Below, in pieces: positions 1 through 64,000 of a stretch of DNA of 64,000 nt. Positions within the stretch are counted from its first letter, which is position 1, and every line of letters begins with the position of its first letter. Both the position numbers and the translations under genes were made by a program. The notes beneath the pieces are model-generated. The model ran no database searches. It was given only the letters and a program-made list of their open reading frames with translations, and was not told where the DNA came from. The stretch covers positions 6,752,001-6,816,000 of the forward strand of contig OY970194.1 of assembly GCA_963708075.1 (NCBI GenBank), given 5' to 3'. This DNA is from Sedimentisphaerales bacterium (lineage in GTDB: Bacteria > Planctomycetota > Phycisphaerae > Sedimentisphaerales > Anaerobacaceae).

Positions 1-611
1 CAGTTCTTGGGCGGCGCGATCCGGCGAAGGCGGTCGAGCTGTCCTATTTCCTTGAGGCGTGCGTAGATAAGCTGCCAGGCGCAGGGGACGTCCGGCCGGA
101 CCTCACAGCGGTCCTCGCAAGACCCACCGCACGGACCGTTGAGCATCCGCTTCGCGCACCGGGTGACGGGGCAAATGCCGCCGTACTCGTGCAGCACGCA
201 TGCCCCACAGGCGGCACATTTCTCCGTCCAGATGCCTTGCTCCTCCAAGATGCCGATGAACGCCGTGTCCAGACCCGCATAGACGGGCGTGTTGTGATAA
301 CGTTCCGCGACGGCTTGAACGCCGGCGCCACAGCCCAGCGAAAGGACCGCCTCATTCCTCTGGATGGCATCGGCCGCCTGCTCAATGAAGACGTTGTCGC
401 ACTGACGCTCGATGGTCAGCTCCTCGACTGCCAGATCGACGCCCTGCAGCCGCGATGAAATGCGCAGGGCTGAACTGATGATGCCGACCTCACGTTCGCC
501 ACCGGCCAGACAGACCGTCACGCACGTTCCACAGCCCAGCACGAGCAGCTTCTTGTGCCCCTTGACGATATCCAACAGCTCCGGGATCTTCTTTCTTTCG
601 GCAACGATCAT
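1..611 (-). CDS. metV: MetV-like methylene-THF reductase Fe-S/Zn subunit (MTHFR C-terminal-domain protein), 3' end outside window
   Basis: Manual translation from ATG at 611 (overlaps mvhD stop, ATGA): MIVAERKKIPELL...LGCGTCVTVCLAGG...RQCD...SLGCGAGVQ...CAACGAC...GGICPVTRCAKRMLNGPCGG...CEV...PCAWQLIYARL. Absent from the ORF track because its stop lies outside the window. Confidence 0.85.
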   Translation of the reverse strand, partial: MIVAERKKIPELLDIVKGHKKLLVLGCGTCVTVCLAGGEREVGIISSALRISSRLQGVDLAVEELTIERQCDNVFIEQAADAIQRNEAVLSLGCGAGVQAVAERYHNTPVYAGLDTAFIGILEEQGIWTEKCAACGACVLHEYGGICPVTRCAKRMLNGPCGGSCEDRCEVRPDVPCAWQLIYARLKEIGQLDRLRRIAPPKN

Positions 612-1129
612 GAAGTCTTCTCCACTTTCTTCGATCGCGGCTTGCGAATTGCGGACTGCGGATTCCAAGTCGACGCATCAATCTGCGATTCGGGCTGTTT
701 AGCCTTGTGGCCGTTGCGGGTGACGGGGCTGGGGCCGAGCTTGCGAACGGTCTCGACCATGTCAGTGATGGCGTCTGACAGAGGTCGCGCCATAGCCGCC
801 GAGATATTGACCATGCGCAGGCGTTCCTTCCCCAGGCCCATCTCCTCCAGCATGTCGCGCATGTACTGGACTCGCCGCTTGGCGTAGAGGTTGCCACTGG
901 TGTGGTGGCAGCCGCCTTCGAGGCAGCCGGCCACGAGGACACCGTCCGCGCCGGTCTCGAATGCCTTGATCAGGAATTCGGTCTCCAGCCGCCCCGTGCA
1001 GGGCGTGCGGATGATGCGGACGTTCGGCGGATACTGAATCCGCATCGTGCCCGCCAGGTCCGCCGCCGCATAGGCACAGTAGTGGCAGCAGAAGGCCAGG
1101 ACTCTCGGTTGGAATTCGGGTTCTTCCAT
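608..1129 (-). CDS. mvhD: MvhD/FlpD-family hydrogenase iron-sulfur (2Fe-2S) subunit
   Basis: AFCCHYCAYAAADLAG...RIIRTPCTGR...GADGVLVAGCLEGGCHH..GN signature; lies directly after hdrA. Confidence 0.92.
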   Translation of the reverse strand: MEEPEFQPRVLAFCCHYCAYAAADLAGTMRIQYPPNVRIIRTPCTGRLETEFLIKAFETGADGVLVAGCLEGGCHHTSGNLYAKRRVQYMRDMLEEMGLGKERLRMVNISAAMARPLSDAITDMVETVRKLGPSPVTRNGHKAKQPESQIDASTWNPQSAIRKPRSKKVEKTS

Positions 1130-1134
1130 ATGAT

Positions 1135-4100
1135 TTATGATACCTTAACCGCTACCTTCTCCTTTGATACTCCGGCGCCGTCGTCGAAGAGCGTGCGGAT
1201 CATCACTCGGAACTGGTCGGTCTCAAAATGGTTCAGTTGGATCGCCCGTGCTGGGCACTCGGAGGCGCAGATGCCGCAGCCCATGCACTTCGCCGCTTCG
1301 ATCTGGCCCTTGCCATCCAGGTTGCAGAACGGGGCGCCGTATGGACAGACGTGCACGCACGTCATGCACGAAATGCACTTGCTCTGATCGACGCGAGAGA
1401 CCTGCGGGCTGACGTCGAGGTGTGTCTTGGATAACACGGTCGCCGCCCTGGCCGCGGCTGCTCGCGCCTGGGCGATGCTCTCGTCGATGAACTTCGGCGA
1501 GTGCGCCAGGCCGCACAGGAAGATACCTTCGGTGGCAAAATCCACCGGCCGCAGCTTCATATGTGCCTCGACGTAGAAGCCATCCGCATTGAGCGGCACT
1601 TTGAGCATATCGGAGACTCGCTTATTGTTCTGGCGGTCAGCCTCAATGCCCGTGCTCAAGACGACCAAGTCCGTCTCGATATCGATCGGCTCGGGGAAGT
1701 CCGGACTGTTGACGCTGACCTTGAGCCCACCAGTCTCGGACACGACCGGCGGCCGCTCCGGCGTATATCGAAGGAATACCACCCCTGCTTCGCGGGCCTT
1801 CTTGTAGTAGATCTCCCGGAAACCGTAGGTCCGGATGTCGCGATAAAGGACGAAGACATCGGTGTCGGGCGATATCGCCTTGATGGCCAGTGCGTTCATG
1901 ACGGCCATCGAGCAGCAGATGCGGCTGCAATAGGGCCGCTCCTCATCACGCGATCCGGCACACTGAATCATGACAACGTTCTTGAGCCCCGCCAGCAACC
2001 GCCCCTCATGAATTTGCTGGTCCAGGTCAACCTGGGTGGTGACGTTTGGTGATGAGCCCCCCAGGAACTTCGTCGTCTGGGCCTTCTCGGCACCGGTCGC
2101 GACGATCACGGCGCCAGCACTGACTTCGGATTTCCGGCCGTTGCAGGACAGAGTCGCATGGAACTCGCCGATGTGGCCTTTGACCTCCGCCACGTCCGTC
2201 GCGAGGAACACATCGATATTCTTGTGCTCCTGCACTTGTTTGATCAGGCTCGCCGTCAGGCCGGCGACGTCGGTGTCTTCCAGCGTGTGATGAATGTCAT
2301 AGAGATGTCCGCCCAATCGCTGCGTTCGCTCCACGAGGTGGACCTTGAAACCCTGATTGGCGAGGGCCAGCGCCGCGGTCATGCCAGCCAGGCCGCCGCC
2401 GATGACCAGGCCTTTCTGATCGACGGCCAACGTGCCTGGCTCCAGAGGCGACAACAGGTGCGACCGTGCCACCGCCATCTTGACCAGCTCCGTCGCTTTC
2501 TGCGTGGCGATCTCGGGCGAGCCGGAGTGCACCCACGAGCATTGGTCGCGGATGTTCGCCATCTCGAAGAGGTATGGATTGAGGCCCGCCTCGCGCATCG
2601 TCTCGCGGAACAGCGGCTCATGTGTCCGCGGCGTGCAAGAGGCGACCACGATGCGGTTGAGCCGGTGCTCCACGATCTGCTGGCGGATGTTCGACAAGCT
2701 TGTATCCGAGCAGGTGAACATGGTGTGGGTCGCGAAGACCACGCCACGCTCGGCCTCGATGTCCTTGGTTACGCGCTCCACATCGATCACCGAGCCAATG
2801 TTCCGGCCGCAGTGGCACACGAAGACACCGATACGCGGCTCTTCGTCCGTGACATCGTGCTCATCAGGGTACTTCTTTGTCACCGTCCGCGTGTTGCGCG
2901 CCGACGCCAACAGTTCCATCGCCATGGAAGCGGCGCCGCTGGCCTGCATCACGGTCTCGGGAATGTCCTTCGGCTCCTGGAACGCCCCACCGACGAACAC
3001 GCCCGGCTGGGACGTGGACAGAGGCTGCGAACGCTGCGTCGCGCAGAAGCCGTATTCGTTGAGCTCGATGCCGAGCCGTGAAGCAAGTTCGACGGCGGTG
3101 GCGGAAGGCTCCAAGCCGACGGCCAGCACGACAAGGTCGAAGTCCTCCTCTCGCAGCTTGCCGGTCTCGTCCACGAAGCGGGCACGCGGATTCATCGTCC
3201 CCGGCATCTGGACAATGCGCGATGGGATGCTCTTGACATAGCGGACGCCGTTTTGATTCTTGGCCCGCTCGTAGTATTGATCGAAATCCTTGCCGTGGGC
3301 GCGGATATCCATATAGAAGATCGTCGCTTCCAGGCCCGGCGTGTGGTCCTGGGCCACCATGGCTTGTTTCGTCGAGGCCATGCAGCAAATCGACGAGCAA
3401 TATTCGTTCCCGCACTTGGAATCGCGCGAGCCGACGCACTGAATCCACGCCACCCTCTTGGCCTCGCGACGATCCGAGAGCCGCACGATGTGTCCCTCGA
3501 ACGGCCCGGCGGCCGACAGCATCCGCTCGAACTGGACGCTCGTGACCACGTTCGGATATCGTCCCCAGCCGAACTCGCCCTTGCGGCTCGCGTCGAATTC
3601 CTCGAAGCCGGTGGTCAGAACGACCGAGCCGACCTCCAGCTCGACCGTCCGCTCTCCCATGGTGTGATCGATCGCATTCTGCTTGCAGGCCTCCACGCAC
3701 TCCTTGCACTCCGAGCACAGGGCGCAGTTCAGGCACCGTTCCGCCTCAGCCAGTGCCTGCTCCTCCGTCAGACCCGTCTCCACTTCCTTGAAGCTGCCGA
3801 CTCTCTGGGCCACGGGCAGCTCGCCGGCCTTCGCGCGAAGCTTCTCCTCGATATCGTCCGGCGGGGGAAGCAGTTCCTCCGGAACCGGCTTGACCGTGCC
3901 CTCGAACCGCTGAGAGACCATGTCCTTGCCGTTCAGATACCGCTCAATGGACTCCGCCGCTCGCTTGCCGGCCGCCACCGCTTCAATCACCGACTTGGGC
4001 CCACTCACTGCATCGCCCCCGACGAAAATCCCGTCCAGCGATGTCTGGAGGGTCACCGGGTCCGCTTTGAAGTATCGGCCCTGGGTCTGCGCTCCGACAT

Positions 4101-5619
4101 GGCTCATGAATGCATCGTCGCTGGTCTGTCCGATGGCGGTGATGATCTGATCGGCTTCGATGGACAGCCACTGCTGCTCGTCATAGACTGGATTGAATCG
4201 CCCGTCGGCGCCAAAGACCTGCGTGCATTTCTTTAGCTCGATGCCGGCGACGCTGCCGTTGCCGAGGATTCTGCGAGGTCCCCAGCCGTTTCGGAACGTG
4301 ATGCCCTCTTGCAGGGTCGCCTCGACCTCTTCGGGATAGGCGGGCATTTCGTGTCGCTGTTCGAGCGACACCATCTCGACACTCTTGGCCCCGAGCCGCA
4401 AGGCGGTGCGGGCTACATCCACGGCGACGTTGCCGCCTCCGATGACGACGACTCTCGCCTTGACCTCGGGCTTGCTGCCCGTCGAGCCGGCTTGACATAG
4501 GAAATCGACGCCCTGGAGGACGCCCGGCTTGTTCTCCCCTTCCACACCGAGCAGGCGGCCCTTGGCGACGCCAGCGCCGATGAAGACAGCGTCATTGTCT
4601 TTACGCAGCTTCTCGATGGTAGTGTCTTTTCCGACGCGGCAGTTGAAGACAAAACGCACGCCCTTACGCCGGATGAGCTCGACCTCGTGATCCAGCACCT
4701 TCTTCGGCAGTCGATACTCCGGAATGCCATAGCGGAGCATGCCGCCCGCCGCCGGTTGGGCCTCGTAGACCGTCACGGCAAAGCCCTTGTCGGCAAGATC
4801 GCTCGCGACAGTCAATCCTGCCGGGCCGGCTCCGATGACGGCCACCTTCTTGGCGCCGGCTGCGGGCTTCTTCTCCGGAGGCAGGCTCAGTTTGCCCGCC
4901 TCCAGCATTTGCACTTCCTGATCAGAGGCGAAACGCTTGAGCAGCCGGATGGCGATCGTGTCGTCAGCCTTGCCTCGCGCGCACTTGCTCTCACAGGGAT
5001 GGGTGCAAATCCGGCCGCAGATCGCCGCCAGCGGGTTGCGCTCGCGGATCAGGTTCACCGCCTTGAGGTATTCCTTCTTCTTGATGAGCTGCACGTAGCC
5101 CTGCACGTTGACATTCGCGGGACAGGCCACTTTGCAGGGCGAATGGCCGTTCTTGAGAATGCCGAAGATGTTCGGCGTCGCCTGGGCGTAGTGCTTGGCG
5201 ATGGCCTTGCGCTTGCCGAGCTCGCGGTCAAAATGATCCGGAATCTGCACAGGACAGGCATTGGTGCACTCACTGCAGCCGTTGCACTTGGTCTCATCCA
5301 CATACCGCGGATACCGTTTGACGGTGGCTTTGAAGTTGCCCGGCTCGCCCTTGAGGTCGGTCAACTCGGACATCGTCAGGATTTCGATGTTCAGGTTGCG
5401 GGCACACTCGACGAGCTTGGGCGACACGATGCACGTGGCGCAGTCGCCGGTCGGGAAGGTCTTGTCGAGGTGGGACATCATGCCGCCGATGGCCGCCTCG
5501 CGCTCGACGAGATAGACCTTGAAGCCCGCGTTGGCCAGATCGAGCGACGCCTGCACGCCGGCGATTCCGCCGCCCTGCACGAGCACCGCACCTGTTTTCT
5601 TCTGACCGTTGTCACTCAT
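1135..5619 (-). CDS. hdrA: Large HdrA-like flavoprotein (1494 aa) with inserted GltD-like NAD(P)H/FAD module and two HdrA-type halves (HdrL-like)
   Basis: GGGIAG, LDKTFPTGDCATC, SPCKVACP...AICGRICTHPCE (GltD Fe-S), GAGPAG, GGGNVAVDVAR, two IQC.GSRD...YCS.ICC motifs, CHCGRNI, ASCTPRTHE, ANIRDQCSWVH, several CxxCxxCxxxCP ferredoxin motifs. Confidence 0.92.
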   Translation of the reverse strand: MSDNGQKKTGAVLVQGGGIAGVQASLDLANAGFKVYLVEREAAIGGMMSHLDKTFPTGDCATCIVSPKLVECARNLNIEILTMSELTDLKGEPGNFKATVKRYPRYVDETKCNGCSECTNACPVQIPDHFDRELGKRKAIAKHYAQATPNIFGILKNGHSPCKVACPANVNVQGYVQLIKKKEYLKAVNLIRERNPLAAICGRICTHPCESKCARGKADDTIAIRLLKRFASDQEVQMLEAGKLSLPPEKKPAAGAKKVAVIGAGPAGLTVASDLADKGFAVTVYEAQPAAGGMLRYGIPEYRLPKKVLDHEVELIRRKGVRFVFNCRVGKDTTIEKLRKDNDAVFIGAGVAKGRLLGVEGENKPGVLQGVDFLCQAGSTGSKPEVKARVVVIGGGNVAVDVARTALRLGAKSVEMVSLEQRHEMPAYPEEVEATLQEGITFRNGWGPRRILGNGSVAGIELKKCTQVFGADGRFNPVYDEQQWLSIEADQIITAIGQTSDDAFMSHVGAQTQGRYFKADPVTLQTSLDGIFVGGDAVSGPKSVIEAVAAGKRAAESIERYLNGKDMVSQRFEGTVKPVPEELLPPPDDIEEKLRAKAGELPVAQRVGSFKEVETGLTEEQALAEAERCLNCALCSECKECVEACKQNAIDHTMGERTVELEVGSVVLTTGFEEFDASRKGEFGWGRYPNVVTSVQFERMLSAAGPFEGHIVRLSDRREAKRVAWIQCVGSRDSKCGNEYCSSICCMASTKQAMVAQDHTPGLEATIFYMDIRAHGKDFDQYYERAKNQNGVRYVKSIPSRIVQMPGTMNPRARFVDETGKLREEDFDLVVLAVGLEPSATAVELASRLGIELNEYGFCATQRSQPLSTSQPGVFVGGAFQEPKDIPETVMQASGAASMAMELLASARNTRTVTKKYPDEHDVTDEEPRIGVFVCHCGRNIGSVIDVERVTKDIEAERGVVFATHTMFTCSDTSLSNIRQQIVEHRLNRIVVASCTPRTHEPLFRETMREAGLNPYLFEMANIRDQCSWVHSGSPEIATQKATELVKMAVARSHLLSPLEPGTLAVDQKGLVIGGGLAGMTAALALANQGFKVHLVERTQRLGGHLYDIHHTLEDTDVAGLTASLIKQVQEHKNIDVFLATDVAEVKGHIGEFHATLSCNGRKSEVSAGAVIVATGAEKAQTTKFLGGSSPNVTTQVDLDQQIHEGRLLAGLKNVVMIQCAGSRDEERPYCSRICCSMAVMNALAIKAISPDTDVFVLYRDIRTYGFREIYYKKAREAGVVFLRYTPERPPVVSETGGLKVSVNSPDFPEPIDIETDLVVLSTGIEADRQNNKRVSDMLKVPLNADGFYVEAHMKLRPVDFATEGIFLCGLAHSPKFIDESIAQARAAAARAATVLSKTHLDVSPQVSRVDQSKCISCMTCVHVCPYGAPFCNLDGKGQIEAAKCMGCGICASECPARAIQLNHFETDQFRVMIRTLFDDGAGVSKEKVAVKVS

Positions 5620-6477
5620 AGACAGCCTTGACCACCTTTTCCGGCGAGATCATGAGCTTGTTCAAGCCGAGCCTCTGGGCGCGATGCCGAGGCACAGCCC
5701 CAGCAGTTGCGTGATGTAGAGGACCGGCATGTCGTAGCGGTTGCCTTTGCTCTTGGCGATGTCGAGCTGCCGCATGTCGAGGTTGATCTGGCACATGGGA
5801 CAACTAACGGCGATGCAATCGGCGCCGGCCAGCTTCGCCATCCCGACGATCGAGTCCGTGAGATTCACGACCACATCGGTCCGCGACATGGACAGGCCGC
5901 CGCCGCAACATTCCACCTTGTGGGGCCATTCGAGGGCCGTGCCGCCCAGGGCCGAAACCAATCGATCCAGCGAGCTTGGGTTCTCCGGGTCATCGAAACC
6001 CGTGACCTCGCTGGGCCGAACCAGGAGGCAGCCGTAGTAGCTGGCCACCTTCATCCCGGCCAGCGAGCCGTGCAGGGCCTCTTGAATCGTATCGGCCCCC
6101 ACGTCATCCAGAAGGACTTCGAGCAGGTGACGCACGTTCACCGAGCCGTCATAATCCCGGCCCACCGCCTCGGCCACTCTGGCCCGCATCTGCCTGCTCG
6201 CGGCGATCTCGTGATTCGCCACTTTCATCCGGTTGTAGCAAGCTGCACAGTTGACGACCAGGTCGAGGCCCATGTCCTTGGCCTTGACTAAGGTCGCCAC
6301 GGGCAGGGCCGCCGCCAGAACGTGGTCAGTCTGATGCCCCGCCGTGGCTCCGCAGCACGTCCAGCCTTGCGGCTCGATCAGCTCGATGCCCAGCGCCTCG
6401 GCGACGGCCAGTGTCGATTGGTGCATGTCCCGCGCGGTGGACTCCGCAGAGCAACCTGGAAAATACGCGTATTTCAT
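5612..6477 (-). CDS. hdrB: Heterodisulfide reductase subunit B-like (two CCG domains); one frameshift near 5678
   Basis: MKYAYFPGCS, WTCCG, CAACY, YYGCLL, CCGG, SCPMCQ.NLD, PVLYITQLLGL. The normal tail (RLGLNKLMISPEKVV) continues in another frame to 5612. Confidence 0.9.
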
Positions 6478-7040
6478 TTGCCCGCCCCGTCCTCTTTCGT
6501 CTTCTTGAAGATTCGACACACGGTCTTGCGATCCGCCCCGCGAGGAGGCAGCAATGCGATCTTGCGTTTCTTCAGCATGGTGGGGAACTTCTCGGTGTCG
6601 GCCATGAGCTTGCCGCTGCCGAGCTTGTAGCCGGCGATCATGGCGACGTCGTACGTCCGGCCGAAGATCTCGACGGTCTTGAGGAACGCCCGATTGAACA
6701 GCGGCACGTTGCCCTCGGGCCTGGCGGCGCCGCGATGGACCGCCAGCTTCCGAAGGGCGTCCATAACCGCCGCGACGTCGATCCCCATCGGGCATCGCGT
6801 CGAGCAGGTCTCGCACGAGACGCACATCCAGAGGATGTCGCTGTTGAGAAGCTCATCACCCATGCCCAAGTGCAGCCGCCGCACCATCTCCGAAGGCGGG
6901 CACTGGGCCATGCCCGACACCGGGCATCCGCTCGTGCACTTCTTGCACTGGTAGCACACGCTCAGGTCCACCCCCGAGATCTCCTGCACCTGCTTGAGAA
7001 TGCCCCGAGTGGACTTATTCTTTGAAATCGTTATCGCCAT
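6474..7040 (-). CDS. hdrC: Heterodisulfide reductase subunit C-like 2x[4Fe-4S] protein
   Basis: CYQCKKCTSGCP and WMCVSCETCSTRCP; overlaps the hdrB start. Confidence 0.9.
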   Translation of the reverse strand: MAITISKNKSTRGILKQVQEISGVDLSVCYQCKKCTSGCPVSGMAQCPPSEMVRRLHLGMGDELLNSDILWMCVSCETCSTRCPMGIDVAAVMDALRKLAVHRGAARPEGNVPLFNRAFLKTVEIFGRTYDVAMIAGYKLGSGKLMADTEKFPTMLKKRKIALLPPRGADRKTVCRIFKKTKEDGAGK

Positions 7041-7070
7041 GTCTTGGATTCACCCACACGAATCGATGTC

Positions 7071-9725
7071 TCAACTCTTTGCCGCCACCTGTTTCTTCTC
7101 TTTGCCGGGTAGGGCCGCCACTTGGGCCAGCGCCTTGAGTGCGACCGGCGCCACCTTGCGATAGACTTCCTCCGGCTTGCACACCCGGCCATCGATTGTC
7201 ACCAGATCCTCGACCCTGATCCCGAACAGCTGCTCGTTCTCCTCCAGATAGGGCAGGATCAAGTTCCAATCCGCCTGTGTGAGCGCCGTGAACTTGCCGC
7301 CGTTGAGCTGTTGATCGACCACTTTGTGGTGCGGGTCGCGGACATAGATCGCGCCGCCGGAAGCGAGCGAGAACAGATTGCTGCCGGGGTACGGCTCGGG
7401 CAGCGGAACGACTTTGCCGTCCTCGTCGATCCGGATTCCGTTGAGGATCACGAAGCCGCCGCCGGCGAGCGGATCGCCCGCCATGAAGGACTCCGCCAAA
7501 AAGTCCAGGCACGTGCCATTGATGACGACCTTCGGCCGGCCAACGGAATTGATCAGAGGCCGGCCCGCCCCGTTGCCGAGGATGAAGATGGTGCCGCCTT
7601 TGGCCCCGTACATGAAGGTCTGGCCGAAGTCACCGTGAACGACGAGCTTGCCGCGTTTGATGATCTGGCCCAACTGGTCCTGGGCGTTGCCGTGCACGGT
7701 GATGGTCAGGCCGTCGATGCCGGAGGCGAGGTAGTCGCCGGAGCTGCCGTAGATGTCGATGGTCACGTCCTCGGTGTCGGGTCCGAGCCCGCAGCCGTGG
7801 AACCGCTGCCCCCGCAGGTCGAAGGTGATGAACCGTCGCCAGCCTTTGAGAAACGCGTCGCACAGGAGCGTCGAGTCGCAGCCTTCGCCTTCCGGCGGGA
7901 AGCCCAGCGCATCGATGACCAGCGTGGTCTCGCCGCGGGCAGGTCCGCGCAGGTCGCCCTTCGTCTTGAGATCGATCAAGCGATAGGGTCCGAGGCTGGG
8001 GTCGTCCGCATTGATCTTCGGCAGCGATCGCAGGAGCCGGAACAATTCGCTTCGAACGAGATGCAGGATGTGGCTGCGTCTCTTGCCACCGGTGGGGTAC
8101 TTGCGGTCGTTGAGCAGCGTATAAGCCGCGATCACCGTCGCCGTGTTCTCCCGCGTGGCCCCCAGCTCTGCCAGGGTCCGGCACACCGCCCGAAACACGT
8201 CGAAGGACCACGCCTTGGCGCCGTCGCGGACAAACTCGTACAAGCCGACCACGCTACCGGCCCGCAGACATCCGTCCAGCTTCTCTTCCACTGCTTTGTC
8301 CCCGCAAAGGGAAGCGGGGTCCGCCGAGAAGTCACAGGACTGGCTCCATTTTGGCATCGGCACAGGCTGGCCGAACTTGTCCGTACAAGTCATACGAAGC
8401 GTACCACCGGCGTCCTTCTCGAGATTGAAGAGGAAGGCGCCGCCGTCCGTGTAGCTGCCGCCGCGGGCGTTCCAGTAGCGGTCGGCGACCGGGCAGATTC
8501 GCTCGTCCTCCTTGGCTAGGCTCTGTAGCGTCGCGTCGATCGCCTGCTTTTCTGAAGCGATCAGGCCGACCTGGACCTCGCCCTCGGACAAGGCGAACAC
8601 CTGCGGCCGGAGCATCGCGGTATCTGTAATGCCGATAAGCTGGAACTTGTTTTCCCTCGCCACGTTGCGGGCGATGATGAAGAACCACGGGCCGTCGGGC
8701 GAGCCGTGGATGTGCGTCGTCTGGATGGCCTTGTAGATCCGCTGCTTCTCCTCTGGCAGCCGGTCGAAGTCCAGCTCGGTCGTCGGGGCCAGGGCCTCGA
8801 TGATGTATTCGAGCGGGTAGTGATACGTCCGGTCCAGCAGATCGAACAGCAGGGCCGAGACCTCTGTGTCGGTGAGGAACTGCGGATAGATGTTCCGCTG
8901 CTTGAGGTACTCGCTGACGGAGTGATAGTTCGCGAAGTCGCCGTTGTGAACGAGTGCCATGTTCATCGCGGCAAACGGATGCGCCCCGCCGGGGTGCCAG
9001 ACGCGGCCCTTCGTCGGGTAGCGCTGATGCGCGATCCAGGCGTGTGCGCAGAGGCCCTCGATTTTGTAGTACTTGACGATGGCCTCGGCGTAGCCGACGA
9101 CCTTGAGAATCATGATGTTCCGGCCGTGAGACAGCACGAACGCCCGCTGCTTGCCGAGCGAGGCGTAGAACTTCTGGTTCAGCTTGAAGCTGTTCTGGCT
9201 TACGTACTCATCTTCGGCCGCCCGCCGGTCCATTGTCTTGAGACCGTTCTTCTGAACGAAGTCATCGAGCACCGTCGGCTTGACGCGGACGAAGTAGCGC
9301 CACACGTCCGGCGGCTTGACCTCCAGGTCGCCCACCGCCTGCCAGTCGTCCACCTTGTCCAATGCGGCGGATGCGGCCACGTCGAAATGCGGCGTGATGA
9401 ACTCCTTCTCGACTTCCGCCCGGACATTCGGGTCCAGCAGCGCGACGTGCAGCATGTAGTGCTCGTCGAGCACCTGCCGGCTGACGCCCAACTGCTCGGG
9501 CAGCAGTCCAACTGCCGCAATGCCGCCGCCTTTGCCGTTGCCGCGATTGTGCATCTGCTTGGACGGCTCGTAGATGTGCCGACCGGGCACCGCCTTCGTG
9601 CAGCAGAAACCGACAACCCCGCAGCCCCCCTCATCTTCCGCCTTGCGCACCATCTGAGGCCACCCGCACGCGTCGGCCAGGGTCTTCCTCGAATGTGACA
9701 ACTGTTGTATCAACTGCTCGTTCAC
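7071..9725 (-). CDS. Glutamate-synthase-like subunit: class II (Ntn) glutamine amidotransferase fused to GXGXG beta-helix domain
   Basis: EDEGGCGVVGF (N-terminal nucleophile Cys after a short propeptide), HNRGNGKGGG, IAHQRYPT, AHPF, LVHNGDFANY, TDTEV; C-terminal GSSGDYLASGIDG/GNAQD/GDFGQTFMYGAKGG repeats. Confidence 0.85.
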   Translation of the reverse strand: MNEQLIQQLSHSRKTLADACGWPQMVRKAEDEGGCGVVGFCCTKAVPGRHIYEPSKQMHNRGNGKGGGIAAVGLLPEQLGVSRQVLDEHYMLHVALLDPNVRAEVEKEFITPHFDVAASAALDKVDDWQAVGDLEVKPPDVWRYFVRVKPTVLDDFVQKNGLKTMDRRAAEDEYVSQNSFKLNQKFYASLGKQRAFVLSHGRNIMILKVVGYAEAIVKYYKIEGLCAHAWIAHQRYPTKGRVWHPGGAHPFAAMNMALVHNGDFANYHSVSEYLKQRNIYPQFLTDTEVSALLFDLLDRTYHYPLEYIIEALAPTTELDFDRLPEEKQRIYKAIQTTHIHGSPDGPWFFIIARNVARENKFQLIGITDTAMLRPQVFALSEGEVQVGLIASEKQAIDATLQSLAKEDERICPVADRYWNARGGSYTDGGAFLFNLEKDAGGTLRMTCTDKFGQPVPMPKWSQSCDFSADPASLCGDKAVEEKLDGCLRAGSVVGLYEFVRDGAKAWSFDVFRAVCRTLAELGATRENTATVIAAYTLLNDRKYPTGGKRRSHILHLVRSELFRLLRSLPKINADDPSLGPYRLIDLKTKGDLRGPARGETTLVIDALGFPPEGEGCDSTLLCDAFLKGWRRFITFDLRGQRFHGCGLGPDTEDVTIDIYGSSGDYLASGIDGLTITVHGNAQDQLGQIIKRGKLVVHGDFGQTFMYGAKGGTIFILGNGAGRPLINSVGRPKVVINGTCLDFLAESFMAGDPLAGGGFVILNGIRIDEDGKVVPLPEPYPGSNLFSLASGGAIYVRDPHHKVVDQQLNGGKFTALTQADWNLILPYLEENEQLFGIRVEDLVTIDGRVCKPEEVYRKVAPVALKALAQVAALPGKEKKQVAAKS

Positions 9726-9728
9726 GGC

Positions 9729-11234
9729 CTATTGCCCCACGTCATTCGTATAGTCAAGATGCATCAGGAGGTCGGTCCGGCCGCGCAGCTCGCTGACGCT
9801 TCGCATCCCGAATCGCCGCAGAATATCGATCAGCTCGTCATGCCATGCGTTGTACAGATTGATCATCCGCTGCGTGCCCCAGTCGAGATCCATCTTGCCG
9901 CAGAGTTCAGAGTCCGTGGTGGCGATTCCGCGCGGACAGCCCCGGCCGCTCTCGCACCGGCTGCACCGAACACAGCCCAGTGCGACCAACTCCGCCGTCC
10001 CGATCACGACGCCGTCGGCGCCCAGGGCAATCGCCTTGGCCACGTCATGAACGGTCCGCACGCCGCCGCTGGCCATCAATGTGACTTTGTCCCGGACGCC
10101 TTCGGCCTTGAGGAACCCGTGCACCTTGCCAATGGCGTATTCGATTGGCATGGCGATGTTCTTCTTCGCGATGTCGGGCGAGGCGCCGGTGCCACCGTAA
10201 CCGCCGTCGATGTGAATGATGTGCGTGCCGGCGGCATAGCTGCCCACCGCGACCATGTCCACATCCGTTGGGGTCGAGACCTTCGTCGAGAGCAGGGCCC
10301 GCCGGTTGATGTGCTTGATCCAGTCGAGGTGCTTCATGTGGTCCTCGATGGAGTAGACACTGTGGAACGGGAACGGCGAGAACAACGAGATCCCGAGCAC
10401 CGCCTCGCGCATCCGGGCCACGGCAGGGGTGTTCTTGTCGCCGAGCAGGTGGCCGCCAAGCCCCGGCTTGGCGCCCTGGGCATATTTGAACTCGACGATC
10501 GGCACGCGTTGGATCGTCTCTTCGCGGACGCCGAACAGGCCCGTGGCGACCTGCGTGATCACGTGGTCGTCATAGGGCCGCATCCGCTCCATGTAGCCAC
10601 CTTCACCCGTACAGGTGAAGGTGTTCCACGCCACGGCGCATCGGGCCTTCGAGAGCTGCGTGACGTTACTGACGGAGCCGAACGACATGCCGCCGCCGTA
10701 CCAGGGGACGTCGATCCGGATTTGAGGCCGGCCGTCGCCCCGGCGGTTGAGCTTGATGCTCGTGTCGATCTGGTCCTTCGACACGCCATTCGAGGGCTTC
10801 TCCGGGAACTTGAACCGCAGCTTGTCGAACCCGCCGCCGGAATTGCCGCACTGGTAGTCGAAGCCGTACTCTGTCGCGGGGACGCTTCCCGTCTCGGCCA
10901 TCATCCAGGTGGCGAGGATCATGTCGGCCGTCCAGCGGTAATCGCCCAGGATCTGCATCATCGGGTTTTCGACGATCTGCAGCGCCGACTTGGGACAGGC
11001 GGCCACGCAATAGTGATTCGTCTCTTCGCACGCCGCGCCGATGCAGTGGTACGACTTCGGCTCGCAGAAGTACTTGTACCCCGGCTTGCGGACGTGCACA
11101 CCGTACGGGCAAAGCTGGGCACATTTGCCGCAGTGGATGCAGTCGTGGTTGCGCCGGATGATGTATTTCGAGACTTCGTTCCGGTAGCGCGGCGGGGCCG
11201 GCGCGACTTGCGCTCCACTACAACCTGCGGCACA
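9729..11234 (-). CDS. Glutamate-synthase FMN-binding subunit with N-terminal ferredoxin; true start uncertain (probable frameshift ~11208)
   Basis: CIHCGKCAQLCP upstream of the tracked GTG; GGMSFGSVS, CTGEGG, QVATGLFGV, KYAQGAKPGLGGHL, IDGGYGGTGASP, ASGG, KAIALGAD, CVRCSRCESGRGCPRGIATTD. Confidence 0.85.
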   Translation of the reverse strand, partial: CAAGCSGAQVAPAPPRYRNEVSKYIIRRNHDCIHCGKCAQLCPYGVHVRKPGYKYFCEPKSYHCIGAACEETNHYCVAACPKSALQIVENPMMQILGDYRWTADMILATWMMAETGSVPATEYGFDYQCGNSGGGFDKLRFKFPEKPSNGVSKDQIDTSIKLNRRGDGRPQIRIDVPWYGGGMSFGSVSNVTQLSKARCAVAWNTFTCTGEGGYMERMRPYDDHVITQVATGLFGVREETIQRVPIVEFKYAQGAKPGLGGHLLGDKNTPAVARMREAVLGISLFSPFPFHSVYSIEDHMKHLDWIKHINRRALLSTKVSTPTDVDMVAVGSYAAGTHIIHIDGGYGGTGASPDIAKKNIAMPIEYAIGKVHGFLKAEGVRDKVTLMASGGVRTVHDVAKAIALGADGVVIGTAELVALGCVRCSRCESGRGCPRGIATTDSELCGKMDLDWGTQRMINLYNAWHDELIDILRRFGMRSVSELRGRTDLLMHLDYTNDVGQ

Positions 11235-11273
11235 CGCGTCTTCAGTGTGTTGGCCGGCAGGATGTCCCGAAGA

Positions 11274-12674
11274 TCACTTTCTTTTACCGAAAAGCTTGCC
11301 AAACGTTTCCTCCTCGAGGTCCTCGAAGAACATCGCGCGGCCGATGTCGCCGCGCAGCCGGCGGACTTCGCGCATGCCCATCGCCCCCATGACCTCGATC
11401 AATTGATCGTGCCAGGCGGCGATCAGGTTCACCATGCGCCCGACGGCATAATCAAAGGGCACATCATCCAGCCTGGCGGGACATGGCATGCCCGCCTCGC
11501 AGCGATCACAGAGGTGACACTCCAAGGCGATCATCAGCGGCAGGTCGATGCTGACTAAGTCGGCGCCGCAGATGATGGCTTTGGCCATGTGCTCGGGCAG
11601 GGCAATCCCACCGCCAGCGATGAGCGTGACTTCGTCCCGAATTCCTTTTTCGATCAGCGCCGTATGAATCCGGCGGATCATGTCCCTCAAAAACAAAGGC
11701 TTTTCTACGCCGATCTGGTTGCCGTTGAGGTCGGCCACGACGTGGATCGCCTCTGCCTCGGCCAGAGTAGCCAACTCAATGGCCCGCTGCACACCTTTGG
11801 CATCCAGCGGTACGCGCACTGAGACAACGATTCCGGGATGCTTGTCCTTGAGCCGCTTGATGCGGTCGATCACGTCGGGGCCGTCATAGGTCTCCACCAG
11901 CCGGGTCTGGGCCAATGATTCCGGTGGGACAACAGGCTGCTCCGGGTTCAAACAGAACGCCATGTGGGGTGCCAGACGATCTACATCCTCCCCGACAAAG
12001 GGCCAGTCGGATGGGCCGGCCAGGGCAATGATGTCCGTGCGTACGGCGGCCTCGCGAAGGGCGGGACCCAGCTTGGGCAACGTGTGACGCGGCGAGGACA
12101 GATTCAGGATCAACGGCATCTGGATCGACAGGCACGAGGCGTCGATTCGGAACGACTGGTCCTGGAAGTTCAGATAGGCGGGCTTGCGACCGATGTCCGC
12201 CGCCGTGCTGATGTACTCGCGGCCGTGGATGCCGTCGCGTGTGGGCCGAACGATCTCGGACATGTCGGTCCACATGCTGTCGAAACCCGGCCCGCTGAAG
12301 GGGCCTCTGTACCCGGCGCCGGAGACGGGAATCTTGGCCGTCTCCGCCTGGGTCCACGTCGTATGAATGATCTCGGGCGTCCAGTAGCTGTTGCCCAGGG
12401 CCTCGTAGATCGGATTGACGACCAGCCGCAGCAGGCCCTTCGTGCAATTCTGAACGCAGGAGAAACAGCCCATGCACTCGAAGAACAGAGCATCGACCGC
12501 CTCCAGTGTGCGGATATACTCTGCTTCTTGCCGATAGCGATCGTACACGCAGGCCTTCTTGACGCAGTTGTGACACCGGGCACAATCTTCGCGCCAATCG
12601 ACCACGCCGAACTTGCCGATGCGAGGTCGGCGCGGCGGCACGGGTTTCGTTTCAATGTGGTATTTCTCAGGCAT
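11274..12674 (-). CDS. Second glutamate-synthase FMN-barrel paralog with N-terminal ferredoxin, catalytic motifs degenerate
   Basis: CARCHNCVKKAC, CMGCFSCVQNC, GIRDEVTLIAGGGI, KAIICGAD, CHLCDRC...CP; lacks GxMSFG, TGEGG and QGAKPG motifs. Confidence 0.75.
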   Translation of the reverse strand: MPEKYHIETKPVPPRRPRIGKFGVVDWREDCARCHNCVKKACVYDRYRQEAEYIRTLEAVDALFFECMGCFSCVQNCTKGLLRLVVNPIYEALGNSYWTPEIIHTTWTQAETAKIPVSGAGYRGPFSGPGFDSMWTDMSEIVRPTRDGIHGREYISTAADIGRKPAYLNFQDQSFRIDASCLSIQMPLILNLSSPRHTLPKLGPALREAAVRTDIIALAGPSDWPFVGEDVDRLAPHMAFCLNPEQPVVPPESLAQTRLVETYDGPDVIDRIKRLKDKHPGIVVSVRVPLDAKGVQRAIELATLAEAEAIHVVADLNGNQIGVEKPLFLRDMIRRIHTALIEKGIRDEVTLIAGGGIALPEHMAKAIICGADLVSIDLPLMIALECHLCDRCEAGMPCPARLDDVPFDYAVGRMVNLIAAWHDQLIEVMGAMGMREVRRLRGDIGRAMFFEDLEEETFGKLFGKRK

Positions 12675-12689
12675 AGCTCTTCTTGCACC

Positions 12690-13595
12690 CTACAGGCCGG
12701 CAGCCGCACGCAGTTTCGACACGATCTTCTCTCGGCCTCCCGAGAGGATGTGAATGCCCCGGACGCCCTTCATACCTTTGAGCTTGCCAATGATCTCGGC
12801 ACAAATCTTCAAGCCTTCTTTCTCTTGAGCGTCTGCGTTTCCGGCGGCCTTGAGTCTTGCCACCAGGGCATCGGGAATTCGCAACTCCGTATGAGCCTCG
12901 CGGAGCTTCTCGGCCTCTTCGGCACTGCTCAGGGGCAAGATGCCCACCAGGATCGCGGTCTTGTCCACCAGTTCCTCTTTGCGGGCTGCATCAAGCCAGA
13001 TGGCAAACTCATCTATGTCAAAGACAGGCTGCGTCTGAATGAAGTCCGCCCCGGCCCCGACCTTCTTGGCGAGCTGGATCATGTTCAGCTCCAGCGGTCG
13101 AAGGTACGGGTTCGCCACCGTCCCAATCAGCATGGAGAACTTGCCCGAGACGGCAGTCCCATCCAGGAGCGTACCTTTGTCACGCATCTGCCTGATGGTC
13201 CAGATAACCTGGATCGCATCGAGGTCATACACATTGGCCGAGTCGGAGCACCCGGTGAGGGTCTGGTGATGGCCCGACGTACACACGATGTTCTTGATTC
13301 CCAGCACGGCGGCGCCCAGCAGGTCCGACTGGATCGCAATGCGGTTGCGGTCGCGGGTGACTACCTGATAAATGGGCTCACGTCCCAGCCCGAGAAGCAC
13401 CGATGACGCGGCGAGACTTGACGTGGCGATGCCGCTGTGATTGTCAGCCACGCTGACAGCAGCGAGACTGTCGCCCATCGCATCCGCCGCCGCCTTGATC
13501 GCGGCCCCCTCGGCCGCCGGAGGCGGCAGGATTTCCGCTGTCACGACAAATGCGGCCGACTGAAGGGCACTGGCCAACTTGCTGTCTGGTTTCAT
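12690..13595 (-). CDS. metF: Methylenetetrahydrofolate reductase (MetF family)
   Basis: FVVTAEILPP, TRDRNRIAIQSDLLGA, VYDLDAIQ, ANP, KKVGAGADFIQTQPVFD, GIHIL. Confidence 0.88.
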   Translation of the reverse strand: MKPDSKLASALQSAAFVVTAEILPPPAAEGAAIKAAADAMGDSLAAVSVADNHSGIATSSLAASSVLLGLGREPIYQVVTRDRNRIAIQSDLLGAAVLGIKNIVCTSGHHQTLTGCSDSANVYDLDAIQVIWTIRQMRDKGTLLDGTAVSGKFSMLIGTVANPYLRPLELNMIQLAKKVGAGADFIQTQPVFDIDEFAIWLDAARKEELVDKTAILVGILPLSSAEEAEKLREAHTELRIPDALVARLKAAGNADAQEKEGLKICAEIIGKLKGMKGVRGIHILSGGREKIVSKLRAAAGL

Positions 13596-14053
13596 GCGGC
13601 ATTCTCCCGACGGGTGCCCGTTCGCGCATCTGCCAGAACAGTCCGGGCCGGCTTGGTCCTGACAGAATGCACTCGGTCAAGCTTCGTTTGGAGTTGCTGG
13701 ACAGCGTCGATCAACGGCTCGCTCTGTCCCTGTTCTTTTGTCGCGACAACGACGCGACCCTTGCCAAAACCGATTTCGTCCAACAACTCCTCCACGGCCT
13801 CGGCCCGCTTGGACGCCCGGAGATTGCCCTCCAGATGCTTGCACTGGGACTCGGGACAAACACACAGCACCACGCCATCGGCGCCCTTTTCAAACGCCTT
13901 GAGCAGGTATGGAATCGTCGCTTTGCCGGAGCAAGGCAGGCTGAGTGTCTTAAGCCCGTCCGTGTCGAGCCGGGTTTGCAACTCCTGGAGCTCGGCATCC
14001 GTCACACTGTTGGCACAGTAAAAGAGATGGATCGTTGGAGCTTGTTTATCCAT
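13592..14053 (-). CDS. mvhD: Second MvhD-like Fe-S subunit
   Basis: LFYCANS, SLPCSGK, KAFEKGADGV, C...CKHLEGN, LLDEIGFGKGR. Confidence 0.8.
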   Translation of the reverse strand: MDKQAPTIHLFYCANSVTDAELQELQTRLDTDGLKTLSLPCSGKATIPYLLKAFEKGADGVVLCVCPESQCKHLEGNLRASKRAEAVEELLDEIGFGKGRVVVATKEQGQSEPLIDAVQQLQTKLDRVHSVRTKPARTVLADARTGTRRENAA

Positions 14054-14238
14054 AGCGCACTTGACCCAAACGGCCTATACAGGCATAATAGTCTGAGAAG
14101 CAGCCCGAGCTGCTTCGGCCACCGATTCGGACATCCGACTCGGTCATCGAAAATCAAAACAGGAGGGGCGGGGCTTGCCGTTTCCGGCTGCCGCTAAACA
14201 GCTTGGCAAGCCTCGCCCACAACCCAATGCCCTAAGTC

Positions 14239-14329
14239 ATGGAATAATGGAACGATGGAACAATGGAGTATTGGGGCACGCACCGGCCGCTTCCCCATCA
14301 TTTCATCATTCCGATATTCCGTCATTCCA
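14239..14329. repeat. Inverted array of 8-bp repeats (ATGGAAYR ... CATTCC-like)
   Basis: atggaata-atggaacg-atggaaca-atggagta, then the complementary catcattt-catcattc-cgatattc-cgtcattc. Confidence 0.7.
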
Positions 14330-14347
14330 ATCTCCCGTCGTACATCT

Positions 14348-14650
14348 TCACTGCCGGCTGAACCGGGCGACGAACTCCAGGTGGCCCCTGAGGACCCACA
14401 TCTTCTCCAGAAACTCCGGCCAGCCGCAGGAGGGCTGGAAACCTTCCGGGGCCTCCGAGTCAATCACAGTGCCGGAGACGACGACCCCTTCGAGTTCTCC
14501 CCAGAGGTCCGCCCAGACACTCAAGGCATCCTGCACAACGTTGCCGGTGACACCTCGAAAATGGGCCAACTCGGCCTGGGGCAAGGGTGCTTTGGCGATG
14601 ATCTGCGATTTCTCGCCCTCAAACTTGACCAGCTTCACACCCTGATTCAT
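14348..14650 (-). CDS. Hypothetical ~100-aa protein, first gene after the sigma-54 promoter
   Basis: ORF MNQGVKLVKFEG...CGWPEFLEKMW; same strand as the operon, between the promoter and mvhD2. Confidence 0.6.
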   Translation of the reverse strand: MNQGVKLVKFEGEKSQIIAKAPLPQAELAHFRGVTGNVVQDALSVWADLWGELEGVVVSGTVIDSEAPEGFQPSCGWPEFLEKMWVLRGHLEFVARFSRQ

Positions 14651-14717
14651 ACTTCCGGTCCAATATGTGTCCACCCAGCGCCTGGGTACTCACATTGCCC
14701 AGGCCGCTATCGATCAG

Positions 14718-14733
14718 TGCAAGAACCGTTCCA
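14718..14733 (-). promoter_or_regulatory. Sigma-54 -24/-12 promoter of the Glt-Met-Hdr operon
   Basis: Minus strand TGGAAC-GGTTC-TTGCA (one mismatch to TGGCAC-N5-TTGCW); IHF-like TTTCAATGGTTTA near 14772-14785; tandem putative UAS at 14830-14868. Confidence 0.75.
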
Positions 14734-14926
14734 GCGTGTCCGAACCATCGATGTGTCTGTATCTCCTGATATTTCAATGGTTTACGTGGAATGATCGGGA
14801 ATGCACTCTCAGACCTGCCCGGGGAGAATTGGCACAGAAAGTGGGCCACGGATCAACAAATGAGCCACAGTAGATGGAGAGGCTGCCTGCTGGTGCTTAT
14901 GGTGGTGCTTGTACTTGTGGGCCGAA

Positions 14927-17246
14927 CTAAAAGCTTATGCCGTATTCCTGAAGGCGACTGCGAAGGGTGGTCCGGCTGAGTCCGAGCTTGGCGGCGAGGG
15001 TTCGCTGGCTCATGCCGTCGGAAAGCGCACGGGAAATGATGATCCGCTCAATCAGTCGCTGGAGGCTCTTCCCTGGCCCCGGCTGATTCCTCTGCCGTCT
15101 TGTAGTACCGTTCCAAGAGCACCTGAAGGTCGCCCTGCAAACCGTCAAGACTGAGCGGACCGCGATGAGCAGGTCCATCTGATGCACCATTGAGGACTTC
15201 GGCAGTCAGCAGACTTATCGATAGTGTCTTGCCGGGGCTCATCACAACAGCGTGCTCGATGCAGTTCTCCAACTCACGCACGTTGCCGGGCCACGAGTAC
15301 GCCAGAAGATGATCCAGGACCTCACGAGAGATCTTCGTCACTGTCTTGCCGTTCTCCCGGTTGTATTTCTCCAGGAAGTGGTCCACGAGCATGGGAATAT
15401 CTTCGCGCCGCTCGCGAAGCGGAGGCAGGTGGATTGGCACGACGTTCAGCCGGTAGTAGAGATCCTGGCGGAACCGGCCTTGGCGGATGACCTCTTTCAA
15501 ATCCGTGTTCGTGGCGGCCACAACGCGGACATCCACGCGAACCGTCTGCGTGCCGCCGACCGGCTCGAACTCGCCCTCTTGCAGTACCCGCAGGAGCTTG
15601 ACCTGGAGACGCGGGCTCATCTCCGAGACCTCGTCCAGAAAGAGCGTCCCCTGATGGGCCAGCTCGAACCGCCCCTTGCGGTTCTGGATGGCGCCGGTGA
15701 ACGCTCCCTTGACGTGGCCGAACAGTTCTGATTCGAGCAGCGTCTCCGGCAGTGCTCCGCAATTGACTTTCACAAGGGGCCCCTTCGAGCGGGGGCTGTT
15801 ATAGTGGATCACGTTGGCCACCAGCTCCTTGCCCGTGCCGGTCTCGCCATTGATGAGGATAGGAGCGTTGGACTTGGCGGCCGTGGCGGCTGTCGCCAGG
15901 ACCTGCTGGATCGACTTGCTCTGGCCGATGAGATTCTCCAGGCGATAGCGGCTGCGCAGCTCGCGGAGCATTTGTTCATCCCGGATGAGAATCTCGTCTT
16001 TTTCGACCTGAAGCAGGCGGTTGATCTTGAGCACCTGGGAGGCGAGTGAGGCCACAATTGACAGAAGCCGCAGGTCCTTGTCGAGGGTAGATTCCACCGC
16101 GAACGGCCGATCCACGCTCAGCGCGCCGACCGTTTCATTGTCCACCTTGAGCGGCACACAGATGAATGCGATTGGCCATGCCGAATCCGTCTGGCGTGCT
16201 GAGGTACGGTTCAGGAATCTCGCGTCCTTGGAGATATCCGGCACCGCCTCGGGCAGTCCGGTCTTGACGACATGACCCGTGATGCCTTCGCCGATATCGT
16301 ACTCGCCCCGCGCTCGCTCGGCGCTCGAAAGCCCATGAGCAGCCACGATGCGAAGTTTGCCTACTGTCCGGTCAAGGAGCACGACGGTGCCGCGGATCAT
16401 CCCCAACTCGCTCGCCAGCACGTTCATGGTCTCTTCGAAGAAGGAATTGGGGACCAGGGCCGTGCCCAGCGCCTCGCCCATCCGTGTCAACAAGCTCAGC
16501 TCGCGATCTTCCCGCGACTCGGCGGCAATCGCCAGCTTGCCATCGACGATCCGAAACCACTGGGGCACGCCGATGGCCGTGCTACGCCGGTTGGCCGCCT
16601 TTCGCAAGGTCAACGTGCGAATCCCCCGGGAGATGCCGATCTCCAGCACGACTTGCGTGATATGCCGCACCTTGGCGAGAAATCGTGATGAGTGAGCTTC
16701 CGTCTCCAACAGCCAGTATGCGATTGTGCGGAGGTCAAAGAGCCGCGGACAGATGTGTCCGAAGAACCGCAGGACGACATCCTCATCGCCCCAGAGGTCC
16801 AACATCCCCGTCAGGCTGTCAAACACATAGCGCGTCTTGGTTCTCTCGGCCGATCCCGCTTCAGTCAGTGCTTTCTCCAGCTCGGCGGCATCGGAGGGAT
16901 TCTCTACACGCACCACGGCCTGGTGCGACTCCTTCTCCGAGGATTCGTAGAAATCGAGGAAGACTCTGTCGTTGTTTCCCTTTCCCGACGAGAAGCAGTC
17001 GATCAGTCGGAAGGCGCCCTGCGACATGAGCCCCGTATACGTGCGGCTGATCGTTTGCGGCGAGCGATTGAAACTCACGTAGGCGATGGGCGAACCCTCG
17101 GCCTCACTGGCCGCCAGAAAGCTCGAAACGAACTTGTCCACCGGCGCGCCGGAGTCCACTTCCAATACAATGTTGTCGCCGGGTAAGACGCCACCTACCA
17201 GGCGGTCAATCTCGGCAATACCGGTTGTCAACACAGGTTCACTCAA
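14927..17246 (-). CDS. Sigma-54 enhancer-binding protein: KaiC/RAD55-like domain + GAF + AAA+ + Fis HTH (frameshift ~15072)
   Basis: [25 protein letters not shown]; NifA-like [70 protein letters not shown] in the shifted frame ending at 14927. Confidence 0.9.
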
Positions 17247-17617
17247 CTCATGCCCCTTGAATCATCACAGGCAGTCCTCGCTATTGCCGTAAGTGTGCGC
17301 ACGCGGTCACATTGTTAGCGGTCGAGCATTCCAGCGAGAACGATCTTCAGCAATACAGCCCCATTCTACCACACAGCGCACTTCCCCGGGGAAGAAAACC
17401 ACATGTGCACCTGGTGAGTACGGCAGGCATGCTCGGCCTTGTTCGACGAAAAGTGCTCGCCCTGAGAACATGCCGCCCAACAGCATATTCACGGCAGCGC
17501 CCCGTTCTCAATCTTCTCGCAGTACTGCCCGCGTGCCCCGTCCATCACAACTGGTCGGGCGACGACATCAAGGCCCTCCGTCGCGAAGTCTCGATGTATA
17601 GTCCGCGCGAGGCTTCT

Positions 17618-17768
17618 TCCACAAATTTGTAGATGACAATGCCACATTCTACGAATGTGTGGCCATGAGGGCCCTGTCTGTGGAGCCATGGGTTAGCTGT
17701 AACCGGCTGCTACTCAGCGAGTTATGCCTTTTTCTCCTCTTCTCACGTCGTTGGGTATGGGATTTGCA
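17618..17768 (+). promoter_or_regulatory. Putative sigma-54 promoter cassette (2 UAS + GCTGTAAC + -24/-12) for the GGCT gene
   Basis: TCCACAAATTTGTAGA (17618), TCTACGAATGTGTGGC (17648), GCTGTAAC (17696), GGGTAT-GGGAT-TTGCA (17753-17768). Confidence 0.6.
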
Positions 17769-17825
17769 AGATCAATCAGTCAGGGACGGCGTCGGCCGGC
17801 GAAACGGTCTTGCAGGGCAGGGGAT

Positions 17826-18239
17826 ATGAACCTGTTCACTTATGGATCGCTGATGTTTGTGGAGGTCTGGTCGCAACTCGTGCGAGGCGACTACGTGAAG
17901 CGTCCTGCGCGTCTGCACGGGTTCACCCGTCGGCGAGTGCACAAAGACGTCTATCCGGTCATCTTCAAATCGAACAACAGCGAGTGGGTGGATGGTTTCA
18001 TCTACTTCGGCGTTAGTGATGAGGACTTGCGCCGGCTCGATGCCTTCGAGGCCGACGCCTACGACCGACAAGCTCACACCGTGGTTGTCGAAGGCTTTGA
18101 GAAGCACGTAGCCGAAGCCTATGTCCTGAAGGACTGCTACAAGTACCTGGTCAACAACAGCGAGTGGGATCCGCAGTGGTTCGCCCGCGAGGCCCTGCCG
18201 TTCTTCATCCACACCTATCGGGGCTTCACCGGACGCTGA
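17826..18239 (+). CDS. Gamma-glutamylcyclotransferase (AIG2/GGACT-like)
   Basis: MNLFTYGSLM, ARLHGFTR, YPVI, LDAFE..AYDR motifs. Confidence 0.85.
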   Translation: MNLFTYGSLMFVEVWSQLVRGDYVKRPARLHGFTRRRVHKDVYPVIFKSNNSEWVDGFIYFGVSDEDLRRLDAFEADAYDRQAHTVVVEGFEKHVAEAYVLKDCYKYLVNNSEWDPQWFAREALPFFIHTYRGFTGR

Positions 18240-18294
18240 GCACGCACTCCGCCAAACTCCAATGCGCATCGGTGGCCTCTCGACGAAACCGACA

Positions 18295-18444
18295 ACTACA
18301 AAAGTGTATCTATCGGGCCGATGATCTACAAAAACGTGCGCAGCCGCGTGCCTCGGAGCGAACCGAGGCGATGCTGTAACTATCGGAGCAAGCGGGCATT
18401 AAGCAGTTTTCCCCCTCGGCCGCACGTCTGGCACGGGGTTTGTA
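18295..18444 (+). promoter_or_regulatory. Second copy of the sigma-54 promoter cassette
   Basis: ACTACAAAAGTGTATC (18295), TCTACAAAAACGTGCG (18325), GCTGTAAC (18373), TGGCAC-GGGGT-TTGTA (18429-18444); spacing matches the 17618 cassette to within 1 bp. Confidence 0.6.
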
Positions 18445-18536
18445 CGTCTGGATAGAGGCCAGTTGACATTTCAGCCTTGGATTTCGGGCGGATGAGATGT
18501 AACGCCGTTGGCCCGTGACGATTTGGAGACACGGAG

Positions 18537-18641
18537 ATGTTGGCGATGGGGTATTGGTATGTCCTGACGTTGTCCAGGACACGGCTTGTCGTCTTAGCTG
18601 TAGCGGGTTTGTTGATCCTCTTGGCTTTCGGTGGTAGTGTG
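18537..18641 (+). pseudogene. 5' stub (signal peptide) of a secreted-protein gene cut by the IS
   Basis: MLAMGYWYVLTLSRTRLVVLAVAGLLILLAFGGSV(CA) has n/h/c signal-peptide character and ends exactly at the IS inverted repeat. Confidence 0.45.
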
Positions 18642-20217
18642 TGTGCCTGTCAAGCGGGCGTCGGACCGCCTTGCGTCGACGAAACTCGGCATCAGAACGC
18701 GTTCCGGAGATGGCGTGTGTGGAGACCGGAGTGGGATGGGGGCAGGGGGGCGAGTGGGTTCGGCGTACCGGGGAAGGGCAATCAGGACGCGTCATTCGAG
18801 CCATTGGCAGACTCTGGGCGTGGCAAGAGTGCGAAAGCCAGGGAACAGCAACTACGCCGCGTTCTTCAGGCGGTACGCGGTGAGTCGGGTCTCGATGAAC
18901 ACGTGACGTTCGATATTGGAGGGCACAGTCTTCGCATTGCGCTTCGGCATCTCGGGCTTATGGCTGTAATAGAGGTCATCTGGGCGGCAACCCTCCAGAG
19001 TCATATGCGGTCGCCACGTGTTATACCAGCTTTCGAATTCGATGCACAGGGACGTGAGGTGGTCGAATCCCTTGATGAGGGGCACGCAACGCAGCCACTC
19101 GTATTTGAGGGTCTTGATGACCCGCTCAGTTACGGCGATAGACCCGTGTTTGCCCACGGCTCCCAAACGAGGCTTGATGTTCCATTGTTCCAAGAGTTCG
19201 GCAAAAGCATCTCCGGTGAAGACACTGGCTTGGTCGGAGATGATGTGCTTCGGTGCCCCATGCTTTTGCATAGCCAGCTCCAGGGCCTCGATGATCCAGC
19301 CGGCGTTGGGGCCTTCCACAGGAGCGACGCACATGACCTTGCGGGAGAAATGGTCGATAGCCACGCACACGTGAATAGGCCACAGGCCCCAACGCAGGAC
19401 CTTCGTGGTATCGACCGACCAGACGTGATTGGGATGCGAGGCCGGAATAGCACGAGATTCAGCTTTCTCTACGTTCTCAGCAGGGGCTGCCGTTGTGGGG
19501 AGCTTGCGAGGTTTCGGCCTCTGCAGGATGTTTCGCACGCTGGAGGCGGAGAGGAAGATGCCGAGCAGTTTCAGCTGGTTGGCGATGCGGATCCGGCCCC
19601 AACTGAGGTTGGCCTTGGTGATCTCCCAGACGAGCGCGGCGATCTCTGCTGGGGTCTTGTTGACTGGACTGCTGGAGGATTTCTGGTCTTCGATCTGGTG
19701 CAGCCAGCGGTAGAGCGTGGATCGGGCGATGCCGAAATACCGGGAGACTCTGCGTCTGGGGATCTGGAAGGCCTCCACGTGCCAGAGGATAAGGAGTCTT
19801 TCACGAACGGCGTATCGTGGGCTCTTGCCCTTCCGGTTGACGTGCTTCTGCAGGATCGACACCTACATTTCGAGCTGGTAGATCCGGTCTTTGAGAAAGA
19901 GGATTTCCTTGGCTTTGGCATCAGTATCCTTGGCCGCCAATCGTTTGAGGCTTTGCCTGCGAACCCGCCCCGAGAATCGAGCGGCCAGCAGGGCGGCTCG
20001 GATGAGCAGTGAGATAGCGGCATTAATAATGTCAAGATTCTCTGCCATGCCACCTCCTCCAAGGCTCCACAAAACGATGCCAGCGAAGCGAATTGGAGTG
20101 ACAGTATAGCCTTCGACGGGGGCAGAAAGCCAGCCAGAAGGCAGGGTGCCTAAGTGTTGGTCATGCAAAGGGATAGGTACGTATCCAGAATGGTCCCGCC
20201 GGCGCTTGACAGGTACA
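18642..20217 (-). mobile_element. IS element with rve/DDE transposase (IS481/IS3-like, TGT...ACA ends)
   Basis: Terminal inverted repeats TGTGCCTGTCAAGCG (18642) and CGCTTGACAGGTACA (ends 20217); no matching target duplication. Confidence 0.75.
18852..20048 (-). pseudogene. Integrase-core transposase interrupted by in-frame TAG at 19863-19865
   Basis: RBS GGAGGAGG + MAENLDII; HTH FGIARSTLYRW; WGRIRI; WSVD, AIDHFSR, IISDQASVF, ERVIKTLKYE, YNTWRPH; ...LEM*VSILQ in frame. Confidence 0.8.
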
Positions 20218-20410
20218 GGCAGACCTGACATCAGAGCGGTGAATTCTGCCCGCCGTCCTTCATTGATCATAGCAAGGAATCGGTTATGGCTGGTTTCACC
20301 CGATTCTTGACATTGTGGCCGTGTTCAAGACGGATGCAATGTTCAGGGATAGGAATTGACTTATGGCGAGGAGTCCTCTTGTGTGCACGCTATTGTCAGT
20401 TTCTGTCCAC

Positions 20411-20751
20411 TCACAGAGCCAAGTGTAACCAGTTGTTTCTTGCTATCTGCCCTTCAGAAAGAGCAGTACTTCCGACTCCAGTGACTGCCGTGGTGAGGCC
20501 TGCCACTGGCGGCAGTCCGCAGAACGCTTCTACTACTCCAATTGGAAGCGAAAGATAAGTGCACCAACGGCTAACGCCCCCCAGTTTCAAGCCACGTCTC
20601 AAATCCCTACTCGCTTTATTGATGGCCTGTACTGCACGGGCTGCCGCTTTCTCTCTACTTTCCCGCAAGGACTCCTCGACTTCGCTAACCACATCTCGCA
20701 GCGCTCGAATCGCTCCCTCACGTTTTTCCTTCAATCTGAAAACATCATCTA
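20411..20751 (-). pseudogene. C-terminal fragment of a hypothetical island gene truncated by IS630
   Basis: Open frame DDVFRLKEKRE...LSLPIGVVEAF...NNWLHLAL begins at the IS630 target TA; lower GC. Confidence 0.45.
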
Positions 20752-21897
20752 AGTAGGTAGCCAAAAGTTTTCACAGGAACGATTCTCTTCGCGTGTATGA
20801 TGGGGTACATGCGAAGAACGAAGAGCGCCTCAGAACGTGGTTTCGATCGATATGATAAACATCGTCTTACGCGGGCCTTACAGGGGGTCGCTGACATTCG
20901 CACCTACCGGCGTATCGAAGCGATCCTGTTGGTGGCCCAGGGTCGGACGGTTCCGGAAGCAGCGCAGATCACCGGGACCCGGCCGTGGAGCGTCTATCGC
21001 TGGGTGCGGGCCTATCTGCACACCCATTGTCCAGACCGCCTGCAGGACGCACCGCGTTCCGGACGGCCTCCGGTCGCCACGCCGATCACGGACGCCCGTC
21101 TGGTACGCGAGTTCCGCCGGGACCCGATGCGTTTGGGCTATCGCGCCACGGGTTGGACGGTGTCCTTGCTGGCAGATCACCTCCAGCAAAGGTACGGGTG
21201 TGCAATCTCGCCTCGTACCCTGCGGCGGCGGATGCGGGACTTGGATCTGCGGTGGAAACGTCCCCGGTATGTCTATGCGACCAAGGACCCGAACCGAGCC
21301 CAGAAAAAGGGGGCCTGGTTCGCCGCCTGAAACGGATGCCGGCGCTGGCGGTGCTGTTGTTTTCGGATGCGACCATCCTCCGCTGGTTTCCGCCCTTGCG
21401 CTATGTGTGGGCGTTTCGCGGCGAACAGGCGCAGGTCAAGATCACGGGTCAAAACGACAAACGGGTTCTGTTCGGCACGATCAATCCACGAACCGGACAC
21501 CGGGTGGTCCTGCGTCGGCCCCGCCAGCGGCAAGAGGACTTTCAAGCCTTCCTGCGGGAGTTGCGGCGACGGTATCCCGGACGCCCGATTTGGCTGTTGC
21601 TGGACAAGGCCTCTTTTCATCAGGCGATCAAAAGCCAACGACTGGCCACCCACTTGGAGGTGACCCTCTTGTGGTTGCCGAAGCAGTGCCCGGAACTGAA
21701 CTCTCAGGATCATCTCTGGAAGGAGTTGAAACGGTTGATTGCGGCCAATCGCCAGTTCCAAACGATTGATGATGAGGCGGCCTACGCGGAACAGTGGCTC
21801 TTGGGACTAACTGCGACCCAGGGCCTCCGCAAAGCCGGTGTCTTGTCGGCGGATTTCTGGCTCAAGGCTTTTGTGTGAAGACTTTTGGCTACCTACT
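20752..21897 (+). mobile_element. IS630-family insertion sequence
   Basis: IRL AGTAGGTAGCCAAAAGTTTTCACA and IRR TGTGAAGACTTTTGGCTACCTACT, each flanked by TA (20750-51; 21898-99) of a CTAG target. Confidence 0.92.
20797..21878 (+). CDS. IS630 transposase (HTH ORF + DDE ORF joined by probable -1 frameshift)
   Basis: HTH DAPRSGRP, WT, LRWKRPRY; slippery AAAAAGGGGG at ~21304-21313; DDE part FSDAT, LLLDKASFH, WLPKQCPELN, HLWKELK. Confidence 0.85.
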
Positions 21898-22471
21898 TAG
21901 CAGATTCTCTATGTATTGCCCATACGAGCCGAGTAGTCAATCCGCCAGGGCCCCCACGTCCCTTCTGAGCCCATGCCAACATGGCGTGCCTGCCAGTTGG
22001 TACTCTAAGCCATGGGCTATGATCATTCATCCGGCTGGCTGCGGCCATGTGGGGTTCAGTGAAGCCGGCCCCCTACCTGGCAGGGATTTGTAGGTTGACA
22101 ACCCCGGGACCTGCTACGGTCTTTTCTGGGCGTTGCTGTCGACCATATCCTGTTCCGCCCGTGATTCCGCTCACTTGCTGAAGCTTGATGTAAGGGCCGA
22201 CCATCGACATTTGCTCCGACAGCTTTGATTCCTTGCAGAAGATGCCCTCTGTACTTGCGACCGAGAATGCGTAATTTGCTGATTGTCCGGTTGCTGCCTC
22301 TGCAATACAGTTGACTCAAAGGGATAGGCGAGAGGTTGCGTCTCTCGCCGCCTGCAGACCGACCTGTCCAGTAACCATTTGCGTACGATCTTCCCGAAGA
22401 CGCTCGAGCACAGACAAGGTGTGGGACTATAGATCACGACTTCATGCGCATCTATTTCAGGAGGTTTTGAG

Positions 22472-25228
22472 ATGTCTGCACTACCGCTACTACCCAGCAA
22501 ATCGCTCACAATACTCCATATTTCCGATCTGCACTTGCGTACCCGAGATCTCAAGGAAGCAAGTCTCTGGAAGAGACTGTGGAAGCGGTTGTTCACTAGG
22601 CTCACTCCCGAAGAGAACGGCTGGAAGAAACTGTGCAAATCGCCCATACTCAAGGAGGCTAATCTTTGCGTGATCAGCGGCGACCTCCCTCGCCGCTCAC
22701 CAGCAAAAAGACTATACCGGGCCTTGCGAAAGGAGTTGGATGCACAGTTTCCTTGCCTCAACGGAAGACGACACTGGATTGCCGTTCCCGGGAACCATGA
22801 CCGAAGATTCCTGGGGAACTTCATTCTGGGTGAGCGCACCTTCGAGCAAGGTCTGGACATGAATTGGAAGCAGCCGTGGTGGGATCCAGATTATCCATGC
22901 ATAGTGATCCCACTGGACTCAAATCCCCGAAAGGCCGGCCTGCTGAGAACCAAGCTCGCTCTGGCACGTGGCGTGCTTGGGGATGAGTGTGACCGAATAG
23001 GCATTGAATTCCAGAATGTAAGGGAATCAGTTAAGAAGCATTTCTTTGAAGTCTTGTCTGAGAAGCCCGCCAAAGAAGTCGCATCCTATGCGATGAACCT
23101 TCGCGCGGCCTTCAATGTCGACGAAATTGAGAAACTCCGGCGTGTCGCCTACCCCAAGGTGAGAGAGCCACCCTATGAGGGTTTGGCGTCCAAATTGATC
23201 GACCGTACGGCAGAGGTTCTGGCATGTCTCTACATGGCGTGCGCCGTCAGGTGCGTCGTCTTTCATCATCACCCAATAGGCGTGCGAAGCGATGACAACA
23301 TCAGCATTTTCCATCAGGACACTTATCTGCTGCTAATCGACTCAGGAGCCTTTCTGGAGTCGGCCCGGGAGAACCAAATCAGCCTGGTTCTACATGGCCA
23401 CAAACATGTCCCGCATCGGATCGCAGTCCATCTGCCGGAGCAAGATATTGAAGAGGTGGGCATCGTGGGTGCGGGTAGCTCGACACGGAGGTCAAAGCAG
23501 GCAAGCGCAACAGCCAATGTGATCGGCGTTAATGAGGCGGGTGAGGTAGATGTCAAGTTGTTTGACCCTTGGGCCAATGACTGGTCCCGCCAACCGTCGC
23601 CGGTGCACCTGCGGAAGTGGTCGGAAGTTCGTAAGCATCTCAACGCAGAAGCAAATGACTGCGCTCGGTTCTCGTCGAAGGATACTCAGGTTGATGTGAG
23701 CATGCTCCCTTATGGCGATGCGATCATGACGGTAGAAGAGCATGGCTTATCGGTCAATCCAAAACTAGGTCAGGGAGCGCCAGCCATCTTCGAAATCCCG
23801 ATTAGTTACAAATCCACTACCCAGATCGGACCCGTGCAAGTAACATGCCAGATAGAGAAGCAGGGTTCTCAATGGCAACAGGTTGTCTTTCATTGCCATC
23901 AAGAGCCTGGCTATGGGCCTGGCGAGTGGCACGGGTTAGTAAGAATAGAACCAACGGCTCCTGAGCAGACAACTTCATTCACTTTAACAACACGCTTCAT
24001 CGCGTTCACCACGTTCGCGATGAATTCTTGGCAAGCGAGTTTTATGTACGCGAACAGGGATGTTCCACATAAGGAACACTGGTACTGGCGTTGCGGAATC
24101 CCAGTTAGGAAGCAACTCTTTGTCGCTCTTGAAACTACAGGCAACAGAGCCCTCGCGCCCACCTTCGAGAATCTGTATTCCAGATACTACAGGATTGACG
24201 GCTATGTTGACCAGAAAGAGCGTGACGAGATAATTATGGATCGAGCCGCGTCCAGCCAACGTGTCGCATTCACGGTACCGACACCGCTTTGGGGCTCCGA
24301 ATACGGTATCGGCTGGGAATGGGGAAATCAATCGCCTGCGACGTGGCAGAACACTCCTGTTTTTACAGGTCTTCGAGAGCAACTCGATGTCGAGGCGCGT
24401 GAGGCTCGATCATGTGCTACCTCGCTACTACGGTTGATGTTAACAAACGCCCTCCGAGAAATAGGCAAAGAACTGGAAGCTACGCTCTATGTTTTGACAC
24501 GGCCCAGTGGTGACGATCCGGGTAAGCTGATTCAAATAGCATGGAACCAACTTGTGGAGCGATCCACAGCCCGCGGGTTCGAGATGAACTTTGGAGCCGG
24601 AGTGGCGGGTAGGGCGGCATCACTGCAAAAGACCGTGGCATGGGTTCAACAGAACTCTGGCGCGACGGCTGAGGACAGATTGGTTGATTTTTATCTTCCC
24701 GAGGCAGAACGCAGCGGACATACGGGAATCCTGGCGGTTCCAATTCCACGTAGTCAGCCTTTAGTGATTCTTTCCATTGCCAGCACACAGGAGGACGACG
24801 CCTTCTCGTGCACGCTACGGCGGATTCTTGGGTGGGGAGGGCGGACGCAAATGAAAGACTATCCCAGATTTTCCGATTGGATTGGTCGGTTGTACCAGAG
24901 GATCAATGGTGTACTCATGCAGGCGCAGTCCAATCTCAGCGGTGAGGGTGCAATGCCCAAGCTAGATCGCATTCCGCTAAACCCCGCGTTCGATGATGTG
25001 GATGAGCAAGAAGTCGTTATCGCCGAGGCCGAACAAACCGAGAATGGACAATGGGATGATGCAATACGCTCAATAAATCCGGACAAGATCCAACGATCCT
25101 TAGAGAGGTTTGAGATCGCCCTTCCCCTGAAGATGGGGAGTGGACGCTCCTCCAAGGCACAGCAGAGGATTTCCCGATGGGTACCTAATCCCGGTAAAAA
25201 GAGTAAATCAACGAGACAAAAGAAATGA
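22472..25228 (+). CDS. 918-aa metallophosphoesterase (calcineurin-like) + unknown beta-rich domain + GAF-like domain
   Basis: All five MPE motifs: HISDLH, ISGDL, VPGNHD, FHHHP, LHGHKH; C-terminal FGAGVAGRAASLQKTV...GILAVPI (GAF-like); GC below host. Confidence 0.8.
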   Translation: MSALPLLPSKSLTILHISDLHLRTRDLKEASLWKRLWKRLFTRLTPEENGWKKLCKSPILKEANLCVISGDLPRRSPAKRLYRALRKELDAQFPCLNGRRHWIAVPGNHDRRFLGNFILGERTFEQGLDMNWKQPWWDPDYPCIVIPLDSNPRKAGLLRTKLALARGVLGDECDRIGIEFQNVRESVKKHFFEVLSEKPAKEVASYAMNLRAAFNVDEIEKLRRVAYPKVREPPYEGLASKLIDRTAEVLACLYMACAVRCVVFHHHPIGVRSDDNISIFHQDTYLLLIDSGAFLESARENQISLVLHGHKHVPHRIAVHLPEQDIEEVGIVGAGSSTRRSKQASATANVIGVNEAGEVDVKLFDPWANDWSRQPSPVHLRKWSEVRKHLNAEANDCARFSSKDTQVDVSMLPYGDAIMTVEEHGLSVNPKLGQGAPAIFEIPISYKSTTQIGPVQVTCQIEKQGSQWQQVVFHCHQEPGYGPGEWHGLVRIEPTAPEQTTSFTLTTRFIAFTTFAMNSWQASFMYANRDVPHKEHWYWRCGIPVRKQLFVALETTGNRALAPTFENLYSRYYRIDGYVDQKERDEIIMDRAASSQRVAFTVPTPLWGSEYGIGWEWGNQSPATWQNTPVFTGLREQLDVEAREARSCATSLLRLMLTNALREIGKELEATLYVLTRPSGDDPGKLIQIAWNQLVERSTARGFEMNFGAGVAGRAASLQKTVAWVQQNSGATAEDRLVDFYLPEAERSGHTGILAVPIPRSQPLVILSIASTQEDDAFSCTLRRILGWGGRTQMKDYPRFSDWIGRLYQRINGVLMQAQSNLSGEGAMPKLDRIPLNPAFDDVDEQEVVIAEAEQTENGQWDDAIRSINPDKIQRSLERFEIALPLKMGSGRSSKAQQRISRWVPNPGKKSKSTRQKK

Positions 25229-25718
25229 AGGCAGACCCGTGGTTGCGGGCTATTCGGAGAGGCTCGCTGGATGGATGTGTCTGATGAGCCATTAGACGCT
25301 GGTCCGCCATCGCTGATGCGGCTGATAGTTTCTCGTCCGCCGTTACCCGCCCAAGCTACTGTGAGAACACCGTCTGCAGATTGGCGGGGTGCAGAGTACG
25401 ATCTCGACTCCGACTTCTGACGGTCGAATATAGCCCTCGGCGTGGTCAGGAAAGTATCTCCTTTGCCTTCCGTTGGCCCATAACCATATACATAGCTACT
25501 TCGGTACCCCCTGGTCTTCACCACACGGAAGCGTCTTCGGCGACACACTTCGGGAGACGAGTTCGTCTGACATTCCTTCACTGGCCTTGCTCCACTACGT
25601 CAGGCAGGACCACACGGAGCCCTCGGGGCACCCAAACCCACACGATGACAGGTGCATTCCAAGTAGTGCGGAATACCGTCCAGCGGGGGCGGCAAATCCG
25701 TTGCCATGGATACTGACT

Positions 25719-26585
25719 ATGAACACCCTTTCGGGTAAGACGATGCTCGCCCAGCGATTGGCGACAATTCTGCCCCCGCTGAGTCTGGAGGAGTCATTGG
25801 AAACCACGCGCATCTATTCGGCCGTGGGACTTCTGAAGAAGGATCAGGCATTGCTGGCCACGCGGCCGGTTCGTGCGCCGCACCATTCGGCGAGCGGCCC
25901 GGCTCTCATCGGCGGCGGGTCTTCGCCCCGGCCGGGAGAACTCTCGCTGGCCCACTTCGGGATTCTCTTCCTCGATGAATTCGTCGAGTTTCCCCGGCAC
26001 GTGCTGGAGATGATCCGCCAGCCGCTTGAGGACGGCTACGTCGTCGTCTCCCGCGCCAAGAAGACGATTCACTTCCCCGCCCAGTTCATGCTCGTGGCGG
26101 CCATGAATCCCTGTCCATGCGGATACTTCGGGAGCAATCTTCGGGCCTGCAAGTGCGCGCCGGGACAGATCGCCCGCTATCTGGCCAAGGTGTCCGGGCC
26201 GCTCGTGGACAGGATCGACATTCACATCGACGTTCCCGCCGTAGCCTTCAGCAAGCTGCGGTCCAAAACGCGCCAGATCGACTCCGAGACGTTGCGGGCG
26301 ACCGTCACGGCAGCCAGGCAGGTGCAGAAACGACGCTTTGGCGGAAGCAAAATCCTGACCAACGCGCACATGACGCACAAACAGTTGGAGCAATTCTGCC
26401 AGCTCGATTCCGGGGGTGAGCTGCTGCTCAAGGAGGCTGTGCTGGAACTGGGTCTCGACGCACGTGCCCATGACAAGATCTGCAAGGTGGCACGGACCAT
26501 TGCCGACCTGGATGGCAGCGAGAACATTCGCGCCGAGCACGTCGCGGAGGCCATCGGCTACCGCAGACTCGACCGGAAGCTCTGA
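25719..26585 (+). pseudogene. comM: 3' half of comM/yifB Mg-chelatase-like AAA ATPase, broken inside Walker A
   Basis: MNTL-SGKTMLAQRL (GPPG missing), RAPHHSAS, GELSLAHFGILFLDE, AAMNPCPCG, SGPLVDRID, KVARTIADL. Confidence 0.88.
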
Positions 26586-26602
26586 TCCTGGCTGCTGGTC
26601 TT

Positions 26603-27034
26603 TCAGCCGGCGCGTTGGAGTCTCGCGCAGGCTTCATCAATCACATGGGAGTAGACCTGCTGGTAGCGAGGGGGGCGTCCCTCGGCGAGTTTCTGCCTGG
26701 CCTCCTCCGGCGAGAACCAAGTCGGGTCTCGTCCGGGCTCGGGTGCGTCGGATTCCGATTCCACGTGCAGGAGAAAAGCGGCGACTGTCAGTTCCACACG
26801 TCGGCCATCCGGTTTACGCTTCTCGTGAGGGAAGATAATGAGTGGTTCCGACACGACGGTGCCGCGTACGCCAGCCTCCTCAAGAGCCTCCCGCTGCGCC
26901 GTTATCCACGGCTCCTCACCTGCTTCAATATGGCCCTTTGGAAACACCCAACGTCCACCCTTGGTGGTCCGCACGAGCTTGAACTCCACCGATCCACGTG
27001 TGCGGCGGTAGCAGATAGCGGCTGCCTGGTTCAT
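26603..27034 (-). CDS. NUDIX hydrolase
   Basis: WVFPKGHIEAGEEPWITAQREALEEAG Nudix box. Confidence 0.88.
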   Translation of the reverse strand: MNQAAAICYRRTRGSVEFKLVRTTKGGRWVFPKGHIEAGEEPWITAQREALEEAGVRGTVVSEPLIIFPHEKRKPDGRRVELTVAAFLLHVESESDAPEPGRDPTWFSPEEARQKLAEGRPPRYQQVYSHVIDEACARLQRAG

Positions 27035-27077
27035 GGGCTTACCGGATTCGCCACGAACAGCCATCGTGCGGGAACCC

Positions 27078-27539
27078 TTACTTGCCGAGCCTGATTTTGA
27101 ACACAACCTTGTGGACGGAGGCGGGGCAGGTGATCTGGCAGGAGGGCAGGTGGGCGTCGTGCGGGTAGAGGAGGCAGAAGAGTCCCGGCTCAAGCCTGGT
27201 CTGGGCGATGATCGTGCCCACGCGGTAGAACATGATGTCCTTCTGCTCGTCATACGGCTCGACGATTTCGAGACCCGTCGTCGGCGAGTACCCCAGCAAT
27301 TCCTGCCCACCCAGCAAGACCTGGATGTCGATGTACTTCTTGTGCGATTCGAACCTGCCCTGGTCAATCGGCTTGGTCGTATAGTGCTGCACGATGTAGT
27401 ACACATCGTCACCATCGACGCTGTACCGGCCGTCGGGCTTCTGCACAAGCCCCGGCTCCGCAAGGACGGCAAAGGCCCTCTCGAATCCCTTGTGCAGCGG
27501 AAAATAGAGACGCCCATTTTCGATTCGATCAACAATCAT
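27078..27539 (-). CDS. YhcH/YjgK/YiaL family protein
   Basis: MIVDRIEN, FESHKKYIDIQ, YDEQKDIMFY, PHDAHLP, KVVFKI. Confidence 0.88.
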   Translation of the reverse strand: MIVDRIENGRLYFPLHKGFERAFAVLAEPGLVQKPDGRYSVDGDDVYYIVQHYTTKPIDQGRFESHKKYIDIQVLLGGQELLGYSPTTGLEIVEPYDEQKDIMFYRVGTIIAQTRLEPGLFCLLYPHDAHLPSCQITCPASVHKVVFKIRLGK

Positions 27540-27578
27540 CGTTCATAGCTCCATCTTCTACGCCAAGAAAAGAATTGG

Positions 27579-27652
27579 GCCACAGAGGACACGAAGAGCA
27601 CAGAGATTGGCGAGTGAATCGTTCTCTCTGTGTCCTCTGTGCACTCTGTGGC
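27579..27652. repeat. Inverted 9-bp repeat element (CACAGAG.. / CTCTGTG..)
   Basis: gccacagaggacacgaagagcacagag ... ctctgtgtcctctgtgcactctgtggc. Confidence 0.7.
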
Positions 27653-27695
27653 AAGAGACTCATTTGAGTTCTTTCGTCTCTTTCGGCTGTCTGTC

Positions 27696-29176
27696 TCACA
27701 GGTCCAGCTTGTCGCACAGGTAGGTGCGGAGCTGGCTGGTGGCGATGCGGACCTGGTCCATGGAGTCGCGCTCGCGGACGGTGACGGTCTGGTCCTGGAG
27801 GGTCTGGCCGTCGACGGTGATGCAGAATGGCGTGCCGGCCTCGTCCTGGCGGCGATAGCGCCGGCCGACCGCGCCCTTCTCGTCATAGAAGCAGTTGAAT
27901 CGCTTCTTCAGGTCGTCGTAGATGTTGCGGGCGATCTCCGGCATACCTTCCTTCTTGACCAGCGGGAAGATGGCGGCCTTGATCGGGGCCAGGGTCGGGT
28001 GGAATCGCAGCAGGTTGCGCGTCTCGCCGCGGACCTCTTCCTCGTCGTAGGCGTCCACCAGGAAGGCCAGCGTGCTTCGATCCATGCCAGCGCTGGGCTC
28101 GATCACATAGGGGATGTAGCGCGCCTTCTTCTCGTCGTCGAAGTAGGACAGCGGGCCGGACTGGTAATCCTCGGCCTCGTCGGCAAGCTGGACCTTCGTC
28201 AGGTCCCGGCCGTTTTCGTAGCCACCTGCTGACGGTCCGCATGCCTCGCTGATGCTGGCGAAGATCGTAGTCGGTGCGGTTGGCGATGCCTTCCAGCTCC
28301 TGCCAGTCGCCGCTGCCGAACGGGAACCGGTACTCGACGTCCACACACGCCTTGGCGTAGTGGGCCAGCTCGTCCTTGTCGTGGTCGCGGAACCGCAGAT
28401 TCTCCTTCCTGAGTGCCCAGGTTCAGGTACCAGTTGCACCGCTGCTCCTTCCAGTGCTCATACCAGTGATCGTCGGTGCCGGGCTCGCAGAAGAACTCCA
28501 GCTCCGCCTGCTCGAACTCGCGGGTACGGAAGATGAAGGCCTTTGTGGTCACCTCGTTGCGGAAGCTCTTGCCGATCTGGGCGATGCCGAAAGGGATTTT
28601 GACCCGGGTCGTGTCCATCACGTTGCGGAAATTCGCAAAGATGCCCTGGGCGGTTTCCGGCCGCAGGTACACGATCATCGAGTCCTCGACGTTGGCGCCC
28701 ATCTGGGTCTCGAACATGAGCTTGAAGGGCATGGGGGCGGTGAACTGTCCGACGGCTCCGCAGTTCGGGCAGACCTTGTTGCTCAGGTCGTGCGGTTCGG
28801 CCTCAACCGTGTTGATGTTCACGTGTTCCGTATGCTCCTCGGCCTTTTTGGTGTTGGCGTCCTCCAGGTGGTCCACGCGCGTCCGCGTGTTGCACTTCTT
28901 GCACTCGGAGACGAGGTCGGCGAACTTGTCGGCGTGGCCGGAAGCCTTCCAGACCAGCGGGTGCATGAAAATACTCGCATCGAGGCCAACCACGTCGTCG
29001 CGCATCTGGACGACGTTCTTCCACCAGGCCCGTTTGACGTTGTTCTTCAGCTCGACGCCGAGCGGGCCGTAATCGTAGCAACTCGCCAGACCGCCGTAGA
29101 TTTCGCTGGACTGGAATATGAACCCGCGTCTCTTGCACAGAGAGACGATATCATCAAGCTTCGTCAGTTTTGCCAT
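27696..29176 (-). CDS. glyQS: Glycine--tRNA ligase (alpha2 type), with two apparent frameshifts (~28412, ~28230)
   Basis: [85 protein letters not shown] spread over three frames. Confidence 0.92.
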
Positions 29177-29210
29177 CGTTGTGGTCTCCAGAGAGTCAGA
29201 ATAAACCCTG

Positions 29211-29238
29211 ATTATACAGAAGGAGGGTGGGATATCAA
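29211..29238 (-). promoter_or_regulatory. Sigma-70-type promoter of glyQS
   Basis: TTGATA-N16-TATAAT, about 35 bp upstream of the ATG. Confidence 0.5.
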
Positions 29239-29509
29239 GGTCCCATTCACGTCCGTTTTGCCGTGCATTCCGGATGAGTGAATGGGCTTGCCAGGCTCTG
29301 GTTGGGTCCAAGAGCAAGCTCTCGCTGGAAATACTACAGTTGCACGCAGAATTTTGTTGCACGGGTGATATTTTGTATACTTTGAGAAACGGAGGGCTCC
29401 CCCGTGGCAGCCCTTTGGAGGGTATCAAACACAAGAACTGTCGGAACGGTTGGGAGGAATTTGTATGCATGGGGTCGGAAGCATAACGAATCCGGAAGGA
29501 GCAACCCAC

Positions 29510-29806
29510 ATGGCATCCAAGCAAAACGACTCACCGTCTGCACCCGGCGCTCTGGCCGCCGGCAGGGAAGAGATCGCCAAGGCCCTCGGCAATACCGGCT
29601 TTGTTCACATGGTCGGGCCATCGAGCGAGAACTTCCAGACCTATCTCAGTCGCGAGCCATTTGAAATCGAGGTCGGAGAACTCAAGCCGGGCATGCTGGT
29701 GGAACTGGCAGAGTGGGTAACCAGGGAGTTCTCAGGAGACCCGGATGAAGTCCTGCAGATACAGGCGAACGTTGAACCTGAAAGGGCTGTGGCGCTGCTC
29801 ACCTAG
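29510..29806 (+). CDS. Hypothetical protein (98 aa)
   Basis: RBS AAGGAG before MASKQNDSP; host-like codon usage; no motif recognised. Confidence 0.55.
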   Translation: MASKQNDSPSAPGALAAGREEIAKALGNTGFVHMVGPSSENFQTYLSREPFEIEVGELKPGMLVELAEWVTREFSGDPDEVLQIQANVEPERAVALLT

Positions 29807-30148
29807 CGGCCCGTCCTGGTTGCGGATTGATGATTTCGGATTTCGGATTCGCGCCGCGTCCCAGAGCCACAATTCGCGATTGAGATGCCGGAGCTGACGT
29901 CTCCTATATCCCCAGCAATTTGTGCCGAATGTGCTCTTTCCCGAGGCATGATATACCGGGTCGGCCCACGGTTTTTCTCGTGGGGCGAGCGAGCATCCCC
30001 GCTCGCCTGACGCAGTCACACACACACCGGTGCCACACATGCAGCATTGCAGTTCCAGGCGACATATTGTATCCTGTTGCCGGCGGTGTTTCGCCGTGCA
30101 GGCATCATGCGATGCTGCAAAGCAGCGGGTACTGTAAGGAGGCATGAC

Positions 30149-32134
30149 ATGGCGTCGGGCATCTTCAGAGAGACAATCGTTCCGGTCCTTTTCGTGTGCT
30201 TGGTGGGTAAGATGAGCGTCGCGCAGACAACATGGGAGGTCAAGTCACCGGACGGTCGCGCTGCAATCTCAGTCAAGCTGATCGATCCCGGTCAAGCGGC
30301 GGACTACCCCGCAGGCAAGACACGGCTGTACTACGAAGTCAAGTACGACGGCACGGTCGTGTTGCCGCTGTCACCGCTGGGCATCACTCGCAAAGATCAA
30401 GACTTTGTGGATGCCGTTGGATTCCTAAGGGAGGAAGGACTGCGCAGCAGGTTTGAGGCCTATCCGATGATGCATGGCAAACGGAGGGCTTGTTCCTATG
30501 AAGCCAAGGAACGGACGCTGGTCTTCGGCAGTCCGCGGGGTGGCAACGTCGAATTGATCGTCCGGGCGCAGAACGGTGGCGTGGCCTTTCGCTACCGGTT
30601 CCCTGAGAGCAGCGGTGAAAAGTACGTCGTGACAAGCGAGGCGACCGGATTCCGGCTGCCGGAAGGTGGCAAGGTCTGGGCTCATCCCTATGACAGACCC
30701 AGCAAGTACACGCCGGCATATGAGACGTATTACGTTAACGGGGCGGCCGTGGGCACGCCTTCGAGCAGCGAGGCGGGCTGGGCGTTTCCGGTGCTCTTTT
30801 GCACGGCCGACCGCAGCCGATGGGGCCTGGTGACCGAAGCGGGGTTGGACGAGTCCTATTGCGGGTGCCGGTTGGAGCAGAACGCGCCGCAGGGTGTGTA
30901 CCGGATTCGATTTCCCGAGCCGGGTGATGGTGACGGCACGGGCGAGGTGGAACCCTCGTGGACCTTGCCTTGGGCGACGCCCTGGCGGGTGATCATGCTC
31001 GGTGACTCTCCGGCGGATATCGTCGAATCGACGCTCGTGACGGATGTCAGTCCGCCGTCTGTCGTGAAAGACACGAGTTGGATCAAGCCGGGGCGGGCCT
31101 CCTGGAGCTGGCTGTTCGATCACGACAGCCCGCAGGATTGCACGAAGCTCAAGGCCTGGGTCGATCTGGCGGCCCAGATGGGCTGGGAGTATTCGCTCGT
31201 GGACGCCAACTGGGACCGGATGAAGAACGGCACGATTCACGACCTGATCGCCTACGCCAACGGCAAGGGCGTCGGCCTGCTCCTGTGGTACAACTCCGGC
31301 GGTCCGCACAATCACGTCTCCGAGAAGCCTCGCGGCCTGATGGACAACAGAGAGATTCGCCGTGAGGAATTCGCCACGCTCAAGAAGTGGGGCATCAAGG
31401 GCGTCAAGGTCGATTTCTTCCAGAGCGACAAGCAGAACATCATCCAGTTATACCAGGAGATTCTGAAGGACGCCGCCGATTTCCAGATCATGGTCAACTT
31501 TCACGGCTGCACGCTGCCTCGCGGCTGGTCGCGGACCTATCCGCACCTGATGAGCATGGAGGCCGTCCGCGGTGAGGAGTGTTACAGCTTCGACCGCAAC
31601 TTCACAACCGAGGCCCCGATCCACAACGTGATCACCCCATTCACGCGGAACGCCGTCGGGCCGATGGACTACACGCCCGTGATGTTCCAGGACAACGTAT
31701 ACAAGCATCTGACAAGCTACAGCCACGAGCTGGCTCTGCCCATCATCTTCGAGTCCGGCTGGCTCCACTTCGCCGGCGGCCCCAAGGAGTACCTCGACCT
31801 GCCCGAAGCCCCGAAGGACTTCCTGAAGAGCGTTCCCGTAGCGTGGGATGAAACGCGTCTGCTGATGGGCGAGCCCGGCCAATTCCTCGTCCTGGCCCGC
31901 CGCCACGGCGAGCAGTGGTACATCGGCGGTATCAACGGCGAAAAGGCCGGCCGCGATGTCGATGTCCCGCTATCCTTCCTGGGCCAGAGCCGCTGCACCG
32001 TGACCATAATCCACGACGGCGCCACGCCGCGCACCTTCGCCACCGAGACCGAGGCCGTGATGCCCAACGGCCACCTGGAGATCCGCATGGCCCCCTACGG
32101 CGGCTTCGTCGCTATCCTCACCCCAACGCGGTAG
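30149..32134 (+). CDS. Glycoside hydrolase family 97, secreted
   Basis: RBS AAGGAGG; signal peptide; AFRYRFP, SWIKPGRASWSW, GVKVDFF, NFHG, PRGWSRTYP, EAVRG, GPMDYTP, PVAWDET. Confidence 0.9.
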   Translation: MASGIFRETIVPVLFVCLVGKMSVAQTTWEVKSPDGRAAISVKLIDPGQAADYPAGKTRLYYEVKYDGTVVLPLSPLGITRKDQDFVDAVGFLREEGLRSRFEAYPMMHGKRRACSYEAKERTLVFGSPRGGNVELIVRAQNGGVAFRYRFPESSGEKYVVTSEATGFRLPEGGKVWAHPYDRPSKYTPAYETYYVNGAAVGTPSSSEAGWAFPVLFCTADRSRWGLVTEAGLDESYCGCRLEQNAPQGVYRIRFPEPGDGDGTGEVEPSWTLPWATPWRVIMLGDSPADIVESTLVTDVSPPSVVKDTSWIKPGRASWSWLFDHDSPQDCTKLKAWVDLAAQMGWEYSLVDANWDRMKNGTIHDLIAYANGKGVGLLLWYNSGGPHNHVSEKPRGLMDNREIRREEFATLKKWGIKGVKVDFFQSDKQNIIQLYQEILKDAADFQIMVNFHGCTLPRGWSRTYPHLMSMEAVRGEECYSFDRNFTTEAPIHNVITPFTRNAVGPMDYTPVMFQDNVYKHLTSYSHELALPIIFESGWLHFAGGPKEYLDLPEAPKDFLKSVPVAWDETRLLMGEPGQFLVLARRHGEQWYIGGINGEKAGRDVDVPLSFLGQSRCTVTIIHDGATPRTFATETEAVMPNGHLEIRMAPYGGFVAILTPTR

Positions 32135-32227
32135 GGTGACAATTTGGGAGACCGAGAGAGGAGCCGGAAGACACGTTGAATACGGCTTGGTTGCAGTGGT
32201 CAACTGGGAGCGTGGAAAGGGTTCGAC

Positions 32228-32875
32228 ATGTACAGCCTGATCACAGAGCACATCAATGTCCTCTTTGGGAGGTTTAGACAGGAGTACATAGATGAATATC
32301 GGGAATTGCTGGAGAACCAGATGGAGCGAGTTGGGCGTGCCGAATATCGTGATCGATATGTGAGAGTTTGGGGACTCCAGAGACTTGGCTTCGATGATCG
32401 TCATCGGGACTTGTATTTTGCTCAGATGAGAAGACTACTGAGAAATCCTCCGAACGCCCCGGAAGACTGGTATCCGAGATTGCGTGCCATAGCAGAAGAG
32501 CTTTACGAAATCAACCTGCCTGGTGAAAGGCAGGTGTTAGCCTTCGCTGCGTGCACTAAGCTCGGGCACATGGTTGATCAGAGGCTTCCCATCTACGACT
32601 CGAAGATAGCTGCATTCTACCTGTGGCAGCCCCCCGCGCCGCCGAAGCCTTTTGATGTGCGCATTGAACACTATCTGGAGTTCTATAGAGGTCTTTGGCG
32701 CGAGCAGAGGAGAATCTTGAGAGATGGCGTGTTGCGTCAAGCCATCAATCAGTTCAAGCGCAGGTTTGATGCTCACGGCTGCACGGATGAGAAGATCATC
32801 GACTTCTTGATCTGGCACTGGGTAGGCCAATGTCAAAGCAATGGGCTTGCTGGTGGGCAAATGCGGTATCATTGA
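32228..32875 (+). CDS. Hypothetical protein (215 aa), atypical composition
   Basis: Long ORF of lower GC; motif TKLGHMVDQRLPIYDSKI ... EKIIDFLIW. Confidence 0.6.
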   Translation: MYSLITEHINVLFGRFRQEYIDEYRELLENQMERVGRAEYRDRYVRVWGLQRLGFDDRHRDLYFAQMRRLLRNPPNAPEDWYPRLRAIAEELYEINLPGERQVLAFAACTKLGHMVDQRLPIYDSKIAAFYLWQPPAPPKPFDVRIEHYLEFYRGLWREQRRILRDGVLRQAINQFKRRFDAHGCTDEKIIDFLIWHWVGQCQSNGLAGGQMRYH

Positions 32876-32974
32876 GGCGAGAAGACCCCCGCGAGAGTGA
32901 CGATAGTTCACACGCCAGTCCGGGATTCCGCAGAGAGCGATGGGAGACTCCGGAGAGACGGCCAGAGCGTCCAA

Positions 32975-33142
32975 TCACACCGTTCGCTTCTTCTTGGTGC
33001 GAGCGAATGAAACGACCTTTTTGCTCTTCGTCTTCTGGCGTCTGCGGGCGTCGGCAATGATGGTGCGCAAGTCGTAGCCGAACTCTTCCACGATCTCCTT
33101 GTGATGGTGTTGAATCTCGTCGATGATCGGGTCTTTAGTCAT
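32975..33142 (-). CDS. 55-aa small basic protein of the type found downstream of PIN/VapC toxins
   Basis: Manual translation MTKDPIIDEIQHHHKEIVEEFGYDLRTIIADARRRQKTKSKKVVSFARTKKKRTV; RBS GGAGG. Confidence 0.6.
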   Translation of the reverse strand: MTKDPIIDEIQHHHKEIVEEFGYDLRTIIADARRRQKTKSKKVVSFARTKKKRTV

Positions 33143-34599
33143 GAAGACCTCCCATCAATTCCTCCGACGTGCAGATCACCGCGTGTAGTCTCTCCCTGGG
33201 CAGTGAGCCACTCTTGCAGTTGCTGGCGCATTCTGCGGAGGATTGGCTCCATCTCAGGTTTTGCGGCGAGGTTGGTCAGCTCGTAAGGGTCGGACTGAGT
33301 GTCGTATAGTTCCTCCTGAGGGTGGTGCTCGTTCAAATTGACGATTCGGGCGGCGTGGGGGTCGGCCTTGGCCTTCTCGACCCATGTGTCCCAGACCTCC
33401 TTGTGGCTCTCGGGGATGCCGGGGACTTTCGTCCAGTGCGTCGTCCAGGTGGATTCGGGGGTCAGGTTCAGGATGTACTTGTATCGCGTGTCCCGGACGC
33501 ATCGCTGGGGGAAGACGTTCATGTCGCCGTCACGTGTGTGGCTGGCGTAGATGGTGTCGCGGAAGGTATTCTCCTTGCCCGCCAGGACGGGCCGGAAGCT
33601 CTTTCCGTCGAGGTTCTCGGGCTGCTCGCCGGCGGCGATGTCGATGAAGGTCGGCGTGACATCCACGAACGAGATCAGGGCGTCGCAGTGCGTTCCGGGC
33701 TTGGTCACGCCAGGCCAGACGGCGAGGAAGGGCACGCGGAGGCCGGCGTCGTAGAGCGTCCATTTCGAGTGCGGCCACTCCGAGCCTTGATCCGTCGTGT
33801 AGAGGAACAGCGTGTTCTCCTCGAAGCCATGCCTCTTCAGGGCCGTCCGGACCTCGCCGACGCGTTTGTCCAGCGTCGCGATATCCTGATAGTAATTCGC
33901 CAGAGCCCGGCGGGTCAGGTCGGTATCGACGAACCACGGCGGCAGCTTCAGCCTGGCGGGGTCAAAATCCTTGTTTCGCTCCCAGACGACGTGCGGACCG
34001 CTGTCCGCCACGATCAGGCACAGAGGCGTATCCGGTTTCGTTTTGACATGCTCTGCGAGAAGGCCGTCGATGGCCTTCGTGTCCAGGCCCTCCATGCGGT
34101 ACGTCCGGCGATTGGCGGGATTCTTCGGCAGTTGGGCGGGGATGTGCTCGAAGCTGAAGACTTCCTTTGGGATCGTGTGGGCCTTGTGTGCGAGCACGAT
34201 GCGGTAGCCGAGCCGTCGCAGGTAGGTCGGCAACGCTGTGATGTCCGACCGGCAGGTCGTGTGATTGCCCATGCATCCGTTGCGGGCCGGGTACAGCCCC
34301 GTGTACAGTGCGGATCGCGACGGTGCGCAGGTCGGCGAGGCCGCGAACATGCGAGTGAACCTCGTCCCTTCCTTCGCCAGAGCGTCGATATTGGGCGTCC
34401 TGACATCCGCGTTCCCGTAGCAGCCGACGAAATCGATGCCGTGATCGTCGGAAATGTACATCACGATATTGGGTTGCCTTCGGGTCCTGGTTTGTGCCGG
34501 CAATGGCGTGTGACCCGAGAGAAGCCCGGCTGCCACCGCCGACCATTTGAGGAAGTCCCTGCGATTGACGGAACGAAAGGCATCAGGTTCGCTCTTCAC
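33139..34599 (-). CDS. Tat-exported sulfatase (FGly-dependent, S1)
   Basis: NRRDFLK Tat motif; PNIVMYISDD, TPNID, CAPSRSALYTGLYP, TTDQG, SFVDVTPT, EELYD...DPYE..NLA. Confidence 0.9.
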   Translation of the reverse strand: MKSEPDAFRSVNRRDFLKWSAVAAGLLSGHTPLPAQTRTRRQPNIVMYISDDHGIDFVGCYGNADVRTPNIDALAKEGTRFTRMFAASPTCAPSRSALYTGLYPARNGCMGNHTTCRSDITALPTYLRRLGYRIVLAHKAHTIPKEVFSFEHIPAQLPKNPANRRTYRMEGLDTKAIDGLLAEHVKTKPDTPLCLIVADSGPHVVWERNKDFDPARLKLPPWFVDTDLTRRALANYYQDIATLDKRVGEVRTALKRHGFEENTLFLYTTDQGSEWPHSKWTLYDAGLRVPFLAVWPGVTKPGTHCDALISFVDVTPTFIDIAAGEQPENLDGKSFRPVLAGKENTFRDTIYASHTRDGDMNVFPQRCVRDTRYKYILNLTPESTWTTHWTKVPGIPESHKEVWDTWVEKAKADPHAARIVNLNEHHPQEELYDTQSDPYELTNLAAKPEMEPILRRMRQQLQEWLTAQGETTRGDLHVGGIDGRSS

Positions 34600-34840
34600 A
34601 ATCTTCTCCTGATCTGCAACGCCATCATGCTCGACCTTTGAGCAGACAGTAAACCGGGGCATACGATAATGCAAATGGAAACCGAAGGTCCTCCGGACGT
34701 CCGTGGCGCCTTCGCAAAATGGCGAGAGAAAGACGTAATTGAGGAAGGCCTGAGCACTGGCGGCGAGGTAGAATGGGCCGGACCGGCTCAGGGATGAGTC
34801 GAGCCGGATGATTGGGTCGGGACTTTTGGAGAGAAAGACG

Positions 34841-37282
34841 ATGGCAAGTTCTGGAGAGATGACCAGAAGCATGCGGTTGTGGAGAGTTGTCGTAGGCGTC
34901 GGCTGGATTGCGGCCGTGATGCCGACGGCTGCGTGGGGCACGGTGCCTTTGGAGAAGGATTCGAAGGTCGCAGTTGCGTCGAAGGTTTCCCTCAAGGCGT
35001 ATGCATTCGACTTGGAGGACGTGCGGCTGCTCGATGGGCCGTTCAAGGCGGCGATGGAACGGGACGCCGCTTACTTGCTGACGCTGGAGCCGGACCGGTT
35101 GTTGCATCGGTTTCGGCTGTATGCGGGGCTGGAGCCTCGTGCACCGATCTACGGTGGCTGGGAGACCATGGGTGTCTCCGGGCACTCGCTCGGACACTAC
35201 CTGTCGGCCTGTGCGATGATGTATGCCTCGACGGGGGACGAGCGGTTTTGCGAGCGGGTCAAGTACACCGTGGATGAATTGGAGGCTTGTCAGAACGCCA
35301 ACGGCAATGGATATGTAGGTGGCATACAGGACGGCAAGCGGGTCTTCGCCGAGGTGGCGGCGGGGGACATTCGCTCCCAGGGCTTCGATCTCAACGGCCT
35401 GTGGGTTCCCTGGTATACGGAGCACAAGCTCTTTGCGGGGCTGCTCGATGCATACCGATATTGCCGCAACGACAAGGCGCTGTCGGTGGCCCGCAAGCTG
35501 GGCGACTGGGTTGGGGACGTTGTCGGCAAGCTCAATGAGGAGCAGGTCCAGAAGATGCTGGCCTGTGAGCACGGTGGTATGAATGAGGTGCTGGTGGAAC
35601 TGTACGCGATCACGGGCGAGGAGAAGTACTTGAAGCTGTCCCGGCGGTTCCATCACAAAGCGGTGCTCGATCCGCTCGCGGACAGGCAGGATCGTCTGCC
35701 CGGGCTGCATGGCAATACTCAAATCCCCAAGGTTATCGGTGTCGCGCGTCGCTACGAGGTTACGGCCGACGCAACGGACCGTACTATTGCCGAGTTCTTC
35801 TGGGATCGGGTCGTGCACCATCATTCCTATGTCATCGGCGGCCACGGCGAGCACGAACATTTCGGCCCGGCGGATAAGCTCAGTGATCGTCTGTCCTCCG
35901 AGACCTGTGAGACCTGCAACACGTACAACATGCTGAAGCTGACCCGGCACCTCTTTGCCTGGCGCGCGACAGCCGAGTACGCCGATTACTACGAGCGGGC
36001 CCTCTACAATCACATCCTGGCCTCGCAGGACCCCAATACCGGCATGATGTGTTACTTCGTGCCGCTCAAGGCGGGCGAGTACAAACGCTACTCCAATCCG
36101 TTCGACAACTTCACCTGCTGTCACGGCACGGGCATGGAGAACCACGCCAAGTACGGCGACAGCATCTACTTCCACGACGACACGGGCCTGTTTGTCAATC
36201 TCTTCATCCCGTCCGAGCTGAACTGGAAGGCCAAGGGCCTCAAGGTTAGGCAGGAGACGAAGTTCCCCGTCGAGGATACGACGACGTTGACAGTCTCGTG
36301 CGACAAGCCGGTCAAGCTGGCGATTCGAATTCGCTGTCCGGGGTGGGCGACGCAGCCGCTGCAAGTGAAGCTCAACGGAAAGGCCATGAAATCCAAGGTG
36401 GAGCAGGGCGGTTACGCCGTACTGAACAGGAGATGGAAGAGTGGGGACAAGATCGAGGTCCGGATCCCGATGGGACTTCGACTGGAATCGATGCCGGACA
36501 ATCCGAAGCGGGCAGCTATCCTCTATGGCCCGGTTGTTCTGGCGGGCGATCTCGGACCCGTCGAGAAGGCAGCCTCGGACTCTGTGGTCGTGGATGAGTA
36601 CAGCTTGACGGTGCTGGTCACGGGGGATAAGCCGCTGCAGGATTGGCTGGTGCGAATGGAGGACCGGCCGCTGGGCTTCGAGACGTATAACGTGGGTCGC
36701 CCGCGTGACGTGGAGCTGATCCCATTCTACGAGGTGCACCACCGCCGTTACGGCGTGTACTGGGATTTCCTCACCGTCGAGCAATGGGAGAAACGCTACG
36801 CCGATTCTCTCGTGGAATTGAAGCGGCTTCGCGAATTGAAGGCCCGAACGATCGACCTCCTGCGGATCGGCGAGATGCAGCCGGAGCGGGACCACAACGT
36901 CGCCGGCGAGAAGACAGGGGCCGGCGAGTTCAACGGCCGCAAATTCCGCCACGCCACCGACGGCGGCTGGTTCTCCTTCGAGATGGCAGTCCTGCCGGAG
37001 GAGCCCGCGGAACTGCTCTGCACTTTCTGGGGCAGCGAGCAGGGGCCGCGAACGTTCGATATCCTTATCGACGGCACGAAGATCGCCGAGCAGTCGCTGA
37101 GCAACGATCGCCCCGGTGAATTCGTCGACGTCGCGTACCCGATTCCAGCCGACCTGACCAGGGGGAAGCAGAAGGTGACTGTGAAGCTGCAGGCCCGTCC
37201 CGGCAATTTCGCCGGCGGCCTCTTCGGCTGTCGCACGACGAAGAGAACCGCAACGCAGGGTCCTGCACCCGCCCCCAAGTAG
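34841..37282 (+). CDS. GH127 beta-L-arabinofuranosidase-like, secreted
   Basis: LEPDRLLHRF, GHSLGHYLSA, VPWYTEHK, EHGGMNE, HGNTQIPK, ETCNTYNMLK, DYYERALYNHIL, TCCHGTGMENHAK. Confidence 0.9.
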   Translation: MASSGEMTRSMRLWRVVVGVGWIAAVMPTAAWGTVPLEKDSKVAVASKVSLKAYAFDLEDVRLLDGPFKAAMERDAAYLLTLEPDRLLHRFRLYAGLEPRAPIYGGWETMGVSGHSLGHYLSACAMMYASTGDERFCERVKYTVDELEACQNANGNGYVGGIQDGKRVFAEVAAGDIRSQGFDLNGLWVPWYTEHKLFAGLLDAYRYCRNDKALSVARKLGDWVGDVVGKLNEEQVQKMLACEHGGMNEVLVELYAITGEEKYLKLSRRFHHKAVLDPLADRQDRLPGLHGNTQIPKVIGVARRYEVTADATDRTIAEFFWDRVVHHHSYVIGGHGEHEHFGPADKLSDRLSSETCETCNTYNMLKLTRHLFAWRATAEYADYYERALYNHILASQDPNTGMMCYFVPLKAGEYKRYSNPFDNFTCCHGTGMENHAKYGDSIYFHDDTGLFVNLFIPSELNWKAKGLKVRQETKFPVEDTTTLTVSCDKPVKLAIRIRCPGWATQPLQVKLNGKAMKSKVEQGGYAVLNRRWKSGDKIEVRIPMGLRLESMPDNPKRAAILYGPVVLAGDLGPVEKAASDSVVVDEYSLTVLVTGDKPLQDWLVRMEDRPLGFETYNVGRPRDVELIPFYEVHHRRYGVYWDFLTVEQWEKRYADSLVELKRLRELKARTIDLLRIGEMQPERDHNVAGEKTGAGEFNGRKFRHATDGGWFSFEMAVLPEEPAELLCTFWGSEQGPRTFDILIDGTKIAEQSLSNDRPGEFVDVAYPIPADLTRGKQKVTVKLQARPGNFAGGLFGCRTTKRTATQGPAPAPK

Positions 37283-37312
37283 TAGTCCGACCATGCTAAT
37301 CTTGTGGATGTC

Positions 37313-37406
37313 GGGTGGCAGCGGCAAGCGGAGTCTTCGGAGCTTGCCGATGGCGTGCGGGCGTAAACACGAGCCATCGGCAAGCTGGCGCTTGCCGCTG
37401 CCACCC
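37313..37406. repeat. Inverted pair of REP-like palindromes between convergent genes (copy at 59966-59998)
   Basis: GGGTGGCAGCGGCAAGC...GCTTGCCGATGG ... CCATCGGCAAGC...GCTTGCCGCTGCCACCC. Confidence 0.75.
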
Positions 37407-37598
37407 ATTGTAACCGACATTCATTTTAGAGCGGGCCGAGTAGTAGAGTGAGCTTGAGCCCATGCGGTTGCTTCCACGGCGATGAATTGACGCATGGAAA
37501 CAGCGAGGCCCATGCTTTGATGGGCACGGGCCTCGGTTCTCTACATAGCTTCCACCAGAGACACGAGATTCTGCGTCTCTACAACTGCCTGACAATCA

Positions 37599-40500
37599 TC
37601 ACGGCTTGATCACCTGGATGTCGTCGATGTACAGCTTGCCTGTGCCGTCGACGCTTGGGGCCTTGCGGTCACCCACGCCGATGTACATCTTCTTGATCGT
37701 CCTGGCGTTCACGCCTGTGAATTGGCTCAGCGGGATTTTCCACTGCGTCCACTCCGAGGTGACGGTCGCGTTCGCATCCGGGTTGTTCACGACGACCAGT
37801 TTGCCGCCGTTGTCCTGCAGGGCCACGTAGAAGGTCCCCGGATCGTTGCCCGGATGATCGACGCCGATGTCCGCCACCTGCCATGTGCCGGTGACGCTGC
37901 CGGTGGTACTGACATCCGAGAACTCGGCGATCGTGATTGCGCCGGCGTTCTGAGCCGTCAGGCACAGACCGATGTACACGCTGTTGTTCATCGTAATGTC
38001 GTGCTGCGACCGGGTCGCGTCGGTGCCGACGATGGACCAGGTCTTGCCGTCGGCGGAGTGTTCGGCCTTGAACGTGTTGCCCGTGCGGGTGATTCTCGCC
38101 CAGTACGGAGCTATCAGCCCGGCCTGATTGACCTGGTCGCTGGCGTCGCCCGTGAAGACTCGCCATGGGAAGGATACTCCGTTGCCCGGCGTCAGGACCG
38201 TAGTGGCATGCGGCGATTCAGCCGTCAGCGAGTCACGGATCATCACGCCGGCCTTGGTCCAACTGCTCGTCATCAGTATGCTGTTGACCTTGACAGTCAT
38301 GGAGCCATCGCCGGTGAGCCGCTTGAAGGCGAAGCGGAACTGGTCGGCGTTGTTCCAGATGTCGTTGCCGGAGGCGCTCATGGTGATCACGGAGCCGTTA
38401 TCCGCGAAGGCGATTGGATTGCCCCGGAACCACAGGCTCAGATCGGTCACGCCGTTCAGCGTCCAGTCCTGCGGAGCCTCCCAGGTCCGCACGATCTCCG
38501 AGTAGTACGGAGTAATGACGTTGTTGTATTCCACGGGCATCGACTGCCTGCCGCCATGAACGATGCTGGTTTCCATGATATCGCCCAGCGTGGGATCGTA
38601 GCCGACCATGGCCCCCGTGGTGTTGCCCGGATCGCCGGTCGGGAAGAAGTCATCGGGGGAGAAGCCCCAGCCGTCGATCCAGGTCTGGAAGACGCGGAAT
38701 GGCGAGCTATTGGTATAGCCCTCGAACTCATCCACGATGAGATAGTCCGGGACGGTGAATCCCCAGACGCTGCCTTTGTGGACGGTCGTCCCGTCGGCCT
38801 CGACCTCATCGATGCGCCAGAAGTACTGTCCGCCGCCGAAGGCGACCAGCCCCGCGGAGGCGAAGCTGGTGCCGGCCTGCCGGCCTTTGTACTCGGGCGA
38901 GCTCGCGCTAGCTGCCTTCACAGCGGCTTTGTCGGTGCCGAGGTACACGTCGTGCTGCGCGGCTGTTTCTCCCGCCGACCAGCTCAGCATGGCGGCATCG
39001 CGAATGTCGACATTGGCGCCCACCACCGGCTGCGGATTCCAGGCCAGCAGCGGGTCGCCCCGCATCGCCTGTTTGACTTCCTCCGGCGTCAGCGCCTTGT
39101 TGAAGATGCGGACGTCGTCCACGGCGCCGTCCCAGAACTCCACTATGTCGTTGACCTGCCGCCCGATGTGAGCGCGGCTCGGGACGAGACTCCAGTTCTT
39201 CGGGGCCGAGGCCACCTCGATGCCATCGGCATACAACCGGGCGGTGGTTCCATCATAGGTCACGCAGATATGGTGCCAGACATCCGTCTCCCAGAAATTG
39301 GCTTTGAATATGTCAGCCCCAGCCCCATAGCCGCCGCCGTACAGATCCGTTCCATTGATGCCGATGAACAAGGCCGTGCCCACGCCCGGCGAGCCATAGC
39401 TGGCGATCCACCGCCAGCCGGGGGCGATGCTGTCGGTCCTGGCCCAGCCGCACATGCTGCGGGGCGAGGTCCCGGAGGCCCAGGTCTGCGGATTGCCGAG
39501 GTCCACGTAGTCATCGTTGCCATCAAGCTCCAGCGCGTCCCCGTAGCAGCCCTCGACCCATGTGGGGCCGCCTCTGAGCTCGCCATAGATATCCCAGCCG
39601 GAGTAGTCTACCGCCGTGCCGGACTTCTCATCGTCCAGCTTCCACCAGCCGACCAGGTTGGGATCGACCTTTACAGGCACAGGCCGGATGGTGAAGCCCC
39701 AGACCTCGCCTGTCACTCTGCTGCCGCTCACCACTTCATCCACACGCCAGTAGTACGTGGCGCCGCGAGTCAGGGTGCCGGGTTCGTACGAGAACGTTGG
39801 CTGGTCTGTCGCCTTCTTCGTGTCCCCTGTGCCCGCCTCAACGGCTGCACGATCCGTGCCGAAGTACACGTCGTGTCCAAATGCGTTCAAGCCCGGCGAC
39901 CACTCGAGCACTGTGTTTGGATCGATGTAACCAGCGCCATCGGCGGGCTTGGGCGCCCAGGCCTTCTCGGGAGTCATGAAGAAGCTCCATACGTCGCCTT
40001 TGTGCACGGTGCCAGTGGCCTCGATCGCATCCACTCGCCAGTAGTACCTCTGTCCCGGCACCATGGGATCCTTAGGGAGGCAAAACTTGAACATAGCCGA
40101 CTGGTGGGCCACGAGGAGATTCGCTTCCGTCAGGTCGGGCGTCGTGCCGAGGTACACATCCTCGAAGAGGGCTGTTTCGCCGGGCGTCCACATGAAGTAC
40201 CCGACGAACGTGCCTGCCGAGTTATTGGCCGGATTAGGATCGCGTGCTTTCACTTTCGGCGGGACGAGAGCTTTTACCTCGGCAGCCTTGAGCGCGTGGT
40301 CGTAGAGGCGCACGTCATCGATAGCGCCGTTCCAAAACTCGGCATAGTTGTTCACCTGCCGGCCGATATGGGCCCGGCCCAGGACCAGATTCCAATTCTT
40401 TCCCATGCTTGCGGCTTCGCGGCCGTTGACGTAGGCTTTGGCGATCGATCCATCATAGGTCACGGCCACGTGGACCCATTCGCCCACTTGCCAGGCATTG

Positions 40501-40928
40501 GCCACGCTGAGATCGTCGCCGTAACCTCCGACATACAGTGTGCTTCCATTCAAGCCGATGAACATGGCGAGGCTGGTACCCTCCGACCCATAGGCGGCGA
40601 TCCACCGGTAACCCGACGCGACAGTATTCGTCTTGCCCCACCCGCACAGCGAGCGCGGCGACTTGCCCGAGGGCCAGCCCGCGGGATTGCCGAAATCGAC
40701 GTAGTCGTCGACGCCATCGAAGTCCAGTCCGCCGCCCATGCCGTCCATGCCGACTGTCCAGGTCGGACCGCCGATCAGGGTGCCGTTGAAGCCGTTGCCG
40801 CTGGAGTCACTGGCCACTGTACCCGACCCGTCATCCAGCTTCCAGTGCGCTATCAGTTTCGCCGGGGCGACGCTCGTTAGCCCCAACACCAGACACAGGG
40901 AGACTAAAAGAATCGATCGCTTGCACAT
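37599..40928 (-). CDS. Secreted multi-domain LamG/concanavalin-like protein (1109 aa)
   Basis: Signal peptide; two LamG modules (HWKLDDGSG...FDGVDDYV...WVHVAVTYDG...IDDVRLY); FN3-like YYWRVDE repeats; C-terminal ...YIDDIQVIKP. Confidence 0.85.
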   Translation of the reverse strand: MCKRSILLVSLCLVLGLTSVAPAKLIAHWKLDDGSGTVASDSSGNGFNGTLIGGPTWTVGMDGMGGGLDFDGVDDYVDFGNPAGWPSGKSPRSLCGWGKTNTVASGYRWIAAYGSEGTSLAMFIGLNGSTLYVGGYGDDLSVANAWQVGEWVHVAVTYDGSIAKAYVNGREAASMGKNWNLVLGRAHIGRQVNNYAEFWNGAIDDVRLYDHALKAAEVKALVPPKVKARDPNPANNSAGTFVGYFMWTPGETALFEDVYLGTTPDLTEANLLVAHQSAMFKFCLPKDPMVPGQRYYWRVDAIEATGTVHKGDVWSFFMTPEKAWAPKPADGAGYIDPNTVLEWSPGLNAFGHDVYFGTDRAAVEAGTGDTKKATDQPTFSYEPGTLTRGATYYWRVDEVVSGSRVTGEVWGFTIRPVPVKVDPNLVGWWKLDDEKSGTAVDYSGWDIYGELRGGPTWVEGCYGDALELDGNDDYVDLGNPQTWASGTSPRSMCGWARTDSIAPGWRWIASYGSPGVGTALFIGINGTDLYGGGYGAGADIFKANFWETDVWHHICVTYDGTTARLYADGIEVASAPKNWSLVPSRAHIGRQVNDIVEFWDGAVDDVRIFNKALTPEEVKQAMRGDPLLAWNPQPVVGANVDIRDAAMLSWSAGETAAQHDVYLGTDKAAVKAASASSPEYKGRQAGTSFASAGLVAFGGGQYFWRIDEVEADGTTVHKGSVWGFTVPDYLIVDEFEGYTNSSPFRVFQTWIDGWGFSPDDFFPTGDPGNTTGAMVGYDPTLGDIMETSIVHGGRQSMPVEYNNVITPYYSEIVRTWEAPQDWTLNGVTDLSLWFRGNPIAFADNGSVITMSASGNDIWNNADQFRFAFKRLTGDGSMTVKVNSILMTSSWTKAGVMIRDSLTAESPHATTVLTPGNGVSFPWRVFTGDASDQVNQAGLIAPYWARITRTGNTFKAEHSADGKTWSIVGTDATRSQHDITMNNSVYIGLCLTAQNAGAITIAEFSDVSTTGSVTGTWQVADIGVDHPGNDPGTFYVALQDNGGKLVVVNNPDANATVTSEWTQWKIPLSQFTGVNARTIKKMYIGVGDRKAPSVDGTGKLYIDDIQVIKP

Positions 40929-40943
40929 GAATGACCTCCTTCA

Positions 40944-41025
40944 GATTTGCGATTTACGATTTGCTATTTACGATTTTGGCGGACCAGAACGAGCGAGGCG
41001 CTCGTAAATCATCAATCGTAAATCA
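40944..41025. repeat. Inverted 7-bp repeat array (GATTTRC)
   Basis: gatttgc-gatttac-gatttgc-tatttac-gattttg ... gtaaatc-atcaatc-gtaaatc. Confidence 0.7.
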
Positions 41026-41188
41026 TAAAACTCTCATGGCCTCAACAGAACAGGATACCGCATCACCCGAGGCCATGCAAGGAGAAAATCCCAGTCCGGC
41101 ACCGGTAAATGCAGGGGGGCCCATGTCCCTGGAACACAGGCCCCTGGTAGGGGCGGATTTCAAAGTGATCTGCGATACAAAAGAGACA

Positions 41189-41222
41189 CCGGAGGCTCCG
41201 ACAGGGGTGTCGGAGCCTCCGG
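41189..41222 (-). terminator. Hairpin terminator after the PA14-LamG gene
   Basis: CCGGAGGCTCCGACA-GGGG-TGTCGGAGCCTCCGG perfect stem; TCTCTTTTG follows on the minus strand. Confidence 0.6.
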
Positions 41223-41269
41223 GTATGCGTCTCATTCAGAACATTGAACTTCGCCGAGGTCGGCCGCGA

Positions 41270-44200
41270 TTACGGTGTGACCGGTGCGGGCCGGCTCAGG
41301 CCGATGTCATCGATGTAAACCAGACCGTCGCCGCCTGCCACAGGCTTCTTGCGGTCGCCGACCCCGATGTACATCTTCTTTACAGACTTCATGTTCACGC
41401 CGGTGAAGGCTGTGAGCGGGATATTCCATGCGCTCCAACCCTCACTGAGCAGGATGTTGGCGTCCGGATGGACGACAACGGCGCTGCGGTTGTTCCAGTC
41501 CTGGACCACCACATACAGCGGCATGGCGTCCTCGTTGCTGCGCTGGGCGATGCCGATGTCCTCGACAGTCCAGGCGCCGGTGACGTTGCCGGTGGTGGCG
41601 ATATTGGAGAACTCGAACTCGCGGACCTGGTTGGCCGCGTGTGAGGTCACCGCGATGCCGATCATGACCGGGCCGGTCATGGTGACCGTCTGCGGCGTGC
41701 CCTGTTGGGCCCATGTGACGCCTTCATCGCGGGAGAAGTAGCCGGTGAAGGTATCCCCGACGCGTACCAGCTTGACCCAGACCGGCACAGCGACCTTCGG
41801 AGTCGGCGTGCTTTGCGATGCGGGATAGGTTGCGTCCGCCGTGACCCGCCACTGGAAGGTGAGGCCGCCGCCGTCGCCGCCTGTCGCGGCAACCATGGCA
41901 TTGACGGAGCCCGCCGTGTTATTTTGGCGGATCATGACGCCGCCCTTGGCCCAGCGATTCGTGCCGACGCCGTTGCTGTCCACACGGGCGATGATCGTAC
42001 CGTCGCCATTGAGGGTCTTGTAGGCATAGCGGAACTGATCGGCCGCATTCCAGATATCCGTGCCGGCGCCGCTGAGACTGAAGCTGCTTTCACTGGTCTT
42101 CACGAACTTGCGCGGATTGCCGTGGATGTGGAGGATGACGGCATTGACGTCCTCGATCGTCCAGTCCTGTGGCTCCGTCCAGGTCCGCTCGGTTCTCAGA
42201 GTAGTTCGGCGAGCCGGAGTTGGCATAGTACAGGGGCATGGACTGAGCGCCGCTGTGACGCTGTCCTCTCTCGGCGATGTCGCCGTTGTAGTAGGTGCTT
42301 TCCGGGGTCCAGATATCATGTCCGACGCCTGCGCCGGTGTTGTTGCCGGGATAGGCCTTGACGAAATCATCCTCGGAATAGCCGAAGCCATCGAGCCAGG
42401 TCTGGAATATCCTGTTCGGTGAGTCATTCTTGAAGCTCTCGAAATTCTCGATGATCAGCCAATCGGTGACTCTGAAGTTCCAGATGCGTCCCTTGACAAT
42501 CTCGCCGCTGGCCAGGACTTCGTCTACTCGCCAGTAGTACGTGTCGTTCCAGTCGAGAACCGGGTCAGGCGTGTAGCTGTTGGCGTCGACGCGACCACGA
42601 TAGATTCCCGCCGCATCCGACGCGTTGGCATCCTGCACCACCGTGGAATCAGTGCCGAGGTAGACGTCATGATGCACGGCGCCGTCGCCCGCCTGCCACG
42701 TGAGGGGCACCAGGTGCGGGGCATCGTCGACTCTGCCCACGGTCGGAGTCGGGTCCCATGCCTGCCTTGGATCGGTCCGCTCATAGAGATACTGGACCTC
42801 TTCCGGCGTCAGGGCCTTGTTGTACAGGCGGAAGTCATCCATGAGGCCATCGAAGCGGTAACTGCTGTAGACGCCGATCTGGAACAGGAGGGTCGCGACC
42901 GTATTCAGGGTCCTTGCCGCCGTGGCGACGACCGTGTTATTGGCATAACACGTGCTTGTCGTGCCGTCGTAGACCAGGACGAGATGCACCCAGGTATTCT
43001 GCGACGTGTAGGTGAAATCCTGATCGGCGCTATAGTACTGGATGCGCCACTGGTTGTTGCCGCCGCGTGTGCGAAGGCTGAAATTCTGCGAGGCGACGCG
43101 GGCGCCGGTCTCGAAGATGCCGCCCTCCTTGAAGTTGTGTGTATAGACCCACACGCTGACTGACTTTGGCTTGGCGCCGTCGATCCCCAGGTCCACGGCG
43201 TTCTTGCCGATATCGACGGTGTCGTCCATGCCATCGAACTCAAGGGCGCCGCCGGCCATGCCGGCCGCCGGTTGGAGGCCGCCATTGGTGCCGGCGCTAA
43301 TCGTGCCGTGGTAGCCATGTCCGGAGTAATCGACGGCCGTGCCCATGGCTTCGTCGAACTTCCACCAGCCGACCAGATTCGGATCGGCAATCGTCAGGGG
43401 CAGCGTCATGAACTTCCAGACCGGGCCGGGGACCTTATTGTTTGCCCCGTCGATCGCATCCACGCGCCAGTAGTAGATCGTGTCGCCTTTTAGCCCAACG
43501 GGGCTGAAGGCAGCCACCGGCGATGTGACCTTGAATGTGTCGCCGGTTCCCGCGATGACGTCGGCTTCGTTTTCGCCGAAGTACACGTCATACATAAACG
43601 CGTTCCTTCCCGGCTTCCATGTGAGCGTCGCATCCGTGAAAACACCGCGGGCATCATTGGCCGGTGTCGGGCCCCAGGCGCTCTCCAGTGGAGCCCTGAA
43701 GGACCACACGTCGCCTGTGTAAACCGTTGTGCCGTCGGACTCGACCTCGTCCACTCGCCAATAGTAGGTTGTGCCCGCCTGAAGCGCGGTCGGAATGACA
43801 TACATCGAGGTCGCCGCCGCCGTAGCCGGGAGCTGCACGATGAACGGGAGATTGGGCTCGGTCCCGAAGTACAGCTTGTGCCATGTCGCCGTCACGCCCT
43901 TGGTCCAGGTCATGATCGCGATGATCTGGCCGAGTTCTCCGTTGACGGGCGAGGGATTGGTGGCTTTCAGGTCGCCCGGCCGGATCCAGGGGGACAGATA
44001 GGTGCCGGCGATGATCGTCTGGGTCGTGCCGATGACCGGCCCGCTCCACGCGACGCGCAGGCGGTCGCCGCCTGAGCCATCTCTGTGCAGTGCCTCGATG
44101 TAGTACTTTTTGCCTGCCTTCAGGGTGACGGCGGCGGACTTCTGCTCTGGGAACTTTGTCCACTCGGTCGCGCCGCTGTAGCCGGTGACTTGGCTGATCA

Positions 44201-44558
44201 TGCCCCTGTTGGCCGGATTCTCATCCGTGCTCAGCCACAACTGACTCTGGTCGTCGCTGGTGATCCAGAAGGTGTAGTCGCCGTCGGCCGGCGGGTGGAC
44301 ATAGCCGCGGACTCGGGTCACATAGTACTCGGCCCGGCCGTCTATGCCATCGAAACTCGTCCGCCACTGGCTGACGGTGGGGTTATCCGGATATCTCCAG
44401 AGTCGCCCGTCCGTGATTTGGGCCATATTGGTGGCACTTCTGGCGCCGTCGAACCATTCAAACAGGATATTGCCCTTGCCGATGTCGGCGGCCAAGATCG
44501 GACCGGCCGACCACAGGATGACGAGGGCAATAACGATGTGCTGCCATTTCTTGCTCAT
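41270..44558 (-). CDS. Secreted PA14 + LamG multi-domain protein (frameshift ~42194)
   Basis: RBS GAGGAGG; signal peptide; PA14 GDYTFWITSDDQSQLWLS...GKKYYIEALH; LamG; C-terminus continues TERTWTEPQDWT...YIDDIGL in the next frame. Confidence 0.85.
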
Positions 44559-45046
44559 AGAATCCTCCTCGATGGAAAGGATAAGCGAATTCCCTGGTTC
44601 CGCGCAGGGCGCCTGTACGGGCGAATCATCATTCGCCCCTACTCCCCGCGGCTGCAGGATAATAAGAAGGGAGGAAGGAAAGAGGGTAGGAAGGTCGGAG
44701 TGCCTCAAGTAGATCCTACCTTCTTACGTTCTTCGCTTCTTACCTTCTCTCTCCCGCCGGGGGCTGTCTCTTACTGAGACCACAGAAGACAATGTGCCGA
44801 ATTTCACAGATCAGCGAGTTGTCACGCGCAAGCAACTTGTCGTCGGGTTACCTCCTTTCTGTCCGTGCGGGCGAATCACCATTCGCCCCTACCATAGACA
44901 TGTCCAATGAAAGATGAAAGAAGCCTCCGGCAGTGCATACGGTCGTGCAGCTTCTTTCCTCGGTACCCTGCAACTGGATCGCTCAAAGGAGTGCAACCAC
45001 CCACCTGTCCTGCGTGGGTGACTACCCACGATCCAACCTGAAATAG

Positions 45047-45075
45047 GTTATACCACCAGGAAAGGGACGTGTCAA
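45047..45075 (-). promoter_or_regulatory. Sigma-70 promoter with extended -10
   Basis: TTGACA-N17-TATAAC with TG before the -10; ~480 nt upstream of the PA14-LamG start. Confidence 0.7.
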
Positions 45076-45189
45076 TCGCCATTTCCCATCGGTTTGGAGA
45101 CGATGACGGCCTGCGCCCGAAGGCACAGGCCGTCGTACGATCTGCGCGTTGCCACTTGCCGCCGGAAAGCGACGGCCAGTCATAAGTCC

Positions 45190-45330
45190 TTACGGCCTGA
45201 TGATCCGGATATCATCGATGAACAGCATTCCGCTGCCGTCGGCCGCCGGCGATCACCATCGTGGCGCCACCCTTAGCCCACCGATTGGACTGCGTGCCGT
45301 TGCCGGAGCCCGTACAGATGGACACCGTCC
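45190..45330 (-). pseudogene. Collapsed remnant of another LamG-family paralog
   Basis: Fragments NGTQSNRWAKGG and DGSGMLFIDDIRIIRP* match internal and C-terminal motifs of the neighbouring paralogs. Confidence 0.55.
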
Positions 45331-45433
45331 AAAACACATCGGGGCCCGCAGGATCATCTGCAGGCCCCGATGGCTGATTTCGAATTCCGCGCAGGGGCGA
45401 ATGATGATTCACCCGTACAGCGCCGGTGGCGTC

Positions 45434-48400
45434 TTAACGGTCGCCGGCGAGATAGCGGACCTCGGATTCGGACAAGGCGCGGTTGTAGATGCGGAAGTCA
45501 TCCAGGACGCCGTTGAAGAACGGATCGACCGCATATTGCGAGCGGCCCAGCCAGTTCTGGGTGGTGACGCCCAGGTCCTTCGGCAGCAGTGTTGTTGCCC
45601 CGGTGTCGACCAACAAGCCGTCCTGGTACAGACGCAAAGTCATACTCGCACCGTCGATCACGATCGCCAGGTGATGCCAACCCGTGCCAAGTGCCAAGGA
45701 ACTGGTCACCTGCTGCTCACCCACGGTGGCTGTCTGGATGGCAAAGCGGGGGGTCAGGCCGGTACTGGGCGTCAGGAACATGTAGTTGGTTTCGCCTGTG
45801 CCGAAATCGAAAACCCGCTGCCAGGCGCCGCCGATGCTGGAGTCGTTCACCCACGCGGCGAATGTCGAGCTGGTCAGCGTACTGAGCAAGGAGCCTACGG
45901 GCACCTCCACATGGTCGTTCGTCCCGTCGAACTGCAGACCCTTGCCCATGCCGGGCGGACCTTGCAGATACCCGGGATCGCCGGAGGTGGTGCCATGGTG
46001 GCCCTTGCCGGAACTGTCCTGCACGTTGCCTTCCATCGAGTACAGCAGCACGAGACCATTGGTTCCGGGATCGGTGGCCGTGGCTACCTGCGGAGGCGTG
46101 GCATAGAGCCGGATGTCATCGATGAAGATGGTCCCGGTCCCACCGCCATCACCGATGCCGATGGTGAGCGTCTTGACGCTCTTGAGGTTCGCGCCTGCCA
46201 CACTCGAAAGGGCAACATTCCACTGCTTCCACACCGGAAACGCCGTGCTGGCAGCGCCGCCATTGTAGGACACCTTCGTGCCGTTGATCTTCGCGTAGAG
46301 CGGGGCGGCGACATTGTTGGCATCCCCGCGGAACCAGATCACCAGCGTGGTGATCCCGTGCTTGCTCCAGTCCTGAGGCGTGGCAAACGTTCGCTCGGCC
46401 TCGGAGTTGGCTGTGCCGGAGTTGTCATAGTACAGCGGCATCGACTGCCTGCCGCCGTGAATGAGAGTCGTCTCCATGACATTGCCGGCCTGAGGATCGT
46501 AACCGACGAGTGAGCCGGTACTGTTGCCGGAGTGCCCGGTTGGGAAGAAATCGTCCGGCGAGAAGCCTGCGCCGTCGATCCATGTCTGGAAGATTCTCAG
46601 TGGTGAGTCGTTCGTGTAGCCCTCGAAGTCGTCCACGACGATGTACTCGGCAGTGGAGAAACTCCAGACTTCACTCGGCCACTTCGTCGGGGTCTCGGCC
46701 TCGTTGACCTCCGTCACTTTCCAGAAGTACTGCTGCGCCAGATCCACAGCCACGTCATAGCTTGACTCGGAGAGCCTGACCGCGGCGCCGCCGCCGTCCG
46801 TCACCGCCTGCTGGTCGGTGCTCAGGTACAGATCATGGGAAGCGGCCTCCCGTCCAGGCCGCCAGCTCAGGGTCACCTGCGGGTGCAGGTCCGTGGCATT
46901 GCTTACCGGCTTGGGCTCTCTGGCCGACACGGGGACATAGAAGAAGCGAACCTCGCTCAAGCCATACTGAACCATCCCCTCGCCCCAGTTGCTGTTGATA
47001 GTCAGTTTGACATACCTGGCCATGGCGCCGGCCAAATCAACAGTGGTGTTCGAGGTGTAATCGTCCATGCCCGTGGCTTGGGCGAATTCGGAGTTGCCCA
47101 GCGTGGTCCAGGTGGCCGCATCCGAGGAGTACTCGATCGTGACGTCTTTGGCACCCAGGCCGAAATCGGGTTCCACGATCTGGTTCGAGTTCCAGACCTG
47201 CATTTCGTGCAGCTTGTACGGCTTATCGAATTCGTACTGGATCCAGGTCGGTTGCGGCCCACCCCGCTTGCTCAACCACATGGTCTTGCCGATGGTGGAG
47301 TGCTGACCGTCGGCATTGAGGCCGGAGCCATCCACCGTCTTCTCCGGACCTGTGTCCTTGCTGCTTGCGCTGGAGGCCGTGGCTGTGACGCCCTGGATGG
47401 GATAACCATAAGGCTCGATGGTGAAGCTCCATAGGACGCCCGGATCGACAGTCGTGCCATCCGCCCTCACCTCATCCACTCGCCAATAGTAGGTCTTGCC
47501 GTACTCGAGCAGGCCGGCATCATACGTGTTGGCGTCCTGGCGCTGACCGACCAGCGGAATTGCAGCGGCATCCGTCCCGAAGTACACATCATGTGTCGCC
47601 GCCGTCGTGGCGGGTGTCCAGCTCAGTACCGTACCTGTCCCTCGCACTACGTCCGTAGCTCCGCCGCCCGGGACGGGGTTGTAGGCCTTGTTGGGCGGGA
47701 CCACAAATGGCCCGTCCACACTGAAGTCATCGAACGCCACGTACCCGGTATTTGCACTGTACATGCAGTGCGCCAGTCCAACCTGCACGGCCAGTCCGTC
47801 CATGTCGTCCCGGTCGACAGGAGAGTCCGGGACCTCGGTCCACACGACTCCGTCGAAGCTTCTTCGGCAATGGAAGGTATTGCCGACGCGCTCGATCTGA
47901 AGGTAGCGAGCGCAGTTGTACCCGTCGCCGGTGCCTGGGCCTTCGTCCTCAGCGCCGTTGTCGATGCTGCGACGCAAGTTGGCCGACCAGGTCGGGAAAT
48001 AGTGCACCGACACGAAGTCTTCCCCTGCGCCGGCGTCATCAAGATTGGCGACCCTGGCCATCAGGAAGGAATCCGTGTGTTCTGTCCTGGCACTGGCGCT
48101 GCCGGCCAACCCCGGGAAGTCGGTGACACGGACCGTTGCCACGAAATCGCCCGCGACAACTTTGTACAGGAATGGTCCCACGGGAGAGAACGCGCCCTCC
48201 CAGAACGAGTTCCTCGATTGCAGGAACAGTGATCCGGGCCGGTCCTTGGAGGCGTTGAGGGCATCGACCGTCTGGTTGGGGCCTTTTCCCAGGAAGCCGT
48301 CCCAGCCGGTGCCCTCGACACCCTCGGTAAGATAATCGCGGGCGGTGTCAAAGCCGTCGCTGAATACCGCGGCCTGCACCATGCCGCCCAGGCTTAGAAT

Positions 48401-48439
48401 CGCGGCGATACAGGTTCCGTAAATCAGTCTCTTGCACAT
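45434..48439 (-). CDS. Secreted multi-domain protein: ~190-aa lectin-like repeat domain + F5/8 (discoidin) + LamG (1001 aa)
   Basis: Signal peptide; ATASS...GPEKTVDGSGL...WIQYEFDKPYKLHEMQVWNSNQ...YGLSEVRF; WQRVFDFGTG...LDDFRIYNRALS. Confidence 0.85.
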   Translation of the reverse strand: MCKRLIYGTCIAAILSLGGMVQAAVFSDGFDTARDYLTEGVEGTGWDGFLGKGPNQTVDALNASKDRPGSLFLQSRNSFWEGAFSPVGPFLYKVVAGDFVATVRVTDFPGLAGSASARTEHTDSFLMARVANLDDAGAGEDFVSVHYFPTWSANLRRSIDNGAEDEGPGTGDGYNCARYLQIERVGNTFHCRRSFDGVVWTEVPDSPVDRDDMDGLAVQVGLAHCMYSANTGYVAFDDFSVDGPFVVPPNKAYNPVPGGGATDVVRGTGTVLSWTPATTAATHDVYFGTDAAAIPLVGQRQDANTYDAGLLEYGKTYYWRVDEVRADGTTVDPGVLWSFTIEPYGYPIQGVTATASSASSKDTGPEKTVDGSGLNADGQHSTIGKTMWLSKRGGPQPTWIQYEFDKPYKLHEMQVWNSNQIVEPDFGLGAKDVTIEYSSDAATWTTLGNSEFAQATGMDDYTSNTTVDLAGAMARYVKLTINSNWGEGMVQYGLSEVRFFYVPVSAREPKPVSNATDLHPQVTLSWRPGREAASHDLYLSTDQQAVTDGGGAAVRLSESSYDVAVDLAQQYFWKVTEVNEAETPTKWPSEVWSFSTAEYIVVDDFEGYTNDSPLRIFQTWIDGAGFSPDDFFPTGHSGNSTGSLVGYDPQAGNVMETTLIHGGRQSMPLYYDNSGTANSEAERTFATPQDWSKHGITTLVIWFRGDANNVAAPLYAKINGTKVSYNGGAASTAFPVWKQWNVALSSVAGANLKSVKTLTIGIGDGGGTGTIFIDDIRLYATPPQVATATDPGTNGLVLLYSMEGNVQDSSGKGHHGTTSGDPGYLQGPPGMGKGLQFDGTNDHVEVPVGSLLSTLTSSTFAAWVNDSSIGGAWQRVFDFGTGETNYMFLTPSTGLTPRFAIQTATVGEQQVTSSLALGTGWHHLAIVIDGASMTLRLYQDGLLVDTGATTLLPKDLGVTTQNWLGRSQYAVDPFFNGVLDDFRIYNRALSESEVRYLAGDR

Positions 48440-48508
48440 ATCTGCCTTCCTTTAAATCTCGCCCTGTTGTGTTGCTTTGTCTCGACTCAAGAGCCGACTG
48501 TGAGAAAG

Positions 48509-48540
48509 CCCCGGCTCTCGTGGGTTCACGGGAGCCGGGG
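48509..48540 (-). terminator. Hairpin (terminator/attenuator) between repeat-protein and LamG genes
   Basis: CCCCGGCTCTCGTG-GGTT-CACGGGAGCCGGGG with CTTTCT on the minus side. Confidence 0.5.
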
Positions 48541-48562
48541 TCACACTTGGCAACCGGAGAAA

Positions 48563-50904
48563 TTACGGCTGGGAAGTCACGATGCTGAAGTCATCGAACG
48601 CGGCGTAGCCGACGCTGTCGGAGAACGTCGCTTGAGCCAGTCCAACCTGCACGGACAGACCGTCGAAGTCCTTGCGGACGAATGGATCGCCCATGTCCTC
48701 CCAGGTCTGGCCGTCTGCGCTGATGCGTGCGAAGAAGGTGTTGTCCTTGCGCTCCAACTGGAGGTACTTGTACGCGTTCCATCCCTTGCCGTTGTTGCGG
48801 GGTTCGGCGCGACTGCCGTCATCGGCGGTGCGCACCATGTTGCCGCAATTCCAGATGGGGAAGTAGTCCACGGAGATCCAGTCCTCGCCCACTCCGGCGT
48901 CGGCGTCGGTCACGTTGCGCGCCATCAGGCCGCAGCTATTGTGGTAGACCCAGGCGTCGGAAGTGCCGGCATAGTCGGCGATCTTCACCGTGGCGACGAA
49001 ATCGCCCGAAATGACCTTATAGAGGAAGGGCCCCAGCGGCTTCCAGGGCTCGGCCCAGGCCGCATTGACCGACTCGAGGTAAAGCTGGCCCTCCCGACTC
49101 ACGGATGCGTCGGCGACGCCGTTGACGTCGTTGATATCGCCGGCCAGACCGTCATAGTTTGTCCCCGTGACGCCGTCGGCCACAAAATCGTGAATGGCGG
49201 CGAAATCGTCCTGGAAGCTGCTGGTCTGGAGCACGAAGTTGTCGAACGCGGCATAGCCTGTGCTGTCGGAGAAGGTCGAGTGGGCCAGTCCGACCTGCAC
49301 GGGCAGATCGTTGAAGTCCTCGCGGACGAACGGATCGCCCATGTTTTCCCACGTCAGGCCGTCTGCGCTGATGCGGGCGAAGAAGGTGTTGCCTTTGCGT
49401 TCCAACTGGAGGAACTTGTAGGCGTTCCAGCCCTTGCCGTTATTGCGAGGTTCGGCACGGGCGCCGTCATCGGCGGTGCGCACCATGTTGCCGCAACTCC
49501 AGATGGGGAAGTAGTCCACAGAGATCCAGTCTTCGCCCGCTCCGGCATCGGCGCTGGCCACGTTGCGTGCCATCAGGCCGGCGTTGTTGTGATAGACCCA
49601 GGCGGCCGATGTGCCGGCATAGTCGCTGACCTGGACTGTGGCGATGAAGTCACCCTCGACCACTTTGTACAGGAACGGCCCAAGCGGGTTCCACGGCTCG
49701 GCCCAGACGGCGTTGGTCGATTTGAGATAGAGCTGGCCGGGATGATTGGCATCGGCCGTCGTGATCGCATCGGCTGTCTGGTTTGCATCCGAACCGACAA
49801 AGCCGTCCCAGAACGTGCCCGCGACACCTTCCGTCAGGAAGTCATGTGTGGCGTCGAAGCTCTCTGTCACCGGGAACATGGTGGCCACGATCGGTGCGCC
49901 GGCCACGAAGGACCAGACGTCGCCTGTAGTGATCTCACCTTTCGCTCGTATCTCGTCCACTCGCCAGTAATAGGTCTTTCCTCGTTCCAGCTCACCCTCC
50001 ACGAGGTAGGTGGTCTCCGTCTGCATGCTCATCGACTCGAGGTTGTTTGGATCGGCGCCGAAGAAGACCTCGTGGCCCAGGACATTGTCGCCGGCGGTCC
50101 ACTCCAGTGTCACCGTTCCCACCACGCGGGCTCCATCTTCCGGACTCTTGATGACAGCTTTGAGCTGGGCAAAGGACTCGACGCGGAAGTCGTCAAACGC
50201 CGCATAGGCGACAGCGTCGGAGTACGCGGTCTGGAAGAGCCCAACCTGAACCGGGATGCCGGCCAGGTCCTTGCGCACGAACGGGTCGCACAGTTGCTCC
50301 CAGGTCTGCCCGTCTGCGCTTTGACGGGCGTAGAACGTGTCGCCCTTGCGTTCCAACTGGAGGTATTTTCCGGCATTCCAGGCCAGATGATTGTTACAGG
50401 GCTCCGTGCGGGCGCCGTCATCGGCCATGCGAACCATGTTGCCGCAGCCCCAGATCGGGAAGTAGTCTACGGAAATCCAGTCCTCGCCGGCCCCGGCGTC
50501 CTCGGGGATGGCCCTGGCCAATAACCCGCAGTTGTTGTGATAGACCGGGGCGGCCTCGGTTCCCGCGTAATCGGTGACTTCCACCGTGGCGATGAAGTCA
50601 CCCTCGACCAGCTTGAACAGGAAGGGCGGCATCGCGTCCCACGGTGGCGCAAGTTCGCGCCGGCCGACTCCAGGTACAGTTGCCCGGTTCTGGCGACCGA
50701 GGCGTTGATCGCATTGACCTTCTCGCCGGCGCCCAGGCCAAGGAACCCGTCCCAGCCCGTCTCGGCCACACCGGCGGTGAGGTAATCGTGGGCCGTATCG
50801 AAGCTGTCACTGAACACCGCACCCTGTACGGGCGAAACATCTTTCGCCACTACGGTCACCAGGATCAGGGCGCCACAAAACAGGTACATCGCATTTCTGC
50901 ACAT
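48563..50904 (-). CDS. Secreted protein with three ~190-aa repeats (concanavalin/DUF1349-like) and one FN3-like module; frameshift ~50650
   Basis: RBS AAGGAGGAG; signal peptide; 3x [FD..HD...GV..T.WDG...PFL.K...GDF.ATV...GEDWISVDYFPIW.CGNMVR.ADDG...LQLERK...AAFDDF]. Confidence 0.8.
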
Positions 50905-51153
50905 GCTTCTCCTCCTTCTATAAAGTACGGTTGATGTTGCGGGCATCGGCAACGCCCGAAATGTACTTATTTACCTGCCTCTGTGACATGACCAGAAATG
51001 AAACGATTGTGCCTCCGTCCCAGGCAACTTGGCCGTTGGACCGGCGAACTCACCTCCTTTCCATGAGAACGCTCTGCCTCCAACCAATAAAACAACGCCG
51101 GCTGTTCGATAAGGAAGCAGCCGGTGCTCCAGGCGAAACGGTCCGCCTGTCTG

Positions 51154-51927
51154 CTAGAACCAATGAGTCGGCCCGGGTCGCCGAACGATCATTTGTTCGA
51201 ACTTCCGTGAATCCTGGTGTCCATCCATGTAGAGGATGTTGGCACCCTCAGGTTTGCCTCCCCGGCCGATGTGGGTCGTGCTGTCGTAGAGCTTATGTCG
51301 GCCCCAGAGGCCACCTACTACGTCGGTGAACGAGGCCGTTTCGGGATCGGGCCCCGTGCTAAGCGTTGCATCGAGCACTAACTCCGTGCCCCCGGCATTC
51401 TTCACGTTCAGGTTCTTCGGCCATTTCCAACTGTTCGGCACGCCATCGGGTTTGCCCTGTCTGCCGCTCTTTGTGTCCATCATCCAGAAGTAGCTGGTGA
51501 CCCGGTAGAGTTCGTCCCGCCGGTCTTGCCGCTCAAAAACTTCCTCGATCCGAGCATTGTAGGGCGGGTCGCTGCTGTACTGCCAGACGATGGCCATATC
51601 GCCGTTTTTGCTCTTATCGGACGGGCAATAGAAGGTGTGGCGGTCGCCGCCGGTGGCGAGAATGTAGTCGGTGGTGCTGTAGGCAATGTCCCACCACCAG
51701 TTGCCGCTGGCATTCAACGGCAGTCTTCCGTCATACTCATTGGCGTACATGTGCAGGCTGATGCCGACCTGCTTGAGGTTGTTGGCACAGGTCACGCGAC
51801 GAGCCTGGTTGCGGGCTCGATTCAAGGCCGGCATGAGAATCGCCATGAGAAGCGCGATGATCGCGATCACCACCAGCAGCTCGATCAGAGTGAACGCTCG
51901 TATCCTTCTTGAGACTATGGCTCTCAT
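51154..51927 (-). CDS. Prepilin-type N-terminal cleavage/methylation protein (planctomycete DUF1559 / H-X9-DG type)
   Basis: [41 protein letters not shown]...[10 protein letters not shown]. Confidence 0.9.
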
Positions 51928-52075
51928 AACAACCTTCCTCACTGCGGAATACTGCTCTCTAAGATGTCGCCGGACACCAAACGCGACGACACTGACACGG
52001 CTGCTTCCCTGCAAACCACAGCATCGTCATCGCGGAAACGACAAGCGGTGCGTTCTCGGCGTCAACTAATCCATG

Positions 52076-52117
52076 ATTATCTGAATCCCTGTCCGGCCAC
52101 GCAATACAGGATTGCGT
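52076..52117 (-). promoter_or_regulatory. Putative sigma-70 promoter with palindromic operator over -35
   Basis: TTGCGT-N17-GATAAT; palindrome ACGCAAT-N5-ATTGCGT at 52099-52117. Confidence 0.45.
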
Positions 52118-52224
52118 TTTTCTTTCGCCATTTTGCGAATGCCGCACCCAACGATCCCGGCTCCGCGTGCGGCATTCGGTGGCGGATTCCGATTCCACCC
52201 GACCCAAGAGCGCAGCCCAGTCTT

Positions 52225-52690
52225 CTGTCGCCCCTGCGGGGCTTTGGGATAGGATTGGCTATCGGTCCCCACCGTTGAAACGGTGGGCTATTGTCGGTCG
52301 CCCCCGTGGGGCGGATGGGCCGACGCAAGAGCACTGGGGCGCAAGTCCAAGAGTGTGGTCGGCTTTCGGTGCCGGATTGGGGCCTCGCCGTAGGACGAGC
52401 GTCCTCGCTCGTCCCTCTTTGTCGTGCGTCTTCGCACGATGGTTTGAGCGACTGCCCGTGCTCCCCGGGGGCGAACGGGGACGTTCGCCCTACGAAGAGC
52501 GCCGTGGACCGCCACCATATTCCGACCACACCCAGTCCGAGCCCGCAGGGCGATAGAGAATAGCCCAGCGATTTATCGCTGAGGAACCGGGGCCAAGGAT
52601 AAGAACCAGTCCCGTAAGGGACGAAAGAGGAGCGATCCGCACACGGCGGCTATACGCCGCCACCGTATTCCGACCACATCCCCGGCTCCG
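52225..52690. repeat. Cluster of REP-like palindromes
   Basis: gcccctgcggggc, cccaccgttgaaacggtggg, gtaggacgagcgtcctcgctcgtcc, gggcgaacggggacgttcgccctac, gtcccgtaagggac; direct repeat ccgccacc.tattccgaccaca (52510, 52656). Confidence 0.65.
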
Positions 52691-52760
52691 GTCCTGAACG
52701 GCATTGGGTGCGGCTACCCCCATGACGTAGGAGGGGCCGTTGACCTTCCCTCTGTCGTTT

Positions 52761-52907
52761 TGGCAAAACCCTGCCAAAACCGGCAAATCCCTGCATCGTC
52801 CCGGCGCAGGGCATGTTATGAGCAAATGCCCAAGTCTCGCATGGACAGGCAGTTACGCACATTGCGTGAAGGCGGTCTCCCTGTCTGTTTCTGGCACATC
52901 ATTTGCT
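52761..52907 (+). promoter_or_regulatory. Sigma-54 promoter with tandem putative UAS upstream of the HNH-AP2 gene
   Basis: TGGCAC-ATCAT-TTGCT (52892-52907, perfect consensus); TGGCAAAACCCTGCCA (52761) and CGGCAAATCCCTGCAT (52781). Confidence 0.75.
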
Positions 52908-52986
52908 CATATGGCCACTGTTGTAGAAACAGACAGAATCCAGGTCAGTGAGGGAGCCTTTGGATTGGTGATTGGCGAGCAGAATA

Positions 52987-53730
52987 ATGTCCAAGCGGTG
53001 TTGTGAGGTCTGTGCGTACGCCTGCGGGGTCCGGCGCGGTCCGGCCCAGATGCGGGTTTGTGCGAATTGTCCCGATGCACCCGGCGAGCTGACGCAGGTC
53101 GCGGGCGATGACTGTTGTCCCCGGTTTCGGGCGAAACGAGGTCCCGTGGTCCGGCTGGAGCCGCCGGAGGCGCCGGACGAGCGGACCAGGCTCATCCCGC
53201 TGACCCGGGGCAAGTTCGCGATGGTGGATGCGTCCGACTACGAGCAGCTCAGCAGATACAAATGGCACGCGATAAAGGCGGGCGGGAACTTCTATGCCTG
53301 CCGCAAAGAGAAGGGCAAGACCATTCTCATGCACCGACAGATCATGCAGGCGCCGGAGGGGAAGGTCGTCGATCACAAGAACCACAATGGCTTGGACGAC
53401 CACCGGCACAACCTGCGGAAATGTACGCAACAGCAGAACGTCTGCAACAGCCGGCCGCAGGGGGGCGAATCGGGCTTCAAGGGTGTGACGCGACACAGGG
53501 ACAAGTGGTCCGCCAGGATCAAGTACAAAGGGAAGTTGTATTACCTGGGGTGTTTTGACGACCCGGTCCAGGCCGCACTCGCCCGCGACCGCAAGGCTCG
53601 CGAGCTCGCCGGCGAGTACGCCTGGCTCAACCGCCCGGACGCCATCGCCGGCCGAATCGTGTATCTCAAAGGCATCATCCGCGTCCGTGTACGCCTCACC
53701 GCCCGCCTGCAAATCCTGCCGGCCGGATGA
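52987..53730 (+). CDS. HNH endonuclease-like + AP2 DNA-binding domain protein with Cys-rich N-terminus
   Basis: IPLTRGKFAMVD, MHRQIM, VVDHKNHNGLDDHRHNLR..T.QQN..N, SGFKGV, WSARI, YLGCF...AALARD..A.EL.GEYA.LN. Confidence 0.88.
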   Translation: MSKRCCEVCAYACGVRRGPAQMRVCANCPDAPGELTQVAGDDCCPRFRAKRGPVVRLEPPEAPDERTRLIPLTRGKFAMVDASDYEQLSRYKWHAIKAGGNFYACRKEKGKTILMHRQIMQAPEGKVVDHKNHNGLDDHRHNLRKCTQQQNVCNSRPQGGESGFKGVTRHRDKWSARIKYKGKLYYLGCFDDPVQAALARDRKARELAGEYAWLNRPDAIAGRIVYLKGIIRVRVRLTARLQILPAG

Positions 53731-54158
53731 GCCACAAACCCGCAATCACCGAAGAACATCTCCAGATGACTTCAACGAAGCGCCATAGACTCCCGCCGCA
53801 GAAAGAGTCAGAAACAACAAATCACACGAATTGCCCCGAAAAGGATGAAAATGGCATAGGCCGCTCGTAGGGTGGGTCCTTGACCCACGCGGTTGCCCAT
53901 GCGAAACGTTCTTGACCGAATTCGCCGCAGCGAGTGCAGGTATTGACGGCAAGCCAGACGGGAAACCAGGGGAAACTATGGTCCGTGTCGAATGGCACCT
54001 ATAGGGCCATGCCCCCCGCGATCCTTATAGGATGGCCCGGCGCATGCTCATGCGATACGGATAGGATTTCGGCAGACGTGAGGCAACCCTTCCTGTGGCG
54101 TTCAGAGAAGGAGTCACGCCACGATGGAAGGACTGGCCTACGAGCCAAGACTCATGGT

Positions 54159-54941
54159 ATGATGAACGTAATGGCCCTTGGACACGCGAAATTCAGATCG
54201 TACCGGAGTTATCATAGATTCCGACGGGCAACTATGCGGCAAACGCGGTACGCACTCAGCGCCGAAAGCCAAGCCTTCCTGGAAACGGTGAAAGATACGG
54301 CGACAGACAGAGTCCGTGTTCTCGCTGCTGATGAACGCCTTTGGCGAGCACAGCTTGGCTGCCGCGACTCCGATACAGATGGAAAGCCAGTCCCCTATAA
54401 GCGGAAACGGATGAAACCGCTGCCAGAACGAGCACAGGAAGGTCGGGCCAATCCTAAAGGTATTCCCTATCTCTATCTTGCCACTGATCGTGACACAGCA
54501 ATTGGTGAGGTCCGCCCATGGGTCGGGTCATACGTCTCAGTGTGTAGGTTCACGATACGGAAAGAACTCCGGCTTGTAGATTGCACGAAAGATGAGCAGC
54601 CGTACAAGCGATACAGAAAAGAACCACGACCGGAGATACGGGAAGAAGCCGTATGGTCGTCCATCAGCCGCGCGTTCTCCAAGCCGGTCAACCCCTGCGA
54701 TGACATCGCCGATTATGTGCCCACGCAGATAATCGCGGAGTTCCTGAAGACCCATGGATACGATGGCATCGAATACCGCAGTTCGCTGGGCAAGGGGCAT
54801 AACATAGTGCTCTTTGACCTCAGCTTGGCCGAACCCGGCACGTGCTATCTGTTCCAGGTAAAAACCGTGTCATTCGCATCCAAGGATACGGGGAAACGTT
54901 ATCCTCCCGCCGCAGCACCATTGCATCTTCGTGATCGATAG
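54159..54941 (+). CDS. RES domain protein (putative NAD+ phosphorylase/ART-like toxin); start uncertain
   Basis: EGRANPKGIPYLYLA...TAIGEVRP, DYVPTQIIAEFLK..GYDGIEYRSS...NIVLF. Confidence 0.85.
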   Translation: MMNVMALGHAKFRSYRSYHRFRRATMRQTRYALSAESQAFLETVKDTATDRVRVLAADERLWRAQLGCRDSDTDGKPVPYKRKRMKPLPERAQEGRANPKGIPYLYLATDRDTAIGEVRPWVGSYVSVCRFTIRKELRLVDCTKDEQPYKRYRKEPRPEIREEAVWSSISRAFSKPVNPCDDIADYVPTQIIAEFLKTHGYDGIEYRSSLGKGHNIVLFDLSLAEPGTCYLFQVKTVSFASKDTGKRYPPAAAPLHLRDR

Positions 54942-55114
54942 TGTCTTGAGACCCAACAAGAAAGCCCGGCATAAAACCGAGCTTCGCTCGCTTCACTATC
55001 GTAGCCGCTACTTCACCAGGCGCACCCGCCTTTGATCGTCGTGGAAATCTGGACACCATACTCACTTCGGATGCCGAGATAGGTAAGATGTCGCGGGGAT
55101 TCCCAGGAAGGAAA

Positions 55115-56083
55115 TCACACGGAGCGTCGTTTACCTGAGCTGATCACGATCGGACCGGCCGAGCGGTCGTTGACGACGATCGTGAACATCGTATCTTCCC
55201 TGCAACTTGTGCGGCAGGCGGCCTGGACAGCGGGGAGGTTCTCTCCGAAGGCCGTGAAGGTACGCTCCGAGTCGTCGTTCCTGGTATACACGCCATTGGC
55301 ATCGGGACCCTGCTGGTGGGCTCCCTTGCGGAGAAAAGACTTGCTGAAGTTGCCTTCGATCATGTATTTCGCGCCCTGCTCCGAAGCCACCGTCGGGCTG
55401 CCCTTGAGAATGCGCTTCGCGGTCTTCTCGCAGTCCGCCTGCTTGCCGCGGATGCGGACTTTGACGCCACCCTCGATGAACTCCATGGTGACTTTCTGCC
55501 CAATGGCGGCGATGGCCTCGGCCCCGGTGATCTTCTCGAATCCACCGGCCGGCGCTTCCGCGGCGGGCGCGACCTCGGGCTGCGGCTTCTGAGCCGTCGC
55601 CTTCGTCTCGATGGGCTCGCCCGGATTCCGGAGTTCGCCACGGAAAACGAGTCCGTGTTGCCCTTCTTCGGAGGTCAGGCTGCCAGGGCGTCCGACGAAG
55701 TGGGCCACGCGCGTCAGCAGGCTCTTCGGCGTGGCGCTCAGCGGTGTGAGCTTGAAGCGACCGTCGGGTTTGCGATCGAGGACGATCGAGCCGGTCTCCT
55801 CAGGCTCTCCGGCGTAGATCCCCCAGACGATGACCCTACCGGTCTTCACGACGGTGACAGGATTCCCCCTCATGACCAGCCCGCCGAAGGTCGCCGCGAG
55901 CTCACGATTGGGACTCGTAATCCAGGCGTTGTCTTTCTCGATCAGCAAGAACGCATGACGCTCGCTCAGCGGACGCTGAAGTCTCGCTTTGCTCTTAGGT
56001 ATCTTCACGTCTTCTGCCAAGGCCCCAATGACTAATGACAAAACGGATAACGACGATTGAAGAGAGTATATCGTCAGCGGCAT
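55115..56083 (-). CDS. Hypothetical protein, start uncertain
   Basis: Long ORF with host-like codon usage over 55115-55980; no motif recognised. Confidence 0.5.
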   Translation of the reverse strand: MPLTIYSLQSSLSVLSLVIGALAEDVKIPKSKARLQRPLSERHAFLLIEKDNAWITSPNRELAATFGGLVMRGNPVTVVKTGRVIVWGIYAGEPEETGSIVLDRKPDGRFKLTPLSATPKSLLTRVAHFVGRPGSLTSEEGQHGLVFRGELRNPGEPIETKATAQKPQPEVAPAAEAPAGGFEKITGAEAIAAIGQKVTMEFIEGGVKVRIRGKQADCEKTAKRILKGSPTVASEQGAKYMIEGNFSKSFLRKGAHQQGPDANGVYTRNDDSERTFTAFGENLPAVQAACRTSCREDTMFTIVVNDRSAGPIVISSGKRRSV

Positions 56084-56099
56084 CAAGAATCCAGAAGAA

Positions 56100-56810
56100 A
56101 TGGAGACTACGGCAACGCCCCAGAGGGTCACACAGAGGGTCACATGGGGTCAGAGCTTGATTAGCGGTTGTTGGTTGATCGTTGTTGGTTCTCAGTTGAG
56201 AAGCCTTCATACTACTACTTGTCAGAATCTTGTTTTCTTGCGCAAATCTTGGTTGCGGCCGCAGGCCGCGCTGGGCTCTTCGAGGTCTTCGTGGCTGAAA
56301 GGACCTGGATTCCCGCCTTCGCGGGAATGACGTACATGCGGTCTTTCTCGCGTGTTTCGCGTATTTCGCGGTTAAATCGCAGTTGTCGGGGGTCAGTTGG
56401 CGGTTGTCAGTTGAAAACCTGGATTTCCGACCCCGATCAGGTCGAGGGCAGGCCCTGCGCGGGAATGACATGGCAGGGGGGCCTTTTTTCATGTGGTTCG
56501 CGTCCCGCGATCCGGGGCACCGGTAGTCTACGTGCAAACCGGCAGCAACTGGAAATCCTCTCCAGATGACTTCAGCCATTAGTGTCATTCGTGCGATTCG
56601 TTGTTCAGGAGGGCGTTCGTATTTTGGTGAAAAGAAAACGCAAGATAACCTTTGCAATCGTGACGCAAAATGGATAATAGGACACAAGCTCGCTCCCGGG
56701 GGCTTCTGTGACACCGGGGCCCGTGTGGATTCGAGGTTGTAGCACCCCCGCCCTCGGGGGTGACCTTGCAGATTCCCAGCCGAGGGCGGCTGGGCTACAC
56801 CTTTTGAGAA
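56100..56810. repeat. Mosaic of REP-like and short tandem repeats
   Basis: ctggattcccgccttcgcgggaatgac, a nested variant at ~56420-56470, GTTGTYR heptamers, cgcgtgtttcgcgtatttcgcg, gtagcacccccgccctcgg...ccgagggcggctgggctac. Confidence 0.6.
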
Positions 56811-56819
56811 AGGCAGACA

Positions 56820-58040
56820 ATGGTTGAGGTCAAGTCGCAGTTCATTCGTCTGAGTCTTGTCGCAGCGATCGTGGGTATTGCCGGGTGCGAGATGAGGCCG
56901 ATGCACCGCATGACGCCGAGAGCCGAGCGTCGTGAGTCGGCGGCTGCGAAGCCGGTGGCTACGGATTCCAAGTCGCCCACCCTGAATATTGAGACCAAGC
57001 CATTCGGCGAGACAGCAGAGGGCCAGCCGGTCCGGCTGTACTCGCTGCGCAACGCCAACGGGCTGACAGCGGACATCATGACCTACGGGGCCATCGTCGT
57101 CTCGCTCCAGACGCCCGATCGCGACGGACGGATGGACGACATCGTCCTCGGTTATGACAACCTGCAGGACTACATCAAGAACAGTCCCTACTTCGGCGCC
57201 ATCGTGGGACGCTACGGCAACCGGATTGCCAAGGGCAAATTCACGCTCGACGGCACCGAGTACACTCTCGCCACCAACAATAACAACCTGAACCACCTGC
57301 ACGGCGGGGTCAAGGGCTTCGACAAAGTCGTGTGGGACGATGAGCCCGTGTGGAAAGCCGACGCCGTCGGCGTCAAGCTCAGCTACCTGAGCAAGGACGG
57401 TGAGGAAGGCTATCCCGGCAACCTCAAGGCCACCGTCACGTACCTGCTGACGAATAAGAATGAGCTGAGGATCGACTACGAAGCAACGACGGACAAGCCC
57501 ACGCCCGTCAATCTGACGCATCATGGCTACTTCAACCTCACCGGCGGAGAGCGCGACATTCTCGGCCACGTCCTCGTCCTCAACGCGGCCCAATTCACCC
57601 CCGTCGATGAGGGCCTGATCCCCACGGGCGAGCTTACCCCTGTCCGGGGTACGCCGATGGATTTCACCAAACCCGCAGAGATCGGGGCGAGGATCAATAA
57701 CGGGTATCAGCAGCTCAAGTTCGGCGGCGGATACGACCACAACTGGGTCTTGGACAAGCGAGGCAGCGGAATGACTTTGGCCGCTCGTGTCTATGAGCCG
57801 ACGACAGGGCGGATCATGGAGATCCTGACCCTGGAGCCCGGCATCCAGTTCTACTCCGGCAACTTCCTCGACGGCACGATCACCGGCAAAGAGGGCAAGG
57901 TCTACAAGCATCGCTGGGGCTTCTGCCTGGAGACGCAGCACTTCCCGGACTCGCCCAATAAGCCGAACTTCCCGTCCACAATCCTGCGGCCGGGCGAGAA
58001 ATACGAGACAACGACGATCTATCGCTTCTCAGCAAAATAA
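56820..58040 (+). CDS. galM: Aldose 1-epimerase with lipoprotein-like signal
   Basis: YFGAIVGRYGNRI, HLHGG, GEEGYPG, NLTHHGYFNL, GYDHNW, QFYSGNFL, CLETQHFPDSPN; IAGC lipobox. Confidence 0.92.
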   Translation: MVEVKSQFIRLSLVAAIVGIAGCEMRPMHRMTPRAERRESAAAKPVATDSKSPTLNIETKPFGETAEGQPVRLYSLRNANGLTADIMTYGAIVVSLQTPDRDGRMDDIVLGYDNLQDYIKNSPYFGAIVGRYGNRIAKGKFTLDGTEYTLATNNNNLNHLHGGVKGFDKVVWDDEPVWKADAVGVKLSYLSKDGEEGYPGNLKATVTYLLTNKNELRIDYEATTDKPTPVNLTHHGYFNLTGGERDILGHVLVLNAAQFTPVDEGLIPTGELTPVRGTPMDFTKPAEIGARINNGYQQLKFGGGYDHNWVLDKRGSGMTLAARVYEPTTGRIMEILTLEPGIQFYSGNFLDGTITGKEGKVYKHRWGFCLETQHFPDSPNKPNFPSTILRPGEKYETTTIYRFSAK

Positions 58041-58089
58041 TCGGTGGGATGAGAACCATAAATCCATTGGTATTCTGCAGGGGATCTGT

Positions 58090-59880
<1,791 letters not shown>

Positions 59881-60040
59881 CGGGAACGATGAAGAAGATG
59901 GTGTGCGTAGCACACCCTACCGCTACGGCTGTCGCCCGGCACGGGACCCTTTGGGGTACTTCTCCGGGTGGCAGCGGCAAGCGAATGCTTGCCGATGGTG
60001 TGTGAGGTGACCGGGTAACGGTTGCTTAGGGGATGACGAC

Positions 60041-61714
60041 ATGAAGTATGCGATAGGTTTGGACTACGGCACGAACAGCGTGCGGTGCGTGATTGTCGAT
60101 ACCGCCGACGGGCGGGAGCTGGGCACGTGCGTCTTTGAGTATCCGACGGGCGAGGCGGGGATCATCCTTGACCCGGCGGACCATAATCTGGCCCGGCAGA
60201 ATCCGGCCGATTATCTCAAGGGTGCGGAGGTCACAATCGCCGGGGCGATTGCCCAGGCTCGCAAGGCCGATTCGCGATTCGATCCGAAGGACGTCGTCGG
60301 CGTCGGCGTGGATACGACGGGCTCGACGCCTCTGCCGGTGGACAGGAACGGCACGCCGCTGGCGATGCTGGATCGGTTCAAGGACAATCCCAACGCACAC
60401 GCGTGGCTGTGGAAGGACCACACCGGCTACGCGGAGGCGGCGGAAATCACGGCCCAAGCCCGCAGGGAGCGACCGCAGTACCTGGACAAGTGCGGCGGGA
60501 CGTATTCCTCCGAGTGGTTCTTCAGCAAGATTCTCCACTGCCTGCGTGTGGACCCCGAGACTTTTGATGCCGCGTACACGTGGGTCGAGCACGCCGACTG
60601 GCTGCCGGCGGTGCTGACCGGGACCGAGGCCCCGGACAAGCTTCGGCGATGCCGCTGTGCGGCGGGGCACAAGGCCATGTTCAACGACACCTGGGGCGGC
60701 TATCCGGACGCCGAGTTTCTCTCCGGGCTCGATCCTAAGCTCGGCAAGCTTCGCGGGACGCTGAGCAACCAGACCTACGCGGTGGACAAAGCGGCCGGAA
60801 AACTGACGCATGAGTGGGCGAAGAGATTCGGACTGCCCGCGGGCATCCCCGTGGCCATGGGGGCGTTCGACGCGCACCTTGGCGCCGTCGGATCGGGCAT
60901 CCGCAGCGGCGTGCTCGTCAAGATCATCGGCACCAGCACCTGCGACATGGTGGTGTCGCCGACCGGCGTGAGCCTGGCGGATGTCCCCGGCATCTGCGGC
61001 ATCGTGGATGGCTCAATTCTGCCCGGCTACTACGGGCTGGAGGCGGGCCAGTCGGCGGTGGGGGACATCTTCAACTGGTTCGTCAACTACATCCAGCCGG
61101 GCGGCAAAGAGGCCGGCTCGCACCAGTCCCTTACAGACAAAGCGGCGCGTCTCAAGCCGGGCCAGTCCGGCCTGCTTGCGCTCGATTGGAACAACGGCAA
61201 CCGCACGATTCTCGTCGATCAGCGGCTTACGGGACTCATCCTCGGCCAGACGCTGCACACCCGGCCCGAGGAAATCTACCGGGCGCTGGTCGAGGCCACG
61301 GCCTTCGGGGCGCTGACGATCATCAACCGATTCGAAGAGTACGGCGTCAAGATCAGCGAGGTCGTCAACTGTGGCGGCATCGCCGAGAAGAACGCCATGC
61401 TCATGCAGATTTACGCCGATGTCACCGGACGAGAGATGAAGGTCTCTCGCTCGGCCCAGACCTGTGCCTTGGGCTCGGCCGTCGCGGCCGCTGTCGTCGG
61501 CGGGGCGTACCCGGACTTCGCTCACGCTCAGGCGGCCATGTGCGGCATCAAGGAGACCACTTACAAGCCGATCGCGAAGAACCACAAGGTCTATCGGCAA
61601 CTGTACAAGCTTTACCGGCGGCTCCACGACGGCTTCGGAATGGCCAAGAAGACCCTGGCCATGGGCGGCGTGATGAAAGAGCTGCTGGACATCAAAGAGA
61701 AAGCCAACGCGTAG
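60041..61714 (+). CDS. araB: L-ribulokinase
   Basis: IGLDYGTNSVR, ARQNPADY, GVDTTGST, LWKDH, YSSEWF, GTSTCD, EAGQSAVGD, DWNNGNR. Confidence 0.92.
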   Translation: MKYAIGLDYGTNSVRCVIVDTADGRELGTCVFEYPTGEAGIILDPADHNLARQNPADYLKGAEVTIAGAIAQARKADSRFDPKDVVGVGVDTTGSTPLPVDRNGTPLAMLDRFKDNPNAHAWLWKDHTGYAEAAEITAQARRERPQYLDKCGGTYSSEWFFSKILHCLRVDPETFDAAYTWVEHADWLPAVLTGTEAPDKLRRCRCAAGHKAMFNDTWGGYPDAEFLSGLDPKLGKLRGTLSNQTYAVDKAAGKLTHEWAKRFGLPAGIPVAMGAFDAHLGAVGSGIRSGVLVKIIGTSTCDMVVSPTGVSLADVPGICGIVDGSILPGYYGLEAGQSAVGDIFNWFVNYIQPGGKEAGSHQSLTDKAARLKPGQSGLLALDWNNGNRTILVDQRLTGLILGQTLHTRPEEIYRALVEATAFGALTIINRFEEYGVKISEVVNCGGIAEKNAMLMQIYADVTGREMKVSRSAQTCALGSAVAAAVVGGAYPDFAHAQAAMCGIKETTYKPIAKNHKVYRQLYKLYRRLHDGFGMAKKTLAMGGVMKELLDIKEKANA

Positions 61715-61716
61715 CG

Positions 61717-62406
61717 ATGCACGAGAAGCTCAAACAACACGTCTATGAGGCCAATCTCGACCTGCAGAAGCAGGGCCTGGTCGTCTTTACCTGGGGCAAC
61801 GTCAGCGGCATCGACCGCGCCGCCGGCATCGTCGCCATCAAGCCCAGCGGCGTCAACTACGCGGACCTCACGCCCGAGAGCATCGTCCTGGTCGATCTGC
61901 AGGGCAAGGTGGTGGACGGGAACCTGCGGCCGTCCTCAGACACCCCGACGCATCTGGAACTCTACCGCAATTTCCAGGGCATCGGCGGCGTCTGTCACAC
62001 GCACTCGATGTACGCCACGATGTGGGCCCAGGCCGAGCAGGGGATTCCCTGCTTTGGAACGACGCACGCCGATCATTTCTATGGCCCCGTGCCCGTGACC
62101 GACCCGCTGACGCGGGAGGAGATCGATGGTGCGTACGAGGAGAACACGGGCCGGGTCATCATCCGGCGGTTCCACGACATCGACCCGCTCCACATGCCCG
62201 CCGTGCTGGTCGCCAATCACGGGCCGTTCACCTGGGGCATCAGCCCGGATCGGGCCGTCGAGAACGCCGTCGTCCTGGAACAAGTGGCGAAGATGGCCTT
62301 CGGGACCATCTCCATCAACTGGCATCAAACCGCAATTTTACGAGCGCTTCTGGATAAGCATTATCTGCGAAAACATGGAACGAACGCATATTATGGGCAA
62401 CCATAG
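61717..62406 (+). CDS. araD: L-ribulose-5-phosphate 4-epimerase
   Basis: FTWGNVSG, IKPSGV, PSSDTPTH, HTHS, GTTHAD, HGPFTWG, LLDKHYLRKHG.NAYYGQ. Confidence 0.93.
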   Translation: MHEKLKQHVYEANLDLQKQGLVVFTWGNVSGIDRAAGIVAIKPSGVNYADLTPESIVLVDLQGKVVDGNLRPSSDTPTHLELYRNFQGIGGVCHTHSMYATMWAQAEQGIPCFGTTHADHFYGPVPVTDPLTREEIDGAYEENTGRVIIRRFHDIDPLHMPAVLVANHGPFTWGISPDRAVENAVVLEQVAKMAFGTISINWHQTAILRALLDKHYLRKHGTNAYYGQP

Positions 62407-62418
62407 AGGAGAGGCACA

Positions 62419-63825
62419 ATGAAGAAAGTGACGTTTGGTGTGATTGTCGGCAACCGCGGGTTCTTCCCGGACGTGCTGGCGAAAGAGGGCCGCAAGGACA
62501 TTCTCGACGTGCTCAAGAGGAACGGCTACGGGGCCGTCGCGCTGTCGACGACCGACACGAAGTACGGGGCCGTCGAGACCTTCGATGAGGCGAAGAAATG
62601 CGCGGAGCTGTTCGCGTCGAACGCGGGCCAGATCGACGGCATCATCGTGACGCTGCCGAACTTCGGCGACGAGCGGGGCATCGCCGAGACGATCAAGCGC
62701 AGCGGCCTGAGCGTGCCGATCCTCATCCAGGCCGAGGAGGACGTCGCGGGCCAGATGAAGATCGACCGGCGACGCGATTCTTTCTGCGGAAAAATCAGCG
62801 CCTGCAACAACCTGCGCCAGGCGGGCATCCCGTTCACGCTCACTCGCTCGCACACGGTAAAGGTCCAGTCGCCCGAGTTCAAGGCGGACCTGGACCGGTT
62901 CGCCGCCGTCTGCCGGATTATTCGCGGGCTCAAGAATGTCCGCTTCGGCGCGATCGGTTCGCGACCGGCAGCCTTTAACACTGTCCGCTACAGCGAAAAG
63001 ATTCTGGAGTTCGCAGGCATCGCCATCGAGCCGATCGATTTGTTTGAGGTACTCGGCAAGGTGGACCGGCTCGCCGATAACGATAGAGCCGTTAAAACGA
63101 AGCTCAACGCGATCAAGAAGTACACGATCACCGACTCGATTCCCGCCGATGGCCTGCTGAAGATGGCCAAGTTCGGCGCCGTCGTGGATGGATGGATCAA
63201 GAGCAATCATCTCGTCGGCACGGCAGTCCAGTGCTGGACGGCCCTGGAGGAGTACTTCGGCATCGTGCCCTGCACGTTAATGAGCATGATGAGCGAGTCG
63301 CTGCTGCCCAGCGCCTGCGAGGTCGATGTCACCGGCCTGCTCGCCATGTACATCCTGCAACTGGCCGGCGGCACGCCCAGCGCACTGCTCGACTGGAACA
63401 ACAACGTCGAGGGTGACCCGAACAAGTGCGTCCTGTTCCATTGCAGCAATCTGCCCAAGTCGTTCTTCCAGAGCGACCGGATGGATTATCAGGAGATCAT
63501 CGCCGGGTCGGTGGGCAAGGAGAACACGTACGGCACGATTGTCGGCCGGATCAAGGCCAGCCCCGCCACCTTCTGCCGCACGATGACGGACGACACGGAC
63601 GGCGTGCTTCGCGTCTATGTGGGCCAGGGCCAATTCACGGATGACGCGCTCGACACGTTCGGCGGCTACGGTGTCATGGAGATCGCGAATCTGCAGACGC
63701 TCCTGAGTTACATCTGCCGGATGGGCTTCGAGCATCACGTGGCCGTGAGCATGTCCGAGACGGCCGACGCCATCGCCGAGGCATTGGGCAATTATCTCGC
63801 GTGGGACGTGTACCATCATTCGTGA
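62419..63825 (+). CDS. L-fucose/L-arabinose isomerase family protein
   Basis: GNRGFFP, LPNFGDE, RRDSFCGKIS, QCW, ACEVD, FHCSN, GFEHH; operonic with araBD. Confidence 0.85.
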   Translation: MKKVTFGVIVGNRGFFPDVLAKEGRKDILDVLKRNGYGAVALSTTDTKYGAVETFDEAKKCAELFASNAGQIDGIIVTLPNFGDERGIAETIKRSGLSVPILIQAEEDVAGQMKIDRRRDSFCGKISACNNLRQAGIPFTLTRSHTVKVQSPEFKADLDRFAAVCRIIRGLKNVRFGAIGSRPAAFNTVRYSEKILEFAGIAIEPIDLFEVLGKVDRLADNDRAVKTKLNAIKKYTITDSIPADGLLKMAKFGAVVDGWIKSNHLVGTAVQCWTALEEYFGIVPCTLMSMMSESLLPSACEVDVTGLLAMYILQLAGGTPSALLDWNNNVEGDPNKCVLFHCSNLPKSFFQSDRMDYQEIIAGSVGKENTYGTIVGRIKASPATFCRTMTDDTDGVLRVYVGQGQFTDDALDTFGGYGVMEIANLQTLLSYICRMGFEHHVAVSMSETADAIAEALGNYLAWDVYHHS

Positions 63826-64000
63826 TTGCGGATTGATGATTGCGGATTGAGAACCTTGCCGCCCAGCCTGGCATCCGCAATGGAAGGCCTGTTCCCGCGA
63901 AGTATGCATGTGAAATATGGCTGACAGGATCCCAGAAGGATTAGCCGAACCACCCCGTGCTACGAGGGCGCCGTCGGTGCTGCTGTTCGTGGAAACGTCG

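Follow-up and report, generated by a model that had tools for sequence, protein, structure and literature searches.

A putative nitrogen-regulated split glutamate synthase encoded together with an HdrL-type electron-transfer module in a Sedimentisphaerales bacterium

What is the function of an operon in which split glutamate-synthase-like subunits are encoded among the genes of a MetFV-HdrABC-MvhD module? The operon lies at the start of the window, the whole 64,000-nucleotide stretch of Sedimentisphaerales DNA that was analysed. It consists of 11 co-directional genes on the minus strand, downstream of a conserved sigma-54 promoter, as determined by ORF calls, Pfam, and NCBIfam. Every gene named in the preliminary description was found, in the order hyp, mvhD2, metF-like, FMN1, FMN2, GATase+GXGXG, hdrC, hdrB, hdrA (with a GltD insert), mvhD, and metV. 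The operon ends with metV, 57 nt before position 1 of the window; the complete metV gene was seen in locus L076. The features are as follows.

1..611, minus strand, metV (Pfam DUF5981/MTHFR_C, 1.4e-35)
608..1129, minus strand, mvhD, [2Fe-2S] adaptor of Hdr complexes (Pfam FlpD, 1.9e-50; NCBIfam VhuD-like)
1135..5619, minus strand, hdrA, HdrL-type, 1494 aa (Pfam Pyr_redox_2, Fer4_20, Fer4; NCBIfam HdrA2)
5662..6477, minus strand, hdrB (Pfam CCG, twice; TIGR03288)
6474..7040, minus strand, hdrC, 2x[4Fe-4S] (Pfam Fer4_8/17; TIGR03290)
7071..9725, minus strand, GATase+GXGXG fusion, 884 aa (Pfam GATase_6 and GXGXG)
9729..11273, minus strand, FMN2 with its upstream broken-frame part, 9729-11099 from the first start (Pfam Glu_synthase, 3.8e-86)
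11274..12674, minus strand, FMN1 (Pfam Glu_synthase, 7.5e-14, C-terminal part only, and Fer4_10)
12690..13595, minus strand, MetF-like flavoprotein (Pfam MTHFR, 88.9 bits)
13592..14053, minus strand, mvhD2, second MvhD-like adaptor (Pfam FlpD, 2.8e-21)
14054..14347, minus strand, structured leader between hyp and mvhD2 (folding z-score -4.2)
14348..14650, minus strand, hyp, 100 aa, without a family match
14718..14733, minus strand, sigma-54 -24/-12 promoter element TGGAACGGTTCTTGCA (sequence and alignment)
14826..14868, minus strand, conserved upstream block with TGGnCCA-type repeats (alignment of 9 loci)
14927..17246, minus strand, NifA-like sigma-54 activator (Pfam Sigma54_activat, GAF, AAA_lid_14)

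The genes had been described as tightly coupled. This holds for three junctions with ATGA overlaps (mvhD2/metF, hdrC/hdrB, and mvhD/metV) and for the remaining intergenic gaps, which are mostly 3-42 nt, but not for the 297-nt leader between hyp and mvhD2 or for the roughly 175 nt that separate the first start codon of FMN2 from the stop of FMN1; this stretch is conserved coding sequence with an apparent 1-nt indel. hdrB starts with the ATG at 6477 and is translated from MKYAYFPGC. The metV start, an ATG at 611 that overlaps the mvhD stop, was placed from the MIVAERK of its relatives.

A tblastn search with the proteins of the window revealed the block in conserved order among 75 related loci from many phyla, including Planctomycetota, Chloroflexota, Thermodesulfobacteriota, and Spirochaetota. 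Because this order recurs in so many phyla, the block is not a product of chance. The carriers are uncultured anaerobes, and the operon is almost unchanged between phyla. Thus, the partnership of the Glt-like genes with the MetFV/Hdr/MvhD genes is conserved, as had been proposed, and it extends beyond close relatives. Literature searches yielded no description of this operon, in agreement with the earlier remark that no characterised complex of this composition is known.

The operon is proposed, with a probability of about 0.6 and on the basis of sequence comparison, to encode a nitrogen-regulated split glutamate synthase (GOGAT) that would receive its electrons via an HdrL-type module instead of a free-standing GltD. 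The operon neighbours point to nitrogen assimilation. In a scan of 4.5-kb flanks, nitrogen genes (GS, PII, Amt, NrpR, or GDH) were found at 11 of 24 loci and not at the other 13: GDH (L012), PII-GS-PII (L015), NrpR (L019, L028, L031, L040, and L075), PII (L037), PII with Amt (L038), and Amt with GS (L066 and L068). NrpR, present at five of these loci, is a point in common with archaea, since its regulator family takes its name from nitrogen control there. Control by sigma-54, as first described, was also borne out. The GG and TTG of the promoter element are invariant in all nine aligned Planctomycete loci, the conserved block upstream of it is a candidate activator-binding site, and the upstream gene encodes an activator with an N-terminal domain, GAF, AAA+, and a Fis-type HTH. 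The activator scores 503.9 bits against TIGR01817 nifA, for which the cut-off is 528.85. In the assembly, the HTH is shifted out of frame by an additional base at 15064; an X1 contig lacks this base, and the frame break is probably an assembly error. Promoter and activator together would turn the operon on in the source Planctomycete.

The glutamate-synthase subunits were compared with GltBD of Azospirillum brasilense (PDB 1ea0/2vdc/6s6s). FMN2 aligns with residues 882-1170 of GltS alpha (E 7e-52), that is, with the FMN domain of the alpha subunit including its cluster-binding cysteines. Its conserved blocks are AQGAKPG, SPxxHxxYSIED, and GGTGASP with the Cys cluster, and it is predicted to be the catalytic FMN subunit. 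The cluster site reads C-x2-C-x2-C-x5-C, with four cysteines instead of the three in GltBD. In the assembly, the first in-frame start of FMN2 is the GTG at 11099, and its conserved N-terminal Cys motif lies upstream of this codon, where the frame is broken near 11202-11215. The GATase/GXGXG protein is a class-II (Ntn) glutamine amidotransferase fused to a GXGXG beta-helix domain, with PDB matches to FwdC and GlmS. The motifs CGVVGF, HQRYPT, VHNGDF, and TDTEV are kept across 53 sequences, and the predicted catalytic residue is Cys35, following a 34-residue propeptide. Like GltBD, the operon encodes an Ntn amidotransferase, a GXGXG domain, and a GltD-like NADPH/FAD unit. In contrast to GltBD, the four alpha-subunit domains are distributed among three proteins, the amidotransferase belongs to the PurF/GlmS-like GATase_6 type, GltD is embedded in HdrA, and the central domain was not detected in the operon, where FMN1 may replace it.

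In FMN1 the catalytic middle is missing, while two CxxCxxCxxxC motifs and a C-terminal Cys cluster are retained, and its paralogy with FMN2 is confined to residues 73-134 and 333-442. By sequence, it is a degenerate paralog of FMN2. The complex predicted for FMN1 against MetF plus MvhD2 scored 0.57, and the best of three controls scored 0.00, with run agreement of at least 37% of contacts, partner pLDDT of at least 75, and custom alignments. Of 157 solved complexes, 116 attained this mark, as did 2 of 215 mismatches; at scores no higher than 0.60, it was attained by both of these mismatches but by only 18 of the solved complexes. The model weakly suggests that FMN1 may be physically linked to MetF plus MvhD2.

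Archaeal-type split glutamate synthases consist of separate GATase, ferredoxin-fused FMN, and GXGXG proteins. The operon resembles this architecture in its split domains and in the ferredoxin-like Cys motifs that are N-terminal on the FMN subunit. It differs in the fusion of GATase and GXGXG, in the second, degenerate FMN paralog, and in the linkage to MvhD/MetFV/Hdr.

The Hdr part has the same six gene families, with the same hdrC-hdrB-hdrA-mvhD-metV order, as the type IV methylene-THF reductase MetFV-HdrCBA-MvhD of Moorella thermoacetica, in which NADH is described as acting at HdrA and the second acceptor as not known (PMC8760232). Compared with the Moorella cluster, the operon adds five genes (mvhD2, FMN1, FMN2, GATase/GXGXG, and hyp), and metF is separated from metV, which encodes the MetF partner with a Cys-rich N-terminus. 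HdrA carries a GltD/NfnB-like NAD(P)H-FAD insert with a GGGNVA motif at about residues 150-650, within its HdrA-like flavin domain. A second complete HdrA, bearing 2x[4Fe-4S] in a domain at its C-terminus, is fused from about residue 955; this thioredoxin-reductase-like second half is shared with the class called A9-TRX-C. NCBIfam HdrA2 matches with 983 bits over five stretches, gltA/GltD-type models match as well, and all 34 near-full-length operon HdrAs have the length of the window protein. The name HdrL was given in PMC2702500 to a heterodisulfide reductase/glutamate synthase fusion of Desulfobacterium autotrophicum, and type III/HdrL-type HdrA with a GltD (NfnB-like) insert is reported from ANME-1 and Bathyarchaeota (PMC12054007, PMC9012536). 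Unlike these archaeal proteins, the operon HdrA is bacterial and encoded with a glutamate synthase. According to PMC12054007, GltD-inserted HdrA is thought to accept NAD(P)H, and by the rule given there, the operon motif GXGXXA, not GXGXXG, is NADP-type. Carrier genome G016 has classical copies of MetFV-HdrCBA-MvhD (L086 and L087) in addition to the operon. In the hdrCBA-mvhD-metVF cluster L087, the HdrA pieces abut without the GltD insert, which suggests that the insert is tied to the presence of the Glt genes.

The preliminary description also envisaged a working link to folate-C1 chemistry. In such a coupling, MetFV would be active on methyl- or methylene-THF and have its Hdr core in common with GOGAT, so that glutamate synthesis could, for instance, be powered by the oxidation of methyl-THF, or both acceptors could be supplied by the same complex. 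MetF and MetV are indeed conserved in the operon, and the Glu28 equivalent is retained in all 43 operon MetFs and the Gln183 equivalent in most, both of them also in the MetF-like protein of the window. The equivalent of Asp120, mapped through locus L082 aligned to 1zp3, is His109 (CTSGHHQ) in the window. Across the 43 sequences this column reads Y23 H7 D6 N3 F2 T1 L1, so that the replacements vary amid invariant neighbours. Asp120 is missing in 36 of 37 long-type operons, with L048 as the exception, whereas it is kept in the classical copies and in all 10 non-operon paralogs (a set that excludes L085, a mis-picked ORF). In MTHFR, D120N is reported to lower kcat to 0.3% and to raise Km more than 40-fold (PMC11094777). 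In 47 of 50 carrier genomes, the operon MetF is an extra paralog that stands beside a further MTHFR match; these others bear the Asp, and some stand in classical hdrCBA-mvhD-metVF clusters. Acetyl-CoA synthase was matched in 38 of 50 carriers and 2 of 14 control genomes, a count confounded by relatedness, and 12 of the 50 carriers gave no match. On general grounds, nitrogen flux is far below catabolic C1 flux. The coupling is therefore judged quite improbable for the long operon, and the earlier claim is not supported there; it may hold for the Hdr-less short forms, in which the Asp120 equivalent is kept in five of five. Most likely, judging from these residues, the long-form MetF is a redox or structural adaptor and not a methylene-THF reductase. 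The retention of Glu28 and Gln183 would remain unexplained if MetF were an adaptor only, so its substrate site may persist.

Turnover of methylamine or N-methylglutamate had been suggested as well. An MgsABC-like N-methylglutamate synthase, handing the methyl group to folate during anaerobic methylamine use, would account for the MetF-like gene and for amidotransferase-like, GXGXG, and FMN domains of the types present in MgsABC. However, no gamma-glutamylmethylamide synthetase-like (GMAS, GS-like) gene paired with an N-methylglutamate dehydrogenase-like (Mgd, sarcosine-oxidase-like) gene, nor either one singly, turned up in a scan of the flanks of 28 loci. Where GS genes were seen, they accompany Amt, PII, and NrpR, an ammonium-assimilation set, the glutaminase motifs of the amidotransferase are all in place, and MetF lacks the folate Asp. 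This reading is highly improbable. Very doubtful, too, is a catabolic module working in reverse, with the electrons of glutamate confurcated onto NAD(P)+, even though Hdr-type modules are reported to run in either direction (PMC12054007). The glutaminase domain is conserved and apparently active, and the linkage to GS, Amt, PII, and NrpR indicates assimilation. Moreover, it is established that the glutamine-dependent GOGAT reaction is effectively irreversible.

Glutamate synthesis with the GltD insert in place of GltD, the other earlier suggestion, fits the nitrogen flanks and the insert-free HdrA of L087; its bifurcating part is only inferred. It also agrees with the gene content of the carriers. 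FMN2 is the only Glu_synthase match at E<=1e-30 in 28 of 50 carrier genomes, a count weakened by MAG incompleteness and confirmed as to position within the operon for only two complete chromosomes (G016 and G021). The central domain of canonical GltB exceeds 150 bits in only 11 of the 50. The source genome also encodes a canonical GltB (1553-aa frame), and the operon is therefore a second GOGAT there.

In the proposed glutamate synthase, the fused GATase/GXGXG protein would hydrolyse glutamine at its N-terminal Cys, freed by removal of the propeptide, as its motifs imply. The ammonia would pass to FMN2, where 2-iminoglutarate would be reduced to glutamate at the FMN, given the motif-level identity with GltS alpha. 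Reducing equivalents may enter from NADPH at the GltD-like insert of HdrA and reach FMN2 via the iron-sulfur and flavin carriers of HdrA, MvhD/MvhD2, MetV, the MetF-like flavoprotein, and FMN1, which is catalytically degenerate and retains its clusters. The module is built like flavin-based bifurcating Hdr complexes, with two HdrA flavin domains, intact HdrBC, and a C-terminal ferredoxin domain, and the GOGAT reaction with NADPH is, by estimate, strongly exergonic. For these two reasons, bifurcation is proposed: two NADPH would reduce 2-oxoglutarate plus glutamine and also ferredoxin. Both CCG motifs of HdrB are complete, which implies a substrate or role for it. Bifurcation, ferredoxin as the partner, and the role of HdrB are all inferred. 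If the complex bifurcates, energy would be recovered during nitrogen assimilation.

Alternatively, the enzyme could be a plain, non-bifurcating GOGAT, in which Hdr/MvhD/MetFV serve only as an unusual wire that brings electrons to the Glt flavin from NAD(P)H or ferredoxin, without conserving energy. Hdr-less forms exist beside GS, Amt, and PII, namely MvhD-only forms and three-gene forms (FMN1-FMN2-GATase/GXGXG) that adjoin GS (L064) or AsnB-Amt-PII (L045), so the Glt core works with simpler inputs; in addition, the GltD insert of type III HdrA may block the ferredoxin site (PMC12054007). A wire of this kind would be costly, however, since about 2400 HdrABC residues are kept across phyla at 50-87% identity, including both HdrA flavin domains, the CCG motifs, and the terminal ferredoxin domain, and the HdrABC-type complexes that have been characterised are said to bifurcate (PMC6405883, PMC8760232). 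This possibility is regarded as unlikely, and the proposed HdrL-driven glutamate synthase suggests an unstudied, possibly energy-saving route of nitrogen assimilation.

Two elements at the head of the operon complete the picture. The leader had no match in Rfam, and its long stem is conserved with compensatory changes in five Planctomycete loci. hyp, the first gene past the promoter, gave no match in Pfam, NCBIfam, or Atlas; it is present only in Planctomycete versions of the operon, and tblastn detected relatives with 43-61% identity in eight loci.

The host genome is a single 7.5-Mb contig, and the first 17.2 kb of the window are a single minus-strand gene array. The genes of this array, identified with Pfam and NCBIfam profile searches, are as follows:

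1-611, minus strand, metV, the end of the gene lying 57 nt beyond the window start
608-1129, minus strand, mvhD
1135-5619, minus strand, hdrA, 1494 aa
5662-6477, minus strand, hdrB
6474-7040, minus strand, hdrC
7071-9725, minus strand, fusion of a class-II glutamine amidotransferase and a GXGXG domain, 884 aa
9729-11099, minus strand, FMN2, strong glutamate-synthase FMN domain (Pfam Glu_synthase, 290 bits)
11274-12674, minus strand, FMN1, weak glutamate-synthase FMN domain with ferredoxin motifs
12690-13595, minus strand, MetF-like protein, 88.9 bits only
13592-14053, minus strand, mvhD2, a second MvhD
14348-14650, minus strand, hyp, 100 aa, family-less, without a Pfam or NCBIfam match
14927-17246, minus strand, NifA-like GAF/AAA+ sigma-54 activator

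ATGA overlaps join mvhD2 to metF, hdrC to hdrB, and mvhD to metV. The operon ends with metV, because the next gene, outside the window, encodes an unrelated dockerin/FN3 surface protein. The preliminary description had named these operon genes and proposed sigma-54 control, and both were confirmed by the gene calls, the two profile libraries, and an aligned promoter element. All nine aligned loci of the Planctomycete clade keep, without variation, the GG and TTG of a -24/-12 element, found in the window at 14718-14733, and they also share a conserved block upstream of it. A strict regular expression matched only 3 of 8 relatives, while the alignment showed the element in all nine sequences; the -12 part is weaker (TTGT) in locus L009. 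The GG-N10-GC promoter element together with an AAA+ activator gene is consistent with a sigma-54 regulon. Against the NifA model, the activator reaches 503.9 bits, slightly short of the 528.85 cut-off. For hyp, the first gene after the promoter, the Protein Atlas gave no usable match.

The three glutamate-synthase-like genes encode most features of a GOGAT. The 884-aa fusion is predicted to be a class-II (Ntn) amidotransferase with an N-terminal catalytic Cys and an oxyanion Asn-Gly. Its Cys35, in GGCGVVGF, is kept in at least 90% of 53 aligned sequences, across which the HQRYPT, VHNGDF, and TDTEV motifs are also kept. A 34-residue propeptide is presumed to precede Cys35 and would have to be removed. 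The GXGXG beta-helix domain occupies residues 642-808 (Pfam GXGXG, 1.3e-14). FMN2 aligns with residues 882-1170 of the A. brasilense GltS alpha subunit (1ea0) at E 7e-52, over the motif blocks and the Cys cluster, and has four Cys where GltS binds its cluster. At the level of motifs, FMN2 thus appears to carry the FMN domain that reduces 2-iminoglutarate, with its Fe-S cysteines. Of the central domain that bacterial alpha subunits have (PF04898), only a weak partial match on FMN2 was found (24.8 bits), and FMN1 may take its place. FMN1 resembles FMN2 only over residues 73-134 and 333-442 (43% identity); its catalytic middle is missing, and two CxxCxxCxxxC motifs and a C-terminal Cys cluster remain.

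Among 50 carrier genomes, a canonical GltB central domain exceeds 150 bits in only 11, and the operon FMN2 is the sole Glu_synthase match at E<=1e-30 in 28, both counts being limited by the incompleteness of MAGs. In two of these 28, the complete chromosomes G016 and G021, the match was checked to lie inside the operon. By these counts, a search for glutamate-synthase candidates in a carrier often finds the operon alone. The genome of the window also encodes a canonical GltB, and the operon is therefore a second, regulated enzyme here.

Two reading frames in the assembly are broken. In the activator gene, one additional base at 15064 shifts the frame of the Fis-type HTH, which is in frame in relatives. 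A 515-nt contig from the public sequencing run X1, possibly the source sample, lacks this base and is otherwise identical (one contig, depth 3.3), and the break is probably an assembly error. The second break, relative to all relatives, lies near 11202-11215 (minus strand), between the FMN1 stop and the FMN2 start. The first in-frame start codon of FMN2 comes only after its conserved N-terminal ferredoxin-like motif, DCIHCGKCAQLCP, and the segment ILPxNTLKTRVPQ...PAPPRYRNE...DCxxCGKCxxxCP, which is read in one frame in relatives and overlaps the FMN1 3' end there by 28-115 nt, is split over two frames in the window. Judged from these alignments, a 1-nt assembly indel is the probable cause; if the break is real, FMN2 loses its first Cys motif.

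HdrA is a tandem protein. It opens with an HdrA-like flavin domain, into whose ferredoxin domain a GltD/NfnB-like unit is inserted at about residues 150-650; this unit carries an FAD site and, as its dinucleotide site, GGGNVA (GXGXXA). The second part, from about residue 955, is a complete HdrA with the CHCGRNI N-domain, a flavin domain, and 2x[4Fe-4S] at its C-terminus. Both CCG motifs are present in HdrB. The operon thus encodes the gene features expected of a bifurcating HdrABC: an HdrA flavin domain and its accompanying Fe-S set, HdrC, a two-CCG HdrB, and an MvhD adaptor. HdrA resembles the archaeal type III or A9-TRX-C HdrA, as described in excerpts of two sources (PMC12054007, PMC9012536), and the 'HdrL, heterodisulfide reductase/glutamate synthase fusion' of Desulfobacterium autotrophicum, as described in an excerpt of PMC2702500. 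In five Desulfobacterales-type operons, mvhD contains an in-frame TGA (L018:18666-19115, L024:13766-14230, L025:18668-19117, L030:7897-8352, and L034:11900-12349) at the position of Cys18 of the window MvhD (FCCHY-C-AY). One cluster ligand of these five MvhDs may thus be selenocysteine.

The operon co-encodes the gene set of a Type IV MTHFR, namely MetF, MetV, HdrA, HdrB, HdrC, and MvhD. At least two MTHFR matches were found in 47 of the 50 carrier genomes, and the operon copy is an extra, low-scoring paralog. The operon MetF was aligned with other paralogs from carrier genomes and from the window genome, and residue numbers were carried over from PDB 1zp3 through an E. coli-type paralog; one non-operon paralog (L085) was left out as a wrong-strand ORF. 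The position of Asp120 is His in the window protein (CTSGHHQ), and over 43 operon MetFs the column reads Y23, H7, D6, N3, F2, T1, and L1, including Asn in the trimmed L069 sequence. The equivalent residue is not Asp in 36 of 37 long-type operons (those with hdrCBA); Asp is kept only in five short, Hdr-less forms and in L048. It is present in all ten usable non-operon paralogs. Position 109 varies across 22 long-type MetFs, whereas C105, G108, H110, and Q111 around it do not. Since all 43 operon MetFs keep the Glu28 equivalent and most keep that of Gln183, the pocket seems altered, not abandoned.

The folate-catalytic set Glu28/Asp120/Gln183, as given in excerpts of PMC11094777 and PMC11868366, is incomplete in the operon MetF, from which Asp120 is missing. 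According to the former excerpt, Asp120 hydrogen-bonds the pterin N3 and 2-amino group, and the D120N variant keeps 0.3% of the kcat, with a Km more than 40 times higher; the latter excerpt counts Asp120 among four essential residues. In these respects, the operon MetF does not resemble a functional folate enzyme. The folate-C1 link through MetF that had been proposed earlier is not supported, given this residue and the status of the protein as an extra paralog. G016 serves as an internal control, in which two classical hdrCBA-mvhD-metVF clusters (L086, L087) keep Asp120; the L087 HdrA lacks the GltD insert, because its two HSPs abut. The further MetFV modules of carrier genomes (L086, L087, and L088 in G016, L089 in G011, and L090 in G015) include these two classical clusters, one of them near acetyl-CoA synthase, and GltD/NfnB-like-metV-metF trios; Asp120 is kept in all. 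A true enzyme coupling C1 and nitrogen metabolism is a rival reading that may hold for the short forms that keep Asp; acetyl-CoA synthase is found in 38 of 50 carriers.

A PDB sequence search found no solved MetFV-type or Hdr-MetFV complex, and the MetF-like protein matched only ordinary MTHFRs, at 1e-5 to 1e-7. In complex prediction from our own 22-row alignments, FMN1 scored 0.57 against MetF and MvhD2, and the best of three controls, in one of which an unrelated protein replaced MetF, scored 0.00. Of 157 solved complexes, 116 reach the prediction mark, as do 2 of 215 mismatched pairs; only 18 of those complexes, but both mismatches, do so with a score of at most 0.60. At least 37% of contacts agreed between runs, and partner pLDDT was at least 75. 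The model weakly hints at, and does not prove, docking between the MetF-like protein and FMN1, the degenerate Glt subunit.

The 884-aa protein was searched against one genome per species, which yielded 75 loci labeled Planctomycetota, Chloroflexota, Thermodesulfobacteriota, other delta-proteobacterial, Spirochaetota, Acidobacteriota, and others. Searches of these loci with the window proteins (tblastn) showed the order mvhD2-metF-FMN1-FMN2-GATase/GXGXG-hdrC-hdrB-hdrA-mvhD-metV wherever the contig was long enough; the Desulfobacterales-type operons have a circularly permuted order. The linkage of Glt, MetFV, and Hdr genes is thus kept in several phyla and extends beyond close relatives. The carriers are uncultured anaerobes of several phyla, including Dehalococcoidia, Syntrophales-like, Desulfobacterales-like, Phycisphaerae, and Spirochaetota lineages. 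The short form, mvhD-metV-metF-FMN1-FMN2-GATase/GXGXG, occurs in L056, L059, L065, L066, and L068; FMN1-FMN2-GATase/GXGXG alone occurs in L051, L063, and L064, and with mvhD in L045. In a quick FMN2 tree, the main long-type clade (30 rows, SH-aLRT 98) holds no MetF known to carry Asp, and the short forms, L048, and L052 fall outside it. An order from the three-gene to the short to the long form is suggestive only, as the root is unsure and rests on a very long outgroup branch. In the phylum of the window, the 884-aa protein was found in 9 of 301 evenly drawn genomes, three of the nine being distant (about 30% identity). This rarity, together with 57-70% identity between phyla, fits lateral spread. 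One Chloroflexia MAG (G004) carries the operon twice on different contigs (L004, L049), which could be true duplication or bin redundancy.

A Pfam scan of the 4.5-kb flanks of 24 diverse loci found genes of nitrogen assimilation or control beside the operon in 11, leaving 13 without. These are glutamate dehydrogenase (L012), PII-GS-PII (L015), PII (L037), PII and Amt (L038), Amt and GS (L066), Amt and GS-III (L068), and NrpR-type regulators with HTH_12 and NRD1_2 domains (L019:20009-20998, L028:4516-5658, L031:4481-5629, L040:2167-3225, and L075:19839-20903). The NrpR-type regulators, a family named for archaeal nitrogen repression, directly adjoin the operon in Chloroflexota and delta-proteobacterial MAGs. 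Three-gene forms adjoin GS (L064) or asparagine synthase-Amt-PII (L045). Methylamine or N-methylglutamate turnover had also been suggested for the split subunits. Genes of the MgsABC pathway are associated with those for gamma-glutamylmethylamide synthetase and N-methylglutamate dehydrogenase, neither of which was found in the 4.5-kb flanks of 28 loci. The methylamine reading was rejected on this gene context, which likewise argues against an N-methylglutamate synthase. Glutamate oxidation would use the same core in reverse, and the glutaminase domain and the assimilation-gene neighbors argue against it.

Nitrogen enters biomass mainly through glutamate synthase, whose known electron donors are NAD(P)H via GltD, ferredoxin, and F420. 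Alongside the observed domain content, motifs, synteny, nitrogen context, and Asp120 loss, an electron-bifurcating glutamate synthase is put forward at roughly one chance in three; the energy drop of GOGAT would serve to reduce ferredoxin from NADPH, and MetF would be a retooled MTHFR acting as a flavin relay or on a non-folate substrate. NADPH would enter at the GltD insert of HdrA, and electrons would pass from HdrA to the FMN2 flavin by way of the MvhD adaptors, MetV, the flavin of the MetF-like protein, and the clusters of FMN1. The FMN2 flavin would reduce 2-iminoglutarate, the product of 2-oxoglutarate and ammonia released from glutamine. With NADPH, the GOGAT reaction is estimated to release roughly 45-50 kJ/mol, which would put its acceptor couple well above NADPH. 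Since the Hdr hallmarks are also all kept, the complex may, more speculatively, bifurcate and co-reduce ferredoxin. A non-bifurcating wire to the Glt flavin is plausible as well, because simpler forms of the Glt core exist. If the bifurcating glutamate synthase is real, nitrogen assimilation pays back energy in energy-starved anaerobes, possibly as the first case of its coupling to energy conservation by electron bifurcation. The Hdr-linked form would be a further class of glutamate synthase, and metabolic models labeling these genes 'Wood-Ljungdahl MetF/Hdr' would be wrong for the carriers. The operon also bears on the question of which partners bacterial Hdr-MetFV-type complexes use. No paper describing glutamate-synthase genes inside an Hdr-MetFV operon was found in open-access full text and bioRxiv; the parts are of known kinds, and their combination is new as far as the open-access literature shows.

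The region between the promoter and mvhD2 may hold a further control element. An Rfam scan of promoter and leader (13900-15200) gave no match at E<=1, and a terminator scan of 13900-15000 found none. The spacer between hyp and mvhD2 (14054-14347, minus strand) folds much better than its shuffles (z -4.2). Its long stem, GGGTTGTGGGCGAGGCTTGC ... GCAAGCCCCGCCCCTCC, precedes a T-rich run and is kept with compensatory changes in five Planctomycete loci (relatives at L001:5034-5320, L007:5417-5685, L008:5324-5592, and L072:5246-5570), and in L009 and L050, hyp abuts mvhD2 and the leader is absent. The spacer is a candidate attenuator or regulatory leader. Just past the activator, a divergent gamma-glutamyl cyclotransferase-like (GGACT) gene lies at 17724-18239 on the plus strand.
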